Origin: a virus
Taxonomy: Duplodnaviria > Heunggongvirae > Uroviricota > Caudoviricetes
Length of the DNA stretch: 64,000 nt
IMG/VR virus record: IMGVR_UViG_2675903313_000009
Strand: one strand, 5' to 3'
Shown here: positions 1 to 64,000 of the stretch, piece after piece
Numbering within the stretch: the stretch's first letter is position 1
How the letters are laid out: the number at the start of each line of letters is the position of its first letter
Position numbers and translations under genes: made by a program
The notes under the pieces: model-generated
What the model was told of the DNA's origin: nothing
The model's database searches: none
The model's input: only the letters and a program-made list of their open reading frames with translations

Positions 1-3
1 GTC

Positions 4-711
4 TTGTCTGAAATGCCGAGAGCGACGAGAATTATCGCTCTCGGTGAGTTCTATTTTATCTCCCGAGGTTTCGATCTAATTCGATTTACCGAATACGAGC
101 TTGTTGATTCGGCCTATGAACGCTGTATTGTTGGCGAGTGTCTTGAGTCATGTGATCCTGATTACCAAGAGCAGGAAGTTAAGCGACTCAAACGTGCTGG
201 TTACACACCTCTTGAGATAGGAGCAGAAATTGAATCCTACAAGTTGCATGTGGGGCAGCCAGTCCAAACAGTCTTCCGCGTGGCCTACTGCGAGTTTCCA
301 ATCAAGGATAAATCTGGAGTAAAAGTCAGCGCCAAGCAGATTAGAGGGGTTTTTACTCATGCTGATTATATGGGATTAGGCATCGCAAGTTTTGCTTACC
401 TTTATCTCGTAGATAAGTATCAGTACTTGGTTTGCGATACGTTACAGACGGTAAAAGGCGCAACTCTTTGGGCTGTGAGTATGCGCAAACATGGACTGGT
501 CGAAATTTACGATACGAAGAACGAAAATTTTATAGAGGAATTGGGTGAGGATGCCTGTGGCGTAAGTGGTTTTATTCCGTGGGATATCGGTAAGTCTGAC
601 GGAGGCCAGATGCGAAGACGTGAAGAGTGGGGGACTAATAAAATCAATCTCACCCCAGGTGCTTGTACTCATATAGTGAACATTCTGACTAAACGATCTA
701 TGAATCAATAA
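4..711 (+). CDS. hypothetical protein; ORF reaches the window edge so the 5' end may be truncated
   Basis: 235-codon ORF on the dominant coding strand, immediately followed by an intrinsic terminator; no recognisable motif. Confidence 0.45.
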   Translation: MSEMPRATRIIALGEFYFISRGFDLIRFTEYELVDSAYERCIVGECLESCDPDYQEQEVKRLKRAGYTPLEIGAEIESYKLHVGQPVQTVFRVAYCEFPIKDKSGVKVSAKQIRGVFTHADYMGLGIASFAYLYLVDKYQYLVCDTLQTVKGATLWAVSMRKHGLVEIYDTKNENFIEELGEDACGVSGFIPWDIGKSDGGQMRRREEWGTNKINLTPGACTHIVNILTKRSMNQ

Positions 712-732
712 ACCCGCTACGGCGGGTTTTTT
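712..732 (+). terminator. rho-independent terminator
   Basis: stem acccgc/gcgggt with 4-nt loop followed by T6. Confidence 0.7.
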
Positions 733-812
733 GTTATTAAGCCCCCCCTATGTACCTATCATTAAACCTTTACACCGCAGCCGTAGGCATTTAGGCTATA
801 TCACATATAAGA

Positions 813-825
813 AAACAAGTTGTTT
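813..825. promoter_or_regulatory. O1 dyad motif AAACAA-N-TTGTTT upstream of parA (candidate operator)
   Basis: aaacaagttgttt about 35 bp upstream of the parA start; same dyad recurs at least 6 more times in the window. Confidence 0.45.
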
Positions 826-860
826 CAGACGATAATTATATACGCAAAGGGAACTCTCCA

Positions 861-1529
861 ATGACCAAGATCTTTGTGGTTGGCGGCACAAAGGGCGGGC
901 CTGGCAAATCCACCGTTGCCCAGCAAATTGCCGTTTGCCTGAAAGTCAAAAAGAAGAAGAAGGTTTATATTACCGATATAGATATTCAGCGCACGACAAC
1001 GAGCTGGTGTGAAGACCGTCGACAGAACGAAGACCTTGAGCTGATTCCTTTTGCATACGTTCAGGATGACATCATTAAGCACCTAAAATCGCTTCAGGGT
1101 AGAGCTGAGTTTGTAGTGGTAGATGCTGGTGGCTTCGACTCCGAAATTCAGCGACAAGCGATGCTGATGGCTGACGTTATCATTATCCCGCTGCGTCCTA
1201 AGCGTCGTGATTTGAAATCTTTACGTGACATCGATCCTATTATCGACAATGTTCGCAATGTAAACGATAAAGTGAAGGTCCGCGCGGTCATGAACCAGTG
1301 CCCGGCTTTGCCATCACAAGTGTCTCGCATTCTGGCGGCTAAAGAGATTGTTGAGACGTTTGGCATCGAGTCTGCGCCAGTCAATCTATATAACCGCAAC
1401 GTCTATGATGATGCGGAAGAGTCTGGTCGTTCTATCTTTGAAATGACCGGTAGCGAGCGCGACAAAAAGGCGGAAGCCGAGTTTGAAGAATTTGTAGATT
1501 ATCTGTTGAGTCTGGAGGAAGAAGAATAA
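861..1529 (+). CDS. parA: ParA/MinD-like partition ATPase
   Basis: deviant Walker A GGTKGGPGKST near N-terminus; about 220 aa; followed by small RHH-type partner with overlapping stop/start. Confidence 0.8.
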   Translation: MTKIFVVGGTKGGPGKSTVAQQIAVCLKVKKKKKVYITDIDIQRTTTSWCEDRRQNEDLELIPFAYVQDDIIKHLKSLQGRAEFVVVDAGGFDSEIQRQAMLMADVIIIPLRPKRRDLKSLRDIDPIIDNVRNVNDKVKVRAVMNQCPALPSQVSRILAAKEIVETFGIESAPVNLYNRNVYDDAEESGRSIFEMTGSERDKKAEAEFEEFVDYLLSLEEEE

Positions 1530-1888
1530 TGTCCATGAAAATGGGTGACCTAGCAAAGCGCAAAGAGCCTGATGCACCGGCTAAGAACACAACTCCTTTG
1601 CGCCAACCAGTCAGACCACAGGGACGCCCGACTCGTGGCAAAGAGAAAATTAAAAGCCGCACAATGTCACTGGAGGACGAATACTTCGAACTGCTGGAGA
1701 TGATGAAGTTCATCCCTCGCTTCGAGAAGTTCACTCGTTCTGACGTGATTCGTGCTGCTATTTTCCATCTTGCGGAGAAGACACCGCAGGAAATCGAGGA
1801 CATCGTGAAACTTAACGAGGCGATCACAGCTGCCGATGTCACGATGCGTACCGATGAAATCAAACGCGAGTTGATGAAGAAAGGTTAA
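1529..1888 (+). CDS. ribbon-helix-helix (ParG/CopG-like) DNA-binding partner of ParA
   Basis: 119 aa, basic disordered N-terminus then predicted beta-alpha-alpha segment (KSRTMSL...EDEYFELLEMMK...RSDVIRAAIFHL); start overlaps parA stop. Confidence 0.5.
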   Translation: MSMKMGDLAKRKEPDAPAKNTTPLRQPVRPQGRPTRGKEKIKSRTMSLEDEYFELLEMMKFIPRFEKFTRSDVIRAAIFHLAEKTPQEIEDIVKLNEAITAADVTMRTDEIKRELMKKG

Positions 1889-1893
1889 TTTTA

Positions 1894-2652
1894 TTGAGGT
1901 GCTGCTTGGCACCTCTTTCTATAGGTTCCCTAATGCTCTACAAATATATTGGAAGTGAAGATTCGCAAAAAGTGTTACGTAACCTCAAACGGTTTGTAGA
2001 GGACGGCACTATCTCTGCTAGCGCACCTTCTTCATTCAACGACCCATCAGAGTTCAAAGTTTCGATAACGATGGGAGGTACAGAAGTGGAGCACCGGAAA
2101 CACTTTGAAGACAATGGATGTAAGGATTTTTCCTTTGAAGACTGGGATGCTGTAGCTCCTGAAGCTGCAAAATCGTTGGCTGTGGATTTGCGGAAAGAAT
2201 CATTAGGGGCTTTTGGTGTGGTGTGCTTGTCACCAAACGAAGATAACATCTTGATGTGGTCACATTACTCAGTGTCGCATAAAGGTTTCTGCATAGGCTT
2301 TGATGATGATTTTGTTACCTCTATTGAGGGGTATCACAGCTTTGATAATGTGAAATATATACCTTCTGTTCCCGTGTTCGATGAAGTTACAGATGAGTTT
2401 AAGGTACTTTTTGATAAGCTCTTTTTCTACAAGCACGAATGCTGGAAATATGAGGAAGAACAAAGGGTTATTACTAAAAAAATAGGCGCTCAGGCATTTG
2501 ATAAGAAATATATTAGAGAGATCATTCTTGGACATAACGTTTCTCCTGAAGTAGAAGAATATGCCCGGACACAGCTAGACACGAGCATCGAGGTTTACAA
2601 AATGAGTACACCTGATGATGGTTATCTTCTTGTCAAAGAAAAGCTGAAGTAG
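1894..2652 (+). CDS. hypothetical accessory protein (motifs reminiscent of DUF2971-type proteins; unverified); alternative ATG start at 1933
   Basis: ORF with lower GC than replication genes; motifs NDPSEF and LMWSHYSVSHKGFCIGF; TTG start at 1894 or ATG at 1933. Confidence 0.5.
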   Translation: MRCCLAPLSIGSLMLYKYIGSEDSQKVLRNLKRFVEDGTISASAPSSFNDPSEFKVSITMGGTEVEHRKHFEDNGCKDFSFEDWDAVAPEAAKSLAVDLRKESLGAFGVVCLSPNEDNILMWSHYSVSHKGFCIGFDDDFVTSIEGYHSFDNVKYIPSVPVFDEVTDEFKVLFDKLFFYKHECWKYEEEQRVITKKIGAQAFDKKYIREIILGHNVSPEVEEYARTQLDTSIEVYKMSTPDDGYLLVKEKLK

Positions 2653-2718
2653 CTCCAGACTTTCCTCAAATGATTATGTTGGGCGCTTTTCTTATTGAAC
2701 TGGTTAGTGAGGCTAATA

Positions 2719-3891
2719 ATGGATTTGTTCTCAACCAAAATAGCAAAAAACAAGCTGCACGAATCTTTTAAACAGATTTATCAAGATAATACATATGCTC
2801 CAGTAAGAGAAGTGATACAGTCGTGGGGGCGTGGGTTACTGGAGCGTAGCGGTGAGCAGACTAAATTCGTTAAAGAGTTTCAGACAACCTTCAATTCCGC
2901 CTTATGGGAATTGTATCTGAACGAAATGTTTATTCGTCTCGATTATTCTGTCGACTACACAAAAGACAGTCCCGATTTCTGTGTTACTACACCGTCAGGC
3001 TACCAGTTTAACGTCGAAGCTGTGATATCAGATCGGCCACATAATCCACCTGCAGGTGTTCTTTTTAGCGAATCAAAATTCAAACATCAATCAACGCTAA
3101 AATTAATCGGAAAAATCAAAGACAAACATGATCTTTTTACAGGAGTTAATGGCAAAAAATTCCCGTACTCTACGATGTCTCATGTAGTTAATAAGCCGTT
3201 TGTTCTGGCGCTTGCACCCTTTGACTCCGATTTATCATTGTCTCAAAATAACACAATCATCAATCGAGTGTTGTTTGGCATTGAGGAACCTACCACCAGA
3301 AATTTGGTGACTGGCAGCCAAACTAAAGTTACCTCAATCAAAAAGAATGAAGACGTTGAAATTCCATTAGGTATATTTACTAACGACTCATATAAAGAAA
3401 TAAGTGCGGTTATTTTCTCCACCACCGGCACTTTTGGAAAAGCCGTGGTTCAAAGCGGTATCGGTAGATATGTAAGGTCAACACGATATCGAGCCATTGA
3501 TGTGAATGATTTCATCGCCAATGAAGGGATGAAAAACGAGGGAAAGCACACACAAAGGATAGGACCTGATCATTTCATCACTACATATCGGCATTTTTTA
3601 AATAACGAAGTCACTGGTGCGGATATTGTAGTTTGTCATTCCACTGCTCATGAAGAGACGCACTTTGACGGCCTTCATATTTACTACAATCCTTTTGCGA
3701 CAGTGCCACTGGACAGAAATATTTTCTTCCCCCCAGAGATAACTCATAATTTTTACGATATGGAAAAAGAACAGTCTGTTCAGAATCATCCTGATGGAGC
3801 GCTGGTATCTAGACAGGTTTTTGAACCAACTAGAGCACATTTTAGGTATATCATGAAACATTGGTTTCCAGGCTTTCTAAAAGATGTTTAA
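2719..3891 (+). CDS. hypothetical accessory protein (ORF open from 2695)
   Basis: ATG at 2719 preceded by GAGG 7 nt upstream; AT-rich coding sequence; no recognisable catalytic motif. Confidence 0.5.
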   Translation: MDLFSTKIAKNKLHESFKQIYQDNTYAPVREVIQSWGRGLLERSGEQTKFVKEFQTTFNSALWELYLNEMFIRLDYSVDYTKDSPDFCVTTPSGYQFNVEAVISDRPHNPPAGVLFSESKFKHQSTLKLIGKIKDKHDLFTGVNGKKFPYSTMSHVVNKPFVLALAPFDSDLSLSQNNTIINRVLFGIEEPTTRNLVTGSQTKVTSIKKNEDVEIPLGIFTNDSYKEISAVIFSTTGTFGKAVVQSGIGRYVRSTRYRAIDVNDFIANEGMKNEGKHTQRIGPDHFITTYRHFLNNEVTGADIVVCHSTAHEETHFDGLHIYYNPFATVPLDRNIFFPPEITHNFYDMEKEQSVQNHPDGALVSRQVFEPTRAHFRYIMKHWFPGFLKDV

Positions 3892-3914
3892 GCATCCTGC
3901 TGGTTGAATTTGGA

Positions 3915-3978
3915 ACCTGCTTCTGTATATAAATACTAAGTTACTTATTATTATTTATACGGAAGCAGGTCTTTTTCT
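3915..3978 (+). terminator. long imperfect hairpin plus T-run; copy 1 of a conserved hairpin element
   Basis: arms acctgcttctgtatataaata / tatttatacggaagcaggt followed by ctttttct; a near-identical element occurs at 50318-50383. Confidence 0.5.
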
Positions 3979-4079
3979 ATGCCAACTTCCCAGACACATT
4001 CCCTTCCGTTTCCACTTCCAAAAACTGCCACCAGTCGCTATCATCCGCTCATTGCAATAAGTAAGTAACTACCTATCTG

Positions 4080-4829
4080 GTGAGCCACATGAGCCAAATC
4101 TTTTTTGATACCATTGACAACGACCAGTACGACTTCATGACAGAGTGGAATACCGCTGTTATGGACAAGTGGGTCGCTGAAAACATTGGTTTGTCGCGCT
4201 GCAAAGACGAGGCTGAACTCTTCGAGACGAAGTGGTTTGATTACCGCGATATGCATCCTCTCATGGCCACCTGTCTGTTTACGGAGGCGTACAAACGTCA
4301 GTACTCAAATATCATGCTGACGCACGGTCGCGAACACTTTGAAACAGCTCCGTTCACCACCGGGTTAAAACGCCTGCCTTATCAGGAGTTGTCGACTGCC
4401 AATAAAACGTCGCTATGGAAAGCACGCCAGTTTGCTGATCGCTATTGCTGTTCATACGACTACTTTATCTCCACGGTTCTTTCCGCAGCTGCACGGCGTC
4501 TGTGGGACAAGTTGCCGCGCCCACAGCATTTATGGCAGCCAGAACTGGTTGAGATATTCGAAGAGAAATTATCCAGACGCGCAACAACCCGTCTGGATGA
4601 CTCTCTGGTTAGCTTTAAGCATATGGGAGACATGCAGTTCAACCCGATTCAGGAAAGCTATTTTGAGTGGATTCTGGAGCGTTTGCGCATCATCCCCCGC
4701 AGCAAGCGCATACGCGCAATTTTCTCTGCTATCTGGCTAATGGAAATCGTTCCAGAGCGCCTTATTTCCGCCCACTTTCCAGAAGAACTGGAAGAAGCAC
4801 GGCGGTTTATTGATCCCCTATCTAATTAA
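4080..4829 (+). CDS. hypothetical protein
   Basis: 249-codon ORF on coding strand; alternative ATG at 4089; no recognisable motif. Confidence 0.5.
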   Translation: MSHMSQIFFDTIDNDQYDFMTEWNTAVMDKWVAENIGLSRCKDEAELFETKWFDYRDMHPLMATCLFTEAYKRQYSNIMLTHGREHFETAPFTTGLKRLPYQELSTANKTSLWKARQFADRYCCSYDYFISTVLSAAARRLWDKLPRPQHLWQPELVEIFEEKLSRRATTRLDDSLVSFKHMGDMQFNPIQESYFEWILERLRIIPRSKRIRAIFSAIWLMEIVPERLISAHFPEELEEARRFIDPLSN

Positions 4830-4841
4830 CTAATACTAGAA

Positions 4842-4854
4842 AACAATTTGTTTA
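4842..4854. promoter_or_regulatory. O1 dyad motif (candidate operator) upstream of helicase gene
   Basis: agaaaacaatttgtttaaaa about 20 bp upstream of the ATG at 4873. Confidence 0.45.
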
Positions 4855-4872
4855 AAAAACAAAGGAAAGCAC

Positions 4873-6213
4873 ATGACCGAACTTTGCCATACAGGACGCG
4901 GGCTGTCCGAAGAGTTTGATGAAGATTTCCAGAACAGACTGACGGCATATTTTTGTCGTGATCACGAGTTTCTTACTCGTGCGGGAGATCTGGTTGTGCC
5001 TAGCCAATTTGCCAATGCGGCCAATGCCATATTGGTTAATATGGTTTCGGGCTATTACCGTATGTACAAGAGCGCGCCTTCTTCATCTGCGATTCTGGAT
5101 ATGCTTAAGCGCGCGAAACGCGATAAGACCATCCGTGAGGAACTCTTCCCGGATGTTGTTGCTGCGTTTAAGCGCATCCTTGCAGAAAAATTGTCTGATA
5201 CCACGTACATGGTTGACCAGGTATCCACATTCGCAAAAAGTGTAGCGTTTGATGATGCTCTGATTAAAGCTGCTGAACTGAAAGAGAAGGGCGACTTTCA
5301 GGGGGCGATGGCAATCATGGCCAAGGTTCAGCAGATAGGCTCGAACGAAGCGACCGGAATCTATGACTACTACACCTCCGCAAGTGAGCGATTGAAAGCG
5401 CGTGAATATGAGGCTTCAGAGGAGTATGTGCCAAACAGCATTACAACTGGACTCCCTCTGCTCGATAGGTTGCTGTACCAAAAAGGCTGGGCGAAGCGTG
5501 AAATGGTGCTCTTCATGGGGTTCGCTAAATCCGGCAAATCGACCGCAATGGGTGAGTTTTCCATAAACGCAACGCTTGCTGGCTACAATGTTCTGTATCT
5601 CTCGCTGGAGGTTCACACCACCATTTTATCCGACCGTTTTGATGCAAGATTGTCGGAGACAGAAATGTCCAAGCTGGTGGAACGGCGCGATGAGGTTCAT
5701 CGTAAGTTGGCAGAGTTGGGAGCCACGAAGGGGATTGGTAGTTTGTGGGTGGTTGAGCGTCCGTCAGGAAGTATGTCACCGGCAGATCTGGACCGTATGC
5801 TTAACAGCATGAAAGCCAACGGCATGGTGCCTGACATGGTTGTTGTCGACTACGCAGATTTGATGCGTGCCAGTTATGACCTTCGTGATGATCGCGCCAA
5901 CATTCGTAGTATCTACACCGATTTACGTGCTCTTTATGACAAGCATAACGTTGCTGGGATTACGGCATCGCAGACAAACCGTGAAGGTGGCGCGTCAGAA
6001 GTTGCCACAATGATGCACGCTGCCGACAACATCGAAAAAGTACGTATTGCTGACCTGGTAATAACGATCAACAAAACCGAAGAAGAAGAAGCGAAAGGAG
6101 AGGCTCGTCTCTACTTTGCTGGTTCACGTAACCAGCAGGGAGGGATCAGCATTCGCGTTAAACAAAACCTCGAACAAATGCGCTTCATTGAGCGAATCTT
6201 AGACGTTACCTAA
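4873..6213 (+). CDS. replicative DNA helicase (DnaB/T7 gp4-like RecA-fold)
   Basis: Walker A GFAKSGKST, Walker B MVVVDYADLM, arginine-finger-like TASQTNREG; conserved start context aaggaaagcacATG. Confidence 0.8.
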   Translation: MTELCHTGRGLSEEFDEDFQNRLTAYFCRDHEFLTRAGDLVVPSQFANAANAILVNMVSGYYRMYKSAPSSSAILDMLKRAKRDKTIREELFPDVVAAFKRILAEKLSDTTYMVDQVSTFAKSVAFDDALIKAAELKEKGDFQGAMAIMAKVQQIGSNEATGIYDYYTSASERLKAREYEASEEYVPNSITTGLPLLDRLLYQKGWAKREMVLFMGFAKSGKSTAMGEFSINATLAGYNVLYLSLEVHTTILSDRFDARLSETEMSKLVERRDEVHRKLAELGATKGIGSLWVVERPSGSMSPADLDRMLNSMKANGMVPDMVVVDYADLMRASYDLRDDRANIRSIYTDLRALYDKHNVAGITASQTNREGGASEVATMMHAADNIEKVRIADLVITINKTEEEEAKGEARLYFAGSRNQQGGISIRVKQNLEQMRFIERILDVT

Positions 6214-6294
6214 AAAATAAGCGTGGAGAACACCTCCACGCTTGATTCATTGGTGAAACAACTTTTCTTTTGCCAAACCACAAAAGAAAAACAC

Positions 6295-7476
6295 ATGAAC
6301 CTTTATATTATATCAACATTTAGGTTGGTCACAATATTGCCTATTAAAAGTGGAATTATCGTGAGCGAGCTGAAAGAGCTAATTACCGAATTAGATTTTG
6401 AACAATGGTTGGACACTGAAGGTATCGTTTATCGACGTGGAGGCGTGAGTGCTCGCGGTCGTGAAGTGAATATCAAGGAGTGTCCGGTATGTGGCAGCTC
6501 CAACTGGAAGGTATATTTCAATCTGACCAGTGGCGTCGGCAAATGCTTTGCTGGTGATCATCCCGAAGAGATTCAGTTCAATAAGCTGATCTTCCTCAAG
6601 CACTACAGCGGTAAATCACGACGACAGTTCGAGGAATATGTGCAGAACGCGCTGATCTCACAAGGATGGGCGCCGAAGAAGGAAGAGGTCGTGCTGGCCA
6701 GCAAGGTTGAACTCGAAGGGCCAGTAGCTCTCCCTCGACATTACGAACTCCCCATTGACGGTCGTCTTCCTGATTATCTGGTGGAGCGCCATATCTCCCC
6801 GGATCTGGCCAAATACTTTGATCTGCGTTACTGCGTCGAAGGCAAGCACGCATACGTCGATCCGTACACAGACCAGGTCAAAGGGCAGGTGTTTGATATG
6901 CGCATCCTGATACCGGTTTACGATCTGGATGGCGTGATGAAGACCTTCCAGGGGCGTGACATTACCGGTGCAGCAGAACGTCGCTACCTCTTTCCTATGC
7001 AGCTTCCAGCTTCAGGTAGGTTTCTCTACAACGGCCATAATGCAGTCGGCAAACAGACTGTAGTTGTCTGTGAGGGGGCGTTCGATGTTATGGGGGTCAA
7101 ACGAGCTATTTTTGACGAAGAAACATTACGTGATTACGTGGAACCAATAGGAACGTTCGGGATGCATCTATCTGGTAACACCACTCAGGATGCAGAAGAT
7201 CAGCTGGGCGCGTTCCTGACGCTCAAGGCGCGTGGGCTACGTAATGTGATTATGATGTGGGATAGTGAAAAGCAGGCTATACGCAACACTATGGCCGCAG
7301 CCAGGCGACTGAGCAGTATTGGTCTTAATGTGAAAATTGCATGTTTGGGCGAGGAAGGACTCGACCCCGGCGATGCGACCCCGGGGCAGATTATCAAAGC
7401 CTACTATTGCGCAAAACCTTACTCACGACAGCTTGAACTTTTAAGCAAGGTAAAAGGCATAGCTGCATTAGTTTGA
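6295..7476 (+). CDS. DNA primase (zinc ribbon plus TOPRIM-like); ORF open from 6223, alternative GTG start at 6361
   Basis: CPVCGSSNW...KCFAGDH zinc-binding motif, acidic VVVCEGAFDVMGV and MMWDSE segments; start context aaagaaaaacacATG. Confidence 0.6.
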   Translation: MNLYIISTFRLVTILPIKSGIIVSELKELITELDFEQWLDTEGIVYRRGGVSARGREVNIKECPVCGSSNWKVYFNLTSGVGKCFAGDHPEEIQFNKLIFLKHYSGKSRRQFEEYVQNALISQGWAPKKEEVVLASKVELEGPVALPRHYELPIDGRLPDYLVERHISPDLAKYFDLRYCVEGKHAYVDPYTDQVKGQVFDMRILIPVYDLDGVMKTFQGRDITGAAERRYLFPMQLPASGRFLYNGHNAVGKQTVVVCEGAFDVMGVKRAIFDEETLRDYVEPIGTFGMHLSGNTTQDAEDQLGAFLTLKARGLRNVIMMWDSEKQAIRNTMAAARRLSSIGLNVKIACLGEEGLDPGDATPGQIIKAYYCAKPYSRQLELLSKVKGIAALV

Positions 7477-8613
7477 ACCAGTATTAGTCACATACACATT
7501 GACCGAAAATGATTTAACTTCAGTATTGAAGTTGTCAGTCATTACCGCGAGGTAGGCATTTTTGGTATCTCTGAATTGCTTCAGGATGATTTGAACGTTA
7601 TCTGTGCAAACAAACGAGGTAGCCAGATTGCCTCCTTTCTCTGAAAAATCCTTCAGGAATGTGCAGTCAACTTTGCCATCATTAGCGGTGAAGGTAGCAT
7701 CATCACCCTGCCAGGTAAATGTAGCGTTAACGCCCTTATCAATGGATTTAGCAATAAGTCGCTGGGTGGCGGATTTTGTTTTGGCTTTGGAAGCCGGCGC
7801 TCGATATTTGCCGCTTTCTTTCAGTTCTGCAATGTAATCGCAGCCTCTTTTTTCTCCTTTATCGCAAGCAGTCTGATAAAGGTCGGCTGCTTTTTTATAG
7901 TCCTTTTTTACACCTTCCCCATTCTCATACATAATGCCAAGATTGGTTATGGCGTCGGCGTTTCCAAGTTCCGCTGCCTTTTTATACCACTTAACTGCTT
8001 CTGCATCATTGCGTTTAACGCCTAACCCATCATCGTATAGTATTCCTAATCCTATCATAGCTTCTGAACTGCCTTGGTCTGCCGCCTTTTTGTAATAAGT
8101 AAAAGCCTTTTTATAATTCTTTTTAACGCCTTTACCATATTGGTAATACGCCCCAAGAACTGAAGTTGCTTTAACATACCCGGCATCAGAGGCTAGTTTG
8201 AAGTATTTAATGGCGAGTGCATGATCTACTTTACCAAGCAACCCCTTTTGATAAATAGCACCAAGATTGTTGTAGGCTCTACCTTCACGAGCATCCCCCG
8301 CAAGTTTGTAGTACTCAACAGCTTTATTTAGGTCTTTATCTACACCCTCGCCAAATGTGTACATAACCCCAAGTGCATAATATGCTACTTTGTCTCCCTT
8401 TTCTGCAGCGAGATCAATCCACTTCTTGGCCTCAACTACATCCTTATCAAAACCATTGATACCATCAAAATAATTTGTCCCTAACTCACTTTGTGCTGCG
8501 GTATCCCCTGCGGTAGCGGCTTCTATCAGCGTTTGTTTATTGTCTGCGTTAACGAATCCAGAGCTAAAAAGCAAAGTTAATGCCAGCAACGATGAAGATT
8601 TTATGTATTTCAT
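7468..8613 (-). CDS. Sel1-repeat (TPR-like) secreted protein
   Basis: N-terminal signal peptide MKYIKSSSLLALTLLFSSGFVNA; about 7 repeats of G-x-G-V-x-K-D/N-x-x-K-A-x-x-W/Y-Y-K-x-A; opposite strand to neighbours. Confidence 0.8.
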   Translation of the reverse strand: MKYIKSSSLLALTLLFSSGFVNADNKQTLIEAATAGDTAAQSELGTNYFDGINGFDKDVVEAKKWIDLAAEKGDKVAYYALGVMYTFGEGVDKDLNKAVEYYKLAGDAREGRAYNNLGAIYQKGLLGKVDHALAIKYFKLASDAGYVKATSVLGAYYQYGKGVKKNYKKAFTYYKKAADQGSSEAMIGLGILYDDGLGVKRNDAEAVKWYKKAAELGNADAITNLGIMYENGEGVKKDYKKAADLYQTACDKGEKRGCDYIAELKESGKYRAPASKAKTKSATQRLIAKSIDKGVNATFTWQGDDATFTANDGKVDCTFLKDFSEKGGNLATSFVCTDNVQIILKQFRDTKNAYLAVMTDNFNTEVKSFSVNVYVTNTGSN

Positions 8614-8846
8614 ATTTTTTGTTCTGTTGATATAGGATGAACAGTTTAGACGCGGCAAGCGTCAAGTGTGCGAAAAAGGGTACTTAAATTTAGTTAATAT
8701 GTCAGCTTTGTTGATTTAGTTTATGGTCGGTAAAGTTACTAGGAAACTAATAACCATAAGAAATAGTACGCCATTTAATTATTGTGGCACTGCTCGTGTT
8801 TTGATTAACTAATACCTGCGATAAATATAAATAAAGGGAAGCCAAC

Positions 8847-9260
8847 ATGAGCAAAAATAAGCTGATTTTAACAGGAGCTTTATTGTCTTTGTTTGCTTTA
8901 GTGGGGTGTAAGCCTACAGACGAGAAGGCTATTGCTCTGGGCCAACAAGCAATTGCGGATGATATGAAAGATCCCACGTCGGTGATGTTTAGGAAAGATA
9001 AGTTTGTCAGGACTGATCATGACGATGGGAGTGTGACAGGCTTTGTGTGCGGAGAATTGAACGCCAAAAATGGCTTTGGTGCATACGTGGGCTATCACTC
9101 ATATGTTGTTGAACTCGAAATGAAGCCAAAGGGCATGTTTTCGAAAGGGGTGGTATACAAAATCCTATCGAAGTCGTTGGCACCTAATGATCCTCATGAC
9201 TTACAGCGTTATAAGCAGGTCTACAGAAAGATGTGCAACAGTGAGGCTGTAGCTCATTAA
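8847..9260 (+). CDS. lipoprotein (candidate superinfection-exclusion type)
   Basis: signal peptide with lipobox LVGC; 137 aa; divergent from the Sel1 gene. Confidence 0.65.
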   Translation: MSKNKLILTGALLSLFALVGCKPTDEKAIALGQQAIADDMKDPTSVMFRKDKFVRTDHDDGSVTGFVCGELNAKNGFGAYVGYHSYVVELEMKPKGMFSKGVVYKILSKSLAPNDPHDLQRYKQVYRKMCNSEAVAH

Positions 9261-9385
9261 TGGTGAATGCCGGGCAGACTATAAGCCCGGCATCTTCGTA
9301 TAGGGAACTATTGCGCCTAAAATGATAAGTAGATACATACTTAGTTTTTTGTAAGAATACTTTCATCTGTTAGCTAGGAGTTGGT

Positions 9386-10162
9386 ATGAAAGACGAAATT
9401 CAGAAATTGGCCTGTGACATCATTGATAAAACAGGTTTAGAAATCAGCGAGGGCAGTCGACTAGACATCATTGGAAAGGCCGTCAATACAGCAATGAATC
9501 ATATCGCTGCTCGTATGGACGAGATCCCGCTACCAGGGTTGCCTTATCTGAAAGTTGAGTTACACGTATGGGGCGAACCTTCTTGTGCACGGCGTTCTGC
9601 ATTAGTTGTTTTTATTAGCAAAGAAAACCCGCTCAGTCTTAAAGTGCAGGTTGGAGCATGGCTTGATGGCAGAGTGATCTACACAAATACCGTTTTTTGT
9701 CTTTCAAACGACGAAACTATTGAAGCGGCCATTCAAGAAGCAGTTCTAGCAATGCGCAGCAGCGGTTTGATGAAGAATAACTACGAAGAGTACTTGCGTT
9801 CGATAAGTGGTGAAAAGACATTATCTCTGAAAGCAGATTTCGTTACCCCGAAAAATCTGTTGGAAGTTTTGATTAATAAAGGGGCTAATAGTGCCGTAAA
9901 TGTAATCAGAGAGAGTGAATACGCGTCTCTTTGGGATATGTGCAAAAGCCAGTTGGATCTTGTGCATATCGTTGTAGATGCGGGGAAGGCTTGTGATGGC
10001 GTAATGGCGGAATTTACTGGGAAGATGGTCAGGATTGCTAACGAATTACCGATGATTAAACAAGAGGCTAAATCATACGCCACCAATCATGTCACAGAGC
10101 TTCTTGCCCCTTATCGCTTAGAAAGCGATCAGCGCAAGATGATTAGCTGGGGAAGTTGGTAA
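9386..10162 (+). CDS. hypothetical protein
   Basis: 258-codon ORF on coding strand, RBS-like aggag upstream. Confidence 0.5.
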   Translation: MKDEIQKLACDIIDKTGLEISEGSRLDIIGKAVNTAMNHIAARMDEIPLPGLPYLKVELHVWGEPSCARRSALVVFISKENPLSLKVQVGAWLDGRVIYTNTVFCLSNDETIEAAIQEAVLAMRSSGLMKNNYEEYLRSISGEKTLSLKADFVTPKNLLEVLINKGANSAVNVIRESEYASLWDMCKSQLDLVHIVVDAGKACDGVMAEFTGKMVRIANELPMIKQEAKSYATNHVTELLAPYRLESDQRKMISWGSW

Positions 10163-10229
10163 GCTCTCTGTGTGTCGTTTTTTACGCAAACAATGATAGG
10201 TAAGCACAAGATTATTTCTGGCGGTAATT

Positions 10230-10700
10230 GTGAAAGCTGATTTGTCAAAAATCCCTTCTATTTCAGGAAATAACGGTTATTCACTTCGTTGTGAGGAAGT
10301 AAAGATAAACGGTGAGTCGGCATATTGCAGCTACTCCGTTTGCCAGCACACCATTCTTGCCTTCAAAGAAAACCGTCTTCCTCGAACTTCATTCCAGTCG
10401 TGCGCAACCGCTATCAAAGCAGGCAAATGCAAGGCGTTAAAAATGATGGTTGAAGAGATTCGTAAAGGAGAATCTCTGTATTTCGAAGATATGACCGCGC
10501 TCATTAAGGAGGTTGAAGAACGGAATAAACAAGCCAGAACTTTAAAACGAAAACGTGACAGTGTAACGATTAATAGCATGGTTAAGAAGAGCACCACATC
10601 ACAAACAGCGATCACTGACGTGTATGCGGCGTTGCTTGAAGAAACAACAAAAGAAACACATGAGCAAATCGATCAACATATGGAGGTAAAACAACAATGA
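10230..10700 (+). CDS. hypothetical Cys-containing protein
   Basis: 156-codon ORF (GTG start), stop overlaps ligase start. Confidence 0.45.
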   Translation: MKADLSKIPSISGNNGYSLRCEEVKINGESAYCSYSVCQHTILAFKENRLPRTSFQSCATAIKAGKCKALKMMVEEIRKGESLYFEDMTALIKEVEERNKQARTLKRKRDSVTINSMVKKSTTSQTAITDVYAALLEETTKETHEQIDQHMEVKQQ

Positions 10701-12019
10701 AAAAGTTGATCGCACTTAAGCATAAGCTGGACGAAATGAAAGCTATGGGAACCAATGCAAAAAAAGAGGCATTGGCCAACATGGATGACTTCGAGCAAAG
10801 CATGGTTTCATTGATGCTCAACCCTTTCATCCGTTTTGGGGTAAAGAAATACAAAGTGGCAGAGCCGCTTAGTGAGTCCATCCCAAGTGACGAAAAAGCC
10901 ATTGATGTACTGAATAAGCTGGCCTCTCGCGAGCTAACGGGGAACGCAGCAATAGCTGCTGTTGAGTCTATCGTGGCGTCAATGTGCGCCGATGGGCAGG
11001 ACGTGTTCCGTCGTTTCCTCTTAAAAGACCCGAAAGCGGGTGTTGGGATTAGCCTATGCAACAAGGTTTTTGAAAATCCCATTCCGAAATTCGAGGTGCA
11101 GCTGGCGTCACCGTATAAAGAAAAAGGCGACAAATACCCCTTCAAGCCAAATCCTAAAGCAAAATGGCCGATGATTGGCAGCCTTAAGCTCGATGGTTTG
11201 CGAGTAATTTGCGAGGTTATTGTTGACGAAGAAGAGGTTAACTTCCTTTCTCGTACTGGTAATCCAATCACGTCTCTCGATCACCTAAAGCCAGCCATGC
11301 TCGAATTAGGCAAACTTTCAGGCCACAAACACATCTTCTTCGATGGTGAAGGCACAGCCGGTTCATTTAACCAGTCCGTATCTGCATTGCGCAAAAAGAA
11401 CGTGCAGGCAATTGGCGCTATTTATCATATTTTCGACTTCTTCCTACCGGAATGGCGAGCACAGGCTAAATCCAAAGAGTATGCAAAGACAGGTATGAAG
11501 CTGAAAGAGCGCCTGGCTATGCTGGTGGCGTTGTTCAAAAACGATCGCAGTGAAGGCTACACACAAGACATTCACCTGCATCCGTTCTATATCATCCATA
11601 GCCACGAAGACTTCATCGAACGCTTCATGAAACGCCTGGACGATAACGAAGAAGGGGAGATGGGCAAAGATCCGAACTCTGTTTACGAGTTTAAACGTAC
11701 CCGCAGCTGGTGGAAGTTAAAAGACGAAGATTCAGAAGATGGTGAAATTATCGACTTTGAGCCGGGCGATCCGGACTCTGGTTTTGCCAACACGCTTGGA
11801 AAAATTGTTATTCGCCTTGAAAACGGTGTGATTGTTCGTGCGAGCGGCATTAAGCATAAATATCTGGACGAGATCTGGAACAACAAAGAGAAGTACCGTG
11901 GTCGTATTGTCGAGGTTCATTGTCACGAGAAAACGCCGGATGGCAGCTTACGCCACCCACGACTGAAATGGCCGCGTTGCTTACGCGATACAGAAGATCG
12001 AATCGGAGATAAAGAATGA
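10697..12019 (+). CDS. ATP-dependent DNA ligase
   Basis: nucleotidyltransferase motif I KLDGLR, motif III-like FFDGEG, C-terminal OB-like region. Confidence 0.7.
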   Translation: MKKLIALKHKLDEMKAMGTNAKKEALANMDDFEQSMVSLMLNPFIRFGVKKYKVAEPLSESIPSDEKAIDVLNKLASRELTGNAAIAAVESIVASMCADGQDVFRRFLLKDPKAGVGISLCNKVFENPIPKFEVQLASPYKEKGDKYPFKPNPKAKWPMIGSLKLDGLRVICEVIVDEEEVNFLSRTGNPITSLDHLKPAMLELGKLSGHKHIFFDGEGTAGSFNQSVSALRKKNVQAIGAIYHIFDFFLPEWRAQAKSKEYAKTGMKLKERLAMLVALFKNDRSEGYTQDIHLHPFYIIHSHEDFIERFMKRLDDNEEGEMGKDPNSVYEFKRTRSWWKLKDEDSEDGEIIDFEPGDPDSGFANTLGKIVIRLENGVIVRASGIKHKYLDEIWNNKEKYRGRIVEVHCHEKTPDGSLRHPRLKWPRCLRDTEDRIGDKE

Positions 12020-12195
12020 TGCTCGGTTGGATGATTGCATTTTTAGCAGTTGGTTTTTTCATAGGTATTGTGGTGATGTCCAGTTGCATCAATGACTACA
12101 TTAAAAGCGGTGTTATAGAAAGACGCGGTCGTATTTATCGCATTGTAGAAATAACCAACACCGTGAAGGAGATTAAGGATGATCGTATTAAGTAA
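12016..12195 (+). CDS. small single-TM membrane protein (paralog family member)
   Basis: 59 aa, ATG overlaps ligase stop (ATGA); hydrophobic N-terminus then RRGRIYRIVEITNTVKE tail resembling the 12391 ORF tail. Confidence 0.4.
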   Translation: MMLGWMIAFLAVGFFIGIVVMSSCINDYIKSGVIERRGRIYRIVEITNTVKEIKDDRIK

Positions 12196-12394
12196 ACGGG
12201 AGAAGGAAACGCTTCATGAAATCAGTAAGTGGCCGGAGTTCCCTGAGTACTGGAAGCCTAAAACGCGAGCTAAGTTAGAGCGTTTAGGGTTGGTTGCAAA
12301 CGTTTCTGAAACGTGGTGTTCGGCCAACTACCAGTTAACTGATAAAGGGAAAGTATTGCTACAGCAATTAGTAGAATCAGGAGTGTTAAAATGA
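12179..12394 (+). CDS. hypothetical small protein
   Basis: 71 aa ORF with AAGGAG 7 nt upstream of the ATG. Confidence 0.45.
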   Translation: MIVLSKREKETLHEISKWPEFPEYWKPKTRAKLERLGLVANVSETWCSANYQLTDKGKVLLQQLVESGVLK

Positions 12395-12543
12395 TTCCAT
12401 ACATCTCATTAGCTTTTATGGGTGGCTTCCTTATCGGCTTCGGCATCTGTCGTGATTTAATTAAGCAGGAACTTAAAACCAAAACACTGTGCATCGGAAA
12501 GCGTGTGTATCGGGTAGTTCATGAAACAAAGGTGAAAAAATGA
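12391..12543 (+). CDS. small single-TM membrane protein (paralog; MIPY N-terminus)
   Basis: 50 aa; hydrophobic helix then GKRVYRVVHETKVKK; start lies inside the recurring 13-mer AATGATTCCATAC. Confidence 0.4.
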   Translation: MIPYISLAFMGGFLIGFGICRDLIKQELKTKTLCIGKRVYRVVHETKVKK

Positions 12544-12830
12544 TCAATTTGACTTCTTGGAACTGGTGGTTGGCCACCTATTTCTTAGCGGCCGGAGTCG
12601 CATTCGCCTTTTACGTAGGTCAGTTAGTCGTAAAACTGTTGCTGATTAAATTTGCTAGTCATAAACGTATCGATGATGGTCTGTGGCGTCTTGGCACCCT
12701 GGTGGAAATTCGCTACGGGCAACTTAAGGAGAACGAAACCATTACTATCCAAGCGAAACGATTCACTGCCACCATTACAAGAACACCTAGTCGTAGAGTG
12801 GCCTTGATCAAAAAAGTCACAACCGAATAA
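12540..12830 (+). CDS. small membrane protein
   Basis: 96 aa with N-terminal TM helix; ATGA start/stop overlap with preceding ORF. Confidence 0.45.
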   Translation: MINLTSWNWWLATYFLAAGVAFAFYVGQLVVKLLLIKFASHKRIDDGLWRLGTLVEIRYGQLKENETITIQAKRFTATITRTPSRRVALIKKVTTE

Positions 12831-13220
12831 AAACATATTGATAAGTATTTACTTACTTATCTTTTGTGTATAAGATGACTTTGTTTTCGTTGAGACGCGA
12901 CTGTTTGAACTTAAATACAAGTGCAAACGAAGAAGTCTATCTGGCAGTAGCCTAATAAGCCAAACACCAGCGAGGTCAGTTTCCAGCCTCGTTACCGAAA
13001 TGGGACACACTGAGCGAGTGTGATTGCAGAACGCAGGAGGGAACATTCATGTTCCCTCCGATGAAGTAACAGAATGGGCGGTTGGTATATTTTCAACTCC
13101 ATATGACTCCCGGATTCTTAGCCACTGACCGCCCATCCTGTTACGTCATTTTGTTCAATTATGTCGTTTATACTGGGTTAAAAAGCGGCGACGTAGCCCG
13201 GCTGGTATGGTTAGCCAGCA

Positions 13221-13342
13221 CACAACGTTGAGGCCATTACATTTTTATCAATTCTAAGGTTCTATTCACAGAGATACCGGCGAACGTTGATATGTAACAT
13301 GTTGGGCAAACATTCAATCGGAGTAGTGGCCTCAACGTTGTG
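13221..13342 (+). other. long inverted repeat (16-bp perfect stem, about 90-nt loop) upstream of tRNA cluster
   Basis: cacaacgttgaggcca pairs with tggcctcaacgttgtg; stem sequence resembles the hairpin after tRNA-Ser. Confidence 0.5.
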
Positions 13343-13608
13343 AAGACGGGATTGTTGTGTAGGTTTAACCACTGTTGCCATTGGTGCCTGTTTTCACAAC
13401 AAATGATTCCATACATCACATAGTATAAATTACAAAGTAGGTGCTGTCCTCAGAAACATCATCTACTTAAAGATTTTGCCTTCTACTATTGAGCGAAGTC
13501 GAAAGCGTCTGGCACTAACGAAAAGTGCAAGTAGCGGTGCGTTTCCTGGCAGAAACTAAACCGTCGCGATTGGCACTGTTGAGTAATAAATACTGGCAGT
13601 GCTGAATT

Positions 13609-13683
13609 GATGGTGTAGCTCAGCGGTAGAGCAGTTGGCTGTTAACCAACTGGTCGGTGGTTCGAATCCACCCACCATCGCCA
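13609..13683 (+). tRNA. tRNA-Asn (anticodon GUU)
   Basis: cloverleaf read by eye: acceptor GATGGTG/CACCATC, anticodon loop CTGTTAA, T-loop TTCGAAT, encoded CCA. Confidence 0.85.
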
Positions 13684-13688
13684 ATTTA

Positions 13689-13775
13689 GGGGAGTTAGTC
13701 CGTAGAGGTAGCGGTGTAGACTGTAAATCTACTGTCATGGCGACTCGGGTGGTTCGACTCCATCACTCCCCACCA
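13689..13775 (+). tRNA. tRNA-Tyr (anticodon GUA), class II with long variable arm
   Basis: acceptor GGGGAGT/ACTCCCC, anticodon stem GTAGA/TCTAC with loop CTGTAAA, T-loop TTCGACT, encoded CCA; D-arm not fully resolved. Confidence 0.7.
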
Positions 13776-13779
13776 AATT

Positions 13780-13855
13780 GCCGGTTTAGCTCAGTTGGTA
13801 GAGCAGTCGCTTTGTAAGCGAATGGCCAGCGGTTCAAGTCCGTTAACCGGCACCA
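13780..13855 (+). tRNA. tRNA-Thr (anticodon UGU)
   Basis: acceptor GCCGGTT/AACCGGC, D-arm GCTC-AGTTGGTA-GAGC, anticodon loop TTTGTAA, T-loop TTCAAGT, encoded CCA. Confidence 0.8.
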
Positions 13856-13863
13856 ACACAACA

Positions 13864-13939
13864 GGTAAGAGCATTGGGCGAATCGGCGATACTGACCCAC
13901 AAGGCCGTAAATCGATAGAGTCAGACCAGTGCTCTTACC
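13864..13939 (+). other. inverted-repeat hairpin between tRNA-Thr and tRNA-Ser (14-bp stem)
   Basis: ggtaagagcattgg pairs with ccagtgctcttacc (one G-U), loop about 48 nt. Confidence 0.5.
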
Positions 13940-14045
13940 GTTGTGATGAATGCACAGGCTGATGTGCCGCAACTACAGTAGTGCGCGCTTTGCGGGGCTT
14001 GCTACAACCCTGTGTCGGAGTTCAGTACCGACCATCACAATAGCT

Positions 14046-14132
14046 GGAGAGTAGGGAGCATGGTGCTCAAGCGGTCTTGAAAACCGTTCCATTGTGCAAA
14101 CGATGATGGTTCGATTCCATTACTCTCCGCCA
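14046..14132 (+). tRNA. tRNA-Ser (anticodon UGA), class II
   Basis: acceptor GGAGAGT/ACTCTCC, anticodon stem GCGGT/ACCGT with loop CTTGAAA, long variable arm, T-loop TTCGATT, encoded CCA. Confidence 0.7.
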
Positions 14133-14134
14133 GA

Positions 14135-14212
14135 CACAGCGTTGAGCGGTTTGGCCTTTTAATCAACTCGATTAAGACTCCGCTAACATAAACCAGACCG
14201 CTCAACGCTGTG
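14135..14212 (+). other. inverted-repeat hairpin after tRNA-Ser (16-bp perfect stem)
   Basis: cacagcgttgagcggt pairs with accgctcaacgctgtg, loop 46 nt; stem sequence related to the 13221 hairpin. Confidence 0.5.
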
Positions 14213-14289
14213 ATAGATAATTACGGCAGACGTTCTTAACCATAGCTTGCTAACATCTTAGCAACACTTTTTTCAGCGCAAAATTCAAA

Positions 14290-14309
14290 GGGGCTTCGGC
14301 CCCTTTTTT
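14290..14309. terminator. bidirectional rho-independent terminator
   Basis: ggggc-ttcg-gcccc stem flanked by A-run and T6; sits between the tRNA operon and the convergent minus-strand gene. Confidence 0.8.
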
Positions 14310-14324
14310 GTTGAACAGTGCAAT

Positions 14325-15587
14325 TTACTTTACATAGTCGCCCAGTTTTAATATTTCGCGCTTATATTCTTTAACCATGCTACTGGATTCAGTATAAATT
14401 CGATTTAAAAGATTATCGCTATCTTTATTCTCATTTATCTTAATGAGTGATAATTTAAATTCATAGTCATCAAATGCCACAATCAAATGGTGGCCTGGGA
14501 TTATATCTTCGTCACTCTTGAAGTATATATCTTCAAGTATGTAATCTAGTTGATTAGATTTTCTTTTCTCGATGTAATCTTCAGCCATAGCTATTACATC
14601 ATTCCTGTCATTTAACCTGTTTTTTTCGGAAGGCACATCTTCGTAATGTTGCACGATTGAACAACCAATAAGGCGTGGGATGTAAACGTCAAAATGAGTA
14701 ACTCTATCATTCGCGGTTTTAAGTTGTTCCTCAAAGTAGTTTCTTACATGTAAAGGCAACTTCTCAAAGTAATCATTAATTATAGGAGAACAAGGAGTTT
14801 TATAATTCATAAGAACCGACGGTACGAGCTGTGGGCGTCGAAACATCCAGTCCCTTTTAACGTCCGATGGAACATAATAACTTTTAATGATATTATCAAA
14901 ATAATTTATCATTCGAGATTTGAATATTTTATTGAATCTAAGGTTTATGAATGTATCCAGATAAGGCATATTTGAATAAGCATCATCAAAAAATATTTCA
15001 TCATTGAAAAAATCATATTTATTCAATAAACAACACAGTTTTTCCGAATTAATATGTTCACAATAATCGATTTTTAATCCAAAGATAGCAATGATCAACT
15101 TCATCTGAGGTGGGATTTTAAAAATTAATTGTGATACATACGCTCTTTTTTCCTTGAGACATTCCCCATCAATATAAAATGAACTATCCACATACTCAAA
15201 TATATTAATAATATGCTTCACATACTGTATTACCTCATGCTGTTTTACCAATGGGTAATAGAGTCTATGTAACTCATCGCTGTTTAAATTAATTTTGTGT
15301 TTATCGATAATTTGTTTTGCAAGAAGACATAACGCATCATGTTGATTTAATAAGGAATCAAACCATTGTTTAAATGCACTCTTTCGCATTTCGAACAATG
15401 ATTCAGTTGTTAATTGAAGGGCTGAAAAAGCTGCTTTTGCACTTTTTCTCGCTTCGTAGGCATTCCATGCTGTTGCTATAAAAGCAAATGCTGTAGCCAA
15501 TGTTCCAACAGTTTGACCATTTAAAACAACCCAATCCCAAAAAATAACGGTGAGCAGTAGTATAATAATGAAAATTAAAAAAGGCAT
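14325..15587 (-). CDS. hypothetical membrane-anchored protein, strongly AT-rich accessory gene
   Basis: 420 aa, N-terminal TM helices then large soluble domain; much lower GC than flanking genes; opposite strand. Confidence 0.6.
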   Translation of the reverse strand: MPFLIFIIILLLTVIFWDWVVLNGQTVGTLATAFAFIATAWNAYEARKSAKAAFSALQLTTESLFEMRKSAFKQWFDSLLNQHDALCLLAKQIIDKHKINLNSDELHRLYYPLVKQHEVIQYVKHIINIFEYVDSSFYIDGECLKEKRAYVSQLIFKIPPQMKLIIAIFGLKIDYCEHINSEKLCCLLNKYDFFNDEIFFDDAYSNMPYLDTFINLRFNKIFKSRMINYFDNIIKSYYVPSDVKRDWMFRRPQLVPSVLMNYKTPCSPIINDYFEKLPLHVRNYFEEQLKTANDRVTHFDVYIPRLIGCSIVQHYEDVPSEKNRLNDRNDVIAMAEDYIEKRKSNQLDYILEDIYFKSDEDIIPGHHLIVAFDDYEFKLSLIKINENKDSDNLLNRIYTESSSMVKEYKREILKLGDYVK

Positions 15588-15761
15588 GTATGTATTTCAC
15601 TCTACTAACTATAAATTATTAGGCTAATGTTAACCAAACAATGCCTTAATTAATAGATTGATCGAGGCTTTAATAGCTTTATAATGCAGACTGCAAAGAT
15701 AAGTATGCACATACCTATCTTCTTTGTAAGTAAAGTTGCATATCAATTCTATGAGGTAACA

Positions 15762-16007
15762 ATGACGATCACTATCTACGGACGAGATAACTGCTCATAC
15801 TGCAAACGTGCGGTCGAGCTGGCGAAGCAACTAAAGGGACATGGCTACGGTGATTATGAGTACATCGACATCACCACTGCCGGTATCAACAAGGAAAAAC
15901 TAAGTGAAATTGTTGGTAAACCGGTAGAGACTATCCCCCAGGTGCTGATCGATGGCCAGCCGATTGGCGGATACACAGAACTGGCTGCATACGTCAGCAC
16001 CCTCTGA
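15762..16007 (+). CDS. glutaredoxin/NrdH-like redoxin
   Basis: 81 aa with CSYC active-site motif and C-terminal TIPQVLIDGQPIGG; ORF open from 15684. Confidence 0.75.
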   Translation: MTITIYGRDNCSYCKRAVELAKQLKGHGYGDYEYIDITTAGINKEKLSEIVGKPVETIPQVLIDGQPIGGYTELAAYVSTL

Positions 16008-16012
16008 TTTTA

Positions 16013-16034
16013 ACGGCTCACAGGAGCCGTTTTT
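16013..16034 (+). terminator. rho-independent terminator
   Basis: stem acggctc/gagccgt followed by T5. Confidence 0.65.
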
Positions 16035-16086
16035 ATTCCCACCAAACTCACTCCCATTTCCCTTAAAATTCAAAAAACAACGTCAA

Positions 16087-16119
16087 AATGATTCCATACC
16101 TACTATGTATGGAATCATT
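16087..16119. other. candidate site-specific recombination core site (13-bp inverted arms, 7-bp spacer)
   Basis: AATGATTCCATAC-ctactat-GTATGGAATCATT, perfect arms, 100 bp upstream of the tyrosine recombinase gene. Confidence 0.5.
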
Positions 16120-16217
16120 ACTGAAAATGAGTTACTTTTACTCTTGATCCTATAAGAATCTATGCCTAATATACTGTTTACTTATACAGTGAATCGGCGT
16201 AACTCGGTGATTGTCAT

Positions 16218-17321
16218 ATGAAAAATAGCTTTGACAGAGCACGCGCTGCGGAGAACACCTCAAAAGAGGCGATTGAGTATCTCGAAAGAGCATCTCAAAT
16301 GCAGGCCGTTATGATCTCGCAGGTCAGCAATGACATGAGATTCTCGGACGCATTCATGTTATTCACTCGCTTATCTCTGCTGATAACAAGACGTCGGCCA
16401 GAGATCGCTGTTCATTGTATTTTGATACATGTTTTGCCGCACATTGCCGATGTAAAAGTAAGTGACATTAATAGGTTCATGGTGAACCAACTGGTCAACC
16501 CACTAATACTGGATGGCAAAATTGTTATGGGCCGCCGCGTTTTCTCTCTGATGAAGCAGTTCCTTAGCTGGTGCGCCTTCCAGGGGATGATAGACGTGTC
16601 ACCGTTAAACGATATGTCACTAAACAAAGTTGCCGGTGGCGCAAAGCCCACACCTCGCGAGCGGAAGCTGACCGACGCAGAGGTATGGGTGTTCTGGAAT
16701 ATATGGGACTACTTCAATGTGTGCGCTGGTACAAAATGGGCGGCCAGGCTGTGTCTTGTATCCGCAAGACGACCTGACGAAGTACTGCGGGCTAAAAAAA
16801 GTGAGTTCAATCTTAAGCGTGGGGTTTGGAATCAAGGCAAGAGGAACAAATCTGCCCGTGAGCATTCGCTGCCTTTAAGCACATTAATGCGCACATGTAT
16901 TGAAGAGTTGTTCGAATACGGTAAAGGCAGCCAGTGGCTCGTGCCTTCGAATAAAAAAATCGGGAAAGACCTTCCTATGTCTAAAGTGGCAATAGCCCAG
17001 GCATTACGTCGTATCCTGGAACGACCAGAACTGATGGAGCTTGAGCCATTTACACCCCGAGACTTGCGCCGTACTGCGCGTAGTTACTTCCCAGCATTAG
17101 GCATAAGCCAGGAGGTATCACGCAAAATCATGAACCACAGTCTTGAGGGGATAGATCGAGTCTACGACCGGCACGATTATATGGACGAGATGCGAGACGC
17201 CTTAGAAAGTTTCTCGACGTACATCGCATCAATCGTAGAGCAACCGGATTTAGACGAAATTGACCACAAATTCAAGGGAGATCGTCTATCAACAGAGCTT
17301 ATTCGTGTAAATTTTTCATAG
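16218..17321 (+). CDS. tyrosine recombinase (integrase/resolvase family)
   Basis: catalytic-domain motifs LVSARRPDE, TPRDLRRTARSYF and HSLEGIDRVYDRHDY (R...H-x-x-R...Y). Confidence 0.8.
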   Translation: MKNSFDRARAAENTSKEAIEYLERASQMQAVMISQVSNDMRFSDAFMLFTRLSLLITRRRPEIAVHCILIHVLPHIADVKVSDINRFMVNQLVNPLILDGKIVMGRRVFSLMKQFLSWCAFQGMIDVSPLNDMSLNKVAGGAKPTPRERKLTDAEVWVFWNIWDYFNVCAGTKWAARLCLVSARRPDEVLRAKKSEFNLKRGVWNQGKRNKSAREHSLPLSTLMRTCIEELFEYGKGSQWLVPSNKKIGKDLPMSKVAIAQALRRILERPELMELEPFTPRDLRRTARSYFPALGISQEVSRKIMNHSLEGIDRVYDRHDYMDEMRDALESFSTYIASIVEQPDLDEIDHKFKGDRLSTELIRVNFS

Positions 17322-17702
17322 AGACTTTATGGCCTCAACAACCTTTTGTGATGCGCCTTTCTCTTTACCGAATCGCTCGTTATATGCAGCAAGAACCTGT
17401 TTTTCGTCCTCGTTAAGAGGAGCGGTGCCTTCTTTGTATAAAAATGCTGCGAGTTCAGGTTGGCGTTCTTCCAGCACCATCATCATAAGACGACTTGGCT
17501 CAATACCCAGCGCCAGCGCCAACGGACGAACCTTATCGATAGGCAAAGGAATTTTGCCACTTTTAATTAAAGAAAGGTTGTTGGCATTTTTATAACCAAT
17601 AAGTCTGGCTATTTGGGCCTGACTCATAGGTGAGGATTCAATCAGCCCTGCGATAAAAGCAGCATAGCGACTTTCTATAAATTCAATCTTGTTGTCAGAC
17701 AT
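17316..17702 (-). CDS. XRE-family helix-turn-helix regulator (repressor-like)
   Basis: HTH SQAQIARLIGYKNANNLSLIKSGK; divergent from downstream genes; palindromic operator in its promoter. Confidence 0.6.
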   Translation of the reverse strand: MSDNKIEFIESRYAAFIAGLIESSPMSQAQIARLIGYKNANNLSLIKSGKIPLPIDKVRPLALALGIEPSRLMMMVLEERQPELAAFLYKEGTAPLNEDEKQVLAAYNERFGKEKGASQKVVEAIKSL

Positions 17703-17733
17703 TGTTACAACCTTTGCGCGTTCAATTCTCTCT

Positions 17734-17747
17734 GGTAAGTGCTTACC
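17734..17747. promoter_or_regulatory. O2 palindromic operator GGTAAGTGCTTACC in the repressor promoter
   Basis: 6-bp inverted arms with 2-bp centre, about 32 bp upstream of the repressor start; near-identical copy upstream of nrdA. Confidence 0.5.
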
Positions 17748-17952
17748 GATATTACATCAAAGGTTAGGGTTGTAAAGCTATTATCATTTTTTCGATAGGC
17801 ACTTAAAAGACCGGTTAAAGGCCATTGCACGGAGAAAAATTAGCCCAAAACAGGTAAGAAAATTAACTTGCATATGATATGAATGTATTCAGTATTGATA
17901 TAAATTTTAGTAGTATTCCTTACCATAGTATAAGTTAGAATGGATTGATTGA

Positions 17953-18165
17953 ATGAACACCACTATTTCCAGCCTAATCGCTCTTGAGATCGGACACGTA
18001 CAGAAATTAGCTGATGAGTGTGTAGCTGACATCCTCACCGATCTACCGAATGAGCAGATTCAGGTTGGTGTGAATGACACAACTGGCTTTATATTCGAAC
18101 TTAACAACAAACGCTTCACGCTTCTCAATATCGGCTCCGGGTCTTTAGCCGTCAGAATCTGTTAA
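17953..18165 (+). CDS. hypothetical small protein
   Basis: 70 aa ORF divergent from the repressor gene. Confidence 0.4.
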   Translation: MNTTISSLIALEIGHVQKLADECVADILTDLPNEQIQVGVNDTTGFIFELNNKRFTLLNIGSGSLAVRIC

Positions 18166-18263
18166 CCCCTCTTCTCCCTGCGCGAATGGCTTAGTTCCCT
18201 GTTCGCGCAGTGCTACATTAAACACACTAGTAAATAATTTGTTTTCATAACAAAGGATTAGCC

Positions 18264-20372
18264 ATGTCTAAAAAACGTTCCATCAAAGAGGTTCAGGACT
18301 TCCGTGACAGTGTAAAACGAGTAGTCGCTCTCCTTTCAGGTAAAAACATCCCTGTTGCAGAACGAGGGGACGACGCTTATGTACGCTATAACGATGATGG
18401 AGAGCCAATTCTCGTAAACATCCCATCAATCCCGGATAACGCAACACCGGCATTGATGAATGCTGTGCGCGGATTTCTCGATCATGAGGTTGCTCACATT
18501 TTGTTTACCGATATTCGTGTGTCCAACAAAATGAGAGAAAAAGGACGCGTTCCTTCCTGGTCGCTATGGAATGCCTTAGAAGACGTGTTCATCGAGCGAA
18601 AAATGGGTCAGGTCTTTAACGGAACAAGACGTAATCTGATGGCAACTCAGCGCCTTATAATCGAAAAAGTCTTTAAACCAAAGGCTTCAGAGGCTATTGC
18701 TTATTGTGGCAAAGATCAGCGCGCGCTTTTTCTAAACTTCTTTCTCTGTCCGGTTGTAAGAGCCTGGGATGGCCAAGCACCGTTCGTAGATTTCATGGAT
18801 GAACATTGGCCTGTCATTGAGAAACCAATTTCATTATTAAAAGAACATGGTATCGATGTGGCCGTGCGTAACATGTCTTGCACCGAGGATTGTGTAAAGG
18901 TGGCTGCGACCATAGCTAAGATCCTCAAAGACACTGAAAGTGAAAGCAAAGGTAAGGAGTCAGCTCCGGGAAAAACTTCCGATCCTTCAGACGCTGACCA
19001 GACGGATGCCTCTGGAGAAAACAATGAAGACAACGAAGATCATGAGACTCCCTCAGTGTTAGATAATTACAAATCTATCAAATCAGAATCACATAGTAAG
19101 TACAAACATGATAATAACGACAGTGATGATTCAGATAATTCTGAATCATCAGAAACAATATTCGATGATACAGAAAATGATAAAGAGGTATCAGATTCTG
19201 ATGCTTCTGATAACGCGGCGTCAGAATCATTAACCGCTGACCACGAAAAAAGAAAAACGACAGAAGACGGCTCTTCAGATATCCCAACTCCGTCAAAAAT
19301 GAGTCTGGAAGAGGCTTTAGAGGAGTTGGATAGCATGGAAGATGAAGTCGGAGGCATGACAGAAGATGCGCTATCCGAAACGATTAAAAGCGAGTTAACA
19401 GAAAGCTCGAAAAGCGAATACAGGCCATACAATCGCTCATACGACTTCATCGGCTCGATTGATCAGGCAGAAGCCCATATCAAACGGCTTATTAAAACAT
19501 TCTCCGATATTGATTTGGGAGGATATCCAATCAGCCGCTATCGCATCGTTCCTGAAGGCAACCAGCTCTTCGACAAATATATTGAAAAGCATCTTTCGTC
19601 AGGTGTTTCGTCGACGCTGGCAAAAGACCTGGAGCGAGCAATAGCAAGCAGAAACAGAGTTCAGTTTATACCGGGCCAGCGTCGGGGGCGCATTCATGGT
19701 TCTAGTATCTACAGATTAGCAATGAATGATGCTCGCGTGTTTCGTAAAAAAGAAGAATCTAAAGCCGTTAACGCCTGTGTTCAACAAGTGATTGATTTAT
19801 CAGGTTCAATGAGTGGTATAACGATTAAACTGGCTCTTGCAAGTGCATATACCATCGCCGATGCCCTTGATCGAATAAATGTTCCCAACATTATCACCGG
19901 CTTCACTACATTTGGTAGTCATATGGCGGCAGGAGAACTTAAGGCTGTCAAGTATGAGTTCTCTCGCTTTGAATCTTTAATGCTACCTATCATCAAAAAT
20001 TGGAATGAAAAGGTAAATTCTCGCGAAGTTCGCTCACGTATGGGGTGCGTAGGCTACACATTCCCACTTCTTAATAACGTGGATGGTGAAAGCATAGCCA
20101 GCCTTGCATCGTTATTTTCCGGTCGCATGGAGGACAGGAAGATCATGCTTGTTCTGAGTGATGGCGCGCCGTGGGCTGTTGGGAGAGGTTTTGACGCTCA
20201 TTTGCGTTCAGTTGCGAAGCAAATTGAAACGCAGACTGATATTGATTTGATGGCAATTGGCATCATGACTGACGCACCGGAGAGATTTTACTCAAATCAT
20301 GCCCTGGTAACGAGCGTTGATAGTCTTGGTTCATCTGTAGTTACTGAACTATCTCGTATCATTTTAAAGTGA
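18264..20372 (+). CDS. von Willebrand factor A domain protein with acidic linker (CobT-like)
   Basis: MIDAS motif IDLSGSMSG in the C-terminal domain; 140-aa D/E/S-rich central stretch. Confidence 0.65.
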   Translation: MSKKRSIKEVQDFRDSVKRVVALLSGKNIPVAERGDDAYVRYNDDGEPILVNIPSIPDNATPALMNAVRGFLDHEVAHILFTDIRVSNKMREKGRVPSWSLWNALEDVFIERKMGQVFNGTRRNLMATQRLIIEKVFKPKASEAIAYCGKDQRALFLNFFLCPVVRAWDGQAPFVDFMDEHWPVIEKPISLLKEHGIDVAVRNMSCTEDCVKVAATIAKILKDTESESKGKESAPGKTSDPSDADQTDASGENNEDNEDHETPSVLDNYKSIKSESHSKYKHDNNDSDDSDNSESSETIFDDTENDKEVSDSDASDNAASESLTADHEKRKTTEDGSSDIPTPSKMSLEEALEELDSMEDEVGGMTEDALSETIKSELTESSKSEYRPYNRSYDFIGSIDQAEAHIKRLIKTFSDIDLGGYPISRYRIVPEGNQLFDKYIEKHLSSGVSSTLAKDLERAIASRNRVQFIPGQRRGRIHGSSIYRLAMNDARVFRKKEESKAVNACVQQVIDLSGSMSGITIKLALASAYTIADALDRINVPNIITGFTTFGSHMAAGELKAVKYEFSRFESLMLPIIKNWNEKVNSREVRSRMGCVGYTFPLLNNVDGESIASLASLFSGRMEDRKIMLVLSDGAPWAVGRGFDAHLRSVAKQIETQTDIDLMAIGIMTDAPERFYSNHALVTSVDSLGSSVVTELSRIILK

Positions 20373-20467
20373 ACAAAACAGCCTTAACGATAAGTAACCA
20401 CTTACGATATATAATGATATATTTATATAAGAAGTTGAACGCTCATTAGAGAACAAAGGAAAAACGC

Positions 20468-21703
20468 ATGACGACTACTGCACTGCAAAATGAAAAAAAT
20501 CCTTCTGATTACCTTGTTTGCAAGTGGTGCGGCAAATCATTTCACTATTTTAAGTCCCATGTAGCCAATGGTAATTGCGAGGGCATTCCTGAGTCAGTAA
20601 AAGATGCCGATCCTGACACCGTACTGAAAATGTACACAACGCAGTTTCCAGATGAACCAACGCTATCGAAAAAGGCACTTGATGCAATTCAAGCTAAACG
20701 TGCCGAGCAAAAAAGCGAAATGGCCAAATCTTCTGGCTTGACCAGTAGCCCTGGCTACACAGGCACAGTTGAGTACAAGACAGATCTGGTCGCAGCTCAC
20801 GAACTGCTAAACGTAACGGTGGAAGAACTCGGAACAAAACGTGGGACGCCGCTCATGGTTAGCGTCAACGTCAATACGCCGTATCCAGAGTTCGTTCCCG
20901 AAGTGAAGAAAGGCTACGTATATGGCGACTTCGAACTGATCAAAGATATTTTCATGATGCTTGAACTTGGCATACCTGGCTATTTGTGGGGTCATGCAGG
21001 AACAGGCAAATCGTCATTGCCTACACAGCTATGTGCTTTGCTCAATCGTCCGTTGATCCGTGCCCAACATACAGCATCAATGGAAGAGGCACATGTTACG
21101 GGGCAAATTCTGGCGCGTGATGGCTCTACGTATTTCGAACCTGGCTTGCTTGCGCTCGCAATGAAGCATGGCTGGGTTTACCTCGCGGATGAATACGACT
21201 TTGCGTTTCCACAAATTCTTGGCGTGTATCAGCCAGTGCTGGAAGGTGAAGCGTTGGTCATCAAAGAGGCAACTCCAGAATGGCGTCGCATTACTCCGCA
21301 TGAACGGTTTGCTTTCATTGGCACTGGCAACACGAACGGATCTGGTGATGAAACCGGCTTGTACCAGGGTACAAACATCCAGAACGCCGCGAACTTTTCG
21401 CGTTTTGGCATCGTTTCGAATGTGAAATACATGAGCAAAGACGCAGAGATCAACATGTTGACAAATGCAGGCATCGTGGATGAATACGCTGAAAAGATGG
21501 TTAAGTTTGCCGGTATCGTTCGCGATGGATACGAAGAACACCTCATTAGTCAGCCAATTGGCCCTCGTGAACTTTTGTTGTCGGCCAAGATTGGAATGAT
21601 GCGAGGCGACTTTGTGACAGGTATTGAGCGTTCTTTCATTAACAAACTCCCTTCAGCTTCTGCACAAGCGGCTCGTGAAGTTGTTCAAAAAATATTTGGT
21701 TAA
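20468..21703 (+). CDS. AAA+ ATPase (CobS/MoxR-like)
   Basis: Walker A GHAGTGKSS, Walker B VYLADEYDFA; N-terminal CxxC...C cysteine cluster. Confidence 0.65.
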   Translation: MTTTALQNEKNPSDYLVCKWCGKSFHYFKSHVANGNCEGIPESVKDADPDTVLKMYTTQFPDEPTLSKKALDAIQAKRAEQKSEMAKSSGLTSSPGYTGTVEYKTDLVAAHELLNVTVEELGTKRGTPLMVSVNVNTPYPEFVPEVKKGYVYGDFELIKDIFMMLELGIPGYLWGHAGTGKSSLPTQLCALLNRPLIRAQHTASMEEAHVTGQILARDGSTYFEPGLLALAMKHGWVYLADEYDFAFPQILGVYQPVLEGEALVIKEATPEWRRITPHERFAFIGTGNTNGSGDETGLYQGTNIQNAANFSRFGIVSNVKYMSKDAEINMLTNAGIVDEYAEKMVKFAGIVRDGYEEHLISQPIGPRELLLSAKIGMMRGDFVTGIERSFINKLPSASAQAAREVVQKIFG

Positions 21704-21705
21704 TC

Positions 21706-21909
21706 GTGCGTAAAGGATGTTTCGGCTCTCTTATCGCTGCTTCTGAAACTGGTAAGGCTTGTCTGGTGTGTCCAGACAAGCCCGATTGTCACCAATCAGC
21801 AAAAGAAGTTGCGATTTCGATGCATGGGAAGTTCGTAGGCTTCCCCAATGACAAAATCAAAAAAACCAGAAAGGTAAAAACACATGAAGGCACTGATGGT
21901 TCGAACTGA
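21706..21909 (+). CDS. small Cys-rich hypothetical protein (uncertain)
   Basis: 67 aa, GTG start, overlaps the polymerase start region. Confidence 0.3.
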   Translation: MRKGCFGSLIAASETGKACLVCPDKPDCHQSAKEVAISMHGKFVGFPNDKIKKTRKVKTHEGTDGSN

Positions 21910-24900
21910 CTTCTCACTTGGGGAGTCGGCTCTAAAAGCAGAAAACGCGGTGAAGATTGCCAGAGAAGCTGGCTACACCGCTGTAATTTCAGCAGATAGC
22001 ATGAATATTGCGAGCGTTATTCCACTACAACGTGCCGCTGGTGACGACATGGCGGTTATTTGTGGTGTGAAACTAAACATTGTTGATGATCCCACATACG
22101 AGCACCGGGCTAAACTTGCTAAAGAATCTATGAGATGTATGGAATCATTAGAGCGGGGACGTAACTACTCGTTTACCGCTCTAATTAAAAATGAGCAAGG
22201 ATATCGCGACATCTGCGAACTAATGACGGTGGCCAACACACGAGAACAGTTCTACTTTGTACCGCGTCTCTCGCTCGAAAAGTTGGTTTCTACATATGCC
22301 AAAGGCAACATCATCCTGCTCACTTCCGACATCGGTAGCGTGTTCCAACGCAACGATTTTGCAAAAATCATAAGCTCACTGATTACAGCGGGCGGGAAAG
22401 ACAACTTCTATAGTGTGGTTTATCCGCACCCTACCCCATTCTACGACCAGATTAACGTCCGAGCGATGAAAGTCGCCAGCGCACTGAAAATAGAGCCAGT
22501 AGCGTTCTATCCCGCTTATTACGAATCGATCGACGATGCAGACATTAAAGACATTGCGCACATGGTTACGAACAACATAAAAATCGACCAGCCGCATCGT
22601 CTGCGTATCCCCCACCAGCGAGATAACGCCATCAATGGTCGTCGCCATCTCCTTGAGGCGCTTAAAGCCTTCTCCGTTCGCATGGATGTGCCGGTAACAG
22701 CTGCAATGGCCTCAACAACGCAGGACTCCATTATCGATGCCTGCACATGGCGCTGGCATGAATTGCCACCAGCACTGCCCAAGATGGCAGACGACGAACC
22801 TGCAACGCTGATGAAACTGGCTGTTGCAGGGCTGCGTAAACGTCTTACCACAAAAGAGTTTGGATACACACCACCTGCTTCTGAGAACAGGGTTTATGTT
22901 GAGCGGCTAAAGTACGAAATGGACACGCTGACTCGCCTGGGATTCTGTGGTTACTTCCTGATGGTACGCGATCTGATGAATCACAGCCGTGAAACTGGCA
23001 TTCCTGTCGGGCCTGGTCGTGGTTCCTCTGCCGGTTCTCTGGTGGCGTGGTGCATAGGCATAACCAACGTCGACCCAATCCGTCACGGTCTTCTGTTTGA
23101 GCGTTTCATCAACCCTGAGCGTCTCGACTTGCCGGATGCGGACTTGGACTTCAGCCAGGCACGTCGCCATGAGGTGATCGAGTATCTGAATGAACGCTAC
23201 GGCGAAGATTACGTTGCAGGCATTCCGAACTTCACCTACCTGGGCGCAGCCTCTGCACTACGTGACACCGCTCGTATTTATGGTGTGGAGTCCGCAGATA
23301 TGGCGGTATCAAAAGAACTGAAGAACGTCGAGGATGATAGCCTTCCATTGGAAGAGCTGCGCGAACAACTGGCAAGTCTCGACAAATACGCAACAAAATA
23401 TCCTGATGCATTCAATGCAGCCTGCAAGTTACAAAGCCTTATGCGTGGCTTTGGTAGACATGCGGCAGGGATGATCGTAGCAGGTGTTCCTCTAACAGAA
23501 CGTACACCGGTTGAGCGCCGTGGTGACGCGCGTTGTATCGCATTTGACAAGCGTTACTGCGAGGCTATGGGCCTAATTAAGCTGGACGTACTTGGTCTGG
23601 CAACTCTCGATTTGCTCGATAGTGCAAAACGCTACATAAAAGAGAACACAGGTGAAGATATCAATCTTGATGCCATTTCTCTTGAAGATCGCAAGGTGCT
23701 GGATGGTTTTGCTGCTGGGTACACTCAAGGTGTTTTCCAGCTTGAATCAGGCCCAATGCGCAAGCTGCTTAAAGATTTAGGTGGTGGAATTGAGCCAATG
23801 AGCTTTAAAACGGTTGTTGCTACGACTGCGCTCTTCCGGCCGGGGCCAATTCAGTCAGGCATGTTGGATGACTATGTTTCTGTAGCCAAAGGCTTTATGA
23901 CGCCGGAATCATTACACCCCGTTCTTGATGAACTTACCGCAGAAACAAATGGCGTGATTCTCTATCAGGAACAGACGATGAACGCGACTCGATTGCTTGC
24001 TGGCTTCACAATGGCTGAAGCTGACGGCGTTCGTAAAGCGATCGGTAAAAAAGACATGGAAAAAATGAAGAGCATGGGCGAGAAGTTCATCGTTCAGGCT
24101 CAAGCTGGCTGGATAGACGTTGAGCTGGAAGATGGCACTACACAGCGCATTCACCGTGCGGAACATTTTAAATGCGAAGACGGAACTCTGAAAACTGTCG
24201 AAGAGGCACTTGAGTACGGCGCAAAACTACCTATAAACGCAGTACGCGTTACAGCGTCACATCCAGGGCTATCAGAGATGAAAGCGAAGGAGATCTGGAC
24301 CGCATTCGAAAAGAATGGTGCCTACCAGTTCAACAAATCACACTCTGTTGCTTACTCCTTAATCAGTTATCAATCTATGTGGTTGAAAACTCATTATCCC
24401 GCGGAGTTCTTCGCTGCTGCTCTCACTATTCTTGGCGAAGATAAACACCAGGGGCTGGTTAAAGATGCGCTGACCTATGGTATTCGCGTATTGCCACCAG
24501 ACGTTAACGTGTCATCTAACCGAATCGAGATCCGCACGCTTGAAGATGGCAGCCAGGTGCTGTATGCGCCCTTCTCTGCTGTGAAAGGGTGTTCTGAGAA
24601 TGGCTGCCAAGCCATCATGAGAGCGCGAGAAAAAGTTGGCGGCAAATTCGAGTCACTGGCGCAATTCGAAGAAGCTGTCGAGAAACGTGCCTGTAATAGT
24701 CGAGTGCGCGAATCGCTGCAAAAAGTAGGGGCGTTTGCATCCATCGAGCCAGGCAGTCTGCCAGCAACTGATCCAGAGCGCCTACGCGACCAGGCTGAAT
24801 TGATGGGAAACCTTGTCATAGACGCAGTTAAAGCCTCACGTCCGTTTGAGATGAACCCCAAACGTTCGGCTGAAATTAACGTACTCATGACGCGGATGGC

Positions 24901-25402
24901 GGCTGAAATGGGCTTAGGTGATGAACTAATCCGCCCCAGCATTGGTATTAAGCCGAAAATCATGATCATTCTGGACAATGCGAACGGCAATGATGCTCGA
25001 ACCGGTTACTTTATGGAGAACGGATACGACGACTTTAAGGCCAAGCTATTGACGGCTGGAGATTTACGCATGGGCGATCTCTATGTCACAGGTGTTTGCA
25101 AGAAGGTTAAAGACAAAGAAAAAGACTACACCAAAGACGAGATCGGCCAGTTCACCGACTTTATGCGTGAAGAGATCAATCTGGTGCGTCCGACCTATGT
25201 GCTGACGTGTGGCAGCCGGGCAACTTCATTGTTTAACAACAAAAACAAGCCATCCGATTTGGTCGGCAGGAAGGAGTATCTTCCAGACCTTGACGTTACT
25301 GTCTTTTACGGGTTTAACCCCAACATTCTTTACTTCAGACCTGAAGAGGGAGAACGACTAGAAGCGATATTAGCCGACGTAGCAGAAACCATTAAGACGT
25401 GA
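21884..25402 (+). CDS. dnaE: DnaE-type (DNA polymerase III alpha-like) replicative polymerase
   Basis: 1172 aa; segments GIPVGPGRGSSAGSLVAW, LLFERFINPERLDLPD and FNKSHSVAYSLISYQSMWLKTHYPAEF closely parallel E. coli DnaE. Confidence 0.9.
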   Translation: MKALMVRTDFSLGESALKAENAVKIAREAGYTAVISADSMNIASVIPLQRAAGDDMAVICGVKLNIVDDPTYEHRAKLAKESMRCMESLERGRNYSFTALIKNEQGYRDICELMTVANTREQFYFVPRLSLEKLVSTYAKGNIILLTSDIGSVFQRNDFAKIISSLITAGGKDNFYSVVYPHPTPFYDQINVRAMKVASALKIEPVAFYPAYYESIDDADIKDIAHMVTNNIKIDQPHRLRIPHQRDNAINGRRHLLEALKAFSVRMDVPVTAAMASTTQDSIIDACTWRWHELPPALPKMADDEPATLMKLAVAGLRKRLTTKEFGYTPPASENRVYVERLKYEMDTLTRLGFCGYFLMVRDLMNHSRETGIPVGPGRGSSAGSLVAWCIGITNVDPIRHGLLFERFINPERLDLPDADLDFSQARRHEVIEYLNERYGEDYVAGIPNFTYLGAASALRDTARIYGVESADMAVSKELKNVEDDSLPLEELREQLASLDKYATKYPDAFNAACKLQSLMRGFGRHAAGMIVAGVPLTERTPVERRGDARCIAFDKRYCEAMGLIKLDVLGLATLDLLDSAKRYIKENTGEDINLDAISLEDRKVLDGFAAGYTQGVFQLESGPMRKLLKDLGGGIEPMSFKTVVATTALFRPGPIQSGMLDDYVSVAKGFMTPESLHPVLDELTAETNGVILYQEQTMNATRLLAGFTMAEADGVRKAIGKKDMEKMKSMGEKFIVQAQAGWIDVELEDGTTQRIHRAEHFKCEDGTLKTVEEALEYGAKLPINAVRVTASHPGLSEMKAKEIWTAFEKNGAYQFNKSHSVAYSLISYQSMWLKTHYPAEFFAAALTILGEDKHQGLVKDALTYGIRVLPPDVNVSSNRIEIRTLEDGSQVLYAPFSAVKGCSENGCQAIMRAREKVGGKFESLAQFEEAVEKRACNSRVRESLQKVGAFASIEPGSLPATDPERLRDQAELMGNLVIDAVKASRPFEMNPKRSAEINVLMTRMAAEMGLGDELIRPSIGIKPKIMIILDNANGNDARTGYFMENGYDDFKAKLLTAGDLRMGDLYVTGVCKKVKDKEKDYTKDEIGQFTDFMREEINLVRPTYVLTCGSRATSLFNNKNKPSDLVGRKEYLPDLDVTVFYGFNPNILYFRPEEGERLEAILADVAETIKT

Positions 25403-25409
25403 TCCCATA

Positions 25410-25439
25410 AACATGGCCTCTATGGCCATGTTTTCTCTT
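25410..25439 (+). terminator. rho-independent terminator
   Basis: stem aacatggcc/ggccatgtt followed by ttttctctt. Confidence 0.7.
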
Positions 25440-25527
25440 ATCCCCTCATATCCCCTATCCTCGAACTCCTTGCCTTATCATCACAATGATATAATCAATA
25501 TAAGATGATAAGTAAAAAGGAAAGCAC

Positions 25528-25959
25528 ATGATCACCGATATTTACGAGAAAATAATGTCTGATCTCGAGTTTGACCGAGACAATCTGGAGGAAGTCTGGC
25601 GTAGACAACCCCGCCTTTTAATGGAGTATGGCTCAAAACTCGCTCATGCAGAAAGAAGTGTCGCAGAGGCAAAACTTAACCTTGAAGCTGTTGAAGCAAA
25701 GCTATACGACACAGAGCGTAAGAACTTGAGTATGAACGGCATTAAGTTCAACGAATCTGTACTGGACGCTAAGGTTAAAACAAACCCACAGTATCTGTCT
25801 AAACGGCAGAAGTTGGATGAAGCACGGCACATCGCAGACATATACAAACATGCTGTCGCCGCCTTTTCGCATCGCCGAGACATGATCGTTCAGGCGTCAA
25901 AGATGGCCATCGTTGAATTAGAGCGATTAGGCTCTGAACGCTTTATTACTCCCCGTTGA
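25528..25959 (+). CDS. hypothetical coiled-coil protein
   Basis: 143 aa; conserved start context aaaaaggaaagcacATG. Confidence 0.5.
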   Translation: MITDIYEKIMSDLEFDRDNLEEVWRRQPRLLMEYGSKLAHAERSVAEAKLNLEAVEAKLYDTERKNLSMNGIKFNESVLDAKVKTNPQYLSKRQKLDEARHIADIYKHAVAAFSHRRDMIVQASKMAIVELERLGSERFITPR

Positions 25960-26076
25960 TTTTTGATAGATAATAAGTATGTACTGATCTATTATTTAAC
26001 AGCTCGAAAGAGCCACGAATGAACGAAAGCCCAACGCGCATAGCGCCATCGGCCAAATCACAACAAGGAGAAACAC

Positions 26077-27105
26077 ATGTCTAAGACATTACTTGATTTG
26101 CTTAACAAAACTCGTGAAGACATTGCCGCCAAACGTGGTAACAACGTTGATCTGACTCGCTTAAAAGACGGCGTCAACTATATCCGCATCTTCCCGAATA
26201 AAGACGACCCAAACGGTAAGTTCTTCCAGACTTTCGGTATGCACTACGTTAAGTATCAGAACGAGGAAGGTAAAGAAGCAACCAACGCTTATATTTGTGA
26301 GCAACATACTCACGGTCGCGCTTGTCAGCTATGCGAAATGGTGATGGAAGGTCGCGCTCGTCACAAGGGTAACAAAGCAATGGAAGAACGCATCGGTCAA
26401 ATGCGTGCCACTCCTCGCTACCTGGTCAACGGCATTCTTTCTGCTCGTGAGGATTTCGCAGATGCTGAGAAATGCCAGTTAATCGAGCTGCCGTCTACTG
26501 TATTCGATGATATCTGCAAAGCAATCACCGAAGACATCGCTGATGATATCGGCAATCCACTGAGCAAAGAGGAAGGCTACGCATTCCTGATTAAACGTAC
26601 TGGCTCTGGTCGCGATACCAAATATGACGTCTCGCCTAAGCGTAAAGTCTACAAAGGCGATATCGAAGATAAATTCTGGAACACCCAGCATGATCTGATC
26701 GCATACGCAAATCAGGCTGATGAAACTCGTCTTCTGTCGACAGTTCGCACTATGGGTCGTCTGATTGGCATCGCTGCACCAACTGCCGCAGCATCTGCAC
26801 CAGCAATTTCCTCAACCGCGAAAACATCGGCTGCGGCACTACCTGGATTTGGCTCTGTCACTGGTCATACAGAAGGAGCGACTGCTGTAGCAACCGCTCA
26901 CACCCCAGCTTCTGAACCAACCAGTCTGGTTGATGAAGAAATCCTCCGTGCCGTTGAAACTGAATTTAAACCAGAGGCAAGTTCCGCTGCCGTTGCCGTA
27001 TCAGTCAAAGAGTCTGAAGCAGTCGCAGCGACATCTGTAGCAACCGCATCTGCGACGGAAGATGAAGGTCTGGATGACCTACTGAGAGAGCTGGACTCTC
27101 TGTAA
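26077..27105 (+). CDS. putative single-stranded DNA-binding protein
   Basis: Cys/His cluster CEQHTHGRACQLC, Ala/Thr-rich linker and acidic C-terminal tail EDEGLDDLLRELDSL; sits between polymerase and nuclease genes. Confidence 0.4.
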   Translation: MSKTLLDLLNKTREDIAAKRGNNVDLTRLKDGVNYIRIFPNKDDPNGKFFQTFGMHYVKYQNEEGKEATNAYICEQHTHGRACQLCEMVMEGRARHKGNKAMEERIGQMRATPRYLVNGILSAREDFADAEKCQLIELPSTVFDDICKAITEDIADDIGNPLSKEEGYAFLIKRTGSGRDTKYDVSPKRKVYKGDIEDKFWNTQHDLIAYANQADETRLLSTVRTMGRLIGIAAPTAAASAPAISSTAKTSAAALPGFGSVTGHTEGATAVATAHTPASEPTSLVDEEILRAVETEFKPEASSAAVAVSVKESEAVAATSVATASATEDEGLDDLLRELDSL

Positions 27106-27121
27106 TCCCATTACGTGACCA

Positions 27122-27150
27122 GTAAGGCGTCTACGGACGCCTTACTTTTT
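27122..27150 (+). terminator. rho-independent terminator
   Basis: stem gtaaggcgtc/gacgccttac followed by T5. Confidence 0.7.
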
Positions 27151-27165
27151 GGAAGGAATGTACCG

Positions 27166-28110
27166 GTGAATTATCTCTTCGTAGATGGCAATAGCCTGGG
27201 TTATTACCACCAACAATCTGACAAATTGCACAACGGCGAAATGGAAGTACAGGCTGCTTTCGGCTTTGTTAAGAACGTCCGTCGTTATGCCTCCATCCTC
27301 CATGCCCGACCTATGATTCTTTGGGATGGATTTAGTGACAAGCGTCGCGACTTTTACCCGGACTACAAAGCAAATCGCGACGACGATCCTGATATGAAAA
27401 AGATGAAGGAAGGCTTTGCTATCCAGAAGCCATACATCCTCAAAATGATGACCGCGCTTGGAGTTACCCAACTCATTGCAAAAGATGCAGAAGCGGATGA
27501 TCTGGCCGGGCTGCTGGTAGCCAGCATTGCACCGCAGCCAATCGTTGAACACATCTATCTGTTAACAGGCGATAGCGACTGGCTTCAGTTAGTTCGCGAA
27601 AACGTAAGCTGGGTAAGCCTGCGCGAAGACGCCAAAAACAAGCAGGTTAATTTTGAGCAATTTGCGGAGCTGACAGGATTCGCTACTCCTCGCGCATTTT
27701 TGGAAGCAAAAGCATTACAAGGCGATAAATCGGACAACATTAGCGGTGTTGGTGGCATTGGTGCTGGCGGTGCGAAAGAGCTGCTGCATGAATGGGGAAG
27801 TGTCGCAACGATGGTACGCGGCATCAACGACGGCTCAATCGTGGTTGACAAAGGACGCCATAAGACCGCCTTCAACAAACTAGCGAAGAATGCCTTCAAC
27901 GAGAAAACAGGCTGTCGAATGCTCGAAGCGTTCAAGAGAAACATCACGCTAATGAACCTGATTGAGACGAAGTTTCCGCCTACCGAAATCGAAACAATCA
28001 AAGGCAATCGTGACGTGAAAGCATTCGAGCAACTGTGCTACGAGCTGAATTTCCGTTCGTTCCTTGAAGACCTTGAAGTGTTTGTTCTTCCATTCGAAAG
28101 GTATTGCTAA
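27166..28110 (+). CDS. 5'-3' exonuclease / flap endonuclease
   Basis: N-terminal YLFVDGNSL motif and helix-hairpin-helix GDKSDNISGVGGIGAGGAKELL; GTG start after the terminator. Confidence 0.8.
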   Translation: MNYLFVDGNSLGYYHQQSDKLHNGEMEVQAAFGFVKNVRRYASILHARPMILWDGFSDKRRDFYPDYKANRDDDPDMKKMKEGFAIQKPYILKMMTALGVTQLIAKDAEADDLAGLLVASIAPQPIVEHIYLLTGDSDWLQLVRENVSWVSLREDAKNKQVNFEQFAELTGFATPRAFLEAKALQGDKSDNISGVGGIGAGGAKELLHEWGSVATMVRGINDGSIVVDKGRHKTAFNKLAKNAFNEKTGCRMLEAFKRNITLMNLIETKFPPTEIETIKGNRDVKAFEQLCYELNFRSFLEDLEVFVLPFERYC

Positions 28111-28376
28111 TGCTTAAATCGATTATCAATGGCGCTACAACCACCCCTGCCCAACTGGCAAAAGAGATTGTCTTTTATCACGGTGAGTACGCTGTCATCG
28201 CACTGCCGTCAATTCTAGGCGCTGCCGGAATGAAAGCGACAGATCGCGAGTTTGGATTAGTCAGCGAGCAGGTCGTAAAAATCCTCGCTCGTGTATCCAG
28301 ACTCCTTAACCACGATGCGATTGTATTCGATGAATCCGCCGCTTTAAAACGAATCAACGAAACAAAAGGAGCCTGA
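28104..28376 (+). CDS. hypothetical small protein
   Basis: 90 aa ORF with overlapping start/stop in the operon. Confidence 0.4.
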   Translation: MLMLKSIINGATTTPAQLAKEIVFYHGEYAVIALPSILGAAGMKATDREFGLVSEQVVKILARVSRLLNHDAIVFDESAALKRINETKGA

Positions 28377-28378
28377 TC

Positions 28379-29452
28379 ATGGCAAAAGGAAAATCCGCAC
28401 TGGCACTTGCTCTGAAAAAGAAAATCGGTAGCAACGACGAAATTCAGAAAGTAACTCATTGGATTGATACAGGCTTTCCACCGTTAAACAAAGCTATTTC
28501 TGGTCGTTACGATGGCGGCTTCCCATGTGGTCGTATCGTCGAAGTATTCGGTCCTCCAAGTGCAGGGAAAACGTTCCTTGCAACAGCAGCGATGATCTCC
28601 GCTCAAAAACAAGATGGTCTGGCGGTATTCCTCGATCATGAAAACAGTTTTGACGTTGGCCTGGCTGTAGCCAATGGCCTGAACGCAGATGAGGATGACG
28701 GTCAGTGGGTATACAAGCAGCCTGACACCTTCGAAGACTCTGTAGAGTTGATCGGCACAATACTTAAATTGGTACGTGATGAAGAGCTTATCCCTGAATC
28801 AGCACCTATCTGTATCGTGGCTGACTCACTTGCGTCTATGGTTCCGAACTCCAAAGCCGAGAAGTTCGAAAAGATGGCTGAAGGCACTGCCAAAGACAAA
28901 GATCAGCTAAACATGAACGACAATACGGCACTGGCTCGTGCGACAAGTGCGAACTTCCCTACTCTGGCTTTGTGGGCACGCAAATACAACGCCTGCATCA
29001 TCTTCTTGAATCAGGTTCGCACAAAAATCGGTGTAATGTTTGGCGACCCTACTACGTCGCCAGGTGGAGATTCACCGAAGTTCTACGCTTCTGTACGTAT
29101 CCGTCTTGGTGCATCGGTGATGAAGGATGGTAAAGAGAAGATCGGCCAGGACGTAGGCGCAGAATGCATCAAAAACAAAGTTGCACCACCGTATGGCAAA
29201 TGCACCTGGAAATTCTACTTCGATCCTACTCGTGGCCTCGACGTTATCGAATCGCTCGTCGAGTACATGCTGGAAGAAGGATACCTGCCAAAGAACGCCA
29301 GCGGGCGAGTTGAAATTGGTGACAAGAAATACACCAAATCGCAGATCGTCGAGATGTATCGGGAGAAGCCACTGGCTGAAATCATTGCGGCTTTGCAGGC
29401 AATCGACGACCGAAGAGCAAAAGACAACCCCACCGAGTCAGTAGAAGAGTAA
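28379..29452 (+). CDS. RecA-like recombinase
   Basis: GRIVEVFGPPSAGKT Walker A, FLNQVRTKIGVMFGDPTTSPGGDSPKFYASVRIRLG and KNKVAPPY parallel E. coli RecA. Confidence 0.9.
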   Translation: MAKGKSALALALKKKIGSNDEIQKVTHWIDTGFPPLNKAISGRYDGGFPCGRIVEVFGPPSAGKTFLATAAMISAQKQDGLAVFLDHENSFDVGLAVANGLNADEDDGQWVYKQPDTFEDSVELIGTILKLVRDEELIPESAPICIVADSLASMVPNSKAEKFEKMAEGTAKDKDQLNMNDNTALARATSANFPTLALWARKYNACIIFLNQVRTKIGVMFGDPTTSPGGDSPKFYASVRIRLGASVMKDGKEKIGQDVGAECIKNKVAPPYGKCTWKFYFDPTRGLDVIESLVEYMLEEGYLPKNASGRVEIGDKKYTKSQIVEMYREKPLAEIIAALQAIDDRRAKDNPTESVEE

Positions 29453-29456
29453 ACAC

Positions 29457-29482
29457 AAGGCGTCCACAGGACGCCTTTTTTA
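29457..29482 (+). terminator. rho-independent terminator
   Basis: stem aaggcgtcc/ggacgcctt followed by T6. Confidence 0.75.
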
Positions 29483-29544
29483 TCTCTTGAAAATATATAA
29501 GTACTTACTTATTATTTTCGCATAACAACCACATAGGAAAACAC

Positions 29545-29745
29545 ATGATCAAAATCTATCTATTGGCAGTAGCCACAGGCGTTTCAGTGGCTCTCATCTA
29601 CGGTTTACTGGTTCCGTCGCTGATTTCTACCAAGAGTGATTTAGCCGTCATGTTTGGAGTTATCGTTGGTTTTGGTGCTCCTGTAATCGGTCTTATTGCT
29701 GGTCGTAAGTTTATCAACTCATTAATCAAAGCAAAGGGGAAATAA
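29545..29745 (+). CDS. small two-TM membrane protein (partner of SPFH lipoprotein)
   Basis: 66 aa, two hydrophobic helices; sigma70-like promoter TTGAAA-N17-TATTAT upstream. Confidence 0.55.
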   Translation: MIKIYLLAVATGVSVALIYGLLVPSLISTKSDLAVMFGVIVGFGAPVIGLIAGRKFINSLIKAKGK

Positions 29746-29748
29746 GTA

Positions 29749-30579
29749 ATGAAGAAAGGTTTACTTGCAGTTGCTCTGGCGGCTATTTGCACAATGGGTC
29801 TTACTGGCTGTGATCGCGTGGAGCCTGGATACGTTGGCATCAAAGTAAACAAATTAGGTGAAGACAAAGGGATCGGTGAAGTGGTTGGCGTTGGTCGCCA
29901 ATGGACAGGTCTTAACACCGAACTTTACGTATTCCCGACCTTCAAACAAATGAAGACCTACGACGAGCCGTTCACATTCCAGATGAGTGACGGTACTGCT
30001 ATTGGTCACAAAATTGGCGTTGCGTATCTGGTTAATCGTGACAAGGTAACGACGGTGTTCCAGACCTATCGCAAAGGCGTAGACGATATCACCGAATCAG
30101 ATCTGCGTCAGAAAATTGCCGACTCTCTAAACCGTTTGGCCAGCCGTATGACCACTGACTCATTTATCGACGGTGGTAAGGCGCAATTGCTGGACAACGC
30201 ACTGAAAGACATTCAGAAAGAGATGTCTCCGGTTGGTATTGAGGTACTGAGCCTGTCATGGGTTGGAAAGCCTGATTACCCAAAAACCGTCATTGAATCT
30301 ATCAACGCCAAAGTAACGGCTAACCAGCGTACTCTGCAACGCCAGCAGGAAGTTGAACAGCGTAAAGCTGAGGCGAATATGCTACGTGAACAGGCTAATG
30401 GTGAAGCTGATGCTATCCGTGCTCGTGCGCAAGCAGAAGCAGACGCCATTCGTCTGCGCGGTGAAGCTCTGCGTCAAAACCCGAACGTTATGGAGCTGGA
30501 AGCCATCAATAAATGGAATGGCCAGTTACCGCAGTACATGACTCAAGGGGCTAACACTCCTTTCATTACAGTGAAATAA
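29749..30579 (+). CDS. SPFH/band-7-like lipoprotein
   Basis: lipobox LTGC; central domain then Ala/Glu/Arg-rich coiled-coil tail (QRKAEANMLREQANGEADAIRARAQAEADAIRLRGEA) typical of the band-7 family. Confidence 0.6.
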   Translation: MKKGLLAVALAAICTMGLTGCDRVEPGYVGIKVNKLGEDKGIGEVVGVGRQWTGLNTELYVFPTFKQMKTYDEPFTFQMSDGTAIGHKIGVAYLVNRDKVTTVFQTYRKGVDDITESDLRQKIADSLNRLASRMTTDSFIDGGKAQLLDNALKDIQKEMSPVGIEVLSLSWVGKPDYPKTVIESINAKVTANQRTLQRQQEVEQRKAEANMLREQANGEADAIRARAQAEADAIRLRGEALRQNPNVMELEAINKWNGQLPQYMTQGANTPFITVK

Positions 30580-30594
30580 CTCCCCTTAAAAGTT

Positions 30595-30622
30595 CAGGCG
30601 TCCAGTTGGACGCCTTTTTTAT
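30595..30622 (+). terminator. rho-independent terminator
   Basis: stem caggcgtcc/ggacgcctt followed by T6. Confidence 0.75.
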
Positions 30623-30641
30623 CGCAATTATCTTATTAAGA

Positions 30642-30654
30642 AAACAATTTGTTT
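30642..30654. promoter_or_regulatory. O1 dyad motif (candidate operator)
   Basis: aagaaaacaatttgtttaaaa about 17 bp upstream of the ATG at 30671. Confidence 0.45.
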
Positions 30655-30670
30655 AAAAGGATAAGAAAAC

Positions 30671-31096
30671 ATGACAGTTATTAAGAAACTCTACGATGCC
30701 GCAAACGTGGCTCTGGATGTTATTGATGATGAAGTAGCAAAAGGCTTTCCTGAACCTGATTGGGCGCATCAGCTACGAAACGCTATCGCAGAAATGACCC
30801 CACCAGATCCAACCCCCGACGAGACAGACTGGCAGCGATTCATCCGTATGTACGCTCAGGAAATAGGTCCAACGCCAACGGCAGAGCAGGCAATGCTGCT
30901 GAAATACTTCAAAGAGGCGGGAGAGGATTTACCAATTGATGACTCAGCATATTGGTTCCACTGCGCATGGCGTAAGTATGACGTGATATTCACACAAGGC
31001 ATGGGAAGCAAAGATATGGTTGTGTGGCATCTACTCCATATAGACACAGCCGTTGACAGAGTTATTGAACAGTTTTTCCCTAACCAAGAAGATTGA
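30671..31096 (+). CDS. hypothetical protein
   Basis: 141-codon ORF downstream of an O1 motif. Confidence 0.5.
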   Translation: MTVIKKLYDAANVALDVIDDEVAKGFPEPDWAHQLRNAIAEMTPPDPTPDETDWQRFIRMYAQEIGPTPTAEQAMLLKYFKEAGEDLPIDDSAYWFHCAWRKYDVIFTQGMGSKDMVVWHLLHIDTAVDRVIEQFFPNQED

Positions 31097-31151
31097 TCGC
31101 CTATTCATAACTAACAAAATAAGTAAACACTAACCACAAAAGGAAAAACAC

Positions 31152-31427
31152 ATGAGAGTTTTAGTTCGAATCGTTACCAGCACTGTCTATGACGTGTTTC
31201 CGCTTTTTATGGTCAAAGTCGATGGCCTTAACGATGAAGAAACTGACGCGCTGATCCAGCGTACTCTTGTTGAATATACAGGTCATGACGCTGATTCAGT
31301 GATGGTTGATGATGATGGTGTTTGTTGGCATAACGGCAACTGTTGGTACGTAGAAGAGACTCAACAAATCAGTAATGAAGATGCTGAACATCTTGAGCGT
31401 ATTTTAAGCATCAGCACTTTTGAGTGA
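31152..31427 (+). CDS. hypothetical protein
   Basis: 91 aa; conserved start context aaaggaaaaacacATG. Confidence 0.5.
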   Translation: MRVLVRIVTSTVYDVFPLFMVKVDGLNDEETDALIQRTLVEYTGHDADSVMVDDDGVCWHNGNCWYVEETQQISNEDAEHLERILSISTFE

Positions 31428-31466
31428 GTTTACAGTAAAGTTTATATAAGTTAGTATCTACCTATC

Positions 31467-31646
31467 ATGAAGATTTTTATTGAATACTTGTTACTCATCG
31501 TTTCAATAGCTTTTGTCATCGACTGCATTTTCACTGGTGTCATTCGTAAAGTCTTTTCCCCGGTGCACGACGTAGTCATAAACGCTTTGGCTATCGTGCT
31601 CGTATTTAATTCAGCATTTGATGTAATCAAAGAGGTGGCAGCATGA
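31467..31646 (+). CDS. small membrane protein
   Basis: 59 aa hydrophobic ORF; stop overlaps the next ATG (ATGA). Confidence 0.4.
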   Translation: MKIFIEYLLLIVSIAFVIDCIFTGVIRKVFSPVHDVVINALAIVLVFNSAFDVIKEVAA

Positions 31647-31978
31647 AGACCATCCCATTCGCGCTGTTGTTTCTTTCTTCGATCGTTGTGGCCGACACCA
31701 CTGTTTATCAGTGTGAAATGTCTGTAGCCGACGTTAAGAATGGCGCTCTTACCGACGTCATAAAAGCACCATATGGAGCGATGGTCGTAGACAGCGGCGA
31801 CCAGTTCTATATTGTGCGTGACGATCGAGTGTTGTCATCCCCATATCTCACAAATCGTAATGGCAAATTAACCGGCGTCGGAGAAGACCACTTCGTATAC
31901 AACAAATACAAGGGCTTTTATGGCGTTCACGCTTCTCAGCAAAGCTACCTTTTCGATGACTGCAAGGAGGTTGGGTAA
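31643..31978 (+). CDS. secreted hypothetical protein
   Basis: N-terminal signal peptide MKTIPFALLFLSSIVVA. Confidence 0.5.
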   Translation: MKTIPFALLFLSSIVVADTTVYQCEMSVADVKNGALTDVIKAPYGAMVVDSGDQFYIVRDDRVLSSPYLTNRNGKLTGVGEDHFVYNKYKGFYGVHASQQSYLFDDCKEVG

Positions 31979-32190
31979 TGGCATTAACACTGGCAGGTCT
32001 GGAAATCGAGAAAACAAGCGGCTACTGGCGTGCTAAGGGTTTCAAGCAGCCTGGCATTCTTGAGCGTCTGGAACGTGAAGATGGGTATATCGTCCACCAG
32101 CGGCGTGAATGGCGTATGTACGATCCAGAAACAGGAAAACTGACTACAAAAGCCGGAACACTTTGGGGTCTGTTAAAGAAAATACACTAA
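31978..32190 (+). CDS. hypothetical small protein
   Basis: 70 aa ORF, start overlaps the previous stop. Confidence 0.4.
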   Translation: MALTLAGLEIEKTSGYWRAKGFKQPGILERLEREDGYIVHQRREWRMYDPETGKLTTKAGTLWGLLKKIH

Positions 32191-32237
32191 ATGCAAACTG
32201 ACTGCGGCTCGTTCCGCAGTCATATTTCATAGTCGTC

Positions 32238-32770
32238 ACCGCTGACAGCATACACAATCAACTACCGCTGATAGCATATCGAGAGTCTATATCACCGCTC
32301 ACAGCATACTTTACTCGATTTTTTACCGCTGGCAGCATACTTAAGACATTGCATGAATAATGTGTACCGGTATGGGTATAACCAGAACAAAATTACCGCT
32401 GGCAGCATACGAAGGTCTGACATATACCATTAATTACCGCTGATAGCATATCCAAACAAAAATTCCTCAATAAAACACCGCTGACAGCATACGTTCTATC
32501 AGGGAGCAGCAGGCAATAAATGCCTTTCACTACAAGCAATCAGCGCAATAGCAATAGAATGTTAGTGAGCGCAAACCTATATGGAATGCACTCTTCGAGG
32601 TTAGTAACCACTGGGGAGGTATGACAGAGCATTGAGTGGTGATAGATGATTTACCGCTCACAGCATACGTTTATCTCACTATACCGCTGGTAGCATATCT
32701 TTAACCGTTCACAGCATACTTTTCAGAAAAATAGCCGCTGATAGCATACATTTCACCGCTGACAGCATAT
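32238..32770 (+). repeat. iteron array downstream of repA (incA-like copy-control locus), 12 copies
   Basis: 16-bp direct repeats ACCGCT(G/C)NYAGCATAY at 32238, 32264, 32294, 32325, 32395, 32436, 32477, 32653, 32683, 32704, 32734, 32755. Confidence 0.8.
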
Positions 32771-33864
32771 CAAAGCAGTTTGAGACTATTGGAAAGGATC
32801 TCAATCATCTTGATATTTTCAGGCGTCAAATTCTGCGAAAGTTCGGTTATCTTGTTGATAATGTTCTGTTTGGCATCAATTTCCCCAGCTTTCTCATCTG
32901 GTTTTTTGGGTTCGATGTCTTCAGGTTTTGGCGGTGCGACTTTGAGTTTTGGATTGCGGCTGTGAATCTGGATATAGATCGACCGCCCTCGCTTAATCTC
33001 GCTGTATTCGAGATAGCCCAAATCTTGGAGAGCTTTTAAGCCGTTACGTATAGTCTGATTCTGCGAGCTGACATTCCTGCTACTCAAATTGAGTCGCGCA
33101 CGTAATCGAGCAAGCGATACCGGCGCAGGCTTGGTTGGAAGACTTTCGATGAAGGTGTACAGAGCCTGTGCTGTTTCTTTGCGTGGTAGCTTATTGATAA
33201 CCTTTAACTGCAAAAGAACCTTATGGTCAAAGCGATATAGTTCGGCCAGCTTCGGTTCTGCATAGAACACCACCGTATCTTTCTGCTCGTTGTAGTCCAC
33301 GCTATTGATGAGGTGCACCATCAGAAGCGAGATCTTGTTAGAGCCGTCGACATTCTTTTCTTCATACGTTCTCTGAAAAGACAGAGTTGTACGCATGATC
33401 TTCAAAAGACTGTTTGTAAGCCGGTCGCGGAGTGTTTTGCGGATCTGTGACGATGGATAGCCACAAAACTTCGCAAATTTCGTGATGCTTAACTCGACAC
33501 GACCGTTAGGTTCGCCGTATTCTGCCAGCGAACGCACAACGCCCACCCACGTTTTGAAATCATGATCCATGTCGAGACGAGGACCGGTTATCTTGATATC
33601 GGAATAACCTTCAGAACGGGCTACTTCGAGCTGAACAAGCTCCTTTGAAGCATCGATCTCATTTGGCTTATTACGCTTGCTGTATTTTGTCCCCTTGAGC
33701 GTGGGCACGAACAACCCCAGCCGCATCAACGCAATTGGTTGGACTGTATTGTTGCTATTAGGGACAAGTTCCCCTGTGTACAATTCAAGGGAACCTTCTT
33801 CAAAGTTGTCGAGATTATCTTCTACTTCTTTGTTATTTTTACCTTTTTTATTTTTTGTGGACAT
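32770..33864 (-). CDS. repA: iteron-binding replication initiator (RepA/Rep3-like)
   Basis: 364 aa basic protein flanked on both sides by iterons; ATG at 33864 preceded by aaagg; ORF open to 33984. Confidence 0.7.
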   Translation of the reverse strand: MSTKNKKGKNNKEVEDNLDNFEEGSLELYTGELVPNSNNTVQPIALMRLGLFVPTLKGTKYSKRNKPNEIDASKELVQLEVARSEGYSDIKITGPRLDMDHDFKTWVGVVRSLAEYGEPNGRVELSITKFAKFCGYPSSQIRKTLRDRLTNSLLKIMRTTLSFQRTYEEKNVDGSNKISLLMVHLINSVDYNEQKDTVVFYAEPKLAELYRFDHKVLLQLKVINKLPRKETAQALYTFIESLPTKPAPVSLARLRARLNLSSRNVSSQNQTIRNGLKALQDLGYLEYSEIKRGRSIYIQIHSRNPKLKVAPPKPEDIEPKKPDEKAGEIDAKQNIINKITELSQNLTPENIKMIEILSNSLKLL

Positions 33865-33884
33865 GTGGACACCTTTGTCATTCA

Positions 33885-33986
33885 ACCGCTGACAGCATAC
33901 TTGATTTGCCGCTGGCAGCATACCAAAAACAGTTGGCAGCATACGGCGAACCGTTGACAGACTATCAATTACCGCTGGTAGCATAC
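33885..33986. repeat. origin-proximal iterons (incC-like), 3 intact plus 2 degenerate
   Basis: accgctgacagcatac, gccgctggcagcatac, accgctggtagcatac plus partial copies, immediately upstream of repA. Confidence 0.75.
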
Positions 33987-34025
33987 ATGAACATGGCTTC
34001 AGACCAGTCGTGGCGCGGCTTACAG

Positions 34026-34099
34026 CGATCGGGGATCTTATTTGATCTATACAAGGATCTATCTATGGATCTCTTTATTAGGATCTATCCTGTGGATAT
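34026..34099. promoter_or_regulatory. GATC cluster plus DnaA-box-like site (plasmid origin core)
   Basis: six GATC sites within 60 bp (repeated GGATCT units) followed by TGTGGATAT. Confidence 0.6.
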
Positions 34100-34185
34100 G
34101 TGAATAATTAAAACAGGCATTTACTACCTTCGGCGCACCTGGTGGGTTATCGTTGCCTCGGCTAACAATCACAGAAAAATGACAT

Positions 34186-34839
34186 ATGGATCTAAAACGC
34201 ACGCGCTGGGTTCGTCGTCTTGAAGACGGCTCCTACACTATCGAATCAAATTCCAACCTGAATAAGCAGAAGTTGCTTTGTGACATCTGCGGTATAGCGG
34301 CGAAGTGCCCGATCTACGAAACCAGAATTAAACTTGATAAGGCTGGTGTGAATTTTCATTTAAACAGTTGCATCAGGTACGTTCCATTGCTCGCATTTCG
34401 TAAACCGATCATCGGATTGGATGCCCCCTACTTCAACACACTCCGTTCAGGTGTGACGTGGCGAGATCGTTTATCACCAGACAAGCTGATTTGCCTTGTA
34501 TCCGCAGACACAGGGAAAATCATCCGTTTTGGGAAAGTAGACAAGGTTTACTCAGGTCCAGTAGACGAAATGTTGCGAAAACACAGCCGGTTTAATCATC
34601 TCTGTATGGGGGGTGAGAAAATCGAGAAGGTAGAAGAAGTGATCCGCAAATCCTACGGACACTTCCTAACCAAAGATAGCCTGCTCACCGCAATCTACAT
34701 CAGACATGTAAAACGTGAGTTCGACCTCGAATACCACAGTGAAGAAGAGCTTAACCTTGTTGACCCACGTCCAAAAGCTGGCGTCATAAGCATAAACGCA
34801 GCGCGTAACGCGCGTAAAAAGCCCTCCGACACGATTTAA
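34186..34839 (+). CDS. hypothetical protein
   Basis: 217-codon ORF next to the origin; no recognisable motif. Confidence 0.5.
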   Translation: MDLKRTRWVRRLEDGSYTIESNSNLNKQKLLCDICGIAAKCPIYETRIKLDKAGVNFHLNSCIRYVPLLAFRKPIIGLDAPYFNTLRSGVTWRDRLSPDKLICLVSADTGKIIRFGKVDKVYSGPVDEMLRKHSRFNHLCMGGEKIEKVEEVIRKSYGHFLTKDSLLTAIYIRHVKREFDLEYHSEEELNLVDPRPKAGVISINAARNARKKPSDTI

Positions 34840-34986
34840 ATGGTTTAGTAGGCCCATCCACAAACAAAAAAAGAGCGCTCGTTACATAGGCGCTCATTGG
34901 CTTTTAGAACTTTTCCTGTTTAAAATTTACTCATCCAAGTAATGGTAATCCTTTAAGAGACAAACCCTCAAAACTAATACAACTAT

Positions 34987-35244
34987 TTAAATAAGTTTTC
35001 TATCCACAAATAGTTGTCGAATTTTATTAAATTCATCGGAGGGTAAATCTTTAATTTTTTCTGAACATGCTCCTGCAAATGTGATCAATTTGGCTTTTTG
35101 CATATGGTCAAATTTATTTTCTACATTTCCACCTCGAGGAGCGTATTTCACTTCATCATCTTTTATTTCTAGAACGACCCGTTCTTGATTCGTATGGGTC
35201 TTGTACAATCCACCAACAACAATATTTCTTTCATCAATAGCCAT
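34987..35244 (-). CDS. hypothetical small protein (AT-rich, opposite strand)
   Basis: 85 aa ORF on the minus strand in an AT-rich stretch. Confidence 0.4.
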   Translation of the reverse strand: MAIDERNIVVGGLYKTHTNQERVVLEIKDDEVKYAPRGGNVENKFDHMQKAKLITFAGACSEKIKDLPSDEFNKIRQLFVDRKLI

Positions 35245-35565
35245 TGATAATCAATCCTTTTTCAATTTGGAAAATTCCTCTTATACGGTAATTGTTGATA
35301 ATAAAAATATCAAATGATACATGACCCATGAGATAGTTCATTCATATGTAACGATGAGACTTTTGCCTACCATATACATCTAAGCACTTCAATGAAACTC
35401 TAGCCGCCTTGTAAGCAATCCATTCAACAATTTTGGTAGGTATTCACTTACCTATTTATTTTGTAATACTATGCCTGTTGATGTTCTTCTGTGCCGTGCT
35501 GTGTTGGTTGCTCACCTCTCGAGCAAGCTTAAGATTTGTATCAAATAACCACAAAGGAAAAACAC

Positions 35566-36651
35566 ATGACTTTGCCATACGGCGTCATTTCTGACTGCCA
35601 CTACCACAAATGGGATGCGTTCTCCACGACGAACGCTGAGGGGCTTAACTCCAGACTTGAAATACAGTTGGAAGCAACGAAAGAAGCAGCCATCGCCATG
35701 AAGAAGGCCGGTTGTAAGTACATGTTGGTTGCCGGTGATACATTTCACGTCCGAGGAACTGTGTCCCCTTCTGTTTTGCATTACGTAACTGAAACGTACA
35801 AGTGGATTATCAACGAGCTTGATCTGACAGTAGTAATGCTGGCCGGTAATCACGATCTTGAAACCAACGATTCATTATATAGCGCCAACGCAGCAGCATC
35901 GCTGAGTTCTATCGGCGTGGTAATCGTATGTGGCAAGCGCCCACACTCAATAAAAATTGGTGATGTGACTGTCCACCTGATTAGCTGGCGTAACAATCAT
36001 GCAGAGCTTATCAGCGATCTGAAAGCATTACGTAAGAGCGTAGAAGGTGATAATCATGATGTTGTTATCCATACATCCATTAACAAAGCCATTCCAACAA
36101 TGCCTGACGTCGGTATCGATGCGCAGGAGTTAAAGGATATCGGCTTTCGTCTCGTGCTTAGTGGGCATTACCACAACCATAAAGAGGTCATTCCTGGAGT
36201 TATCAGTGTCGGTGCGCTGACCCATCAAAATTGGGGAGATGTTGGATCTCTGGCTGGTTACATGATCGTAAACCCGGACGGCAGTTTCAGTCACTACGAA
36301 ACCAGTGCGCCTAAATTCATTAACCTGGAAGATTATGTTGCCGATGACCAAATTCGCGGCAACTACGTGCGTTTCCGCGCCGTAATTGAGAACGATGAAG
36401 AAGGCATTAAGTACCAGAACATCCTCAAAACAATGGGTGCAAAAGGTGTCGTGTGCAACTTCATCCGTAAGTCATCAATGATGGAAGGGACAGCAAGCAC
36501 AACGGAAACCAGCAAAATCGATAGCCTGGGAGAGTCGGTATCTGCTTATTGCAAGATTGTCCACGATACTGACGGCGGATTTGATCTAAGCAAGTTGGAT
36601 ATTTTGTGTCAGGAAATCCTCACCGAAGCGGAGAGTTCGGAGGCTGTGTGA
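35566..36651 (+). CDS. Mre11/SbcD-like nuclease
   Basis: metallophosphatase motifs DCHYHKW, GDTFH, AGNHD, SGHYH; start context aaaggaaaaacacATG. Confidence 0.85.
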   Translation: MTLPYGVISDCHYHKWDAFSTTNAEGLNSRLEIQLEATKEAAIAMKKAGCKYMLVAGDTFHVRGTVSPSVLHYVTETYKWIINELDLTVVMLAGNHDLETNDSLYSANAAASLSSIGVVIVCGKRPHSIKIGDVTVHLISWRNNHAELISDLKALRKSVEGDNHDVVIHTSINKAIPTMPDVGIDAQELKDIGFRLVLSGHYHNHKEVIPGVISVGALTHQNWGDVGSLAGYMIVNPDGSFSHYETSAPKFINLEDYVADDQIRGNYVRFRAVIENDEEGIKYQNILKTMGAKGVVCNFIRKSSMMEGTASTTETSKIDSLGESVSAYCKIVHDTDGGFDLSKLDILCQEILTEAESSEAV

Positions 36652-36692
36652 GGCAAAGTCGTTATGGGAGCTTTCGAGACTTTGCCATCACG

Positions 36693-36884
36693 ATGAAAAG
36701 ACTTGAACGAGGCCAGACGGTGATGTTTCACAAGCCCTACCCGCCACAAGGAAATCCCGTAGCGTTTTATCTTGGAAGGTTAACCAGAAAAGGCGTATTG
36801 AGGCGCAGATCCTTCCCGGCGCATACGGAGTTCAGATTGAAAGAAGGTCAAAAGCTAACACACGGTATCAAAGGTGTTATATGA
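36693..36884 (+). CDS. hypothetical small basic protein (uncertain)
   Basis: ORF between sbcD-like and sbcC-like genes; start assignment uncertain. Confidence 0.3.
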   Translation: MKRLERGQTVMFHKPYPPQGNPVAFYLGRLTRKGVLRRRSFPAHTEFRLKEGQKLTHGIKGVI

Positions 36885-38797
36885 AGTTTTTAAAGCTCCA
36901 GGTTGAGAATTTTATGGCTATCGCCAGCGCGGAGGTCGAGTTAGATCAGCGTGGTTTAGTGCTCATTCAGGGTGTTAATAGTGATGATAGTTCCGCATCA
37001 AGTAATGGCTCTGGAAAGTCAACGCTAATGAATAGCCTGATGTGGTGTCTTTATGGCGAAACAGCTCATGGTGTGAAGGGTGACGATGTGTTGTCTACCG
37101 ACCATGAAAAGAACTGTCGTGTTGCAGTAACCATCGAGGATGAAGGCAAGAGATATGCGATCATTCGTCACCGTAAACACAAAGAGTTCAAAAATCGGCT
37201 TATCGTTCGTGGTGAAGACGGCGATATGACGAAAGGCAAAGATGCGCTGACGCAAGAGTTCGTCGAGCGTCTGATCGGTGCATCTAAAGAGGTTTTCATG
37301 GCTTCCATCTATGCGAGCCAAGAAGCTATGCCAGATTTACCTGGAATGTCCGACAAAAACCTCAAAACCATCGTAGAAGAAGCCGCTGGCGTTGACAGAC
37401 TGACACGCGCCTACGCTATTGCTCGTGAGCGAGCTAATGCAGCTGCCGCACGTATGGATGTGGTTAAAACCAAATTGGAGTCGACAATCTCGACCATTGA
37501 GGCAACACAGTCAGAAATTGAGTCAGCGAAAGCCTCCTCTGAATCATGGGAGCAAGAGCGTTCTAAACGTTATGACGATGCCCTGGCTGGGCTGGCCAGT
37601 GCCGAAGTTGAGTTAACGGAAGTTGAACTTGAGATCCGCACTCTTCCCGAACAGATCCGTGATACCGAGAAGGCAATCGAAAGTGAGCGCAAAAAGTTAG
37701 CCTCAAAAGAAGAACATGACGCCAAGTTGCTCAAAGTTCGTGGTGCGATAACTGATATTCGGGCAAGCATCAAAGCTACAGAAAATAGTCAGGCTGATGC
37801 AATGAACCGCGCGCGTAATTTTAAGACCAAAGCAGAAGAGGTTGGTACTAAAGTGGGATCACCATGCCCTACTTGTGGCAAAGCCTACTGCGAAGAAGAT
37901 CTATCAACGGTGAAGGAGAATTTCATTGAACAAGCACGTCAGGAAATTGGTCAGGCGAAGACACTTGCAGAGGCAATGGCTAAACACAAAACGAATCTTG
38001 AGAAAGCGTTAAGCATTGAGTCTGCCCTTGTTAAAACGACACCTGATGTAACGGCTATCATTGCCCGGATTGAAGAGCTTACGAAACAACTCTCATCTTT
38101 GCGTCATCGTGAGAAGGAGGTTGTTGCTATTGAGTCTCTTGTGACTCGTGCTCGTACTGAGGTCGATCGTATATCAAAAGAGATTAATCCGTTTATTGCT
38201 CTTATCGCCAGACACGAAGATAACCTGGTATCCAGTAAGTCTACCTTCAAGTCCTTAAAAGATGAGTTGAAGGCTATTCAGGAACAAACGTTGCTATTGG
38301 AAAAAGCTCGTCAGGTCTACTCTCCTGCCGGGGTGCGTTCTCATATTTTGACGTCTGTTACGCCTTTCCTGAATACACGCACTGCCGAGTATCTCAATAC
38401 GTTGTCTGACGGGAATATTACTGCTGAGTGGTCGACGATGGATGTCACTAAAAAAGGTGAGTATCGCGACAAATTCAACATTAGTGTGCAGAAGAAAGGT
38501 TCAAGTAAGTCGTTCCAGACCCTCTCTGGTGGTGAGAAGCGGAAGGTTCGCATTGCGTGTTCTTTGGCATTGCAGGATCTGGTTAGCAACCGGGCGAGTA
38601 AAAACATCGATTTGTTTATCGGCGACGAAATTGACGATGCACTCGATACAGCCGGTCTTGAACGCCTCATGGGTATTCTGGAGTCCAAAGCTCGCGAGCG
38701 AGGTACTGTGCTGATTATCTCCCATAAAGAGATGAAGTCATGGTTCCGGGAAACTATTACGCTGGAAGTTAAAGAGGGGCGCAGCTATGTCGTTTAA
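36881..38797 (+). CDS. Rad50/SbcC-like ATPase
   Basis: Walker A GSGKST, long coiled-coil with CxxC zinc hook (CPTCGKAYC), ABC signature LSGGEKRK, Walker B LFIGDEIDD. Confidence 0.9.
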   Translation: MKFLKLQVENFMAIASAEVELDQRGLVLIQGVNSDDSSASSNGSGKSTLMNSLMWCLYGETAHGVKGDDVLSTDHEKNCRVAVTIEDEGKRYAIIRHRKHKEFKNRLIVRGEDGDMTKGKDALTQEFVERLIGASKEVFMASIYASQEAMPDLPGMSDKNLKTIVEEAAGVDRLTRAYAIARERANAAAARMDVVKTKLESTISTIEATQSEIESAKASSESWEQERSKRYDDALAGLASAEVELTEVELEIRTLPEQIRDTEKAIESERKKLASKEEHDAKLLKVRGAITDIRASIKATENSQADAMNRARNFKTKAEEVGTKVGSPCPTCGKAYCEEDLSTVKENFIEQARQEIGQAKTLAEAMAKHKTNLEKALSIESALVKTTPDVTAIIARIEELTKQLSSLRHREKEVVAIESLVTRARTEVDRISKEINPFIALIARHEDNLVSSKSTFKSLKDELKAIQEQTLLLEKARQVYSPAGVRSHILTSVTPFLNTRTAEYLNTLSDGNITAEWSTMDVTKKGEYRDKFNISVQKKGSSKSFQTLSGGEKRKVRIACSLALQDLVSNRASKNIDLFIGDEIDDALDTAGLERLMGILESKARERGTVLIISHKEMKSWFRETITLEVKEGRSYVV

Positions 38798-39530
38798 ATT
38801 AAGTCGCTCGCAGTTTTTGCAGGTATTTGCAGTGATGCAGTCGATAAAACTGATCAATGGGCATACTTCCAATGGTGCGGCTCCACGTATTCTGTGGGGC
38901 AGCAACAATATTGACGGAGTACAATTCGCCGCGTTGCTTGGTCTAATATCCGAGACGCCATTGATGCAAAGTTTGAAATCACTACCACCTGGATGTATTG
39001 CGCCGATCCTGATTAATCCTTTTGTTGAGGGGGGATATCTTCCCAACGTCGGGCCTGGGTTTATTGCATCCCATGAAACTGAAGATCTTAACATTAATAG
39101 CGAAGGGTTCTTTGGGGGAATGGGTGCGCATCACTGTATGGCTTTCACGAACCTTATTCGACTTGCCAATAAGCGGGTGGATAGTTTGGCATCGCCAGGT
39201 GATGCTTTTACTGGTTTCCTTATCCAAAGGAGGGATAAAAAGTACAGTGCGGACAAACTACAGTTTGTTGGTAAGTATGGAGAAATGGTAGAAATCGAAC
39301 TTCAGCTCCCTCATGTTTTAGCAAACGATAGTGCAGACAGTCGGAGGCTGTTGGGCATCATGCGTCATTTCATAGCAAGTGGTGTTAAACATGCCGCAGA
39401 TAAACGTGTCACGCAGGAAAATGAGTATTCAGACTTTGCAAACTATCCCCAACCAACGTTGCAAACGGCAATAGTAGCCAATTCGTTGGAGGCGAGATTA
39501 TTGGAAAACCCTATATGGGGAACATGGTAA
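38787..39530 (+). CDS. hypothetical protein
   Basis: 247-codon ORF overlapping the sbcC-like stop. Confidence 0.5.
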   Translation: MSFKLSRSQFLQVFAVMQSIKLINGHTSNGAAPRILWGSNNIDGVQFAALLGLISETPLMQSLKSLPPGCIAPILINPFVEGGYLPNVGPGFIASHETEDLNINSEGFFGGMGAHHCMAFTNLIRLANKRVDSLASPGDAFTGFLIQRRDKKYSADKLQFVGKYGEMVEIELQLPHVLANDSADSRRLLGIMRHFIASGVKHAADKRVTQENEYSDFANYPQPTLQTAIVANSLEARLLENPIWGTW

Positions 39531-39539
39531 GGAGACTAT

Positions 39540-40109
39540 ATGAGTAAAAAAATCAGCGTAGTTGGTGTTGATCCCTCAATGAGCAACTTTGGGCTTGCTG
39601 TGGGCACTTTAGACCTTGAGACGGACGAACTTGAGATTCACGGCCTTACTCTTGTTGAGACTAAAGCGGGGAGTAACAAAAAGACCGTTCGTGTGAACAG
39701 TGACGATCTGCGCCGAGCCAGTGAAATATGGCGTGTTGCGAAGCCAATCATTGATAAGGCAAATATGGTTTTTTGTGAGCTACCGGTTGGGAGCCAAAAC
39801 TCTCGTTCGCAGACGTCTTACGGTATTTGTATCGGTGTACTTGCGTGTGTGGATAAGCCATTGATCCAGGTTACTCCAAACGAAATCAAGCATTTTGTCG
39901 GCAATAAACTTACTACATCGAAAGAAGAGATTATCCAGTGGGCTACGAAAAAACACCCTAAAGCACCGTGGCTGCGTCGTAAGCAATCTGGACAGGATGT
40001 TCTCGTGAACAAAAACGAACATTTGGCTGATGCGGTGGCTGCCATCCATACCGGTATGCAAACAGATCAGTTCCGCCAGGTGCGCGATGTTCTTAAGTCT
40101 CTCATTTGA
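39540..40109 (+). CDS. RuvC-like Holliday junction resolvase
   Basis: N-terminal VVGVDPSMSNFGLAV and C-terminal EHLADAVAAIH resembling RuvC catalytic motifs. Confidence 0.55.
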   Translation: MSKKISVVGVDPSMSNFGLAVGTLDLETDELEIHGLTLVETKAGSNKKTVRVNSDDLRRASEIWRVAKPIIDKANMVFCELPVGSQNSRSQTSYGICIGVLACVDKPLIQVTPNEIKHFVGNKLTTSKEEIIQWATKKHPKAPWLRRKQSGQDVLVNKNEHLADAVAAIHTGMQTDQFRQVRDVLKSLI

Positions 40110-40121
40110 TTTCATTGATAG

Positions 40122-40135
40122 GTAAGTGCTTATCT
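40122..40135. promoter_or_regulatory. O2 operator-like motif GGTAAGTGCTTATC within a sigma70-like promoter upstream of nrdA
   Basis: TTGATA-aggtaagtgcttatctat-TAACAT; 13 of 14 identical to the motif in the repressor promoter; followed by a hairpin (40142-40165). Confidence 0.45.
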
Positions 40136-40182
40136 ATTAACATGGGCCACTATATTTAGTGGCCCTCTTTATTTGGTGATAC

Positions 40183-42498
40183 ATGATAAGCATCGTAAAA
40201 CGTAACGGCCAAACAGAGCCGTTATCCGAAGAAAAATACAACCGCGTCGTAATGTATGGCGTAGAAGGCATTCGTGGTGTAAGCGCATCCGCTGTAGCAA
40301 TGGGAGCTGCGGCCAGCATTTTTGATGGGATTACCACCAGCCAGTTGCATGAGGCTTTGGTTAAATCTGCCGCTGATTTGATCTCACCAGAAGCACCAAA
40401 TTACTCACAGGTGGCTGCCCGCCTGAACATTTTTAAAATCCGCAAAGATGCCTTCGGTCGTTACGACTATCCGAACTTCTACCAACACATTGTCAAGAAC
40501 GTTAACAAGGGCGTTTATGACAAGGATTTGCTGACACATTATTCGTTTGAAGAGATCGAAGAACTCGGCAATTACATTAAGCCGAAACGTGACGATCTTT
40601 TTGGCTATGCAGCTACGGTGCAGTTGCAAAGCAAATACCTCGTTCAAAACCGTGTTACTGGTGAGATTCATGAGGGGCCGCAACATATCTATATGCTGGT
40701 AGGCATGTGTCTGTTCCAGAATTGGGAAGACGACTGCGCTGGCAAAACACGTATGGAGATGGTCAAAGGTTTCTATGACGTTACAAGTACGTTCAAACTG
40801 TCTCTGCCCACACCAATCATGGCCGGCGTCCGTACTCCAACCCGTCAGTTCTCCAGTTGTGTGCTGATTGAGTCTGGCGATAGTCTGAAAGGGATTAGTG
40901 CAGCTTCAGCCGCAATTATCGACTACGTTTCACGTCGTGCTGGAATTGGTATTGGTTTTGGCCGTATCCGTGCGCTGGGCAGCGAGATCCGCAATGGTGA
41001 AGCCACCCATACCGGAGTTATTCCATTCCTGAAGCATTTCCAGACGGCTGTTAAATCTTGTTCGCAAGGTGGTGTTCGTGGTGGCGCAGCAACAGCGTTT
41101 TACCCGATCTGGCATCTTGAAGTTGAAAGTCTGCTGGTGGTGAAAAATAACCGTGGTATTGATGAAAACCGCGTTCGCCATCTTGATTACGGCGTCATGA
41201 GTAACCGTCTAATGTACCGTCGACTCGTCAGAAGCGAGAACATCACTCTGTTCAGCCCGCATGATGTGCCTGATATGTACGAAGCCTTCTTCACAGACCA
41301 GGAGCTGTTTGAAAAGCTGTACCATAAATACGAAGCCGATGATTCAATTCGCAAGAAGTCAGTACCTGCCATTGAGCTGTTCTCATCTCTGATGCAGGAA
41401 CGAGCGTCCACGGGCCGAATTTATATTGCGAACGTCGATCATATTAATGAGCATGGCGCTTTCATTCCTGCTCTTGCACCTGTCCGCCAGTCAAACCTGT
41501 GTATGGAGATCACCCTACCCACCCGTCCACTGGCATTTACCGACGACCCGAACGGTGAGATCGCGCTATGCACTTTATCCGCTTTTAACCTCGGAGCCAT
41601 CCGTTCACTGGAGTCTCTTAAAGAGGTGGCGTTCTATGCCGTTGCTGCACTGGATTCGTTACTGGATTATCAAGACTATCCGATGGAGGCAGCCGAAGTG
41701 CCTGCCAAAGCTCGTCGTAGCTTGGGAATTGGTGTAACCAACTTTGCTTATTACCTGGCAAAGAATGGCGTTCGTTATTCTGATACCGCTGGCAATAAAC
41801 TGGTGCATGAAACGTTCGAAGCTATCCAGTATTACCTTCTTGATGCCAGCTGCCGACTTGCCGAAGCAAAAGGTGAGTGTGACTGGTTTGAGCAGACCAA
41901 ATACGCAATTGGTCAGTTGCCGATCGACCATTACCGTTCTTCATTAGACGAAAGTGGCGAAACAAACTTTGAGTTAAAGATGCCGTGGGAAGAACTGCGT
42001 GAACGTATTGCAAAATACGGCCTTCGCAACTCCACACTGACGGCACAAATGCCATGCGAGACTTCCAGCCAGATCACTAATTCCACCAACGGCATCGAAC
42101 CGCCTCGTGGCCCGGTGTCAGTGAAATCTTCTAAGGACGGCATCGTCAAGATGGTCGTGCCTGAGTTTGAAAAACTGAAGGAACAGTATGAATACCTGTG
42201 GGATATGCCGGACAACCGCGGCTATCTGACAAAGGTGGCGATCATCCAGAAGTTCTTTGACCAGGCTATTTCGGCCAATACCAACTATGACCCTTCTCGC
42301 TTTGAAGGCGATAAAGTCCCAATGATGACGCTACTGTCAGATTTGCTTCTCGCCTACAAGATGGGAGTTAAAACGCTTTACTACCACAACACCAGAGATG
42401 GTGCAGGAAAGCGTGATGACGACGAACCGCAGAATCCACTGGCGCAAGCTGTAGCCGTCGAGCCAGAAGATGAGTGCGACGGAGCCTGCAAAATCTGA
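40183..42498 (+). CDS. nrdA: ribonucleotide reductase class Ia alpha subunit
   Basis: 771 aa; N-terminal ATP-cone, catalytic core, C-terminal redox tail ending ECDGACKI. Confidence 0.95.
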   Translation: MISIVKRNGQTEPLSEEKYNRVVMYGVEGIRGVSASAVAMGAAASIFDGITTSQLHEALVKSAADLISPEAPNYSQVAARLNIFKIRKDAFGRYDYPNFYQHIVKNVNKGVYDKDLLTHYSFEEIEELGNYIKPKRDDLFGYAATVQLQSKYLVQNRVTGEIHEGPQHIYMLVGMCLFQNWEDDCAGKTRMEMVKGFYDVTSTFKLSLPTPIMAGVRTPTRQFSSCVLIESGDSLKGISAASAAIIDYVSRRAGIGIGFGRIRALGSEIRNGEATHTGVIPFLKHFQTAVKSCSQGGVRGGAATAFYPIWHLEVESLLVVKNNRGIDENRVRHLDYGVMSNRLMYRRLVRSENITLFSPHDVPDMYEAFFTDQELFEKLYHKYEADDSIRKKSVPAIELFSSLMQERASTGRIYIANVDHINEHGAFIPALAPVRQSNLCMEITLPTRPLAFTDDPNGEIALCTLSAFNLGAIRSLESLKEVAFYAVAALDSLLDYQDYPMEAAEVPAKARRSLGIGVTNFAYYLAKNGVRYSDTAGNKLVHETFEAIQYYLLDASCRLAEAKGECDWFEQTKYAIGQLPIDHYRSSLDESGETNFELKMPWEELRERIAKYGLRNSTLTAQMPCETSSQITNSTNGIEPPRGPVSVKSSKDGIVKMVVPEFEKLKEQYEYLWDMPDNRGYLTKVAIIQKFFDQAISANTNYDPSRFEGDKVPMMTLLSDLLLAYKMGVKTLYYHNTRDGAGKRDDDEPQNPLAQAVAVEPEDECDGACKI

Positions 42499-42561
42499 CA
42501 TATGGTGGGGGATATCCCCACCTTCTCTTTGATTTGTAAGCCTTGTTTAAACACATAAGAT

Positions 42562-42573
42562 AACAACTTGTTT
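42562..42573. promoter_or_regulatory. O1 dyad motif (candidate operator) upstream of nrdB
   Basis: gataacaacttgtttaaacg about 30 bp upstream of the ATG at 42605. Confidence 0.45.
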
Positions 42574-42604
42574 AAACGCACCAAAAAAGAAAAAGGAAAA
42601 ACAC

Positions 42605-43747
42605 ATGTCATATTCAACGTTCCGTTTGGGTGCTAATGATGCAACCAAAGAGCCTATGTTCCTCGGACAATCTGTCAACGTGGCACGTTACGATCAGCAA
42701 AAATACCGTGATTTTGAAAAGTTGATTGAACGTCAATTGTCTTTCTTCTGGCGGCCGGAAGAAGTTGATATTTCGAGCGATCGTATCGACTTCAACACGA
42801 AGCTGCGGGACCACGAACGTCACATTTTTCTGAGCAATCTCCGTTATCAAACGTTACTCGATTCAGTTCAGGGACGTAGCCCAAATGCAACGCTGCTGCC
42901 GCTTATCTCTATTCCTGAACTGGAAACGTGGGTTGAAACGTGGTCTTTCTCTGAGACTATCCATAGCCGCAGCTACACCCACATTATTCGTGGCATGGTG
43001 GACGATCCGAGCATTGTTTTTGACGGTATTGTTACGGATGAAGAAATCATCAACCGAGCGATCAGTATCTCTGCTGAATATGACAGGCTTTATGGGATGA
43101 CCTGCGAGCGCCAGTCGTTAGGTGAGAAGGAATTTGAGCGTCTGTACGTAAATGAATATGGCTGGGAGCCATACCCTTTGCACCGTCAGCTTTTCCGCAC
43201 ATTGGTGTCCATTAATGCGCTTGAGGCGATCCGTTTCTATGTAAGTTTTGCATGTACTTTTGCCTTTGGCGAACGGAAGTTGCTTGAGGGTAACACCAAA
43301 ATTATGCGCTTTATTGCCCGTGATGAAGCTCTGCATTGCGAAGGAACTGAACGCATGATCCGCTTCATGCGTACCGGTCGCGAAGGTTTATTGTGGAAAG
43401 AGATTGCTGCTGATGAAGAAAACGTCATTTACGACACCATGAAATCAGTCGCCGAACAAGAAATGAACTGGGCAGACTATCTCTTCAAAGATGGTTCGAT
43501 GATTGGTTTAAACGCGGATATTCTCAAAACGTATGTAAAATACCGCACCAATCTGGCTATGAATCGTCTTGGCCTGAAGGCTTTATTTCCAGAAGTTACC
43601 ACTGATCCGCTGGTCTGGATGAACAAGTGGTTGTTAACCGACACACTGCAAATTGCACCACAAGAGGCAGAGCAAAGCACATATCTGGTAGGTCAGATCG
43701 ATTCTACCGTGGATAAGGCTTCTCTAAGCCAGTTTGCAGACCTGTAA
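42605..43747 (+). CDS. nrdB: ribonucleotide reductase class Ia beta subunit
   Basis: 380 aa; near-colinear with E. coli NrdB ([45 protein letters not shown]). Confidence 0.95.
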
Positions 43748-43824
43748 ACCGATACAAAGCATTATGTGGCCTGGCAACGCTGGGCCACAATGGATCACAA
43801 GAATTAAGAAGGAACAAAACTAGC

Positions 43825-44694
43825 ATGAACTTTACCAAACTGACTGACCACCTGAAACTTGCCACCGATCGACTCATTGGATTTAAGCCAGAACCATATG
43901 AGTTGCATGAAGGCCATGGTGTAGCCACTGAAAGTATTTACAAGATGGTCGATCAGTTTCATGAACTCTTCCAGCATCCGAGACGCGTTATGCCGACACC
44001 AGAGCTGCTTCGTCTCCGTGCAAGCCTGATTCATGAAGAAGCTGTAGTGGAAGGTATTCCAGCCGCAATGAATGGGGATATTGAGCAACTGCTGGATGCA
44101 ATGGCCGACTTTTTATACGTTGGTGTTGGTACGATGGTCGCCATCAAAGGTGGTATTTCTACCGGCATGACTTATTACACGCAGGAACAGAGCATTGATC
44201 GCTTTATGCAGACAATTTTTGTGCCTGGTAACACTGTTTTCGATGATATGGCAATGCCATTTCAGGAAGCTCGTGAGGCGTCATGTATGCTCGAAGAGCT
44301 GGCAGATAAACTTGAGAACAAGACTGTTAAGGATTCTGAGCTGATTCAGGAACTGCGCCGTGTAATGAACAAAATCTATGTGGCGTGCATGATGACCTAT
44401 CGACTGGCTGATTTCCTCGGTATCAATGTCGTCGAGCTGGTTGGCGAAATTCATCGGTCCAACATGACAAAATTATGGCCTGCAGATGCCAAAGAGCGTC
44501 GCCATGCTGTGGCCAACTGCAAATACGACTCTTCTGACCTGGGATTTCGCCATGCTGATGGCACCGATAAGATGATCGGTTTTCGAATTTCCGATGGAAA
44601 GATTCTGAAGTCTCCAACCTATAGTGATGTCGATTTATCCTCCTTTGTTGAGCAAGCTAAAGCCTCAGCAATGTACGGAATGATCAAAAAATAA
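43825..44694 (+). CDS. MazG-like all-alpha nucleotide pyrophosphohydrolase (putative)
   Basis: E-x-x-E ... E-x-x-D pattern (HEEAVVE ... EQLLDAMAD) in the N-terminal half; located inside the nucleotide-metabolism operon. Confidence 0.4.
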   Translation: MNFTKLTDHLKLATDRLIGFKPEPYELHEGHGVATESIYKMVDQFHELFQHPRRVMPTPELLRLRASLIHEEAVVEGIPAAMNGDIEQLLDAMADFLYVGVGTMVAIKGGISTGMTYYTQEQSIDRFMQTIFVPGNTVFDDMAMPFQEAREASCMLEELADKLENKTVKDSELIQELRRVMNKIYVACMMTYRLADFLGINVVELVGEIHRSNMTKLWPADAKERRHAVANCKYDSSDLGFRHADGTDKMIGFRISDGKILKSPTYSDVDLSSFVEQAKASAMYGMIKK

Positions 44695-44865
44695 TTGTAG
44701 GTAGTTATCTATCTGTGTATATTGCGTTGGCGCGTTAAATTTCTGAAACAACTATTCGTTTTTGGTGGCCTGTGGCCACCATTTTTTTATCTATCTGGTC
44801 TTGTTCTCTCAATAAATGTAAACTCACACAATGAATAAGTGATTACTTATCTTTGTGAGGTTTTT

Positions 44866-45969
44866 GTGTCACTCCTTTTGAATCGTGAGCATACGAACGG
44901 TCAGGTAACAAACGCATCGTATGCAAAAGTTATTGAGACGGTGCTTAAAAGCGGCGTGCAGGCTGATGATCGCACAGGCACTGGTACTTTAAGCACCTGC
45001 TACGTTCCCTCTTACTACATGCTTACTGGTGGGACTGTGCCGCTTATTTCTGGAAAGGCGGTAAATCTTAAGCCACTACTTGTCGAACTTGAGTGGTATC
45101 TGAAAGGCACGGGCAACATCCAATTTCTCAAGGATAACGGCGTTAAGATTTGGGATGCATGGGCCGATGAGAATGGCGATTTGGGGCCGGTTTACGGTAA
45201 GCAGTGGCGTCGATGGGAAGATACCCGCATCGTGAGCCATAGTGAATATCTGAGCAAGATCGATACTTTCCGTGAACGCGGGTACAAAGTCGAGGGATAC
45301 CTGGGTATCAGTGAAGATCGCGTAGTGCTGTCCCGTGAAATCGATCAGCTACAGCGTATTGTCGATACACTGCGCACGAACCCTACCGATCGTCGCATCA
45401 TGCTTAACGCATGGAACGTAGGCGAGCTTGAGGATATGAAACTGCCACCTTGCCACTTTGTCTTCTCTTTGTGGAGTCGTGAGCTTGATTTTGAAACCCG
45501 TTTAACGATGGCAACTGACATTGGTCTTCAACACAGTCGCCTCGGTTATGAGTCTATCTACACCAAGATGCTATACGATCTGGAGATGGACGGCAGTGTT
45601 ACTGAAACTGAACTGGATGAACTTGGAATCCCCAAACGCATCCTCAACTCCTGCCTCGTACAGCGTAGCGTAGACACTTTTGTTGGTATGCCATTCAATA
45701 TTGCTGGCTATGGCATTCTCACTCATTTTCTCGCGAAGATTACGGGTCACATGGCCGGTGCATTTGTGCATTTTGGCTTTGACGTGCATTTGTACAACAA
45801 CCACATGGAAGGTGTGTGTGAGCTAATGCAACGACAGGCTCCAGAGCATTCAGATCCGGTCGTTATATTCCCTAATGAATGGTCTGAGCTGGATGATTTC
45901 AAATGGGACGAGATTCTTATTCTTGGCTATGCCCCTCTACCGTGGATCAAGGTTCCAGTGGCGGTGTGA
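44866..45969 (+). CDS. thyA: thymidylate synthase (ThyA family) with two lineage-specific insertions
   Basis: DRTGTGT, WADENGDLGPVYGKQWR, catalytic LPPCH, FNIAGYGIL, YNNH; GTG start with GAGG upstream; ORF open from 44839. Confidence 0.85.
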   Translation: MSLLLNREHTNGQVTNASYAKVIETVLKSGVQADDRTGTGTLSTCYVPSYYMLTGGTVPLISGKAVNLKPLLVELEWYLKGTGNIQFLKDNGVKIWDAWADENGDLGPVYGKQWRRWEDTRIVSHSEYLSKIDTFRERGYKVEGYLGISEDRVVLSREIDQLQRIVDTLRTNPTDRRIMLNAWNVGELEDMKLPPCHFVFSLWSRELDFETRLTMATDIGLQHSRLGYESIYTKMLYDLEMDGSVTETELDELGIPKRILNSCLVQRSVDTFVGMPFNIAGYGILTHFLAKITGHMAGAFVHFGFDVHLYNNHMEGVCELMQRQAPEHSDPVVIFPNEWSELDDFKWDEILILGYAPLPWIKVPVAV

Positions 45970-45970
45970 T

Positions 45971-46384
45971 ATGGCAAGAGGTATGTATGTCTTATGCGAA
46001 ATTGAAGGTGTGCTGGCAAATACCAGCCATCGTAAATCTGTATCTGACTCGGATGCAGGCCAATTCATTGCCGGTGATGAACTCATTTTCCCCACCAGCC
46101 GTATGTTGCGTGGTTTTGCTCGCTCAGGGGCTGAAGTGGTGCTTATCAGTAGCCGCTCTGAAACTCTTGAAGCGCCCACTAAACGATGGCTGAAAGATTT
46201 TGGTGTTGATTACGACTGGCTTCATCTCGTACCGAATAGCACTAGTTATGAGAAGCATATTAAGCGCACATTAGCGGAGCATAAAGGCGATCTGCTTATC
46301 GCTGCGCTGGTGCACGATCCTCGACTCCGTGCCGCTTTAGCTGACTCTCATCATAGACCGGTCATCTATGAGGTGAGCATATGA
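45971..46384 (+). CDS. hypothetical protein
   Basis: 137 aa; ATG one base after the thyA stop; ORF open from 45875. Confidence 0.45.
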   Translation: MARGMYVLCEIEGVLANTSHRKSVSDSDAGQFIAGDELIFPTSRMLRGFARSGAEVVLISSRSETLEAPTKRWLKDFGVDYDWLHLVPNSTSYEKHIKRTLAEHKGDLLIAALVHDPRLRAALADSHHRPVIYEVSI

Positions 46385-46857
46385 AGATGATAGCTGCTGT
46401 TGGCCGTAACTATGAGATCGGCATAGCGAACGAACTGCCCTGGCGTTGTTCTACCGATCTGAAGCTATTTAAGAGACTCACCAAAAACGCCACTGTCGTT
46501 ATGGGGCGTAAAACGATGGAAAGTCTCAAACGCCCTCTTCCAGAGCGTCATAACCTCGTTTTGACGCGCTCGCATGGCTTTGTACCAAATGGATTCTACC
46601 CTGCTGGTGTGGATGATGTGCTACGATTACCAGAGCCTGTGTGGGTGATTGGCGGGGAACAAATTTACTCGCTATTCATGCCGCATGTTGAAGAGATTTG
46701 GCTCTCTCACATCGGCGTTGATGTACCAAACGCCGATGCATTCTTCCCGACAAGCATGATGCGTAACTTAGGCTTTGTGCCTGTTGAAACAGTTTTTACC
46801 CAACGAGCCAGCGAGGAAGAGCCTGGCTTTTCGCAGATCGTATACAGAAGGTCGTAA
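46381..46857 (+). CDS. dihydrofolate reductase
   Basis: 158 aa; MIAAVGRNYEIG, LPW, VVMGRKTMESL, VIGGEQIY parallel FolA. Confidence 0.9.
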   Translation: MKMIAAVGRNYEIGIANELPWRCSTDLKLFKRLTKNATVVMGRKTMESLKRPLPERHNLVLTRSHGFVPNGFYPAGVDDVLRLPEPVWVIGGEQIYSLFMPHVEEIWLSHIGVDVPNADAFFPTSMMRNLGFVPVETVFTQRASEEEPGFSQIVYRRS

Positions 46858-47501
46858 TGGATTACCGGATTGGGATCACTGGTGCTCAGGGCAGTGGGAA
46901 AACAACCCTGGCAAAATATATCGACAAACATTACGGAATCCCTTACGTGGATGCTGGGGTCGGAAGTTTGATGAGCCGACTCGGTGTTCGAGTAGGTGAG
47001 TCTATGCCTCTATATGAGCGGCTTCAGATTCAAATGGAAATAGCAAAGCATATAGAGCTACTTACGCGTGGTGTTGAAGGCTTTGTTATCGATCGCACAC
47101 CTGCTGATGTTATGGCCTACACGTTGGATTTGGTCGGCCATACCAATGAAGATCGATGTATTGAGTTAGCCCTCGATATCGAAAAGTTTTGCCACAAAAC
47201 TGCTATTTCAAATTTTAACGCCATTGCTGGCCTACGCCCGGGGGTCGCTCTCTCAGAGCGAGATTACTTGCGGTCACAACGAGCATCATTAGACCGTCTG
47301 TATGTCGCTCGTATTGATGCGTTGATGTGCGGGGAACTGACAAAAATTCACCTGCATCCGCAAAGGGGAGATCTGCAAACCTTCGTCGTTTCCAACCGGT
47401 ATCGCACAGTTGAAGCAAGAGCCAGATCAGTAATGAGAATGCTCGATAACGCGGTAGAAAAGATAGAAAACCGCTTCTGTGGCCGAGTAACCGTTCATTA
47501 G
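46857..47501 (+). CDS. P-loop nucleotide kinase (dNMP-kinase-like)
   Basis: Walker A GITGAQGSGKTT at N-terminus, about 210 aa, within the nucleotide-metabolism operon. Confidence 0.55.
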   Translation: MDYRIGITGAQGSGKTTLAKYIDKHYGIPYVDAGVGSLMSRLGVRVGESMPLYERLQIQMEIAKHIELLTRGVEGFVIDRTPADVMAYTLDLVGHTNEDRCIELALDIEKFCHKTAISNFNAIAGLRPGVALSERDYLRSQRASLDRLYVARIDALMCGELTKIHLHPQRGDLQTFVVSNRYRTVEARARSVMRMLDNAVEKIENRFCGRVTVH

Positions 47502-47562
47502 AAATTGTTCGCCTCTTCGACATTGCGACAATAAAACTCTCAAAATGGGTTAAGGATAAAAA

Positions 47563-47982
47563 ATGTTTAGTGAACTGTTGCTTGAAGATGAACTGGATCG
47601 GAAAACAACAGAGGCTTTGATTCGTGTAGCGGACGAACATTCCCGGTCGCTTATGAGCGATCGAGAGGCTCGTCTGGCTATTCGTGCCATATTCGAAACT
47701 GCGCAGGGGCTTGTTGGTACACAAGTGGGTGAAGCCATTAACATCGCCATGTCTCAGTTCAGTGAAGGCAGTAAAAAGCCTCTGTTTCCTATGCATTTGA
47801 TGCTGGCTGGTGGCACGGTGCTTTATATCTCTGTTTGTCTGGATAGCAACCAAATCAATATTCTCAACACTGTGTCAGGTAAGTGGAAAGATCCGATTGT
47901 CTGTGAAACCAGTGAAGAAACTTTGAAAAAAGCGGCTCAATTTGTACGTAGCGCACTACTTAAGGGCGCTAAGAAGTTGTAA
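47563..47982 (+). CDS. hypothetical protein
   Basis: 139-codon ORF with RBS-like aggataaaaaATG. Confidence 0.5.
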   Translation: MFSELLLEDELDRKTTEALIRVADEHSRSLMSDREARLAIRAIFETAQGLVGTQVGEAINIAMSQFSEGSKKPLFPMHLMLAGGTVLYISVCLDSNQINILNTVSGKWKDPIVCETSEETLKKAAQFVRSALLKGAKKL

Positions 47983-47991
47983 GGAGTTCTG

Positions 47992-48549
47992 ATGACAACG
48001 ATTGTTGCAGGCATCGATATCGAGTCTACGGGACTGGATTTCCTTGCTGGTCATAAAATTATTGAAATCGCAATTACCCGCTATGAACTGGAGACACAGA
48101 GACATATTGATAGTCTGGAGATGCGTTTTAACCCTCGCAGAAACATAGATCCGAAAGCTCAAGCCGTTCATGGCATTTCATTGGAACAGCTCGCAGCTGA
48201 ACCTTTGTTGTCAAATCATGCCAGCGAAATTGGCGCTTATATGGGGGCATGTAGTGTGTGGGTTGCTCATAACGGCGAAGCATTTGATATACCATTTATT
48301 CGACACGAGTTTTCAGGGTATGGAGTAAGACTGCCAGAAGTTCCTGTTATAGATACTATGTTATCGGGATTGTGGGCCACAGAAGACGGTAAACGTCCCC
48401 GCCTTGAAGAGTTGGCCTTCTCTCTTGGCTTTATATACGATCATGCCAAAGCACATAGTGCCTTATATGACACAAACTTAATGATGCAATGCTTCTTTAA
48501 GGCACGTAATAAGTACGGATTTTTTAAATTACCCTCTGAAATTGTGTAA
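47992..48549 (+). CDS. DnaQ-like 3'-5' exonuclease (DEDDh)
   Basis: Exo I GIDIESTGLD, Exo II HNGEAFDIPFI, Exo III AHSALYDT. Confidence 0.85.
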   Translation: MTTIVAGIDIESTGLDFLAGHKIIEIAITRYELETQRHIDSLEMRFNPRRNIDPKAQAVHGISLEQLAAEPLLSNHASEIGAYMGACSVWVAHNGEAFDIPFIRHEFSGYGVRLPEVPVIDTMLSGLWATEDGKRPRLEELAFSLGFIYDHAKAHSALYDTNLMMQCFFKARNKYGFFKLPSEIV

Positions 48550-48555
48550 AACAAA

Positions 48556-48592
48556 AGCCTGCTTTAAAGAGAGTTTGAAGCAGGCTTTCTTT
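48556..48592 (+). terminator. rho-independent terminator
   Basis: stem gcctgctt/aagcaggc followed by tttcttttaaa. Confidence 0.65.
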
Positions 48593-48709
48593 TAAAGAAC
48601 AGTCGCCTTTCAATCATTTCCTGCCTGTATTTAATACTTTTCCGCCTGATAGGTTTAGTCAAAATGCAGCCATCGAAACGCAAATGTAACCAAACAGAAG
48701 GAGACTTAC

Positions 48710-49519
48710 ATGAGTTCGGTTGAAAATGTAATGACAAATGATGATCTGGACGAGCTGACAGCCATGTTGCAATCACTTGATGAACCAGTAAAAAAAGCTG
48801 CACAGGTTGAAAATACTGATGATATTGACGATCTGCTGCTCGGCCTAGATGCTGGCGTAGCCATGAGTTCTGATGATGTTGCCGAAGAACTGTTCAATGA
48901 AGAAAAAGCAGGTGATTTCAGCTCTACTTTAAATGAGTTGGAGTTAGCGCATGAGCCTATAAACGTAATTAACGCTGAAAGTGTTGAAGCTGCCGAAAAC
49001 GAGCCAGAACAATTGGGATTTATTGAGGTTGAAGAGTGTGTTGAGGTTAATGATGAATTAAAAGTTCAACAGTCAAATGATAGCAATACAAATAAAAAAG
49101 CTCGTACTGCAAGAGGTCCTCGTTTTACTTTAAGTGATAAAGATGATTCGTTTTTCAATAAAGCGGGCTTAGAAAAAGATATTTTCTTAGACGCTTACGA
49201 TAACGCGCCTGTCAAAGCAAAGGATAAGATATTAAACCTTCTTAATTGGTTTAGCGGAGGTCCAGATATTAGTGTTTACACGGTAATTTCCATGAGACAC
49301 CTTCTCACAGAAAAGAAGGCTACAAGTAATAGTATTAAGATTGCTTTAATGAGCAATCCAGAAAAACCGTATCCGCTTAACACTGCGTCAACTCAGGCTG
49401 GGCAAATGATGGCTGTATTTCCAGCGACAGGAATTGCCGTTAGAGACGGTGGAAATCTAACATTGAACGAAGAATCACCGATCGTTAAGAAGTTTGTCGC
49501 GGAGTACACTATTGGATGA
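48710..49519 (+). CDS. hypothetical protein with highly acidic N-terminal half
   Basis: 269 aa; first 110 residues dominated by D/E; immediately upstream of the Dam-like methyltransferase. Confidence 0.5.
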   Translation: MSSVENVMTNDDLDELTAMLQSLDEPVKKAAQVENTDDIDDLLLGLDAGVAMSSDDVAEELFNEEKAGDFSSTLNELELAHEPINVINAESVEAAENEPEQLGFIEVEECVEVNDELKVQQSNDSNTNKKARTARGPRFTLSDKDDSFFNKAGLEKDIFLDAYDNAPVKAKDKILNLLNWFSGGPDISVYTVISMRHLLTEKKATSNSIKIALMSNPEKPYPLNTASTQAGQMMAVFPATGIAVRDGGNLTLNEESPIVKKFVAEYTIG

Positions 49520-49702
49520 CGTTCCCCTACTTAAAATAAAGCCCATAGAGAGCTTTATAGTACTGGGTAAGCCAATCACATACCCAGCACCACAAAAACG
49601 CGCCAGAGAGCTTCTCGTTTGCATTTCTGGCGCGTTTTATTTGATTGCCAGACATAAAATCAAATGCAAAAATAGGTATATACTTACCTATCGAGAAAGA
49701 AG

Positions 49703-50296
49703 ATGATTGCAGCCGAAAAAATCAAACAGCGAAAGCGCGACAACTCTCTTCGTGACCTCTGGAGAACACCTGACTGGCTGTTTTCTGCCATTCAACGTTA
49801 TCTTGGAGTGACATTTGATGTTGACGTTGCCTGCAACAAGGACAATGCAAAGCTGCCTAATTTCATAGGCGTTGAGCGTGATGCTTTGAAATCTGAATGG
49901 GGACAGCCAGGTACAATTGCCTTCCTCAATCCACCCTACTCCAAAATCTACCCCTGGATTGATGCGGCTATACGTGAGCAGGCTCGCGGAGTTACAACAG
50001 TGATGCTAATTCCTCAATCCCTAGATACAAAGTGGTATGAGCGTGCAACAGAGTGTGCGAATGAGACGATTATTCTGTCTGGTGGCCGCGTAGCGTTTGT
50101 CGAACCTGACGTAAATCTGGGTCAGGTAGAAGTAAACATCAACCCAGGTGGCAGTATGCTCGTTGTTTTTCGAGGATTCTGTCAGGACGCTGGGCACTCT
50201 ATAAGCAAGATCCCTTTGGACGTCATGAAAAGTCTGGGAGGGTATGATCATGCGAATGTGATCAGGAAAAAAAGACCATCAAAGAAGGCTGCTTAG
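49703..50296 (+). CDS. phage-type DNA N6-adenine methyltransferase (Dam-like)
   Basis: catalytic motif FLNPPYS; about 197 aa. Confidence 0.75.
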   Translation: MIAAEKIKQRKRDNSLRDLWRTPDWLFSAIQRYLGVTFDVDVACNKDNAKLPNFIGVERDALKSEWGQPGTIAFLNPPYSKIYPWIDAAIREQARGVTTVMLIPQSLDTKWYERATECANETIILSGGRVAFVEPDVNLGQVEVNINPGGSMLVVFRGFCQDAGHSISKIPLDVMKSLGGYDHANVIRKKRPSKKAA

Positions 50297-50317
50297 TTTG
50301 TTCTGGCGTCTGTAATT

Positions 50318-50383
50318 AGCCTGCTTCTGTATATATAAATAACCACATATTAATTATTAATATACGGAAGCAGGCTGTTTTGT
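50318..50383 (+). terminator. long imperfect hairpin plus T-run; copy 2 of the conserved hairpin element
   Basis: arms agcctgcttctgtatat / atatacggaagcaggct followed by gttttgt; arms nearly identical to the 3915 element. Confidence 0.5.
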
Positions 50384-50481
50384 ATCAGAGACTCCAGACC
50401 TGAACATCACTACAGAATCCACTAGAACCCCTTCCCAGACGCTTTAAAATCGATTTTATGAACCACTTTAAGGAAACCAAC

Positions 50482-50712
50482 ATGTCATACCCGACTAATG
50501 TCGTTGCGCTCGTAGAGAGCGATTTTCTGGCCCAGGCTCGTGAAATGATGAAAGATCGTGAGCAGGCTTTCAACTTGTACGAATGGGCAATTAAGTGCTT
50601 GCATCTTGGCGAGCATCGCGAACTTGTTGAACAGCTTTTAGGTGAGTTGATCAATGAGGTGTTTGCCTTGAATGTTCAACTACATGGTAGAGAAAATAAT
50701 CAATCACAATGA
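50482..50712 (+). CDS. hypothetical small protein
   Basis: 76 aa; start context aaggaaaccaacATG; ORF open from 50458. Confidence 0.45.
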   Translation: MSYPTNVVALVESDFLAQAREMMKDREQAFNLYEWAIKCLHLGEHRELVEQLLGELINEVFALNVQLHGRENNQSQ

Positions 50713-50719
50713 TAGATAA

Positions 50720-51290
50720 GTACAAACTATTCATAAAGTGAATTGTAAGTGCTAAGATCTGATAGTTTCCAGTCGTAGACTGGAGACTCGACCTGATGGG
50801 TGGGGGTAAGCGTCACTGGCGTCAGGTTTAAAAAAGCTCACTACCAGCGTAGAACTGGTGCCGTTTAGGTGTCGGGGAAGGGGGAACCAAAGTGAGCAGA
50901 GACAAGGGTCACTTTATGATTGTCGAGTCTGGGGTGTTTCGAGAGGTTGAATCCAGTACTCCCCTTCATAAAGTGTGGGAAGATCTCGGTTCTGGGGTGC
51001 TGTCATCCATAACTTCCCAAGTCTAAGCTGGCAGTAGACTTAGACCATAACTTTTCAGGTTATGAAACGACCAGGTTGGTGAGAGATTTTTATACTCACC
51101 TCCCTGGGAGAGTATTACCTGAAAAGACAACCTCTCACTTCGTTCGAGGTGAACTTCACTCACTTCGTTCGTTCAGTTCAGGTTTATAAAAACCTGTTCT
51201 GGGAAGTAATTTGTTTATTTTAATAATTATTAACACGCACGCGTGTGCGCACGCGCGAGGAAAAATCGGCGCGGCGCTTGATTCAGGAGT
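50720..51290 (+). other. 570-bp structured noncoding region (candidate ncRNA or origin/packaging element)
   Basis: no credible ORF; G-runs, repeated tctggggtg, several local hairpins, tandem tcacttcgttcg repeat, 25-nt perfect alternating purine-pyrimidine tract at 51233-51257. Confidence 0.4.
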
Positions 51291-51294
51291 TTAT

Positions 51295-51885
51295 ATGACG
51301 ACGAAGACACCAGCCCGATCGCAAGCAAAAACTCGCAAAAAAGACAAAAACAAAAATTCTCCCCGCACCAATCCCACAACGCCTGTCGTAGAGTTCAATC
51401 CCCAGCTTAAAACCGTGAAAATCTTTAGTGATGGCTCTTGCCTTAAAAATCCGGGTGGCCCGGGCGGTTACGGTATCGTTCTCCAGTATCGTGGTGAGGA
51501 ACGCGAGTTCTCAGATGGTTTTCATAGCACCACCAATAACCGCATGGAGATGATGGGGGCACTTATCGGGCTGGAGCGTTTGAAATATCCATGCAACGTT
51601 ATTTTGCACTCTGATAGCCAGTATCTGAAAAACGGCATGACACAGTGGATGAAATGGTGGAAACGCAATGGATGGATGACTTCTGACAAAAAACCGGTAA
51701 AGAATGTTGATCTGTGGAAGCGTCTGGATGAGGCCGCAAGTCGACATAATGTTCGCTGGAAGTGGGTTAAAGGTCACGCCGGGCATCGTGAAAATGAAAT
51801 ATGTGATCGACTCGCGAAGATCGCAGCTTTTTCAGCAGCAGATATGCCTCACAAGAAAGATATTGGTTTTGTTTATAACAAATAG
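51295..51885 (+). CDS. rnhA: ribonuclease HI with basic N-terminal extension
   Basis: [38 protein letters not shown] parallel E. coli RNase HI; ORF open from 51211. Confidence 0.9.
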
Positions 51886-52033
51886 TAAGTAAGTGTTTAC
51901 CTATCATTTTAAATCATGTATCTTATCGGCGTCAGGATGACAATGTGTCGGTAAGACACAGTTCCAGGATGGAACGAGAAAGGCGGCTGGCAATCGCCAG
52001 CCGCAACTCTTTCTGACACTGGATGGAGTCCAC

Positions 52034-52528
52034 ATGGCACGTCAAACCTATTTCACTTCTGTAACTAAACGTCCTCGTTCTTTACGTCAAATTTTGGCCG
52101 AATTATTTAGCGGTCGTGTTATGTCACGTCTTGATGAACTAGAGACTACCGTTCGGTTGCTGAATGAACGTTTAGATAATCAAGCGTCAGTTGTTGCGAA
52201 CGTGGGGGCGATTGTTGCCTCTGGTTCTTCACGCGAAGCGAAAAGTACACGGCCTTTAGTGAAGGAGAAAAACAACAAGGACAGTTCGAATGGAAAATTT
52301 TCAAAGAAAGAGGCTGAAACCAATGGCCTACGTTCTCATTATAGTTTCACTGGCGACGGTAGCCGTTCCAGCCGGCCAGAGCCTTTTGATGCCGGGTTCA
52401 TCCATCACCACACCTCCGTCGACGACAATTACCACCACTCCAGTAGAGCGTCCTGTCACTCTGGATGGGATGACGGTGGATGCGATACCTCAAGTTCATC
52501 CGGTTACTCAGGATCATGCTGTGACTAA
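52034..52528 (+). CDS. hypothetical protein (3' part overlaps 52323-52541 in another frame; extent uncertain)
   Basis: N-terminal 95 residues look protein-like; C-terminal part low-complexity S/G/H/C-rich. Confidence 0.3.
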   Translation: MARQTYFTSVTKRPRSLRQILAELFSGRVMSRLDELETTVRLLNERLDNQASVVANVGAIVASGSSREAKSTRPLVKEKNNKDSSNGKFSKKEAETNGLRSHYSFTGDGSRSSRPEPFDAGFIHHHTSVDDNYHHSSRASCHSGWDDGGCDTSSSSGYSGSCCD

Positions 52529-52541
52529 GGCGGTTGTATGA
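52323..52541 (+). CDS. small membrane/secreted protein with Thr/Pro-rich linker
   Basis: ATG with agagg 9 nt upstream; hydrophobic N-terminus MAYVLIIVSLATVAVPA; ORF open from 52290. Confidence 0.35.
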   Translation: MAYVLIIVSLATVAVPAGQSLLMPGSSITTPPSTTITTTPVERPVTLDGMTVDAIPQVHPVTQDHAVTKAVV

Positions 52542-52726
52542 ACTGGTTTTCAAATCACTTTGGAAAAATTTGGCTGGCAATTCTTGCCCTCATGGCCGCC
52601 GGTTGGGTATCGAACATTATAAAACTTGTTTGCTCTGGCGATCTCCAGTTTCAGGCTGGCATGACCTTGGCTCGTGTAGTTGGGATTTTTGTTTTTCCAG
52701 TCGGTTCGGTACTTGGTTATTTCTGA
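52538..52726 (+). CDS. small two-TM membrane protein
   Basis: 62 aa, two hydrophobic helices; start overlaps the previous stop (ATGA). Confidence 0.4.
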   Translation: MNWFSNHFGKIWLAILALMAAGWVSNIIKLVCSGDLQFQAGMTLARVVGIFVFPVGSVLGYF

Positions 52727-52782
52727 CGGCTGTTAGTGCATATGCATTGACCATCTTTGCGTAAGCAATTTATGTAATTAGA

Positions 52783-52795
52783 AAACAACTTGTTT
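52783..52795. promoter_or_regulatory. O1 dyad motif (candidate operator) upstream of TerB-like gene
   Basis: agaaaacaacttgttttgac about 25 bp upstream of the ATG at 52820. Confidence 0.45.
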
Positions 52796-52819
52796 TGACA
52801 AATAATAAAAGGAAAACAC

Positions 52820-53245
52820 ATGTTAGGTTTCTTCAAAAAGAAAACTCGTAAAGCTGTTATCGAAGTCAAAAAAATGGAGAACCGTGATGCGGTTGAGGCC
52901 ACCGTGTGGGGCGCGTACATGATCTCCTATGCCGACGGCACATGTGACGCAAAAGAAATTGCCATTCTTGAGAAGACAATTGCAGCTCTGCCTGCGTTTT
53001 CTCCGTTTGCTGGTGAAATTGCCCAAATGAGCGCCAATATCCGTGCTCGTTACGAAGCGTCCCCTCGTTCTGCTAATGCACAGGCTATTCGTGAGCTGTC
53101 TGATATTGCGGGTACTCCAGAGGCGGTCGATGTTCTGTGTCTGTGCCTTGATATTGCCGATCAGGACGGCATTGGTGAACAAGAAGAGCAGGCACTGAAA
53201 AAGATCGCCCAGGCGCTTCAGTTGTCACTGGATGCTTATCTCTAA
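52820..53245 (+). CDS. TerB-like domain protein
   Basis: two ADG...E repeats (ISYADGTCDAKEIAILEK and DIADQDGIGEQEEQALKKIAQAL) typical of TerB-type domains; 141 aa. Confidence 0.5.
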   Translation: MLGFFKKKTRKAVIEVKKMENRDAVEATVWGAYMISYADGTCDAKEIAILEKTIAALPAFSPFAGEIAQMSANIRARYEASPRSANAQAIRELSDIAGTPEAVDVLCLCLDIADQDGIGEQEEQALKKIAQALQLSLDAYL

Positions 53246-53403
53246 TGCTTGAGAGATTCCGGCTTGTGATCGTCATTGCTCTTCTGGTGATGGCGGTGTT
53301 GGTGGATTTTACGGGAAAGATGATGTCTGTCATTTCTGATGGCGTCCTCATTGGTTTGGCGATCTACTTCGCTTATCCGTTAGTTCGTAAAGCAAAGTGT
53401 TAA
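53245..53403 (+). CDS. small membrane protein
   Basis: 52 aa hydrophobic ORF; ATG overlaps the TerB-like stop (TAATG); followed by a terminator. Confidence 0.4.
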   Translation: MLERFRLVIVIALLVMAVLVDFTGKMMSVISDGVLIGLAIYFAYPLVRKAKC

Positions 53404-53405
53404 TG

Positions 53406-53435
53406 ACAAGGGCCATTTGGCCCTTGTGTTTCGTT
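53406..53435 (+). terminator. rho-independent terminator
   Basis: stem acaagggcc/ggcccttgt followed by gtttcgtt. Confidence 0.65.
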
Positions 53436-53511
53436 GACCGAAATAGAGAGTTTGCACCTTTACGTTTAGCTTGCTCCCCTTTTATGCCACATCACAATAA
53501 AGCCAATAAGA

Positions 53512-53524
53512 AAACAACTTGTTT
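53512..53524. promoter_or_regulatory. O1 dyad motif (candidate operator)
   Basis: aagaaaacaacttgtttaag about 18 bp upstream of the ATG at 53543. Confidence 0.45.
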
Positions 53525-53542
53525 AAGCATTAAGGAAAACAC

Positions 53543-54109
53543 ATGTGCGAGAAATGCAAAGCAATAGCTGATGAACAAAACGCCCTATTCGAAGAAATGG
53601 ATGCTAATGAACTTGTCAAAATGTTAGGCATTGTTCGGGGAACAGAAGACGTTTCTATATTTGAGAGACTGTTTACAGTACTTAATTTTAATTCCACCTT
53701 TGAAGAGCCAACTCAGGTTGTAGCTTTGGCACACCATTTCGGTGTTCATTATCTTGCCGAAAAAGAGCGCGCTAATAAGTTGCAGGCGACTTTGGATATG
53801 GTGAGCGAGACTCAAGGAACCCATGACGGTAACAATAGTGAGACGATTATTGCCAGCAAAGATCGTGAAATTGCCGGACTTAAGTCTTCTCTAACGATGT
53901 TGATGTCTGCAATCAATCTTATGTCTTCTAAAGCGGGATATAAAATGCCATCACTAAACAGTGACGATCCAATGGCCGTTCGCCAGCTTTTGGGAGCAAT
54001 GGCCGACCAGCTTGATGATACGAAAAGTCGGCTTGAAGACATGATGCGGGAGCTTACGCATCGCCACGACTTGAATAAGCAACCGCACAAAACGCAATAC
54101 GCACTCTAA
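53543..54109 (+). CDS. hypothetical protein
   Basis: 188 aa; start context aaggaaaacacATG. Confidence 0.5.
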   Translation: MCEKCKAIADEQNALFEEMDANELVKMLGIVRGTEDVSIFERLFTVLNFNSTFEEPTQVVALAHHFGVHYLAEKERANKLQATLDMVSETQGTHDGNNSETIIASKDREIAGLKSSLTMLMSAINLMSSKAGYKMPSLNSDDPMAVRQLLGAMADQLDDTKSRLEDMMRELTHRHDLNKQPHKTQYAL

Positions 54110-54250
54110 TACTGCACCAGTCGACAGGGGGCGAAAGCCCCCATTTTTACGCCTTAAATCTGCTGTAACGCCTATGAATGCAGCTTTTATGCCTTTTCAA
54201 GTTTGCGATAATTACACCAATCAGAAAACAAATTATTTAATGGTGTAATT

Positions 54251-55936
54251 ATGAATACAGCCCTTTCCATCATCGACGATGCCAGCTCAAACACGGCTAT
54301 CGACTATCGTCAGGAAATGAATGTCATCCACGAAATCGTGGCCGAGTGCGAGAAAGAGATCGCCTTCATGTATCAGGTACACGACTTCGTTTATGGCGAC
54401 GAACGCCACAACATGATTAATCGCCTGCTGAGACTAAACCATCGACCAGATGAAGATCGCTCGCGTTTAAATCGAGGTTGGTTGGATAAAGTCGATCTGG
54501 AATGGGTGAAACAGAATATTTGGGCCGAGTACTGGAGGAAGGTCACGGACATGACTAACGTTTTGCTGATCATGCCAGCTTCCCGTCGAGATGAGTGGCG
54601 CGAGCAGTTTATAGAGGGCAAACAGGAAGTCATCAAAACTGACAGAACCGGCTACCAGATGAAGGTTAAAGAGTTCGTTGGTGTACCGGAGTTCAAAGCA
54701 GAAACGGTCATACCCACGATGCTTAATTTGCTGAATGACAGGCACAAATATCTCTCTGAGCGCGTGTATGGCTTGTTTAAGGCGCTGAGTCCTGCGCACA
54801 AGACAAATAAGACAAACGGTTTCAGCGAGCGTCTGATAATCGCTGACTGCATTTCTGATTTCTGGCGGGACAGCGTTAGCGTGAACTATCGCAAAGAGGA
54901 CTACATCGACGATCTGCGTGTCTTGCTTCATTTCTTCGCGCACAAAGAATTTATTACCATCAACCGCACTGCTGAGGTGCTATCAGCTGCGTATCGGGCA
55001 AACGACTGCCAGACCGGTGACTGGATGAACGTCGATGGAAATCTGATGCGCGTGAAGATGTTCAAGAACGGCAACGTTCACTTTGAAATACATCCTGACG
55101 TGGCCTGGAAGTTGAATGAGGTGCTGGCTTACAGTATGCCTGCTGCAATCCCCGCGCCATGCCGAACTGCGCCAAAAACACGGGCACCAAAGCAGTTCGG
55201 GTTAATCCAGAAGACGATCTCCGTGCCGGTTCGCACTGCGCTTCGTGACGGGCGATTGAGCAAAGACAAAGGCGTATGGTACTTCTCTGATTCAGCTCTC
55301 CAGAAGTCGCAGGTGGAAGAGCTTGAGCGCACACTGAGCTTCATTGGCGGCGTGCAGGAGAAAAAGCACTGGCAGTTCCCGTATGACATCGGCCATACGC
55401 TAAATACGATTGTGGCTACCGGTTTAATACCGGATACAAAATCACACCAGTTCTACCCTACCCCACGCTTGATTGCTGAGTACGTTGCAAGAGCCACTGA
55501 ATTGAAGCCTGGTGAGAAGCTGTTGGAGCCTCAAGCCGGACGTGGGGATCTTCTGGCCTATATAAACGCCGATCTGGAAGATGTTACCTGCATAGAAATC
55601 GCACCTCTCTTCGCTGATATCCTGCGTGGAAAAGGGTATACGAACACGATTTGCTGCGACTTCATAAAGTGGTCTGAGGACAACGCAGGTTATCAGTTCG
55701 ACAAAATCGTTATGAACCCGCCGTACTCGCTTGGTCGTCATAGAGAGCACACGCTGGCTGCGCTGGGGCATCTGAAAGTCGGCGGGCGTCTTGTAGCAGT
55801 ATTGCCGGGCACTGCGCCAATACTGGACTGGATGACGATGGATAATTACGTTTATGCCAGAGGGAAGTCGTTTACCAACGAGTTTGAAGACACAGGGATC
55901 ACAGTCAGCGTATACGTTTTCAAACGCGTTAAATGA
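54251..55936 (+). CDS. DNA N6-adenine methyltransferase fused to a large N-terminal domain of unknown function
   Basis: C-terminal region with FYPTPRLIAEYV, FxGxG-like LEPQAGRGDLL and catalytic NPPYS; about 400 aa of unassigned N-terminal sequence. Confidence 0.6.
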   Translation: MNTALSIIDDASSNTAIDYRQEMNVIHEIVAECEKEIAFMYQVHDFVYGDERHNMINRLLRLNHRPDEDRSRLNRGWLDKVDLEWVKQNIWAEYWRKVTDMTNVLLIMPASRRDEWREQFIEGKQEVIKTDRTGYQMKVKEFVGVPEFKAETVIPTMLNLLNDRHKYLSERVYGLFKALSPAHKTNKTNGFSERLIIADCISDFWRDSVSVNYRKEDYIDDLRVLLHFFAHKEFITINRTAEVLSAAYRANDCQTGDWMNVDGNLMRVKMFKNGNVHFEIHPDVAWKLNEVLAYSMPAAIPAPCRTAPKTRAPKQFGLIQKTISVPVRTALRDGRLSKDKGVWYFSDSALQKSQVEELERTLSFIGGVQEKKHWQFPYDIGHTLNTIVATGLIPDTKSHQFYPTPRLIAEYVARATELKPGEKLLEPQAGRGDLLAYINADLEDVTCIEIAPLFADILRGKGYTNTICCDFIKWSEDNAGYQFDKIVMNPPYSLGRHREHTLAALGHLKVGGRLVAVLPGTAPILDWMTMDNYVYARGKSFTNEFEDTGITVSVYVFKRVK

Positions 55937-55997
55937 TAGGTAAATACTTACTTAATTTATGTAAGAATGTAGTTACTAAACGATAAGAGAAAAACAC

Positions 55998-56702
55998 ATG
56001 AGCAACCTCCAGTTAGAGCATTTTAACGTCACAGGCCATTCCGATTTTCCTTTCAAGTTTACATTGAAAGGTTATGCAGAGGATGCGGTAGGCCAGATCA
56101 TTATTGATAAAGGCATCGTTAAGTTTGAGGGGAATTTTGATGAATCCGCGAAAACATTCATAGACTTCGTTGCCAAACGTTGGAGCGAGCAATGGAAAGA
56201 CCTGGAAAAGCGCGCTAGTGAGTTTGATCGGTTCATGGATGCAATGGATACAGCAAAAGAGGCTCTTGCTGCCGGGACTCCGTTAGATCTGGAGTCACTT
56301 TTCAACGGCGAAGTGGCCTCTGCGATGTTCGCCACCATGTTCGCGGGTGAGTTCGTCCGCAGCGGTGCCAAAAACTACCTTGAGCTGGATTACAACGTCC
56401 CTGCAATTGGCGATTTCGTCGTTACCATCCAACGCAAAGAAGGTAAGACGCCAGGTGAACGCGTCGCAGAGCTTGAGGCCGTTGTGGATCAGCGTAACGG
56501 AGAGTGTGACCGTTTGATCAACGAGCTTCATGCACTTCGGGAAGAAAGAATATGCGCGGGTAGTAATACACGTAATGCAGCGGATATCTACTTCCAGTTA
56601 GTTGAGGAATGCCAGATTCCACCAGGTGGCTCTCTTGTCGATTACGTCAGACATTTAATGGCGGAAGTTAACTCCAGCCATAAAGATGGTGAGGTGCGCT
56701 GA
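55998..56702 (+). CDS. hypothetical protein
   Basis: 234 aa; start context aagagaaaaacacATG. Confidence 0.5.
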   Translation: MSNLQLEHFNVTGHSDFPFKFTLKGYAEDAVGQIIIDKGIVKFEGNFDESAKTFIDFVAKRWSEQWKDLEKRASEFDRFMDAMDTAKEALAAGTPLDLESLFNGEVASAMFATMFAGEFVRSGAKNYLELDYNVPAIGDFVVTIQRKEGKTPGERVAELEAVVDQRNGECDRLINELHALREERICAGSNTRNAADIYFQLVEECQIPPGGSLVDYVRHLMAEVNSSHKDGEVR

Positions 56703-57082
56703 TGTTTGGCATTGATGCACAGCGTATAGCAGCTTTTGCAAAAAGTCCTCTTGATAATCCCTTGTCTCGTAGTGAGCAAATGGCGCTGGCAAGGCTTTTT
56801 CTTCACATTCAAAAACAGGCAGACGTTTTCAATAACATGCCTGATCAACCTATTCTGGATGGTCACATCCAGATGGTCATTAACAGTCATGAGAAAGGCT
56901 GGGCTGCAATCGTCCCCTGCACAATTACATACAAGTTGGCGAAAGAGGTTCAAGAGTTTCGAAAAGTCAGCGTCGAATCAGAGTCTACCAAAGCCGCAAT
57001 AAACACTCTTATTCGCATGGGGTTCACATGGGACGGTGGAGCTTACTGGCAAGCACCTCAACCCATTTTATCCGACAATTAG
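56702..57082 (+). CDS. hypothetical protein
   Basis: 126 aa; start overlaps the previous stop. Confidence 0.45.
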   Translation: MFGIDAQRIAAFAKSPLDNPLSRSEQMALARLFLHIQKQADVFNNMPDQPILDGHIQMVINSHEKGWAAIVPCTITYKLAKEVQEFRKVSVESESTKAAINTLIRMGFTWDGGAYWQAPQPILSDN

Positions 57083-57220
57083 GCGCTACAAATCCTTCTG
57101 CATGAATAAATAAAGGCCATAAGTTATGGCCTTAAATAAATTGTTTTCTACCTTTTCTTATTTGTGAAAATAAACCAGCACTTGGTAGTGCTTATGTAAC
57201 AGCAAAGAAGAGAAAAACAC

Positions 57221-57721
57221 ATGAGTAACAAAATCGAAAATCCCGTAGTTCTCATTCACAAGCGCGAGAACCACGACTCCTATGCGGTGGCGATCACCAA
57301 TGGGAGTCACGATTTTTACGATGGCCTGCTAATGGCCTCAGTGTCGCCTGATGAGGCAGACAACTCTTTTGCCGTCTTCGCTATGGTTGGTTACTACATG
57401 GCTGCCGAAATTGAGAAGTTGCGGGCGCAAAGAGACGCATTAGCGGCGGAGAATGCAGCCCTGAAAGAATCTGAGCGAGCATTCGATGCGATGTGTGCCG
57501 AGGAACACGGAGATAATTGGGTTAGCGAATTAACGGAGACTCCAGCCACCGATACTTTTCTGGCTGAAGTACGTGCGCAGGGCGTGGATATGGCTCGTAA
57601 CGCGATGATTGATTTTGTTGATGGTGAAGTTGGGCCAAACAAGAACGTTCCGGGGCTGATTAGAGGCGCAGAGATATGCGTAAGTATTGCTGAACAGCTT
57701 CGTAAAGGAGTCATCCAGTGA
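57221..57721 (+). CDS. hypothetical protein
   Basis: 166 aa; start context gaagagaaaaacacATG. Confidence 0.5.
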   Translation: MSNKIENPVVLIHKRENHDSYAVAITNGSHDFYDGLLMASVSPDEADNSFAVFAMVGYYMAAEIEKLRAQRDALAAENAALKESERAFDAMCAEEHGDNWVSELTETPATDTFLAEVRAQGVDMARNAMIDFVDGEVGPNKNVPGLIRGAEICVSIAEQLRKGVIQ

Positions 57722-58185
57722 GCAAGATTGACTATCAGGCACTGCGTGAAAAGGCAGAGAAAGCAACGTGTGGTGAGTGGTCGCTCGAATATGGAGAGAG
57801 CCGATTAGATGGTGATGATGCGCTAATTCATCGTGAAGTTGCTGGATATATTCCTATTTGCAGAATTGAAGGAGCGCATCCTGAAAGCGGTTTCGATGAA
57901 GATTTCCAGATGGAACAGCAGGCCAATGCTGAATTCATCGCCGCAGCCAGTCCAGCTACCGTGCTGGCACTACTGGATGAGATCAACGCATTAGAGGAAA
58001 CGCGTATCAACGATGTTTGCCGTATTGCGGAACTAACAAAACAACTGGAGTTGGCAAAATCAAAACTCAACGAGCAGCGTGAGTATTACGAGGGCGTTAT
58101 CTCGGATGGAAGTAAGCGCATAGCCGCTCTTCTTCGCAAGGACAATCTTGCCAGCGCCACGAACATTGAAGGTGAAAGAAAATGA
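57718..58185 (+). CDS. hypothetical coiled-coil protein (possibly Ea22-like; unverified)
   Basis: N-terminus [21 protein letters not shown] recalls prophage ead/Ea22-like proteins from memory; needs a search. Confidence 0.4.
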
Positions 58186-58505
58186 CCACATCGCACTCTG
58201 CTATTACCCAAGAAAAAGCCTTCAACATACTCGAACGACTAGAGACGCTCGCTACGGAGGAGGATATATCCCCGGAGAAACTGGTTGAGTTCAGCCGTGT
58301 GATATTGCGTCGCAAGAACGATATGGAGCGGCTGACATCTGGCGCTCCATCCTTATCAGTCAGGCGAACACTTTGTTGCAGCTTCTGCAACAAATCCCAG
58401 TACGCCGTCAAAAAGTTAATTGCTGGGGACGCCGTTTTCATCTGCGACGAGTGTGTGGATGTGTGCAACAGAATTATCCGGGGAGAGAAAGAGGGATCAG
58501 CATGA
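58182..58505 (+). CDS. small protein with ClpX-type C4 zinc-finger domain
   Basis: [34 protein letters not shown] closely parallels the ClpX N-terminal zinc-binding domain ([34 protein letters not shown]). Confidence 0.75.
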
Positions 58506-59032
58506 AATTTTCCAAATTTTCTGAGTTGGTGAATCGTATTTTGTCCAACAACCACAGCCATCGTCGCGATATGGATGTAACGATCGTTGTTCATTCGCCT
58601 GGTCGCATCGGTTCAACACCATCAGTTGAGGTTCAGTCAATTCAGGCGGGTTTTGATTGGGATGCCGGGCAAGTGATGATTTTTCCAGCACAGCCACTGA
58701 CCACGCTAACACCAGAGCAGGTTGCTGATATCACTGATAGTGTGCGCAAAGGTCAGTCTTGGCACGCGTATCAGGAATACAAGAAGCATAAAGAGCAGTT
58801 GGAAAAATTGTCGATGGAGTTGGAAGCCGCTAAACAGCGGGAAAAAGATCTGTTTATGGAAAATGTTCGACTTAAGTCAGGTATAGCCGGTCTGATACAC
58901 CTCGGTATTCGATATGCGGATGTTGAGGTCATGAAAATTGCTGGAGATGCCCAGCTTTCTACTCCATGCACTGACAGCATCATAAACAGCATTGCAGCAG
59001 GCATTTTCACCAAAGAGGGGGCAGCACGATGA
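58502..59032 (+). CDS. hypothetical protein
   Basis: 176 aa; ATGA overlap with the preceding ORF; ORF open from 58373. Confidence 0.45.
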
Positions 59033-59214
59033 GAACACTAGAGGTTCGCGCTGAAGACGTAATCCCTGGTGATGTGCTCATAACATCTAAAGGTCAACAA
59101 TGTGCGGTTAAATCTTTTTGGATGGAAAATGACAAAGTGACTCTGTTCGGTACGGATGGTTCCGAAACTGATTATGACTACGACGAATTGCTTGTTGTTG
59201 AGAGAGCTGCCTAA
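59029..59214 (+). CDS. hypothetical small protein
   Basis: 61 aa; overlapping start/stop. Confidence 0.4.
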   Translation: MRTLEVRAEDVIPGDVLITSKGQQCAVKSFWMENDKVTLFGTDGSETDYDYDELLVVERAA

Positions 59215-59867
59215 TGACCACCGTTAACAATAAGAAATGCTACCCAAGCGAGAAATATCTTAATGAGCTGATCACCAACATTGAGTTTGCTGCAAGGGCA
59301 CCAGTTGAAGTCGTGAGAGCGATTGCAGCAGAGCTACAGAAGCACCGTAAGGCCTATGCCAATACAGCCGCATCTAAGGATGGTTGGATAAGCTGTAGTG
59401 AGCGAATGCCTGTAATTGGCGAGCTAAATTGGAGAACTAGTTTTCCTTTACTGGTTATGTGTGAGATCGGCGTTATACCTGCTTATTACGGCTTTGTGAG
59501 CGTTAATGGTGATAGGCATTATGGCTTTATGGAGAGTCTTAAATACGGAGACGATAACGGCAACCATCCTCAAACTAATGAATATGGTCTGATTAGCAAT
59601 GTCACACACTGGATGCCACTACCAGAACGCCGCAGGAGTCGAACAGTGAATAATGCAGAGTTATTTCAGAAAATATCGGCTCTCGCGACTGAATGCCACG
59701 CTATAGCATCTGAGCTTGATGTTGGCGATGAACGAACCGAGATGTTCGAAATATACAGTGTGCTGCGCAATCTCTGTCGGCGTGGCTACGCCACTCAAGT
59801 AGGGCGAATGACTAACCCACTACTCTCATCCTGTGATGAGGATGACTCGGATGAGGATGACGAATGA
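59214..59867 (+). CDS. hypothetical protein with acidic C-terminus
   Basis: 217-codon ORF in a tightly packed operon. Confidence 0.45.
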   Translation: MTTVNNKKCYPSEKYLNELITNIEFAARAPVEVVRAIAAELQKHRKAYANTAASKDGWISCSERMPVIGELNWRTSFPLLVMCEIGVIPAYYGFVSVNGDRHYGFMESLKYGDDNGNHPQTNEYGLISNVTHWMPLPERRRSRTVNNAELFQKISALATECHAIASELDVGDERTEMFEIYSVLRNLCRRGYATQVGRMTNPLLSSCDEDDSDEDDE

Positions 59868-60247
59868 TGCATAAATCAGTAGCCGGTGAGTTTCAGAAGG
59901 AAGTCGATAATACCACTGATCTATTGGACGATATTTTAAGCATTCTCGCGCTGCTTGAGGCTGGCGATTGGTCAGAACATTGCACTAAAACAGAGCTAGG
60001 CGGTCGGCTTGAAAGAGAGATTACACGACTGATTAGCGATGCCCAAAATGATTTGTCACCTGAGCATCTCCCCTGCGATGTAGTTCTTGTGCCAGGGATG
60101 AGGATACACGAAGGCGTCAGAACGAAAACATTATTAACCGCATTACAGAGAAGAGCCGAACTAAGCTCGCGGATAAAGTTGATGCCATCCAAAATATTTG
60201 ATGTCGTCAAATTTACGCCATCGCAACATACTGAGAGAGATAAATGA
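59864..60247 (+). CDS. hypothetical protein
   Basis: 127 aa; overlapping start/stop. Confidence 0.45.
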   Translation: MMHKSVAGEFQKEVDNTTDLLDDILSILALLEAGDWSEHCTKTELGGRLEREITRLISDAQNDLSPEHLPCDVVLVPGMRIHEGVRTKTLLTALQRRAELSSRIKLMPSKIFDVVKFTPSQHTERDK

Positions 60248-60870
60248 GCACGGTAGCGAAAGATCTCACAGAAGATATTCTCAATGAAATTATTGCTGGT
60301 GCAAATACCTCGCTTGAGCAACTTCTTGCGTTAGCACTGAGAGCCGAACGTCGAGACAGAAATCGTTTTTATGAGCGATTACCAGGGAAGCGACCAGATA
60401 GATCGGATGAAGAAGGTTGCGATATAGACTACATGGAGCCTTCAGAGATTTATCAACTTGGTAAAGATGACGGCTGGAACGCTTATCACGATGCTGTGAT
60501 GAAGTTGGATGAAAAAGTTAAACCTCTTTCTCGACCGGTAGATCACGGTTTCCGCGATAACTGCGAATGCTCTAGTTGCCAGACCACGGCCCGTATTTGT
60601 TCCGAATTGACAGATAAGTCCAGCCTAATCTACGAAGTTAATGTAGGCGGTAATACATGGGTCGAATGCACAAGAGCTGCATACGTAAGAGCAAAAGACA
60701 AGGGTGAATTAACCAGAGTTGTTACCCATCACCCAAATAATGAGCTTAAAGATCACCAGATTAGAGAACTGGTGAACGAGTTGCGGGATATTGCGGTTCA
60801 GTACCACGGAGCGCAGCAATTGCGGGAGAAAATTGCCAGAGCAGTGAACAACTCAGTCCGTAAAAAATAA
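60244..60870 (+). CDS. hypothetical protein (last phage-type ORF before the junction region)
   Basis: 208 aa; overlapping start with the previous ORF; followed by a hairpin lacking a T-run. Confidence 0.45.
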   Translation: MSTVAKDLTEDILNEIIAGANTSLEQLLALALRAERRDRNRFYERLPGKRPDRSDEEGCDIDYMEPSEIYQLGKDDGWNAYHDAVMKLDEKVKPLSRPVDHGFRDNCECSSCQTTARICSELTDKSSLIYEVNVGGNTWVECTRAAYVRAKDKGELTRVVTHHPNNELKDHQIRELVNELRDIAVQYHGAQQLREKIARAVNNSVRKK

Positions 60871-60925
60871 GCAATAGTACGATAAAGAGGCCCCATGCTC
60901 TTGATGGGGCCTGTAGCAACTAGCG

Positions 60926-61009
60926 TTATGGACGCTGGTTTACGTACTCAATGATCGCTTTGATAATCGCGAACATCGGCGGCACGATTTTGAACAGTAA
61001 GTTAACCAT
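60926..61009 (-). CDS. candidate 27-aa hydrophobic peptide (type I toxin-like; speculative)
   Basis: minus-strand ATG with GAGG 6 nt upstream; MVNLLFKIVPPMFAIIKAIIEYVNQRP; a degenerate copy of its 5' segment recurs near 61100. Confidence 0.2.
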   Translation of the reverse strand: MVNLLFKIVPPMFAIIKAIIEYVNQRP

Positions 61010-61314
61010 AACAGGCCTCACTTAGTTTTATCGCGCCTAGCTGCAAATACCTTTGGGCTTGCCTTTGCAGTTGCAATATCTGTAGTCGCCAGATACTTAC
61101 GGCACGATTTCGAGTTAAGGTAAGGTTTTAGAGTCACCAAAAACCTGGACTTAAATCTTCTTTGAGAACAACGATGTTTAGTAAATGGTCATTATTACCT
61201 AGTATGACCACTCAACGTTTCTTGATGAATCCAGTACATTCGGTTAATCTTAATTCAGTCGCCAGATACTTATGGCTCAGGAACAGAGCCGCAAACTCTG
61301 TTTCCTTTTAAAAA

Positions 61315-61340
61315 GCCCAGCCTAGTCAACTGGGCTTTTT
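61315..61340. terminator. bidirectional rho-independent terminator
   Basis: stem gcccag/ctgggc flanked by A5 and T5. Confidence 0.7.
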
Positions 61341-61637
61341 AATGTCTATTTTTAACCCAACATACCCTCAATACTGCAACATCAGTGTCTTGCGAATTAA
61401 GATAGTGTGAATAGATTTTTCATGCAAGTGCATAAGCCTGTGGATAACTCAGGAAGGAAAAAGTGACTTCTGCGCACTTTAGACCGGACAAGGCGTTCGA
61501 AAAAGTCAATGGGAAGAAAAAATTTGTTAAAAATAACGTTTGTTTGAATTGTATATATTTATGCCTTTCAATAGTTAGCATCTTATTAACATCTTTTTTA
61601 AGAGATAGAGTTCAAAAATATATAGCTTCAATATACA

Positions 61638-61653
61638 CTGTATGTGTATACAG
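61638..61653 (+). promoter_or_regulatory. LexA (SOS) box
   Basis: CTGTATGTGTATACAG, matching the CTGT-N8-ACAG consensus, about 20 bp upstream of the umuD'-like start. Confidence 0.8.
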
Positions 61654-61671
61654 TATTAAGAGGCGAGTATT

Positions 61672-62061
61672 ATGGGCTTCCCTTCTCCTGCGGCGGATTA
61701 TGCTGAGAGCCGTATTTCTCTTGATCAGCAGATAATTAGACATCCTTCAGCGACCTACTTCATGAGGGCAGCTGATAGTCATCATCGTGAGGGAATATTA
61801 CAGGGTGCATTGCTGGTGGTCGATTCCTCACTTACCCCGGTTGATGGTTCTCTGCTTGTATGCGCTCTGGATGGGGAATATCGCGTAAAAAGATACCGGA
61901 AGTATCCACGTCAGCATCTGGAGGATTTAAGAACCGGTAAGAAGGAAGCATTGCCAAAGGATGACGATGGATGCACGGGCAGCAATGCCGTGTTTGGTGT
62001 GATCACTCACATTATCAACGACGCAAGAAGTGGCGAGTTTGATGATTGTCCCGTGATGTAG
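61672..62061 (+). CDS. UmuD'-like (pre-truncated UmuD/S24 peptidase family) protein
   Basis: starts GFPSPAADY (the UmuD' N-terminus), then HPSATYF, DS(H), DGEYRVK and VFGVITHI parallel UmuD; no N-terminal cleavage region. Confidence 0.75.
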   Translation: MGFPSPAADYAESRISLDQQIIRHPSATYFMRAADSHHREGILQGALLVVDSSLTPVDGSLLVCALDGEYRVKRYRKYPRQHLEDLRTGKKEALPKDDDGCTGSNAVFGVITHIINDARSGEFDDCPVM

Positions 62062-62073
62062 GAGAACTGATTA

Positions 62074-62097
62074 GGCGGTGCAATGCACCGCCTTTTT
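62074..62097 (+). terminator. rho-independent terminator
   Basis: stem ggcggtgc/gcaccgcc followed by T5; sits between the convergent umuD'-like and apbC genes. Confidence 0.75.
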
Positions 62098-62098
62098 A

Positions 62099-63199
62099 TC
62101 ACACTGCGCGGAATGCGATTTCGCCAGGTATTACTTCACCTTGCCAATACATTTGGGCAGCAACGCGATCTGCGAGGTCACGATAAATAGCCGTAAATTC
62201 GCTATCTGGACGACTAATAACGGTTGGTGTTCCGTTATCCAGATCTTCACGAAGTGAGATATGAAGTGGCATTTGGCCTAACAACTGCGTGTTGTATTTC
62301 TCGGCCAGTTTCTCTGCGCCACCGGTGCCGAAAATTGGCTCGTGATGACCGCAGTTACTGCAAATATGCACACTCATGTTTTCGACGATACCCAGTACCG
62401 GCACTTCGACTTTTTCGAACATCACAATGCCTTTCTTCGCATCGATCAGCGCGATGTCTTGCGGCGTAGTTACCACAACAGCACCAGTTACAGGAATGTT
62501 CTGCGCCAGCGTCAACTGAATATCACCAGTGCCCGGCGGCATATCGAGAACAAGATAGTCCAGATCAGGCCATAGAGTTTCCTGCAACATCTGCATCAGC
62601 GCCTTGCTGGCCATCGGTCCACGCCACACCATTGCATTGTCGTCGGTGACCAGATAACCAATAGAGTTGGTTGCCAGGCCATGAGACATGATAGGTGCCA
62701 TGTGAGTACCGTCAGGTGAGGTTGGACGTTGGTTTTCCGCGCCCAGCATGGTTGGAATTGATGGACCATAGATATCGGCATCCAAAATACCAACTTTCGC
62801 ACCTTCAGCAGCCAACGCCAGTGCCAGGTTTACCGCCGTGGAGGATTTACCCACGCCGCCCTTGCCTGAGCTGACGGCGATAATGTTCTTAACGCCATTA
62901 ATGCCTGGTTGGTTTTTGACACGCTTAAGCGTGGCAATGTTGTACGACAGCTTCCAGTCAATAGCCTTTGCGCCAGTGATACGGAGCAGATCACCACTAC
63001 ATTGCTCTTTCAGGTCTTCAAAAGGCTTATTCCACACGAAAGGCATGATTAGTTCGACATGCAGTGTGTCATCCATCAACGCAACATGGTGTAACGCTTT
63101 AAGCGTAGTCAGGTTGTGTTTCAGGGTTGGGTGCTGAAAATTAGCCAGCGTACCGGCTACCATTGCTCTCAGGGCATCCGGCGATTTGGACTCGCTCAT
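62099..63199 (-). CDS. apbC: Fe-S cluster carrier ATPase ApbC/Mrp
   Basis: 366 aa; deviant Walker A SSGKGGVGKSS and CSNCGHHEP motif; near-identical to enterobacterial Mrp as recalled. Confidence 0.95.
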   Translation of the reverse strand: MSESKSPDALRAMVAGTLANFQHPTLKHNLTTLKALHHVALMDDTLHVELIMPFVWNKPFEDLKEQCSGDLLRITGAKAIDWKLSYNIATLKRVKNQPGINGVKNIIAVSSGKGGVGKSSTAVNLALALAAEGAKVGILDADIYGPSIPTMLGAENQRPTSPDGTHMAPIMSHGLATNSIGYLVTDDNAMVWRGPMASKALMQMLQETLWPDLDYLVLDMPPGTGDIQLTLAQNIPVTGAVVVTTPQDIALIDAKKGIVMFEKVEVPVLGIVENMSVHICSNCGHHEPIFGTGGAEKLAEKYNTQLLGQMPLHISLREDLDNGTPTVISRPDSEFTAIYRDLADRVAAQMYWQGEVIPGEIAFRAV

Positions 63200-63356
63200 C
63201 CCGTCTCCTTTATTTTAATTTGCGCAATTGTCGCCTTGTAGTGTACTCCAGCTACGACATTTAATCATTTATGAGAAATGCTGTTATCACATGGCAGACA
63301 TAAGGCCATTTTGTTACTATCAAGCCCCTTTTCACTACAAAGAAGTAATGCCTACT

Positions 63357-64000
63357 ATGACCCAAGTCGCGAAGAAAATTCTGGTGACGTGCGCGCTGCC
63401 GTACGCTAACGGCTCAATCCACCTCGGCCATATGCTGGAGCACATCCAGGCTGATGTCTGGGTTCGTTACCAGCGAATGCGCGGCCACGAGGTTAATTTC
63501 ATCTGTGCCGACGATGCCCACGGTACGCCGATCATGCTGAAAGCACAGCAGCTTGGTATCACACCGGAGCAGATGATTGGCGAAATGAGTCAGGAACACC
63601 AGACTGATTTCGCAGGCTTTAACATCAGCTATGACAACTATCACTCGACGCACAGCGAAGAGAACCGCCAGCTGTCTGAGCTTATCTATACTCGCCTGAA
63701 AGAGAACGGTTTTATTAAAAACCGCACTATCTCTCAGTTGTACGACCCGGAAAAAGGCATGTTCCTGCCGGATCGTTTTGTGAAAGGCACCTGCCCGAAA
63801 TGTAAAGCGCCAGATCAATACGGCGATAACTGTGAAGTTTGCGGCGCGACCTACAGCCCGACTGAACTGATTGAGCCGAAATCGGTAGTTTCTGGCGCTA
63901 CGCCGGTAATGCGTGATTCTGAACACTTCTTCTTTGATCTGCCCTCTTTCAGCGAAATGTTGCAGGCATGGACCCGCAGCGGTGCGTTGCAGGAGCAGGT
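63357..64000 (+). CDS. metG: methionyl-tRNA synthetase, 5' portion (continues beyond window end)
   Basis: [35 protein letters not shown] (HIGH motif) and zinc knuckle CPKC...CEVCG; no stop within the window. Confidence 0.95.

Follow-up and report, generated by a model that had tools for sequence, protein, structure and literature searches.

A 64-kb sequence very probably derived from an extrachromosomal SSU5-type phage-plasmid of Escherichia/Shigella, with an apbC–metG pair as plasmid cargo

Gene content of the window

The window, that is, the whole 64-kb stretch of viral DNA analysed here, combines genes for plasmid maintenance, DNA replication and nucleotide supply with an accessory defence island, and ends within an apbC–metG gene pair (Table 1). 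In addition to the listed replication genes, a RuvC-like protein is encoded (PHROGs). The gene for the RecA/UvsX-like recombinase is an intein-free allele, as judged by intein comparison.

Table 1. Features of the window (strand: +, given strand; –, opposite strand;., not applicable).
Feature	Position	Strand	Basis or remark
ParA-type Walker ATPase (partition)	861–1529	+	Pfam MipZ/AAA_31/CbiA/ParA; 'AAA family ATPase' in relatives
Small ParA partner, putative ParG-like (RHH?) centromere-binding protein	1529–1888	+	phrog_5111, function unannotated
Accessory defence island: PDC-S31 candidate (DUF2971) and PD-T7-5	1894–3891	+	PADLOC, E=4e-38 and E=2e-139
DnaB-like helicase (4873–6213), Toprim primase (6223–7476)	4873–7476	+	Pfam DnaB_C; Toprim_2/DNAG_N
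ATP-dependent DNA ligase	10697–12019	+	Pfam DNA_ligase_A_M
tRNA array Asn(GTT), Tyr(GTA), Thr(TGT), Ser(TGA)	13609–14132	+	ARAGORN; Rfam
Perfect LexA-box consensus (16174–16189), then tyrosine recombinase (16218–17321)	16174–17321	+	
HTH regulator, putative lysogeny repressor	17316–17702	–	weak Pfam HTH_19 match
CobT-like/VWA protein and AAA ATPase pair	18264–21703	+	annotation of relatives 97–99% identical
DNA polymerase III alpha (DnaE)	21884–25402	+	Pfam PHP, DNA_pol3_alpha, finger, HHH_6
SSB-like protein, 5'-3' exonuclease, RecA/UvsX-like recombinase	26077–29452	+	PHROGs; annotation of relatives
Plasmid replicon: repA and iterons	32238–33985	–	Rep3-family RepA 32770–33825 (–), Pfam
SbcD-like metallophosphoesterase, SbcC-like AAA ATPase	35536–38797	+	annotation; generic SMC-type PADLOC matches
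Nucleotide-supply module NrdA, NrdB, pyrophosphohydrolase, ThyA, DHFR	40183–46857	+	annotation of relatives; PHROGs
DfrA51-like DHFR	46381–46857	+	89% identical to SSU5 DfrA51
3'-5' exonuclease, N6-adenine methyltransferase, RNase HI, TerB-like protein, DUF4942 methyltransferase	47992–55936	+	annotation of relatives; PADLOC MTase matches
P1-like lxr/humD module	61420–62061	+	82–85% identity to P1, P7, D6
S24 peptidase HumD	61672–62061	+	Pfam Peptidase_S24
GC-rich hairpin terminator between convergent humD and apbC	62073–62093	.	
Plasmid-borne apbC (mrp), 366 aa, intact	62099–63199	–	Pfam PF10609, E=2e-102
Divergent promoter region, 157 bp, phage-plasmid-specific	63200–63356	.	
Plasmid-borne metG (methionine-tRNA ligase), 5' 644 nt	63357–64000	+	Pfam tRNA-synt_1g, E=1e-87

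The replicon contains 16 copies of the iteron ACCGCTGRCAGCATA, of which 12 are located downstream of repA (32238–32769) and four upstream (33885–33985). The number expected by chance is 0.23, and 16 copies were attained in none of the 100 shuffled sequences. This layout, with repA flanked by iterons, resembles that of oriR/incA in P1. The gene for the HTH regulator is convergent with that for the tyrosine recombinase. The lxr/humD module includes a LexA box, CTGTATGTGTATACAG, at 61638–61653. Walker A and CxxC motifs of the apbC product are visible in the alignment. The gene metG is cut by the window end, with its first 214 codons inside.

The preliminary description of this DNA had listed an iteron RepA replicon, a lysogeny-type recombinase/repressor module, phage tRNAs, a phage replisome and no virion or lysis genes in 61 kb. 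All of these were recovered, the lysogeny role of the recombinase/regulator module being predicted and the last item holding as far as annotation shows: of 30 hypothetical ORFs run against PHROGs, none fell into a virion or lysis category. ParA was likewise confirmed by Pfam, but its proposed RHH partner was not; Pfam and PDB sequence searches gave no match for this small protein, and its single-sequence AF2 model, with helices preceded by a disordered, basic tail, is weak (pLDDT 64). The modelled helix pattern is compatible with an RHH protein. The described gene content thus stands, except for the RHH partner, the position of the element's boundary at 60,870 and the abutment on chromosomal genes.

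Circular relatives and the humD–apbC–metG segment

Circular SSU5-like phage-plasmids of 105–127 kb from E. coli, Shigella and E. albertii are collinear with the window over its entire length at 97–99.8% identity. For the two stretches searched (1–25,000 and 39,001–64,000), E. coli phage-plasmids match 86–99% of the length at 97–99.7%; at least 80% of the former is covered by 66 plasmids and at least 80% of the latter by 121 plasmids (97–99% identity). Plasmid pA98_p4 shares 99.7% identity with the first stretch across 94% of its length, and SSU5 shares 81% over 51% of it. A record identical to the window was not found among the plasmid, phage and genome matches (top identity, 99.7–99.8%). Close relatives are pLF82/phage Cyrano, pECOH89, pTW10722_119 and pWPMR2-like plasmids. 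These searches support the earlier assignment to SSU5/pHCM2-type phage-plasmids.

The suggestion that the element is larger than the window also proved right, since complete relatives hold the virion module just outside the window-equivalent stretch. In circular pAVS0223-B (108,564 bp), apbC and metG are followed by genes for a DEAD helicase, ParB, terminase, portal, capsid and tail; in pA98_p4, tail-fibre genes lie directly 5' of the site matching window position 1. About 60% of a typical SSU5-type phage-plasmid from E. coli is contained in the window. The PDC-S31/PD-T7-5 island is absent from pAVS0223-B, and the RepA of this plasmid shares only 50% identity with the window RepA. The element does not end at 60,870: phage-plasmid DNA runs on through 61.4–62.06 kb, with the P1-like lxr/humD and its LexA box, and in relatives extends past metG as well.

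The humD–apbC–metG segment occupies the identical position in >200 circular plasmids from independent assemblies. It is also contained, at 97–99% identity, in the genomes of phages Cyrano, PhiR41_1 and CMS-2020a. The cargo is present on 208 PLSDB plasmids. The junction of apbC, the intergenic region and metG was found in 219 genomes, among the matches listed always on plasmids of ~105–115 kb. A survey of 5,426 complete genomes of E. coli, with dnaE as the backbone marker, located the backbone in 244 of them, and each of its 250 locations was on a plasmid. About 90% of the E. coli members of the SSU5-like phage-plasmid family bear the cargo. The apbC–metG pair is conserved on the chromosomes of Enterobacteriaceae, and homology to the chromosomal locus is confined to a 3.3-kb block bounded exactly by the stop codons of apbC and metG. 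The pair at 62.1–64.0 kb is a known cargo of the SSU5-type plasmid family and not host chromosome.

Sequence comparison further identifies this cargo as a mosaic, a finding added by the present analysis: apbC and the promoter region are anciently diverged, while metG is Escherichia-like, and the divergence breakpoint coincides with the metG start. The window apbC is 99.4–100% identical to plasmid copies versus 82% at the nucleotide level to the K-12 chromosomal gene (94.8% amino acid identity; dS 1.56, dN/dS 0.02). The intergenic promoter region shows 0.35% diversity in 11 plasmids, yet differs by ~30% from K-12 and best resembles the Citrobacter freundii complex (~78%). For metG, the identity to K-12 is 94.2% (dS 0.29, dN/dS 0.02). 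The window allele is of the plasmid type over its first ~430 nt and equals K-12 at nt 536–642 (~107 nt), an end tract also present in two bona fide circular plasmids. Tracts converted towards chromosomal alleles recur in metG (PHI-type test, p ~0.0005), and tracts of 0–0.5% divergence are shared between plasmid and chromosomal metG. Compared with pTW10722_119, the window is identical over the 1,258 positions of apbC and the intergenic region and has 12 differences, which cluster in the first 644 nt of metG. Each of the 11 MetG alleles is 677 aa long and keeps the HIGH and KMSKS motifs. As judged from these sequences, neither cargo gene is disrupted, and strong purifying selection acts on both.

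The preliminary description was right in recognizing a phage-plasmid, but took the element to abut core chromosomal genes and read this as integration, capture or a chimeric contig. Integration or capture beside the native apbC–metG pair, by site-specific recombination or illegitimate capture, is suggested by the tyrosine recombinase of the element and by the chromosomal conservation of the pair. The window pair is, however, a plasmid-borne paralogue: apbC and the intergenic region are of the plasmid type, identical to pTW10722_119 and 18% away from K-12, and yehE, the native apbC neighbour, is replaced by the P1-like humD and the terminator, as in all plasmids. Searches of the segment flanks for att-like repeats, IS elements and a tRNA junction found none, and none of the 250 backbone dnaE copies was chromosomal. 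Integration or capture at the 60.9–62.1 kb junction is refuted and appears exceedingly improbable. The same holds for a misjoin of a plasmid contig to a chromosomal contig at ~61–62 kb, the chance of which is practically nil and which no observation specifically favours. Two copies of metG (plasmid and chromosome, 94–100% local identity) can in principle mislead short-read assemblers, but the plasmid allele stands on the supposed chromosomal side, and the identical join of humD, terminator, apbC, intergenic region and metG recurs in the >200 complete circular plasmids and in phage genomes.

A single homologous (Hfr-like) crossover within metG downstream of the window end would leave a plasmid-type window physically in the chromosome. 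The two metG types have near-identical tracts and demonstrably exchange sequence, and the window stops 644 nt into the gene with the K-12-like tract at its end. Circular plasmids share this tract, however; conversion tracts do not need stable integration, and the 5,426 complete genomes contained no chromosomal backbone copy, so that we consider this event very improbable. Taken together, the window is very probably a contiguous piece of an extrachromosomal SSU5-supergroup Escherichia/Shigella phage-plasmid that includes its own apbC–metG cargo.

Life cycle and possible role of the cargo

By analogy, and judging from its relatives, the element would persist in lysogeny as a low-copy circle, with the Rep3-type RepA binding the iterons on either side of repA, partition by ParA and its small DNA-binding partner, dimer resolution probably by the tyrosine recombinase, and quiescence under the putative HTH repressor. 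DNA damage would lead to induction, and the lytic cycle would draw on the replisome, nucleotide-supply genes and tRNAs encoded by the element itself. Cyrano is present in 5.5 copies per chromosome and forms virions, with ciprofloxacin causing a 39-fold induction (PMC9928086). Its 'putative repressor' CYRAN_45, among the genes expressed in lysogeny (PMC9928086), is a candidate counterpart of the window HTH ORF.

The cargo was probably acquired in the distant past from the chromosome of an enterobacterium. Its metG copy continues to recombine with the host chromosomal metG, for which the apbC copy is by now too divergent from its counterpart. The plasmid-specific intergenic promoter region is predicted to drive both genes, so that a lysogen would gain additional gene copies for MetRS and the Fe-S carrier ApbC. 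A metG carried by a phage-plasmid has been published before: Tam et al. (medRxiv 10.1101/2024.10.27.24316207, as cited in PMC12452169 and bioRxiv 10.1101/2025.09.12.675607) associated the gene on pWPMR2 with survival under antimicrobials. According to this literature, as cited, extra metG promotes such survival (tolerance or persistence).

The cargo could instead serve the lytic cycle, as auxiliary translation and Fe-S supply beside the tRNAs and the iron-dependent NrdAB, both already on the element. It is placed amid early/DNA-metabolism genes, on the strand of most of them, and its conservation in ~90% of the family with a dN/dS of 0.02 indicates selection on the element itself. Against this, SSU5 and its Klebsiella relatives manage without the cargo, and the published phenotype, as cited, is host antimicrobial survival. 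Moreover, uninduced Cyrano lysogens express the gene CYRAN_99, a 'septum site-determining protein', as a moron, 9-fold over background (PMC9928086); CYRAN_99 is probably the ApbC homologue, because its product name is also the one given to the apbC match in the Cyrano record. A role in the lytic cycle rather than in lysogenic conversion is therefore unlikely. The two roles can coexist.

Comparison with known phage-plasmids

SSU5 and pHCM2 are the founding members of the group. Salmonella phage SSU5 is syntenic with the window, its DNA being ~81% identical, throughout the modules for replication and nucleotide metabolism (DnaE, helicase, ligase, NrdAB, ThyA, DfrA51 and methyltransferases), but lacks humD–apbC–metG and differs in the accessory region 3' of the DUF4942 methyltransferase. 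Phage-plasmid P1 shares the lifestyle and the lxr/humD module with its LexA box; beyond humD there is no backbone homology, and its virion, replisome and partition genes differ.

Escherichia phage Cyrano (pLF82, OV696614) and phage PhiR41_1 (PV340561) match, respectively, 73% and 60% of window 1–25 kb at 96% identity, and their humD–apbC–metG segments match at 97–98%. They differ from the window in accessory hotspots (toxin–antitoxin, defence content, tRNA-side region) and in the metG allele. Cyrano is a proven virion-forming, ciprofloxacin-inducible phage-plasmid (PMC9928086). The closest records include pTW10722_119 (NZ_CP035843.1; 99.8% over window 56–64 kb) and pA98_p4 (CP142588.1; 99.7% over window 1–25 kb). 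These relatives carry IS66 or IS91 insertions, and pA98_p4 has an AbiGi-family antitoxin gene with an adjoining hypothetical ORF at 14.3–15.8 kb.

Like the window, pWPMR2 and related SSU5-group phage-plasmids of Shigella sonnei and E. coli (clade K) combine an SSU5-type backbone with a second metG, according to the cited descriptions. The S. sonnei plasmids NZ_CP099775.1, NZ_CP034066.1 and NZ_CP045933.1 share 97.7–99.8% identity with the window or its cargo. In comparison with clade K as published, the PD-T7-5/PDC-S31 island is a feature of the window. Since clade K is reported to be free of detected defence systems and PD-T7-5 to occur in clade J (bioRxiv 10.1101/2025.09.12.675607), the window element is probably a clade-J-type relative.

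Gene content and affiliation of the element

The window encodes about 70 genes, mostly on the plus strand, with a GC content of 42–50% (ORF listing, ARAGORN, composition). The modules named in the preliminary description were checked by profile searches, and its account of the gene content was correct. A plasmid maintenance replicon with a partition ATPase, a recombinase/repressor-type module, phage tRNAs and replisome genes were all recovered by profile searches, ARAGORN and PHROGs. The 16 iterons compare with a chance expectation of 0.23, and this count was reached in no shuffle. Also as described, virion and lysis genes were absent from the window: 0 of 30 hypothetical ORFs fell into a PHROG virion or lysis category. 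The RHH identity proposed for the ParA partner was confirmed neither by Pfam nor by PDB sequence search or single-sequence AF2.

Features of the window (positions in window coordinates)
Feature	Position	Strand	Basis or remark
ParA-type ATPase	861–1529		Pfam
Defence island (PDC-S31 candidate and PD-T7-5)	1894–3891		DUF2971, E=4e-38; E=2e-139
Sel1-repeat (TPR-like) protein	7468–8658	minus	6 repeats, E=1e-54
Four tRNAs	13609–14132		ARAGORN, Rfam
tRNA-Ser(TGA)	14045–14132		ARAGORN
420-aa ORF, GC 36%	14308–15759	minus	phrog_18168
Perfect LexA-box consensus CTGTTTACTTATACAG	16174–16189		28 nt before the start of the tyrosine recombinase
Tyrosine recombinase	16218–17321		Profile search; convergent HTH regulator beside it
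RecA/UvsX-like recombinase	28379–29452		PHROGs
Replicon region	32189–33997		
RepA, Rep3 family	32770–33825	minus	Pfam
Iteron ACCGCTGRCAGCATA, 16 copies			12 downstream and 4 upstream of repA
DHFR	46381–46857		Annotation of relatives
Non-coding region, ~600 nt	60870–61460		Upstream of lxr/humD
lxr/humD module	61.4–62.06 kb		P1-like
apbC	62099–63199	minus	
Intergenic region	63200–63356		157 bp
metG	from 63357		Continues to the window end
DnaB-like helicase, Toprim primase, ATP-dependent ligase, DnaE			Profile searches
SSB-like and RuvC-like proteins			PHROGs
NrdAB, ThyA, exonucleases, methyltransferases			Annotation of relatives at 97–99% identity (as for DHFR)

In a megablast search against PLSDB, the window proved collinear with plasmids of 105–127 kb that are circular and non-mobilizable and come from E. 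coli, Shigella and E. albertii. Positions 1–25,000 share 99.7% identity with pA98_p4 (CP142588.1) across 94% of their length, and 66 plasmids reach at least 80% coverage; for positions 39,001–64,000, 121 plasmids do so, at 97–99% identity. Overall, E. coli members match the window at 97–99.8%, with no record of 100% identity among the database matches searched; an exact search of IMG/VR with 110 nt of the window gave no match. The best phage records were those of Escherichia phages CMS-2020a, Cyrano (pLF82, OV696614) and PhiR41_1 (PV340561) at 96–97%, followed by Salmonella phage SSU5 (81%). The latter covers 51% of the first 25 kb at 81% identity, and 18.7 kb of the window pairs with SSU5 60–103 kb by megablast. 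Given this plasmid collinearity and these phage-record matches, the window belongs to an SSU5-supergroup phage-plasmid, as had been proposed. The P1-type option falls away: P1, P7 and D6 match only the lxr/humD module of ~640 bp, and no homology to the P1 backbone was detected.

The suggestion that the element is larger than the window is in line with the collinear relatives, in which the siphovirus virion module is located just outside both window ends. In pAVS0223-B (108,564 bp, circular), small hypothetical genes come next after the stretch homologous to the window, together with genes for a DEAD helicase, ParB proteins, terminase, portal, capsid, tape measure and tail fibre. In pA98_p4, tail-fibre genes stand directly upstream of the position equivalent to window 1. 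To judge from these maps, the missing virion genes probably reflect only where the window was cut.

Several regions vary among the relatives. The partition and helicase genes enclose the defence island in the window; in pAVS0223-B this site is taken by a GIY-YIG gene, and the island is missing. The Sel1-repeat gene lies on the opposite strand inside the replication module; pA98_p4 has one, whereas pAVS0223-B has no megablast match over 7452–9324 and no annotated Sel1-repeat gene. The low-GC ORF beside the tRNA array gave no Pfam or PADLOC match. This site holds an AbiGi-family antitoxin gene and a hypothetical ORF in pA98_p4 and a Gp49-family gene in pAVS0223-B; the site resembles a variable hotspot, and the ORF probably has an as yet uncharacterised defence or accessory role. 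The replicon is swapped: RepA shares 50% amino acid identity with that of pAVS0223-B within a flanking backbone of 97–99%, and PLSDB types family members as rep_cluster_488 or IncFIB. The RecA/UvsX-like recombinase lacks an intein in the window, while in the allele of pAVS0223-B (4284–6623 of the locus used for comparison) the P-loop (GPPSAGK|C…) is interrupted by a 422-aa LAGLIDADG intein, the exteins being 100% identical. The DHFR displays 89% amino acid identity to DfrA51 of SSU5, expression of which raises the trimethoprim MIC (PMC12217456); the homologue in pAVS0223-B is annotated as DfrA51. tRNAs were the sole matches in the Rfam scan. The tRNA-Ser(TGA) also attained a marginal tRNA-Sec score (47.3 bits; threshold 47), probably an artefact of the long variable arm. 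In the non-coding region upstream of lxr/humD, AGTCGCCAGATACTTAYGGC occurs twice (61087, 61260), along with two hairpin terminators.

The apbC–metG block at the window end

The preliminary description had read the element (1–60870) as abutting chromosomal apbC–metG, either integrated or in a chimeric contig. This reading is not correct. The last 8 kb of the window is matched in full by plasmid records (99.8% in pTW10722_119, NZ_CP035843.1; 81 genomes at a coverage of at least 80%); chromosomes match it only partially, at 80–90%. Homology to E. coli chromosomes begins and ends exactly at the stop codons of apbC and metG (~3.29 kb). The chromosomal neighbour of apbC, yehE, is absent from the window. 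In its place is the lxr/humD module, which shares 82–85% identity with P1, P7 and D6 and contains a perfect LexA box 18 nt before humD. The humD and apbC genes converge on a hairpin terminator. No flanking IS elements, att-like direct repeats or inverted repeats were found around the 3.3-kb cargo block. The apbC gene and the intergenic region are those of the plasmid allele (0/1,258 differences from pTW10722_119), and apbC shares 82% identity with its K-12 counterpart.

The same arrangement occurs in complete replicons. The circle of pAVS0223-B holds annotated apbC and metG genes, with an S24 peptidase on one side and further plasmid genes on the other. The same segment is present in the genomes of Cyrano, CMS-2020a and PhiR41_1 at 97–99%; SSU5 lacks it. 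The backbone marker dnaE was detected in 244 of 5,426 complete E. coli genomes, and all 250 places were on plasmids. The apbC–intergenic–metG junction was found in 219 genomes, and among the matches listed the best were all on plasmids of ~105–115 kb. From the 219 junction genomes and the 244 with dnaE, the block is cargo in ~90% of the E. coli members of this SSU5-type family.

Chromosomal integration at 60.9–62.1 kb is thus ruled out by the plasmid-type apbC and intergenic region, the plasmid-only backbone, and the missing yehE and repeats, and an assembly chimera at this place by the same join inside circular plasmids and phage genomes. Nor does the window contain att repeats, a tRNA or native flanking genes marking the host junction of a prophage. 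A single homologous crossover further downstream in metG, that is, an Hfr-like integration, would agree with a window that ends inside this gene; however, the backbone is exclusively plasmid-borne in the 5,426 genomes and the same K-12-like tract of metG is present in circular plasmids, which makes this crossover very improbable. The block is therefore best regarded as plasmid cargo.

Divergence and mosaicism of the cargo genes

The plasmid and K-12 copies of metG share 94.2% nucleotide and 98.8% amino acid identity (dS 0.29), those of apbC 82% and 94.8% (dS 1.56). The cargo is intact and under purifying selection, with a dN/dS of 0.02 for both genes. For metG, this divergence is the same as that separating K-12 from another Escherichia species (E1V33; dS 0.28), and apbC is no nearer to Escherichia than to Citrobacter. 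The normal synonymous rate of apbC is only ~1.5–2 times that of metG (0.58 and 0.28 between K-12 and E1V33; 1.34 and 0.91 between K-12 and Salmonella), so the 5-fold gap in dS is not a rate effect. In a sliding window, divergence breaks at the metG start codon. The intergenic region, a plasmid-specific promoter region, is also foreign, with its nearest match (~78%) in the Citrobacter freundii complex.

No close donor of the cargo emerged from a one-genome-per-species scan or from local BLAST against 81 chromosomal loci; the best matches were ~82% for apbC (Escherichia and Citrobacter about equal) and 94% for metG (E. coli). A 99% MetG match in ‘Enterobacter hormaechei B56’ was rejected as donor, being merely a K-12-identical allele. 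The metG of this chromosome record (CP170191.1) is 100% identical in nucleotide sequence to that of E. coli K-12/DH5alpha, which suggests a mislabelled or contaminated entry in the species-representative collection.

Among 11 plasmid alleles, the mean pairwise difference is 0.35% in the intergenic region, 1.75% in apbC and 4.1% in metG (246 polymorphic sites). A PHI-type permutation test indicated recombination in metG (p=0.0005; apbC, p=0.57). The metG of S. sonnei pAUSMDU00010534_01 differs from K-12 by 0–0.5% over nt ~400–800, where other plasmid alleles differ by 5–9%; that of pYLPM7a differs by 0.5–2.5% across nt ~700–1500. In the window, metG (63357–64000) has 12/644 differences from pTW10722_119, after none in the preceding 1,258 nt, and its nt 536–642 do not differ from the chromosomal allele of K-12.

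The 5′ part of metG in the window encodes the HIGH motif and shares 96–98% identity with plasmid alleles. MetG is full length in all 11 relatives, with HIGH and KMSKS motifs. Its near-fixed residues differing from K-12 are those of the enterobacterial consensus, and loss-of-function or tolerance mutations were rejected on this ground. The plasmid MetRS looks like a normal, active enzyme, and the effect of the cargo is most simply explained by gene dosage and regulation.

The patchwork of plasmid- and chromosomal-type tracts in metG would mean that the element repeatedly samples host alleles. The apbC gene and the promoter region may have escaped this homogenisation and would date from a far earlier capture, with an enterobacterium not yet sampled as the donor. 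Homology at metG could also permit transient Hfr-like integration. That metG serves as a site of active recombination between the host chromosome and a transmissible phage-plasmid, combined with the older capture and possible transient integration, is a tentative proposal to which we assign slightly less than an even chance.

Proposed mode of action and relation to known metG-carrying phage-plasmids

By analogy with P1 and F, the iterons may mediate copy control. The tyrosine recombinase could act as a dimer resolvase, not an integrase, which is consistent with the finding of 0 chromosomal copies among 250 of the backbone; the HTH protein is a candidate lysogeny repressor. LexA may control humD and possibly the recombinase. 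The two perfect LexA sites in 64 kb are not above chance overall (expected 0.91), and only their position directly upstream of the humD and recombinase start codons is suggestive.

Low copy number, SOS-type inducibility, virion formation and the antimicrobial-survival phenotype come from the literature, the last known through papers citing Tam et al. (medRxiv 10.1101/2024.10.27.24316207). Cyrano is maintained at 5.5 copies per chromosome, makes virions and is induced 39-fold by ciprofloxacin (PMC9928086). Its CYRAN_99, a ‘septum site-determining protein’, is a moron expressed in lysogeny at 9-fold over background (PMC9928086). In the Cyrano record, the match to apbC carries this product name; CYRAN_99 is thus probably an ApbC homologue, and lysogenic expression of the latter is probable.

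These data correct an annotation mistake that is easily made: when a mobile element has a housekeeping aminoacyl-tRNA synthetase gene at its edge, this gene is not a marker of the chromosome. Two metG copies with 94–100% local identity also pose a risk for assembly and typing pipelines, as both the assembly itself and the assignment of contigs to plasmid or chromosome can go astray. Ongoing exchange at an essential gene, as suggested by the mosaic alleles, would offer a route by which phage-plasmid infection could carry metG variants between strains, including those conferring tolerance. The cargo is of clinical relevance through a published link, as reported in citing papers, to antimicrobial survival in epidemic Shigella sonnei.

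Phage-plasmid-borne metG has already been described. According to citations of Tam et al., extra metG is associated with antimicrobial tolerance or persistence, and plasmid metG expression gives rise to a subpopulation predisposed to acquire cephalosporin resistance (PMC12452169). The same work is cited as describing ‘highly variable copies of metG’. The mosaicism of metG and its continuing gene conversion, as suggested here, are a modest addition, which the primary paper may already contain. In a large survey (bioRxiv 10.1101/2025.09.12.675607), the element is called pWPMR2, and pWPMR2-like plasmids are recorded from S. sonnei as well as from E. coli CC131, CC23 and CC73. Judged by its sequence, the element studied here is a typical member of this well-populated and already described family.

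Follow-up and report, generated by a model that had tools for sequence, protein, structure and literature searches.

O1, a dispersed near-palindrome in an SSU5-type phage-plasmid, as a predicted operator set within extended -10 promoters

In the plasmid-prophage P1, one repressor, C1, acts at operators scattered over the element at lytic, replication and accessory promoters. These operators are asymmetric 17-mers, ATTGCTCTAATAAATTT. Partition systems can play a comparable role. In KorB/IncC of RK2 and omega/delta of pSM19035, the DNA-binding protein of the partition system represses its own operon together with many replication, maintenance and accessory promoters. KorB is a helix-turn-helix (HTH) ParB and the RK2 site is a repeated 13-bp palindrome, while omega binds arrays of heptads. 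In the phage-plasmid N15, a SopB/ParB-type protein with four sites reportedly facilitates late expression. According to a secondary account, these dispersed partition-protein sites of the Sop system influence phage expression (Ravin, Rech and Lane 2008, via PMC11652158). The lac operator O1 offers a model for a single sigma-70 promoter: a palindrome spans roughly +1 to +20, and a further, auxiliary site lies upstream. Control may also act on RNA: in Salmonella, FljA-type proteins are described as preventing translation of the fliC mRNA (PMC2652032).

The DNA considered here, a stretch of 64,000 nt (the window), belongs to a phage-plasmid of the SSU5/pHCM2 type from E. coli. It carries dispersed copies of a 19-base near-palindrome, AAGAAAACAANTTGTTTAA, termed O1, which forms part of a longer promoter module; the set comprises about 15-25 copies per genome and lies mostly outside the window. 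A literature search combining SSU5, repressor and operator, one 2026 preprint apart, returned no description of lytic-gene control. The original prediction likened O1 to the C1 operators of P1. This holds for the layout, but sequence and symmetry differ, leaving an analogy; O1 as a C1-type operator is rejected, since it is palindromic, unrelated in sequence and in register with an extended -10. O1 shares palindromy with the RK2 site and precedes the parA operon, but it occurs singly or as a 49-bp pair instead of in arrays, its binder can be named only as a candidate, and the genes it would regulate are phage early and late genes. Compared with N15, the sites number about 15-25, lie at predicted transcription starts and would repress, not facilitate. 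The predicted position of O1 in its promoter resembles that of the lac operator, whereas sequence and protein family are unrelated and a distance of only 49 bp places the auxiliary phage site over the -35 region. As for FljA and fliC, a core gene of these elements encodes a member of the FljA Pfam family and O1 lies in the predicted 5' leader near the ribosome-binding site; however, O1 is palindromic DNA with neither a fliC-like leader nor a stable RNA fold, and inverted copies occur upstream of promoters.

The presence of O1 in the window is confirmed. At three or fewer mismatches there are nine matches where 0.17 are expected, and none of 100 shuffled windows reaches nine, so the predicted excess over shuffled sequence is borne out. 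A weight matrix trained on 104 family sites and run over the window recovers the same nine loci with scores of about 21-34. The scores are separated by a gap: the only further score of at least 8 is the site at 18228 read on the opposite strand (11.8), and shuffled sequence gives a mean of 0.25 matches at a score of at least 10. All seven copies first described are present as full 19-mers on the + strand (the positions then given mark the AAACAA core within them), and the list lacked two more, at 18228 and 57132. Every copy lies outside the open reading frames (9/9; a greedy set of frames covers 86.9% of the window; P ~1e-8) and directly 5' of a + strand gene. The seven canonical copies are each oriented like the gene downstream; the exceptions are the decayed copy at 18228, which scores higher on the opposite strand, and the inverted copy at 57132. 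The 6-bp inverted repeat with a 1-bp centre noted earlier corresponds to a 6+1+6 core with a free central base, to which asymmetric flanks must be added, AG on the left and AA on the right. In a set of 119 sites, the paired positions of the two halves agree in 100-119. A fixed distance to the start codon, also claimed, is not found: from the end of O1 it varies between 10 and 33 nt (20-43 nt from the dyad centre), and what is constant is the distance to the -10 hexamer.

The copies differ in how much of a promoter accompanies them. The clearest is at 54222-54240 (+), before the gene of a DUF4942 protein (ATG 54251). Once called a degenerate copy before a large methyltransferase gene, it alone among the nine has a full canonical promoter. 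Its module (54184-54250) comprises the upstream element CTTTTATGCCTTTT (54184-54197), the extended -10 TGCGATAAT (54204-54212), the spacer TACACCAAT, O1 and a 10-nt leader. TGCGATAAT is the only TGnGATAAT in the window and has the features of a sigma-70 extended -10, namely TGn and a TATAAT-like hexamer with A2 and T6. A convincing in-register -10 is found at 54222, and less clearly at 53508 and 18228. The perfect copy at 53508-53526 (+), before a 188-aa ORF (ATG 53543), has the -10-like CACAAT at 53493-53498 in the canonical register. The copy at 18228-18248 (+), before a CobT-like gene (ATG 18264), is decayed (TAGTAAATAATTTGTTTTCAT); a canonical O1 stands at the same place in SSU5 (42725), pHCM2, pMT1 and Klebsiella.

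At parA (861-1529, +), a MipZ/ParA ATPase gene by Pfam match whose operon has a second gene resembling that of a small centromere-binding protein, O1 reads AAGAAAACAAGTTGTTTCA (809-827, +) and is identical in SSU5. The position of this promoter is uncertain because -10-like hexamers occur both upstream (TATATC) and downstream (GATAAT, 831-836) of O1. The copy is also kept in remnants outside SSU5-like plasmids (L181, L182 and L178). Examination of the copies at 4837, 42557 and 52779 for a -10 revealed no clear promoter. The first (4837-4855, +) precedes a DnaB-like helicase gene (ATG 4873) and has orthologous copies in SSU5, L010 and Klebsiella STEFF_14, kept despite diverged flanks. The second (42557-42575, +) follows a terminator hairpin in the nrdA-nrdB spacer (nrdB ATG 42605) and belongs to a 'AAGATAAC' subclass, which recurs at nrdB in SSU5 (70215) and L008; together with the preceding T it forms a -10-like hexamer, TAAGAT (42556-42561). 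The third (52779-52797, +) precedes a TerB-like gene (ATG 52820). Another perfect copy, at 30638-30656 (+) before a DUF7238 gene (ATG 30671), is immediately preceded by a terminator hairpin, GGCGTCCAGTTGGACGCC and then a stretch of T.

The ninth copy is inverted. It occupies 57132-57150 on the - strand, between a hairpin that it directly follows (57115-57131) and, 12 nt further downstream, a + strand extended -10, TGTGAAAAT (57163-57171), and so takes the 'distal' module position for the gene at 57221. Relatives have a second, direct O1 49 bp downstream of the equivalent site; this partner has been replaced in the window and in the related phage-plasmid Cyrano.

The module is best seen across the family, in 134 non-redundant copies of O1, with promoter register counted in 68 promoters. 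Its order is upstream element, extended -10 (TGnGATAAT), 9 nt, O1, GGAG and ATG. A T stands at position -10 relative to O1 in 115 of the 134 copies. The -10 hexamer begins at -15 in 50/68 promoters and at -16 in 13/68, which fixes the register in 63/68; TG precedes the hexamer in 46, and the hexamer itself is GATAAT in 35. Since the -10 ends 9 nt before O1, transcription is predicted to start 1-3 nt before it. In the canonical module this places O1 at about +1 to +20 and GGAG at +20 to +23. A second, inverted O1 lies exactly 49 bp upstream in 13/68 promoters, and no other offset occurs. In relatives, one conserved O1 is also found between convergent gene ends, remote from any promoter (SSU5 87623).

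Relatives carry about 15-25 copies of O1 per genome. Viral contigs with several copies are all SSU5-like, while unrelated contigs have single chance matches. In elements from Escherichia, Salmonella, Klebsiella and Yersinia, O1 is kept at orthologous promoters whose flanks have diverged, and Y. pestis pMT1 retains six intact copies.

Expression in the plasmid state can be read from published RNA-seq data (PMC9928086, S1 table) of a lysogen of Cyrano, which shares 97% identity with the window. Where a unit has an O1 promoter, its first gene shows a value of 5.7-12.9 against a background of 9.8, and this holds even behind near-consensus TGnGATAAT promoters. The exceptions are parA (49.8; rest of the operon 89 and 55), the helicase gene (21) and CYRAN_111 (25.5). 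Genes that are clearly expressed, mostly on the opposite strand, lack O1. Most prophage genes are silent anyway. Because the downstream genes are silent in the lysogen, we infer repression by O1 binding.

The best explanation, with a probability of roughly 60%, is that O1 is a set of DNA operators for one repressor within sigma-70 extended -10 promoters. The original proposal of operators for a dimeric regulator survives in this form, given the palindrome, its excess, its place near promoters, its conservation and the silent genes in the lysogen; the HTH protein then proposed is an unlikely binder. A protein on O1 would cover about +1 to +20 and could block initiation or escape, as at the lac operator. 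Where an inverted copy lies 49 bp upstream, over the -35 region, two bound dimers would bracket the -10. One regulator might hold off some 15-25 transcription units during plasmid life, including the parA operon, helicase-primase, the CobT-like gene, nrdB and accessory cassettes, as well as the terminase/late operon and a cluster of small early genes that lies immediately outside the window. The predicted link between partition, replication and accessory genes is likewise upheld, in that O1 is common to all three.

The leading candidate for the binder is the partner of ParA (119 aa; 1529-1888, +), a tentative assignment at rather less than even odds. From its sequence, the protein is read as a putative ParG/omega-like ribbon-helix-helix with an AT-hook-like arm, and it could repress its own operon partially and the other O1 units fully, as KorB and omega do. 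The pattern in the lysogen resembles such autoregulation, with the parA operon expressed while other O1 units are mostly silent. The segment RPQGRPTRGK..IKSRTMS.EDE...FTRSDVIRAAI, the putative DNA-binding part, shows little or no variation among homologues as distant as 48% identity, and is invariant at 48-52% identity, including in a Klebsiella lineage with an intact O1 set. In addition, O1 accompanies parA in the remnants found elsewhere. Against this candidate, pMT1 keeps its six copies in the absence of the partner gene, and in a relative from Moellerella the gene is present (45% identity) although the O1 set is missing, with no more than half-site-like sequences before its parA. No profile or fold match confirmed a ribbon-helix-helix in the partner (AF2 pLDDT 63). 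The array typical of ParG/omega systems was not found upstream of the par operon in the window, where O1 is a single copy (809-827) and the others are dispersed. A broader version is slightly less likely still: the partner may be both centromere-binding protein and master silencer, acting through about 20 dispersed O1 sites that would serve both for partition and as operators of almost every early and late phage promoter, or a member of the FljA family of flagellin repressors may have been recruited instead as a global regulator recognizing O1 at DNA/RNA 5' ends.

FljA also provides the foremost rival explanation, an unlikely one, in which O1 acts in the mRNA leader and a FljA-like protein bound there shuts off translation, and perhaps transcription, of the set. 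CYRAN_114/SSU5_121, encoded outside the window, matches Flag1_repress (PF03614) at 1e-80, has a faint Hfq-like stretch and is about 40% identical to chromosomal FljA; its gene is a core gene of SSU5-like elements. The whole of O1 would be transcribed in the canonical module, and therefore a role at the RNA level is possible there: O1 would make up almost the entire 5' leader beside the Shine-Dalgarno sequence. Copies that lack a clear promoter (helicase, nrdB) stand directly before ribosome-binding sites. In a comparison of four lineages, a recognizable FljA-like gene also goes together with the O1 set, being found in the main E. coli/Salmonella/Klebsiella lineage, Klebsiella STEFF_14 and pMT1; in Moellerella, which has no O1 set, tblastn detected none, and only a very distant homologue occupies the same slot. 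However, a palindrome in a single RNA strand is meaningless unless folded, and the fold of O1 is marginal and shows no covariation. The inverted copy 49 bp upstream precedes the predicted start and would therefore not be transcribed from the promoter it flanks. In STEFF_14, O1 is invariant though the FljA-like protein is only 36% identical and altered in its N-terminal motif. Moreover, no O1 precedes the FljA-like gene itself, and its expression in the Cyrano lysogen is weak (18 vs 9.8).

It is improbable that the operators postulated above serve another protein, whether the HTH protein (17316-17702), CYRAN_117 or a conserved host factor. CYRAN_117, encoded outside the window, is a second putative ribbon-helix-helix protein. 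Both genes are expressed in the Cyrano lysogen (96 for the HTH gene, 114 for CYRAN_117), and the former is nearly as widespread as the SSU5-type element. The HTH gene, which adjoins the integrase gene on the - strand, nevertheless has its own promoter and its own invariant palindrome, GGTAAGCACTTACC (17734-17747; locus 17316-17747), and the spacer between it and the neighbouring small ORF contains no O1. SSU5 lacks the gene and keeps O1, while Moellerella has the gene and no O1 set. CYRAN_117 was not detected by tblastn in the O1-rich plasmid of STEFF_14. The invariance of O1 across host genera would fit a conserved host protein, but the related Moellerella plasmid is devoid of the set. To our knowledge, no enterobacterial regulator has a site of the O1 type; the KdgR box has the same half-sites at a spacing 2 bp shorter.

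A reading with no dedicated regulator has an equally slim chance. O1 would be part of a cassette made up of a promoter, an A-rich initial transcribed region and an unstructured A/U-rich leader favouring translation. Duplication and recombination would have placed this cassette before gene cassettes, and the palindromy would be incidental. The right half of O1 with GGAG resembles strong phage ribosome-binding leaders such as that of T7 gene 10. The whole module of about 70 bp is similar between copies, the leaders do not exceed shuffled sequence in structure (z -0.3 to +1.3), and one of the mosaic breakpoints that separate Cyrano from the window ends at a module. What such a cassette fails to explain is the exact two-fold symmetry with a free centre, the presence of inverted copies before promoters or where genes converge, and near-consensus extended -10 promoters that are silent in the lysogen. 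O1 is also conserved far beyond the rest of the module, a comparison inflated because the sites were chosen by motif. A structured RNA element or known RNA family is not supported, as the O1 hairpin reaches only -0.7 kcal/mol, no compensatory changes occur in 119 sites, where each departure from symmetry is one-sided, and an Rfam scan of the window returned tRNAs only.

Phage-plasmids of the SSU5 type, among them pHCM2 of S. Typhi and pMT1 of Y. pestis, occur commonly in Escherichia, Klebsiella, Salmonella, Enterobacter and Yersinia, and members carry resistance genes. For these elements O1 gives a map of the main promoter class, with a regulon that numbers about 15-25 units in each genome, a testable short list of candidate regulators and a sequence mark by which transcription units can be annotated. 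Should the regulator prove to be the partition protein, partition and gene control would be fused in one more system, here a phage, and both the segregation and the lytic/plasmid decision of elements such as SSU5, pHCM2 and pMT1 would run through one protein.

O1, a 19-base near-palindrome (6+1+6 core) found at gene starts of an SSU5-type phage-plasmid, is probably (about 0.6) an operator for a repressor, set within a stereotyped sigma-70 promoter module. The observation itself is real, and its extent is much larger than originally reported. When AAGAAAACAANTTGTTTAA is searched with up to three mismatches, the window contains nine matches against 0.17 expected, a number reached in none of 100 shuffles. 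All seven copies of the original prediction were recovered by this pattern search, which added a decayed copy before the CobT-like gene (18228-18248) and an inverted one at 57132-57150, the distal copy of a paired module. A weight matrix derived from 104 family sites recovers the same nine loci with scores of about 21-34, and the sole other window score of at least 8 comes from reading the 18228 site on the opposite strand. All nine copies lie outside a greedy ORF set covering 86.9% of the window (P about 1e-8). The genes 3' of O1 encode, by Pfam, ParA/MipZ ATPase, DnaB-like helicase, CobT-like, DUF7238, NrdB, TerB-like and DUF4942 proteins. The spacing to their start codons had been described as fixed; from the end of O1 to the ATG it is 10-33 nt, short yet variable. 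Immediately 5' of ATG, AAACAC occurs 12 times on the + strand of the window and never on the - strand (starts include 21878, 26071, 29539, 31146, 42599, 52814, 53537, 55992 and 57215), with five occurrences of the longer form GGAAA(A/G)CACATG. It appears to be a common translation-initiation context and suggests corrected starts for the ORFs at 6223, 10697 and 35536.

Sequence identity places the window in an SSU5/pHCM2-type phage-plasmid: over its first 20 kb, E. coli plasmids are up to 99.7% identical, the phage-plasmids Cyrano (pLF82, OV696614) and CMS-2020a about 97% and Salmonella phage SSU5 about 82%. By the Cyrano annotation, it opens with the parA region, continues with replication, recombination and nucleotide-metabolism genes, and ends at a MinD-like gene; almost all of these genes are on the + strand. 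A tRNA cluster at 13609-14132 comprises Asn-GTT, Tyr-GTA, Thr-TGT and Ser-TGA, the last being Ser by ARAGORN and a marginal tRNA-Sec in Rfam. The O1 copy before the DUF4942 gene is decayed in Cyrano, at a mosaic region (54066-54192 in the window, 81832-82877 in Cyrano) with 96-98% identity on both sides, where Cyrano has two additional genes, CYRAN_88 and 89. Since this junction terminates at a promoter module, cassettes may also be exchanged by recombination at the repeated modules.

Whole-genome scans of Cyrano and SSU5 give about 15-25 copies of O1 per genome, including a dense cluster before small genes just past the window's right end. The exact pattern returned 120 loci from IMG/VR; those with several copies are all SSU5-like, and unrelated contigs hold single chance matches. 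Matches listed in a pattern scan of genome contigs for host chromosomal copies were likewise chance matches in AT-rich genomes. The terminase gene is preceded by two tandem copies and a terminator hairpin. These copies stand 25 bp apart directly 5' of the small terminase gene, and the hairpin after them is GC-rich and carries a T run (Cyrano 53-96, locus L003; SSU5 52-95, L004; pMT1 82987-83030, L184). Control of the late operon may couple O1 with a terminator that needs read-through.

For the promoter module, 374 instances of O1 were reduced to 134 non-redundant copies, and conserved features were counted outside the motif, where site selection cannot inflate the signal. Relative to the O1 start, these copies conserve a T-rich/GCC element at -37 to -25, TG at -18/-17, a -10 hexamer spanning -15 to -10 (115 of the 134 have T at position -10), AACACCAAC between hexamer and O1, and GGA(G) at +20 to +23. 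A clear hexamer is present in 68 copies: its first base is at -15 in 50 of them and at -16 in 13, its sequence is GATAAT in 35, and TG stands before it in 46. Because the usual distance from -10 hexamer to start is 7 nt, transcription would begin 1-3 nt 5' of O1, and O1 would then account for the opening ~20 nt of a leader ~30 nt long. A second, inverted O1 stands exactly 49 bp upstream in 13 of the 68 and at no other offset. The mean O1 score also peaks at 49 bp upstream, which suggests that many further upstream copies are decayed versions. In the window, the 57132 copy is such a distal element, 12 nt 5' of TGTGAAAAT, its proximal partner having been replaced. Elsewhere, the minus strand holds a closely spaced inverted/direct pair and, after it, a conserved stretch, ATAACGCAACGGGAGCG.TTCTGAGC, that has no annotated gene in SSU5 (about 90650-90790 in SSU5, L005; about 94560-94640 in Cyrano, L002; also L105, L065 and L007) and might be either a small RNA or a gene with faulty annotation. 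Another conserved copy lies between two convergent gene ends, beside a hairpin and far from any promoter (SSU5 87623-87641, L005; also L073 and L061); a pure promoter-operator model leaves it unexplained.

Expression was taken from RNA-seq of E. coli LF82 carrying Cyrano (PMC9928086, supplementary table), with a median background of 9.8. First genes behind O1 read terS 7.1, CobT-like 7.8, CYRAN_58 5.7, nrdB 12.9, TerB-like 7.0, CYRAN_87 7.1, CYRAN_93 6.3, CYRAN_101 7.5, and CYRAN_105, 106, 108 and 110 12.8, 12.2, 5.7 and 6.7, respectively. Several of the background-level genes have near-consensus TGnGATAAT promoters, which we would expect to be active unaided. The exceptions are the helicase (21), CYRAN_111 (25.5) and the parA operon (49.8, 89 and 55), the only O1-preceded operon expressed in the lysogen. 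Genes clearly on and lacking O1 are toxin-antitoxin pairs, RepA, the HTH regulator, and the MinD-like and UmuD'-like genes. This pattern fits, and falls short of proving, negative control through O1, since most prophage genes are silent anyway.

O1 may also have an RNA role at canonical promoters (upstream element, extended -10, O1, GGAG, ATG), which would transcribe it too. A protein on duplex DNA fits better, because the two-fold symmetry is exact with a free central base, inverted upstream copies stand in fixed register, and some copies overlap or precede -10-like hexamers (TAAGAT in the nrdB subclass; GATAAT after the parA copy). An RNA hairpin or cruciform was rejected: the O1 RNA fold is only -0.7 kcal/mol, and departures from symmetry in 119 family copies are all one-sided (C-A 10, A-A 21, others), recurrent TTATTT and ATGTTT included, with none compensated. 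Leaders in the window showed no extra structure beyond shuffles, and Rfam matched no family at O1 sites, finding only tRNAs in the window. A T4 MotA-box middle promoter, a hin-type invertible promoter and a phage-RNA-polymerase promoter were considered and dropped, since none fits the start-codon spacing, the arms 49 bp apart and the evident sigma-70 -10.

If O1 is a repressor operator, the first-ranked candidate binder, held tentatively, is the ParA partner, a 119-aa protein encoded at 1529-1888 (+) directly after parA (861-1529). By eye it carries a ribbon-helix-helix signature (..IKSRTMSLEDEYFELL...FTRSDVIRAAI..) behind a basic GRP-containing arm; profile and fold searches left this fold unconfirmed, and homologues of as little as 48% identity keep the putative segment with little or no change. 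The expression of the parA operon is as expected for an autoregulated repressor, and O1 is retained with parA in decayed remnants elsewhere. Besides the unconfirmed fold, it counts against the ParA partner that pMT1 keeps six O1 copies and lacks its gene, and that a relative in Moellerella encodes a homologue (45% identity) whose arm differs and has no O1 set, its parA upstream region holding only AAGAAAACAAT and TATTGTTT. A search of unrelated plasmids for distant homologues linked to O1 found only remnants of SSU5-like elements, and one further 34%-identical pair had different upstream repeats. The Moellerella wisconsensis plasmid (NZ_CP093251, L186-L188), a distant SSU5-like element, contains eight copies of aatGCCTAGCTCCCATAgtatttaTATAAT, often as inverted pairs (examples at record positions 562, 13428/13526, 26044, 51921 and 75597/75661), perhaps as a promoter-linked control element of its own.

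Ranked second, and less likely, is an FljA-like protein (CYRAN_114/SSU5_121; Cyrano 23780-24301 in L002), a core gene product of the SSU5-like group encoded outside the window. Pfam assigns it to Flag1_repress (1e-80), its identity to chromosomal FljA is about 40%, and its family is described as blocking fliC mRNA translation (PMC2652032). By eye, it resembles two tandem Sm/Hfq-like segments, ..VRVTLEDGQVF.. and ..IRVYMADGREIEG... Across four lineages, a recognisable FljA-like gene is present where the O1 set is, and tblastn found none in the one without the set, Moellerella; a 141-aa protein in the same slot (NZ_CP093251 49018-49443) is seemingly a very distant homologue that tblastn missed. 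Against this candidate, the STEFF_14 protein is just 36% identical while O1 is unchanged, and the gene has no O1 of its own and is weakly expressed in the lysogen.

The HTH protein (17316-17702, -), proposed as the binder in the original prediction, is unlikely: SSU5 keeps O1 and lacks its gene, no O1 lies between that gene and its small divergent neighbour, Moellerella has the gene and no O1 set, and a palindrome of its own also counts against it. The protein has a weak HTH_19 match and is a 'transcriptional regulator' in PHROG. Its near-consensus promoter (TTTACA-N17-TAATAT; region 17703-17760) is followed by GGTAAGCACTTACC (17734-17747). This palindrome, which varies little or not at all among E. 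coli, pHCM2, pMT1 and Klebsiella, has the look of an autoregulatory operator distinct from O1; more GGTAAG/CTTACC half-sites occur at 17853 and 17919. CYRAN_117, a putative ribbon-helix-helix protein by sequence pattern that is expressed in the lysogen, is unlikely, having no tblastn match in Klebsiella STEFF_14 with its intact O1 set. The S24 peptidase gene (61672-62061) was rejected as a frameshift-split, SOS-cleavable CI-like repressor, as it is UmuD'/HumD-like (GFPSPAADY...) with its own LexA box. LexA-box-like palindromes, TACTGTTTACTTATACAGT (16172-16190, 28 nt 5' of the integrase start at 16218) and CTGTATGTGTATACAG (61638-61653, before the S24 gene), and a strong rise of both genes inside macrophages (LF82 data) suggest SOS control of the two. 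For ten small proteins, PHROGs and Pfam scans gave no further functional names.

In layout, the O1 set resembles the regulon of a global repressor in a plasmid or plasmid-prophage. Partition proteins that double as global repressors, namely KorB of RK2 and omega of pSM19035, offer a parallel. The predicted position over +1 to +20, accompanied by an auxiliary site upstream, is reminiscent of lac. The earlier likening to P1 C1 operators stands for layout and fails for sequence and symmetry, both of which differ. The dispersed Sop sites of N15, going by a title cited in PMC11652158, are another parallel. The literature searched yielded no description of the O1 motif or of SSU5-type lytic control. 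The interest of this regulon would be higher if its regulator is truly a partition protein or an FljA-family protein.

Follow-up and report, generated by a model that had tools for sequence, protein, structure and literature searches.

Long stems and a predicted tRNA-shaped RNA of a widespread family in the spacers of a phage tRNA cluster

Introduction

The tRNA cluster of phage T4 encodes, beside its tRNAs, two stable RNAs ("species 1" and "species 2", or bands C and D). They are small and structured, have no known function, and are co-transcribed with the cluster and matured by the tRNA-processing machinery. To our knowledge these RNAs are not widespread outside T4-like phages, and T4 itself is virulent. 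In gut phages, theta ribozymes (minimal HDV-like ribozymes) lie 3' of tRNAs and have been proposed to define the tRNA 3' end. Other relevant systems are the RNase III stems of the rRNA leader/trailer and of the T7 early-gene hairpins, and RNAs with a tRNA-like closing helix and arms, such as YrlA and other Y RNAs, the tRNA-like domain of tmRNA, viral tRNA-like structures and mascRNA. YrlA is marked by canonical T and D arms, a GNCGAAN0-1G motif on the 5' side of its stem and a location linked to rsr (PMC4201824).

Here we describe the spacers of a tRNA cluster in a phage sequence of 64 kb (the whole stretch analysed, hereafter the window) and two families of elements found in them, long hairpins (A stems) and tRNA-shaped units (B units). 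B units are, like T4 species 1 and 2, structured RNAs of a phage tRNA cluster, a likeness by description only; unlike the T4 RNAs, they lie mostly away from tRNA genes and occur in temperate phages of many Proteobacteria. A stems resemble RNase III stems in being duplexes of about 20 bp between functional RNAs in which the duplex is kept and the loop is not. They differ from the rRNA leader-trailer pairings as local hairpins that abut the tRNA CCA and form a homologous family in enterobacterial phages. Like theta ribozymes they stand immediately 3' of phage tRNAs, but they are simple long hairpins and not nested double pseudoknots.

The tRNA cluster

ARAGORN called exactly four tRNA genes in the window, all on the + strand, and an Rfam search of the window concurred on all four, with tRNA-Ser scoring best against the long-arm tRNA-Sec model. 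They are tRNA-Asn (GTT; 13609-13683; Rfam 75.5 bits), tRNA-Tyr (GTA; 13689-13775), tRNA-Thr (TGT; 13780-13855; Rfam 69 bits) and tRNA-Ser (TGA; 14046-14132). The Tyr and Ser genes have a long variable arm, the Tyr gene is absent in phage Cyrano, and a CCA end is encoded in all four, as read from the sequence. An earlier sequence-only reading of the window had proposed a phage tRNA cluster with four such CCA-encoding genes; both predictors bear out the genes, and the cluster stands as that of a phage (phage-plasmid). A motif scan of the window found no T-arm motif beyond the four tRNAs.

The tRNAs, the A stems and the B unit all lie on one strand, in a stretch running from upstream + strand ORFs to one strong terminator. 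This intrinsic terminator (AAAGGGGC TTCG GCCCCTTT and a T-run; 14287-14314, + strand) ends the + strand transcription unit, 14287-14306 being the sole qualifying intrinsic terminator in the region, and the next gene (14325-15587) is on the - strand. We tentatively read positions 12950-14320 as the non-coding 3' end of a + strand operon in an SSU5-like phage-plasmid. On the reading that we prefer, with a little less than even confidence, this stretch would be a single precursor RNA made up of tRNAs, A stems and the B unit, transcribed as one unit. An integrase-like ORF lies at 16218-17321.

Long stems

Three long A-type stems (S1, S2 and S3) are present on the + strand of the cluster. In S1 (CACAACGTTGAGGCCATTAC / GTAGTGGCCTCAACGTTGTG; 13221-13342), a perfect 16-bp pairing (13221-13236/13327-13342) lengthens to 20 bp (13221-13240/13323-13342; 19 Watson-Crick pairs and one U.G) around an 82-nt loop. 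S2 (13857-13945) begins 1 nt past the tRNA-Thr CCA and consists of CACAAC, a bulged A (A13863), GGTAAGAGCATTGG, a 48-nt loop, CCAGTGCTCTTACC and GTTGTG; its 14-bp core (13864-13877/13926-13939; 13 Watson-Crick pairs and one U.G) is extended past the bulge by the CACAAC/GTTGTG pairing. S3 (CACAGCGTTGAGCGGTTTGG / CCAGACCGCTCAACGCTGTG; 14135-14212) begins 2 nt past the tRNA-Ser CCA, and its 16-bp stem (14135-14150/14197-14212) lengthens to 20 bp with one U.G and a 38-nt loop. Folding z-scores against dinucleotide shuffles were -6.3, -6.0 and -9.8 for S1, S2 and S3, respectively, and none of 200 shuffles was equally stable. All three belong to one sequence family that starts with CACA(A/G)C and finishes with G(T/C)TGTGA. 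The sequence-only reading had noted the three stems, with sequence shared between two of them, as a repeated element and not chance terminators. Each stem proved longer than described there (20 bp), the shared sequence extends to all three, and a repeated related element is what the lack of a U-tract, the fixed orientation after tRNA 3' ends and the covarying arms indicate. Intrinsic terminators are short GC-rich hairpins with loops of 3-8 nt and a U-tract behind them; with loops of 38-82 nt and no T-run, S1-S3 were ruled out as such.

Two further + strand stems had been overlooked. S0 (ATGAAGTAACAGAATGGGCGGT / ACCGCCCATCCTGTTACGTCAT; 13061-13149; 22-nt arms, 45-nt loop, z -5.3) is a looser relative of the A-stem family and is kept, with compensatory changes, in Klebsiella, Enterobacter, S. 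Typhi pHCM2-like and Y. pestis pMT1-like plasmids; one U.G is kept near the top of S0, S1, S2 and S3. S1b (GTTGTGAAGACGGG / CCTGTTTTCACAAC; 13337-13400; z -3.4) shares the GTTGTG of the S1 3' arm and occupies the position of a B unit without a B core; it gave no match to the covariance models R1 or R2 used below.

The arrangement recurs in relatives. Among 76 A-stem hairpins in 62 viral contigs, 70 adjoin a tRNA 3' end (offset -3 to +2), and in those contigs the stems are always co-oriented with the tRNA and found only behind the last tRNA of a run. Virulent phage N4 and an rV5-like phage have a matching layout with unrelated stem sequences, and S3 itself follows tRNA-Ser in 38 of 39 distinct contexts. 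A-stem lengths cluster at 19-23 bp across taxa (about two helical turns), and E. coli RNase III cuts duplexes in this size range; the 20-bp S1-S3, with a single U.G each, have the size of RNase III stems (about two turns of nearly perfect dsRNA). The position and orientation of the stems favour processing modules. The sequence-only reading had offered three roles (signals for processing a polycistronic pre-tRNA, small stable RNAs, or remnants of a tRNA-associated mobile unit), and each of them gains some support from the present analysis.

It is the duplex that is kept in these hairpins. Double changes were counted in 146 cells of the arm alignment compared to 44 in shuffles, with at most five pair types per column; because hairpins entered the alignment only with 18 or more of 20 positions paired, the percentage paired is biased, but the covariation counts are not. 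The S1 arms covary among relatives (GGCC/GGCC, GGTC/GGCC, GACC/GGTC), S3 shows double compensatory changes in the pHCM2-like relative L013, and the S2 arms occur with different loops in P1-like, lambdoid and SSU5-like relatives. Non-Watson-Crick pairs, read on the tRNA strand, were mostly G.U (39) and less often A.C (12), a comparison that is suggestive, many of the counts not being independent. Loops change fast, entire A-B cassettes vary between near-identical plasmids, and S1 is precisely missing from relative L010, where a single CAACGTTG remains.

The B unit and its family

The stretch of about 100 nt between S2 and tRNA-Ser had been described as folding into nested stems. Its folding energy alone is not significant (13938-14044; z -1.1), yet it clearly matches a covariance model: model R2, built from bacterial chromosomes only with the window copy left out, matched the + strand at 13940-14041 with 68.8 bits (E 3.4e-18), its sole match in the 64 kb, and model R1 scored 74.3 bits. 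Judged from its sequence, 13940-14041 is a conserved structured RNA. The least conspicuous item of the cluster is the most conserved one, which the sequence-only reading had not recognised.

We define a B unit by a closing helix (P1) of at least 7 bp, an AAU linker, a hairpin GCRCAGRCUGAUGYGC (P2), a variable domain and a second hairpin GYYGGAGWUCAGYRCCRRC (P3) that abuts the closing helix, the loops of the two hairpins being complementary. Every one of these features is found on the + strand of the window: P1 at 13940-13948/14033-14041 (inner 7 bp 13942-13948/14033-14039), the linker at 13949-13951, P2 at 13952-13967, the variable domain at 13968-14011, P3 at 14014-14032 and the loop-loop pairing between 13958-13962 and 14022-14026. 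Four nucleotides separate the closing helix from the 5' end of tRNA-Ser, a spacing equal to that between the true tRNAs.

Family collections were seeded with exact 17-19-mers. Among the matches listed, at least 120 viral contigs carry a B unit, as do at least 120 species genomes across Proteobacteria. The units are found in temperate phages and prophages whose hosts span the alpha-, beta-, gamma- and delta-proteobacteria; carriers include phage P1, lambdoid coliphages and phage-plasmids of clinical Enterobacteriaceae. In P1, the leader of the ban operon has three A stems and B units. An exact 19-mer from the hairpins is kept across bacterial classes. Such sequence conservation appears to exceed what a simple processing signal would need, and hints at a specific partner.

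The predicted fold is supported by covariation. Over 58 distinct units, 88.6% of cells were paired compared to 77% in shuffles, and double changes were found in 193 cells compared to 73; the inner 7 bp of the closing helix were at least 95% paired with at most five pair types per column. The loop-loop pair also covaries (GC 47, AU 5, GU 5), 60 of the 62 members of the genome set pair at all five positions, and one variant exchanges both loops (GAUGA/UCAUC). Minimal units (79-83 nt) have a four-arm cloverleaf as their minimum free energy fold. At the level of secondary structure and covariation the topology is tRNA-like, with a 7-bp acceptor-like helix coaxial with a 5-bp arm, a four-arm junction and a loop-loop elbow.

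No tRNA was found within 1.5 kb of 64 of the 74 B units in viral contigs. Most units therefore lie far from tRNAs, and the primary role would not be specific to tRNA clusters. Where tRNAs are near they are co-oriented with the B unit (24/24), and flanking ORFs are mostly co-oriented too. A canonical NCCA past the closing helix is present in a minority of units (discriminator A in 17/34, CC next in 11/34), and the enrichment of CCA tails is weak and inconsistent. To look for a partner protein, 2097 flanking ORFs from 120 loci were clustered; no family was present in more than 11 loci, the largest being a CI-like repressor (11/120).

Coupling of A stems and B units

The final 6-7 nt of the A-stem 3' arm are the 5' strand of the B-unit closing helix. 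Both the closing helix and the lowermost pairs of the A stem need this strand, so that only one of them can form at a time. The long stems are in this way structurally coupled to the B RNA through a shared strand, a relation that the sequence-only reading had not recognised. It extends well beyond the window: 64 of 119 B units are preceded by an A stem of 12 bp or more with a 3' arm that overlaps the 5' strand of P1, compared to 5 of 119 at a control position, and the stems have unrelated sequences across taxa, including unrelated phages.

Comparison with known elements

B units were missed by ARAGORN and by the Rfam tRNA model, and Rfam 15 gave no family match to them. At gathering or permissive thresholds only tRNA families matched the region (window, 17 canonical loci and a Xanthomonas locus), and a weak match to sX4 over tRNA-Ser and S3 was dropped (19.7 bits; cut-off 70). 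No Rfam match to a self-cleaving ribozyme (HDV-like/theta, hammerhead, twister and others) was obtained for the window region with E values allowed up to 10, or for canonical B units with E up to 1-5. Topic and literal sequence-word searches, with the P1 genome paper outside their range, returned no published description of the family, and the matches are unannotated in every E. coli genome record looked at.

Several identities were considered and rejected. A Y RNA/YrlA identity was suggested by a T-arm-like GGGTTCGAATCCC in P1 hairpin loops and by a tRNA-sized hairpin loop in N4, and no defining YrlA feature was found. B units share a tRNA-like closing helix and arms with Y RNAs, tmRNA, the viral tRNA-like structures and mascRNA, yet unlike the bacterial tRNA mimics they have no canonical T or D loops, the elbow consisting of 5-6 Watson-Crick loop-loop pairs; unlike Y RNAs, they carry no GNCGAA Ro-binding motif in the stem, are not beside rsr and have no Rfam match. 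The conserved core was rejected as a small ORF: an ATG is often present upstream, but the frame varies among members and the flanks covary as a helix. For the A stems, a MITE, which has terminal inverted repeats around a conserved interior and exists as many near-identical copies, was rejected: only the arms are kept, whereas the interiors of S1-S3 and their homologues either show no relationship or diverge fast, and copies are not near-identical. Integron attC sites have the core consensus RYYYAAC/GTTRRRY, which (A)CACAAC / GTTGTG(A) breaks at the third and fifth positions. Identity with the put RNA of phage HK022, a 70-nt V of two stems that lies shortly downstream of PL/PR (PMC9378689), was rejected as well, the core motifs of B units being absent from HK022 24-40.7 kb and model R1 scoring only 14 bits there.

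Proposed function and alternatives

In the reading that we consider best, though we hold it with slightly less than even confidence, the locus would give rise to a co-transcribed precursor of tRNAs and a tRNA-like RNA that is handled by host tRNA- and dsRNA-processing enzymes. The modules would work as RNA, and would be four ordinary tRNAs, A stems of about 20 bp with variable loops placed 0-3 nt past the CCA of the last tRNA of each run, and one B unit. The B unit would fill a tRNA slot, one hairpin taking the place of the D arm, the variable domain that of the anticodon, and the other hairpin, stacked directly on the closing helix, that of the T arm; since the hairpin loops pair together, they would stand in for the tRNA elbow. 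Host tRNA maturation (RNase P at the 5' end, exonucleases at the 3' end) would then cut out the tRNAs and the B unit. Because the A stems leave no single-stranded trailer past the CCA, we propose RNase III, an enzyme specific for double strands, as the nuclease that opens them, and such a cut would give exonucleases entry and insulate the folding of neighbouring modules. Folding of the B unit would have to displace the base of the A stem, which would free the sequence beside the CCA of the upstream tRNA. The roles of RNase III and RNase P in this locus are purely ones that we infer, and the same holds for any role of the released tRNA-like RNA.

A further-reaching claim, possible yet rather unlikely, is that the A-B pair is an undescribed RNA device of temperate phages: an ultra-conserved tRNA-shaped RNA whose acceptor-like helix would vie with the 20-bp stem upstream for a single strand, as a co-transcriptional strand-exchange switch. 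The device would control the maturation or expression of phage operons by engaging a universal host machine, be it RNase P, another tRNA enzyme or RNA polymerase. In a bolder variant, the invariant core of the B unit may be catalytic.

The A-B pair could instead be a cis-acting leader RNA, acting on RNA polymerase in antitermination or anti-pausing or as a switch for terminators or Rho access, with its presence in a tRNA cluster incidental. The mutually exclusive pairing of A base and B closing helix resembles an attenuator-type switch, and near-invariant hairpins across bacterial classes would suit the binding of a conserved machine such as RNA polymerase. The put and nut sites are cis-encoded RNA elements in early and late operon leaders of temperate phages, and many B units are at analogous positions. 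Some follow CI-like repressor genes in early leaders (11 loci), and others precede RecT, Sak4-like, primase and ParB-like genes or lysis genes; of the last kind are a unit before a spanin-like ORF in one contig and one in HK629 that lies between the putative late promoter/HNH gene and the holin. Intrinsic terminators are present within 100 nt downstream of 20 of 95 units compared to 5-8 of 95 controls, but this enrichment is modest. Enterobacterial A-stem 3' arms carry GCTCTT(A/T), which is similar to the boxA consensus, but the word is limited to that subfamily. In the window, the module is at the 3' end and is followed only by a tRNA, a stem and the terminator, leaving nothing downstream to antiterminate. 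The B-unit motif is also absent from HK022, and its fold is unlike the V-shaped, two-stem put RNA (PMC9378689). We regard a leader RNA as improbable.

It is similarly doubtful that the released B unit is a stable tRNA-shaped decoy or hijacker that binds or titrates a host tRNA-binding factor to the benefit of the phage. This factor might be an enzyme of modification or processing, a translation factor or a defence nuclease directed at tRNAs. Cloverleaf topology and dimensions, invariant arms around a freely variable "anticodon" domain, the very wide spread in temperate phages and prophages and the co-location with phage tRNAs would all agree with such a mimic. A role in countering host tRNA-directed defences has been suggested for phage tRNAs themselves, and the fast turnover of variants at one locus is compatible with an arms race. 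B units, however, lack both a conserved anticodon-like loop and the canonical sequences of T and D loops, and they do not consistently end in CCA; the idea leaves the coupled A stem unexplained and is inferential throughout.

A third alternative, which we likewise think unlikely, places the function in the DNA: the stems would be recombination or insertion sites, with tRNA, A and B cassettes gained, lost and swapped at the core repeats CACAAC / CAACGTTG and RNA structure secondary. Site-specific recombination, an insertion that duplicates its target or slipped-strand deletion could bring this about. Empty and filled sites are indeed flanked by 6-8-nt direct repeats. Cyrano reads Thr-ACACAATT-Ser where the window has tRNA-Thr, ACACAAC, the A-B cassette, CACAAT, AGCT and tRNA-Ser, and L010 has CGCAACGTTGTGG where L012 has CGCAACGTTG, S1 and CAACGTTGTGG. 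The Thr-Ser spacer has at least six configurations among plasmids otherwise 93-99% identical, including tandem A-B pairs, modules about 95% identical occur in unrelated phage types (P1-like, SSU5-like and lambdoid), and A stems without a tRNA carry remnants of a tRNA-Thr 3' end. Rapid loop turnover and the A-B cassette differences are also compatible with mobility of the DNA, and the suggestion of the sequence-only reading that the stems are remnants of a mobile unit finds some support in these polymorphisms bounded by direct repeats. Like A stems, REP/BIME and other extragenic palindromes and attC sites are repeated imperfect palindromes that alternate in orientation between genes, with variable centres between conserved inverted cores and core-bounded indels. 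Unlike attC, A stems show no extrahelical-base pattern and no apparent link to an integron integrase, and their orientation to transcription is fixed. That fixed orientation, the excess of G.U pairs over A.C mismatches on the transcribed strand and a loop-loop covariation for which there is no DNA-level rationale argue against DNA cassettes, as does the lack, over 120 loci, of a recombinase or any other protein family that accompanies the elements. Copies in the same genome differ in their variable parts and so give no sign of recent transposition, which also counts against transposing cassettes. Direct repeats at the base of a hairpin are sites of slippage deletion, and the indels therefore need no dedicated machinery. 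Chance palindromes or ordinary terminators beside an unstructured 100-nt spacer, for which the z-score of -1.1 over 13938-14044 might be cited, are scarcely credible given stem z-scores of -6 to -10, the lack of U-tracts, the compensatory changes and the 68.8-bit match to an independent model.

The spacers of phage tRNA clusters, usually annotated as meaningless, are here conserved RNA modules, and the B-unit family has sequence conservation at the level of tRNA. If real and functional, the family would add a structured RNA to phage biology, offer a handle on phage tRNA maturation and on the punctuation of long operons, and correct annotations (P1 plp/upl and an antisense Cyrano ORF). Should the strand-exchange switch be true, the A-B pair would represent a phage-host RNA interface of a new class and not a spacer. 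The plp/upl ORFs of phage P1 and one ORF of Cyrano run antisense across these structures.

Source and Layout of the tRNA Block

Non-mobilizable E. coli plasmids sized about 105–120 kb share 97–99.6% identity with the region, which matches 1308 plasmid records from Escherichia, Klebsiella, Salmonella, Enterobacter and Yersinia, as well as the phages CMS-2020a and Cyrano. These relatives are probably SSU5-like phage-plasmids, a name we infer from them. Both P1-like elements (phages and plasmids) and lambdoid ones (phages and prophages) contain parts of the block at ~95% identity.

Four tRNA genes, all on the + strand, were called by ARAGORN in the 64-kb window and also by Rfam: tRNA-Asn(gtt) (13609-13683), tRNA-Tyr(gta) (13689-13775), tRNA-Thr(tgt) (13780-13855) and tRNA-Ser(tga) (14046-14132), each with the encoded CCA that the sequence-only reading had ascribed to it. 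ORFs upstream of the block are on the + strand and the next downstream gene is on the - strand. Because of these strands, the lack of a U-tract after any stem in the window and a single terminator-like site (14287-14306), the block appears to form the non-coding end of a transcription unit on the + strand.

The block borders a cargo-insertion hot spot, and the downstream cargo varies among relatives: caf1R/caf1M (F1 capsule) in the Y. pestis plasmid NZ_CP009989 (locus L014, 1500-3295), where the block ends after the S1 stem and no tRNA was called, and AbiH, PhoH or a recombinase in three further loci (L010, L011, L012). In Cyrano (OV696614; L001, 3734-3946) the hypothetical protein CYRAN_40, on the - strand, spans tRNA-Thr, tRNA-Ser and the S3 stem and is probably a spurious ORF. 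Weak, sub-threshold matches to Rfam tmRNA models (14-15 bits) at 12831-13006, upstream of the S0 stem, probably mark a tRNA-like remnant; the perfect 11-bp hairpin beside them (13036-13059) covaries in relatives. A likewise weak tmRNA-like match precedes a B unit, the tRNA-shaped RNA described below, in another locus (L126, 958-1061).

Long Stems Adjoining tRNA 3' Ends

The three long stems (A stems) noted from the sequence are all present, each longer than had been stated: S1 (13221-13240/13323-13342) and S3 (14135-14154/14193-14212) pair over 20 bp with one U.G, and S2 (13857-13877/13926-13945) over 6 + 14 bp with a bulged A between. All three fold with energies 6-10 standard deviations lower than those of dinucleotide shuffles. 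The kinship noticed for two of them extends to all three, which start with CACA(A/G)C and end with G(T/C)TGTGA. Two stems had been missed: S0 (13061-13149), a looser relative with 22-nt arms, and S1b (13337-13400), which re-uses the GTTGTG of S1. One U.G stands at equal height in S0, S1, S2 and S3.

A degenerate pattern for both arms retrieved 62 viral contigs, in which 70 of 76 hairpins adjoin a tRNA 3' end, starting from 3 nt inside to 2 nt past the CCA and in every case on the tRNA strand. When every tRNA in all loci was scanned, an A stem followed tRNA-Ser in 38 of 39 distinct contexts, and tRNA-Thr or -Asn when it was the last of a run; internal tRNA-tRNA junctions have spacers of just 2-5 nt. 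The arms are kept, with middle triplets that change compensatorily (GCC/GGC, AGC/GCT, CGG/CCG, AAC/GTT, ACC/GGT), and the loops diverge fast or are replaced. Two-sided changes filled 146 cells compared to 44 in shuffles across 31 distinct arm pairs; because the rows had been preselected for pairing, information comes from the covariation counts only. Among non-canonical pairs on the tRNA strand, G.U (39 cases) outnumbers A.C (12), a bias that fits function as + strand RNA, though many of these counts are non-independent.

An arrangement of this kind, made of other sequences, also occurs in the virulent phage N4 and an rV5-like phage: directly after a tRNA comes a stem of 12-19 bp with a loop of 46-75 nt. 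The layout thus extends beyond the A-stem sequence family. In N4 (NC_008720; L081) an unannotated, degenerate tRNA-like sequence ending in GGTTCGAGTCCAGACGCCGGAACCA (1318-1383), not called by ARAGORN, is directly followed by a 19-bp stem (1383-1495) whose 75-nt loop is itself tRNA-like, having both an acceptor (UUUUGGU/ACCAGAG) and a perfect T arm (TTAGGTTCGAATCCTAA), again without an ARAGORN call. Hairpins after tRNA-Ser in the unrelated rV5-like phage LL12 (L082, 1805-1893) and a P1-like plasmid (L015, 2154-2263) invert the common situation in which the stem is conserved and the loop varies: the stems differ, whereas the loops are homologous (AATTAAGCGAA.GCCGGAAGCAGAACCGGAT..CAAATG).

A Conserved tRNA-Shaped RNA Unit

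The sequence-only reading was of something real, with its main weight in the stretch it named last: 13940-14041, the B unit, is the most conserved element of the block. A covariance model built from chromosomal matches only gave a single match in the window, at exactly this place (68.8 bits, E 3.4e-18). The segment after S2 has conserved ends and a variable middle in the window, phage P1, HK629 and IME207. A 17-nt pattern from its 5' part occurs in at least 120 viral contigs, and among the matches listed 90 distinct units also have the 3' motif. An exact 19-mer occurs in at least 120 species genomes, with alpha-, beta-, gamma- and delta-proteobacteria and a few Bacteroidota and other MAGs, possibly mis-binned, among the matches listed, nearly all of which are full-length covariance-model matches. 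Five loci (L275, L208, L285, L233, L251) carry the exact 19-mer yet reach 25-32 bits only and lack the 3' hairpin; these look like chance or protein-coding occurrences, which puts the share of pattern matches that are not true units at roughly 10-15%. A prophage copy lies unannotated in ~354 of 5426 complete E. coli genomes.

The consensus consists of a closing helix P1, a linker AAU, a hairpin GCGCAGGCUGAUGCGC, a variable domain of 24-160 nt and a hairpin GCCGGAGAUCAGCACCGGC that runs without a linker into the 3' strand of the closing helix. Across 58 distinct units, the inner 7 bp of this helix show pairing of at least 95% and as many as five pair types in a column, the outer pairs fade, and the complementary hairpin loops have a variable pair that is GC in 47, AU in 5 and GU in 5. 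Both hairpin stems covary, and in the genome set all five loop-loop pairs are kept in 60 of 62 members. One unit (L298, 6990-7083, - strand) has both kissing loops swapped, GAUGA/UCAUC replacing GCUGA/UCAGC; a second unit lies 180 nt off (7263-7399). The copy in the window has diverged slightly (GCACAGGCUGAUGUGC; GUCGGAGUUCAGUACCGAC) and keeps every pairing.

This architecture resembles a tRNA in its 7-bp closing helix and short linker, in hairpins at the D-arm and T-arm positions, the latter of 5 bp and in direct stacking contact with the closing helix, in a variable domain at the anticodon/variable position, and in a loop-loop contact where the elbow lies. Members with the shortest variable domains (79-83 nt) have a four-arm cloverleaf as minimum free energy fold, and in the window and relatives the unit fills a tRNA slot, ending 4 nt before tRNA-Ser. 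However, neither loop is of the T or D type, the unit escapes tRNA predictors as well as the tRNA model of Rfam, and a 3' NCCA occurs in a minority, with an A discriminator (17/34) and then CC (11/34) enriched; these three features count against simple tRNA mimicry. An improbable rival reading is a tRNA mimic that acts in trans, titrating a host factor. The extreme conservation of both hairpins suggests a specific, universally conserved partner; none of the analyses identified one.

Coupling of Stem and Unit

Immediately upstream, 64 of 119 distinct B units from many taxa have a stem of 12 bp or more, typically 19-23 bp, compared to only 5 of 119 at a control position, with stem sequences unrelated between taxa. 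The stem's 3' arm extends into the 5' strand of closing helix P1; the first 6-7 nt of its 5' arm therefore repeat the P1 3'-strand sequence, and the two compete for one partner. S2 and the B unit of the window are one such case, with the strands CACAAC (13857-13862), GTTGTG (13940-13945) and CACAA (14036-14040). No B unit accompanies S1 or S3; S1b occupies the place expected for one.

Orientation, the G.U bias and covariation that includes a tertiary pair make it very probable that A stems and B units act at the RNA level. As the best, still tentative, account we propose a polycistronic precursor from which tRNAs and the tRNA-shaped unit would be freed by the tRNA-maturation machinery. RNase III would open the long stems, since these leave no single-stranded trailer after the CCA, and the shared strand would couple B-unit folding to exposure of the upstream tRNA trailer.

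Additional complementarities occur in the block. The unit's CAACCCTGTGTC (14005-14016) could pair with GACACAGCGTTG (14133-14144), directly after tRNA-Ser, enclosing that tRNA, and the S1b loop (13353-13392) is complementary to the tRNA-Thr 3' end and S2 start (13845-13863). They may represent alternative pairings of leader and trailer, or simply result from the motif being repeated.

Rfam 15 has no match to A stems or B unit, and literature searched by topic and by sequence words, with incomplete coverage, held no description of them. On the defining features tested, the elements do not qualify as YrlA, HK022 put, known ribozymes, MITEs or attC sites. The array is related to known kinds, phage tRNA operons with processing structures and tRNA-like RNAs. 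The T4 tRNA cluster encodes unexplained stable RNAs, and certain ribozymes are proposed to trim phage tRNA trailers; together with RNase III processing stems and bacterial tRNA mimics these are the closest analogies. That stem and unit form a new type of phage-host RNA device is a fair, if less than even, possibility.

Genomic Context and Turnover

Only 10 of 74 viral B units have a tRNA within 1.5 kb; nearby tRNAs are co-oriented in 24 of 24 cases and flanking ORFs mostly so. Units are located in the leaders of operons and in gaps between genes. Some follow CI-like repressor genes and others precede RecT, Sak4-like, primase and ParB-like genes; on one contig a unit lies between an ORF of unassigned function and a spanin-like (lysis) ORF, and in HK629 between the holin gene and what is annotated as the putative late promoter/HNH endonuclease gene. 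Among flanking ORFs no accompanying protein family was found. Within 100 nt downstream, 20 of 95 units have a terminator, compared to 5-8 of 95 in controls. We consider it unlikely that the RNA is a leader that regulates transcription in the manner of put or of an attenuator.

The Thr-Ser spacer varies among near-identical plasmids, holding the window's stem and unit, another such pair, two such pairs in tandem or a phage P1-type variant, and is empty in Cyrano. Empty and filled sites differ by segments with 6-8-nt direct repeats at their bounds (ACACAA(C/T); CAACGTTG), which fits insertion with target duplication, slippage deletion at the hairpin base and homologous exchange via shared arms equally. 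Set against the strand-specific pairing bias, this turnover leaves a DNA-level cassette or recombination system with a small chance.

In phage P1 (NC_005856; L016), the part of the C1-controlled ban operon that separates trnT from tciA contains the elements, and plp and upl are annotated antisense to them. Three A-type stems and B units (covariance model R1, 1516-1617, 72.9 bits) cover these two ORFs (1171-1740; record 69472-70041), whose strand is opposite to that of trnA/trnT and the ban operon; the ORFs may be mis-annotated over conserved RNA structures. Within the same ban-operon leader, before the tRNAs, P1 has an annotated 'dicF-like region' (490-591; record 68791-68892); the equivalent part of the window gave no Rfam match, to DicF or otherwise. 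In HK629 (NC_019711; L017, 1375-2133) the HNH endonuclease gene lies between the putative late promoter and the stem and unit, with the holin gene close downstream, which may be coincidence or a hint of homing-type mobility of the neighbourhood.
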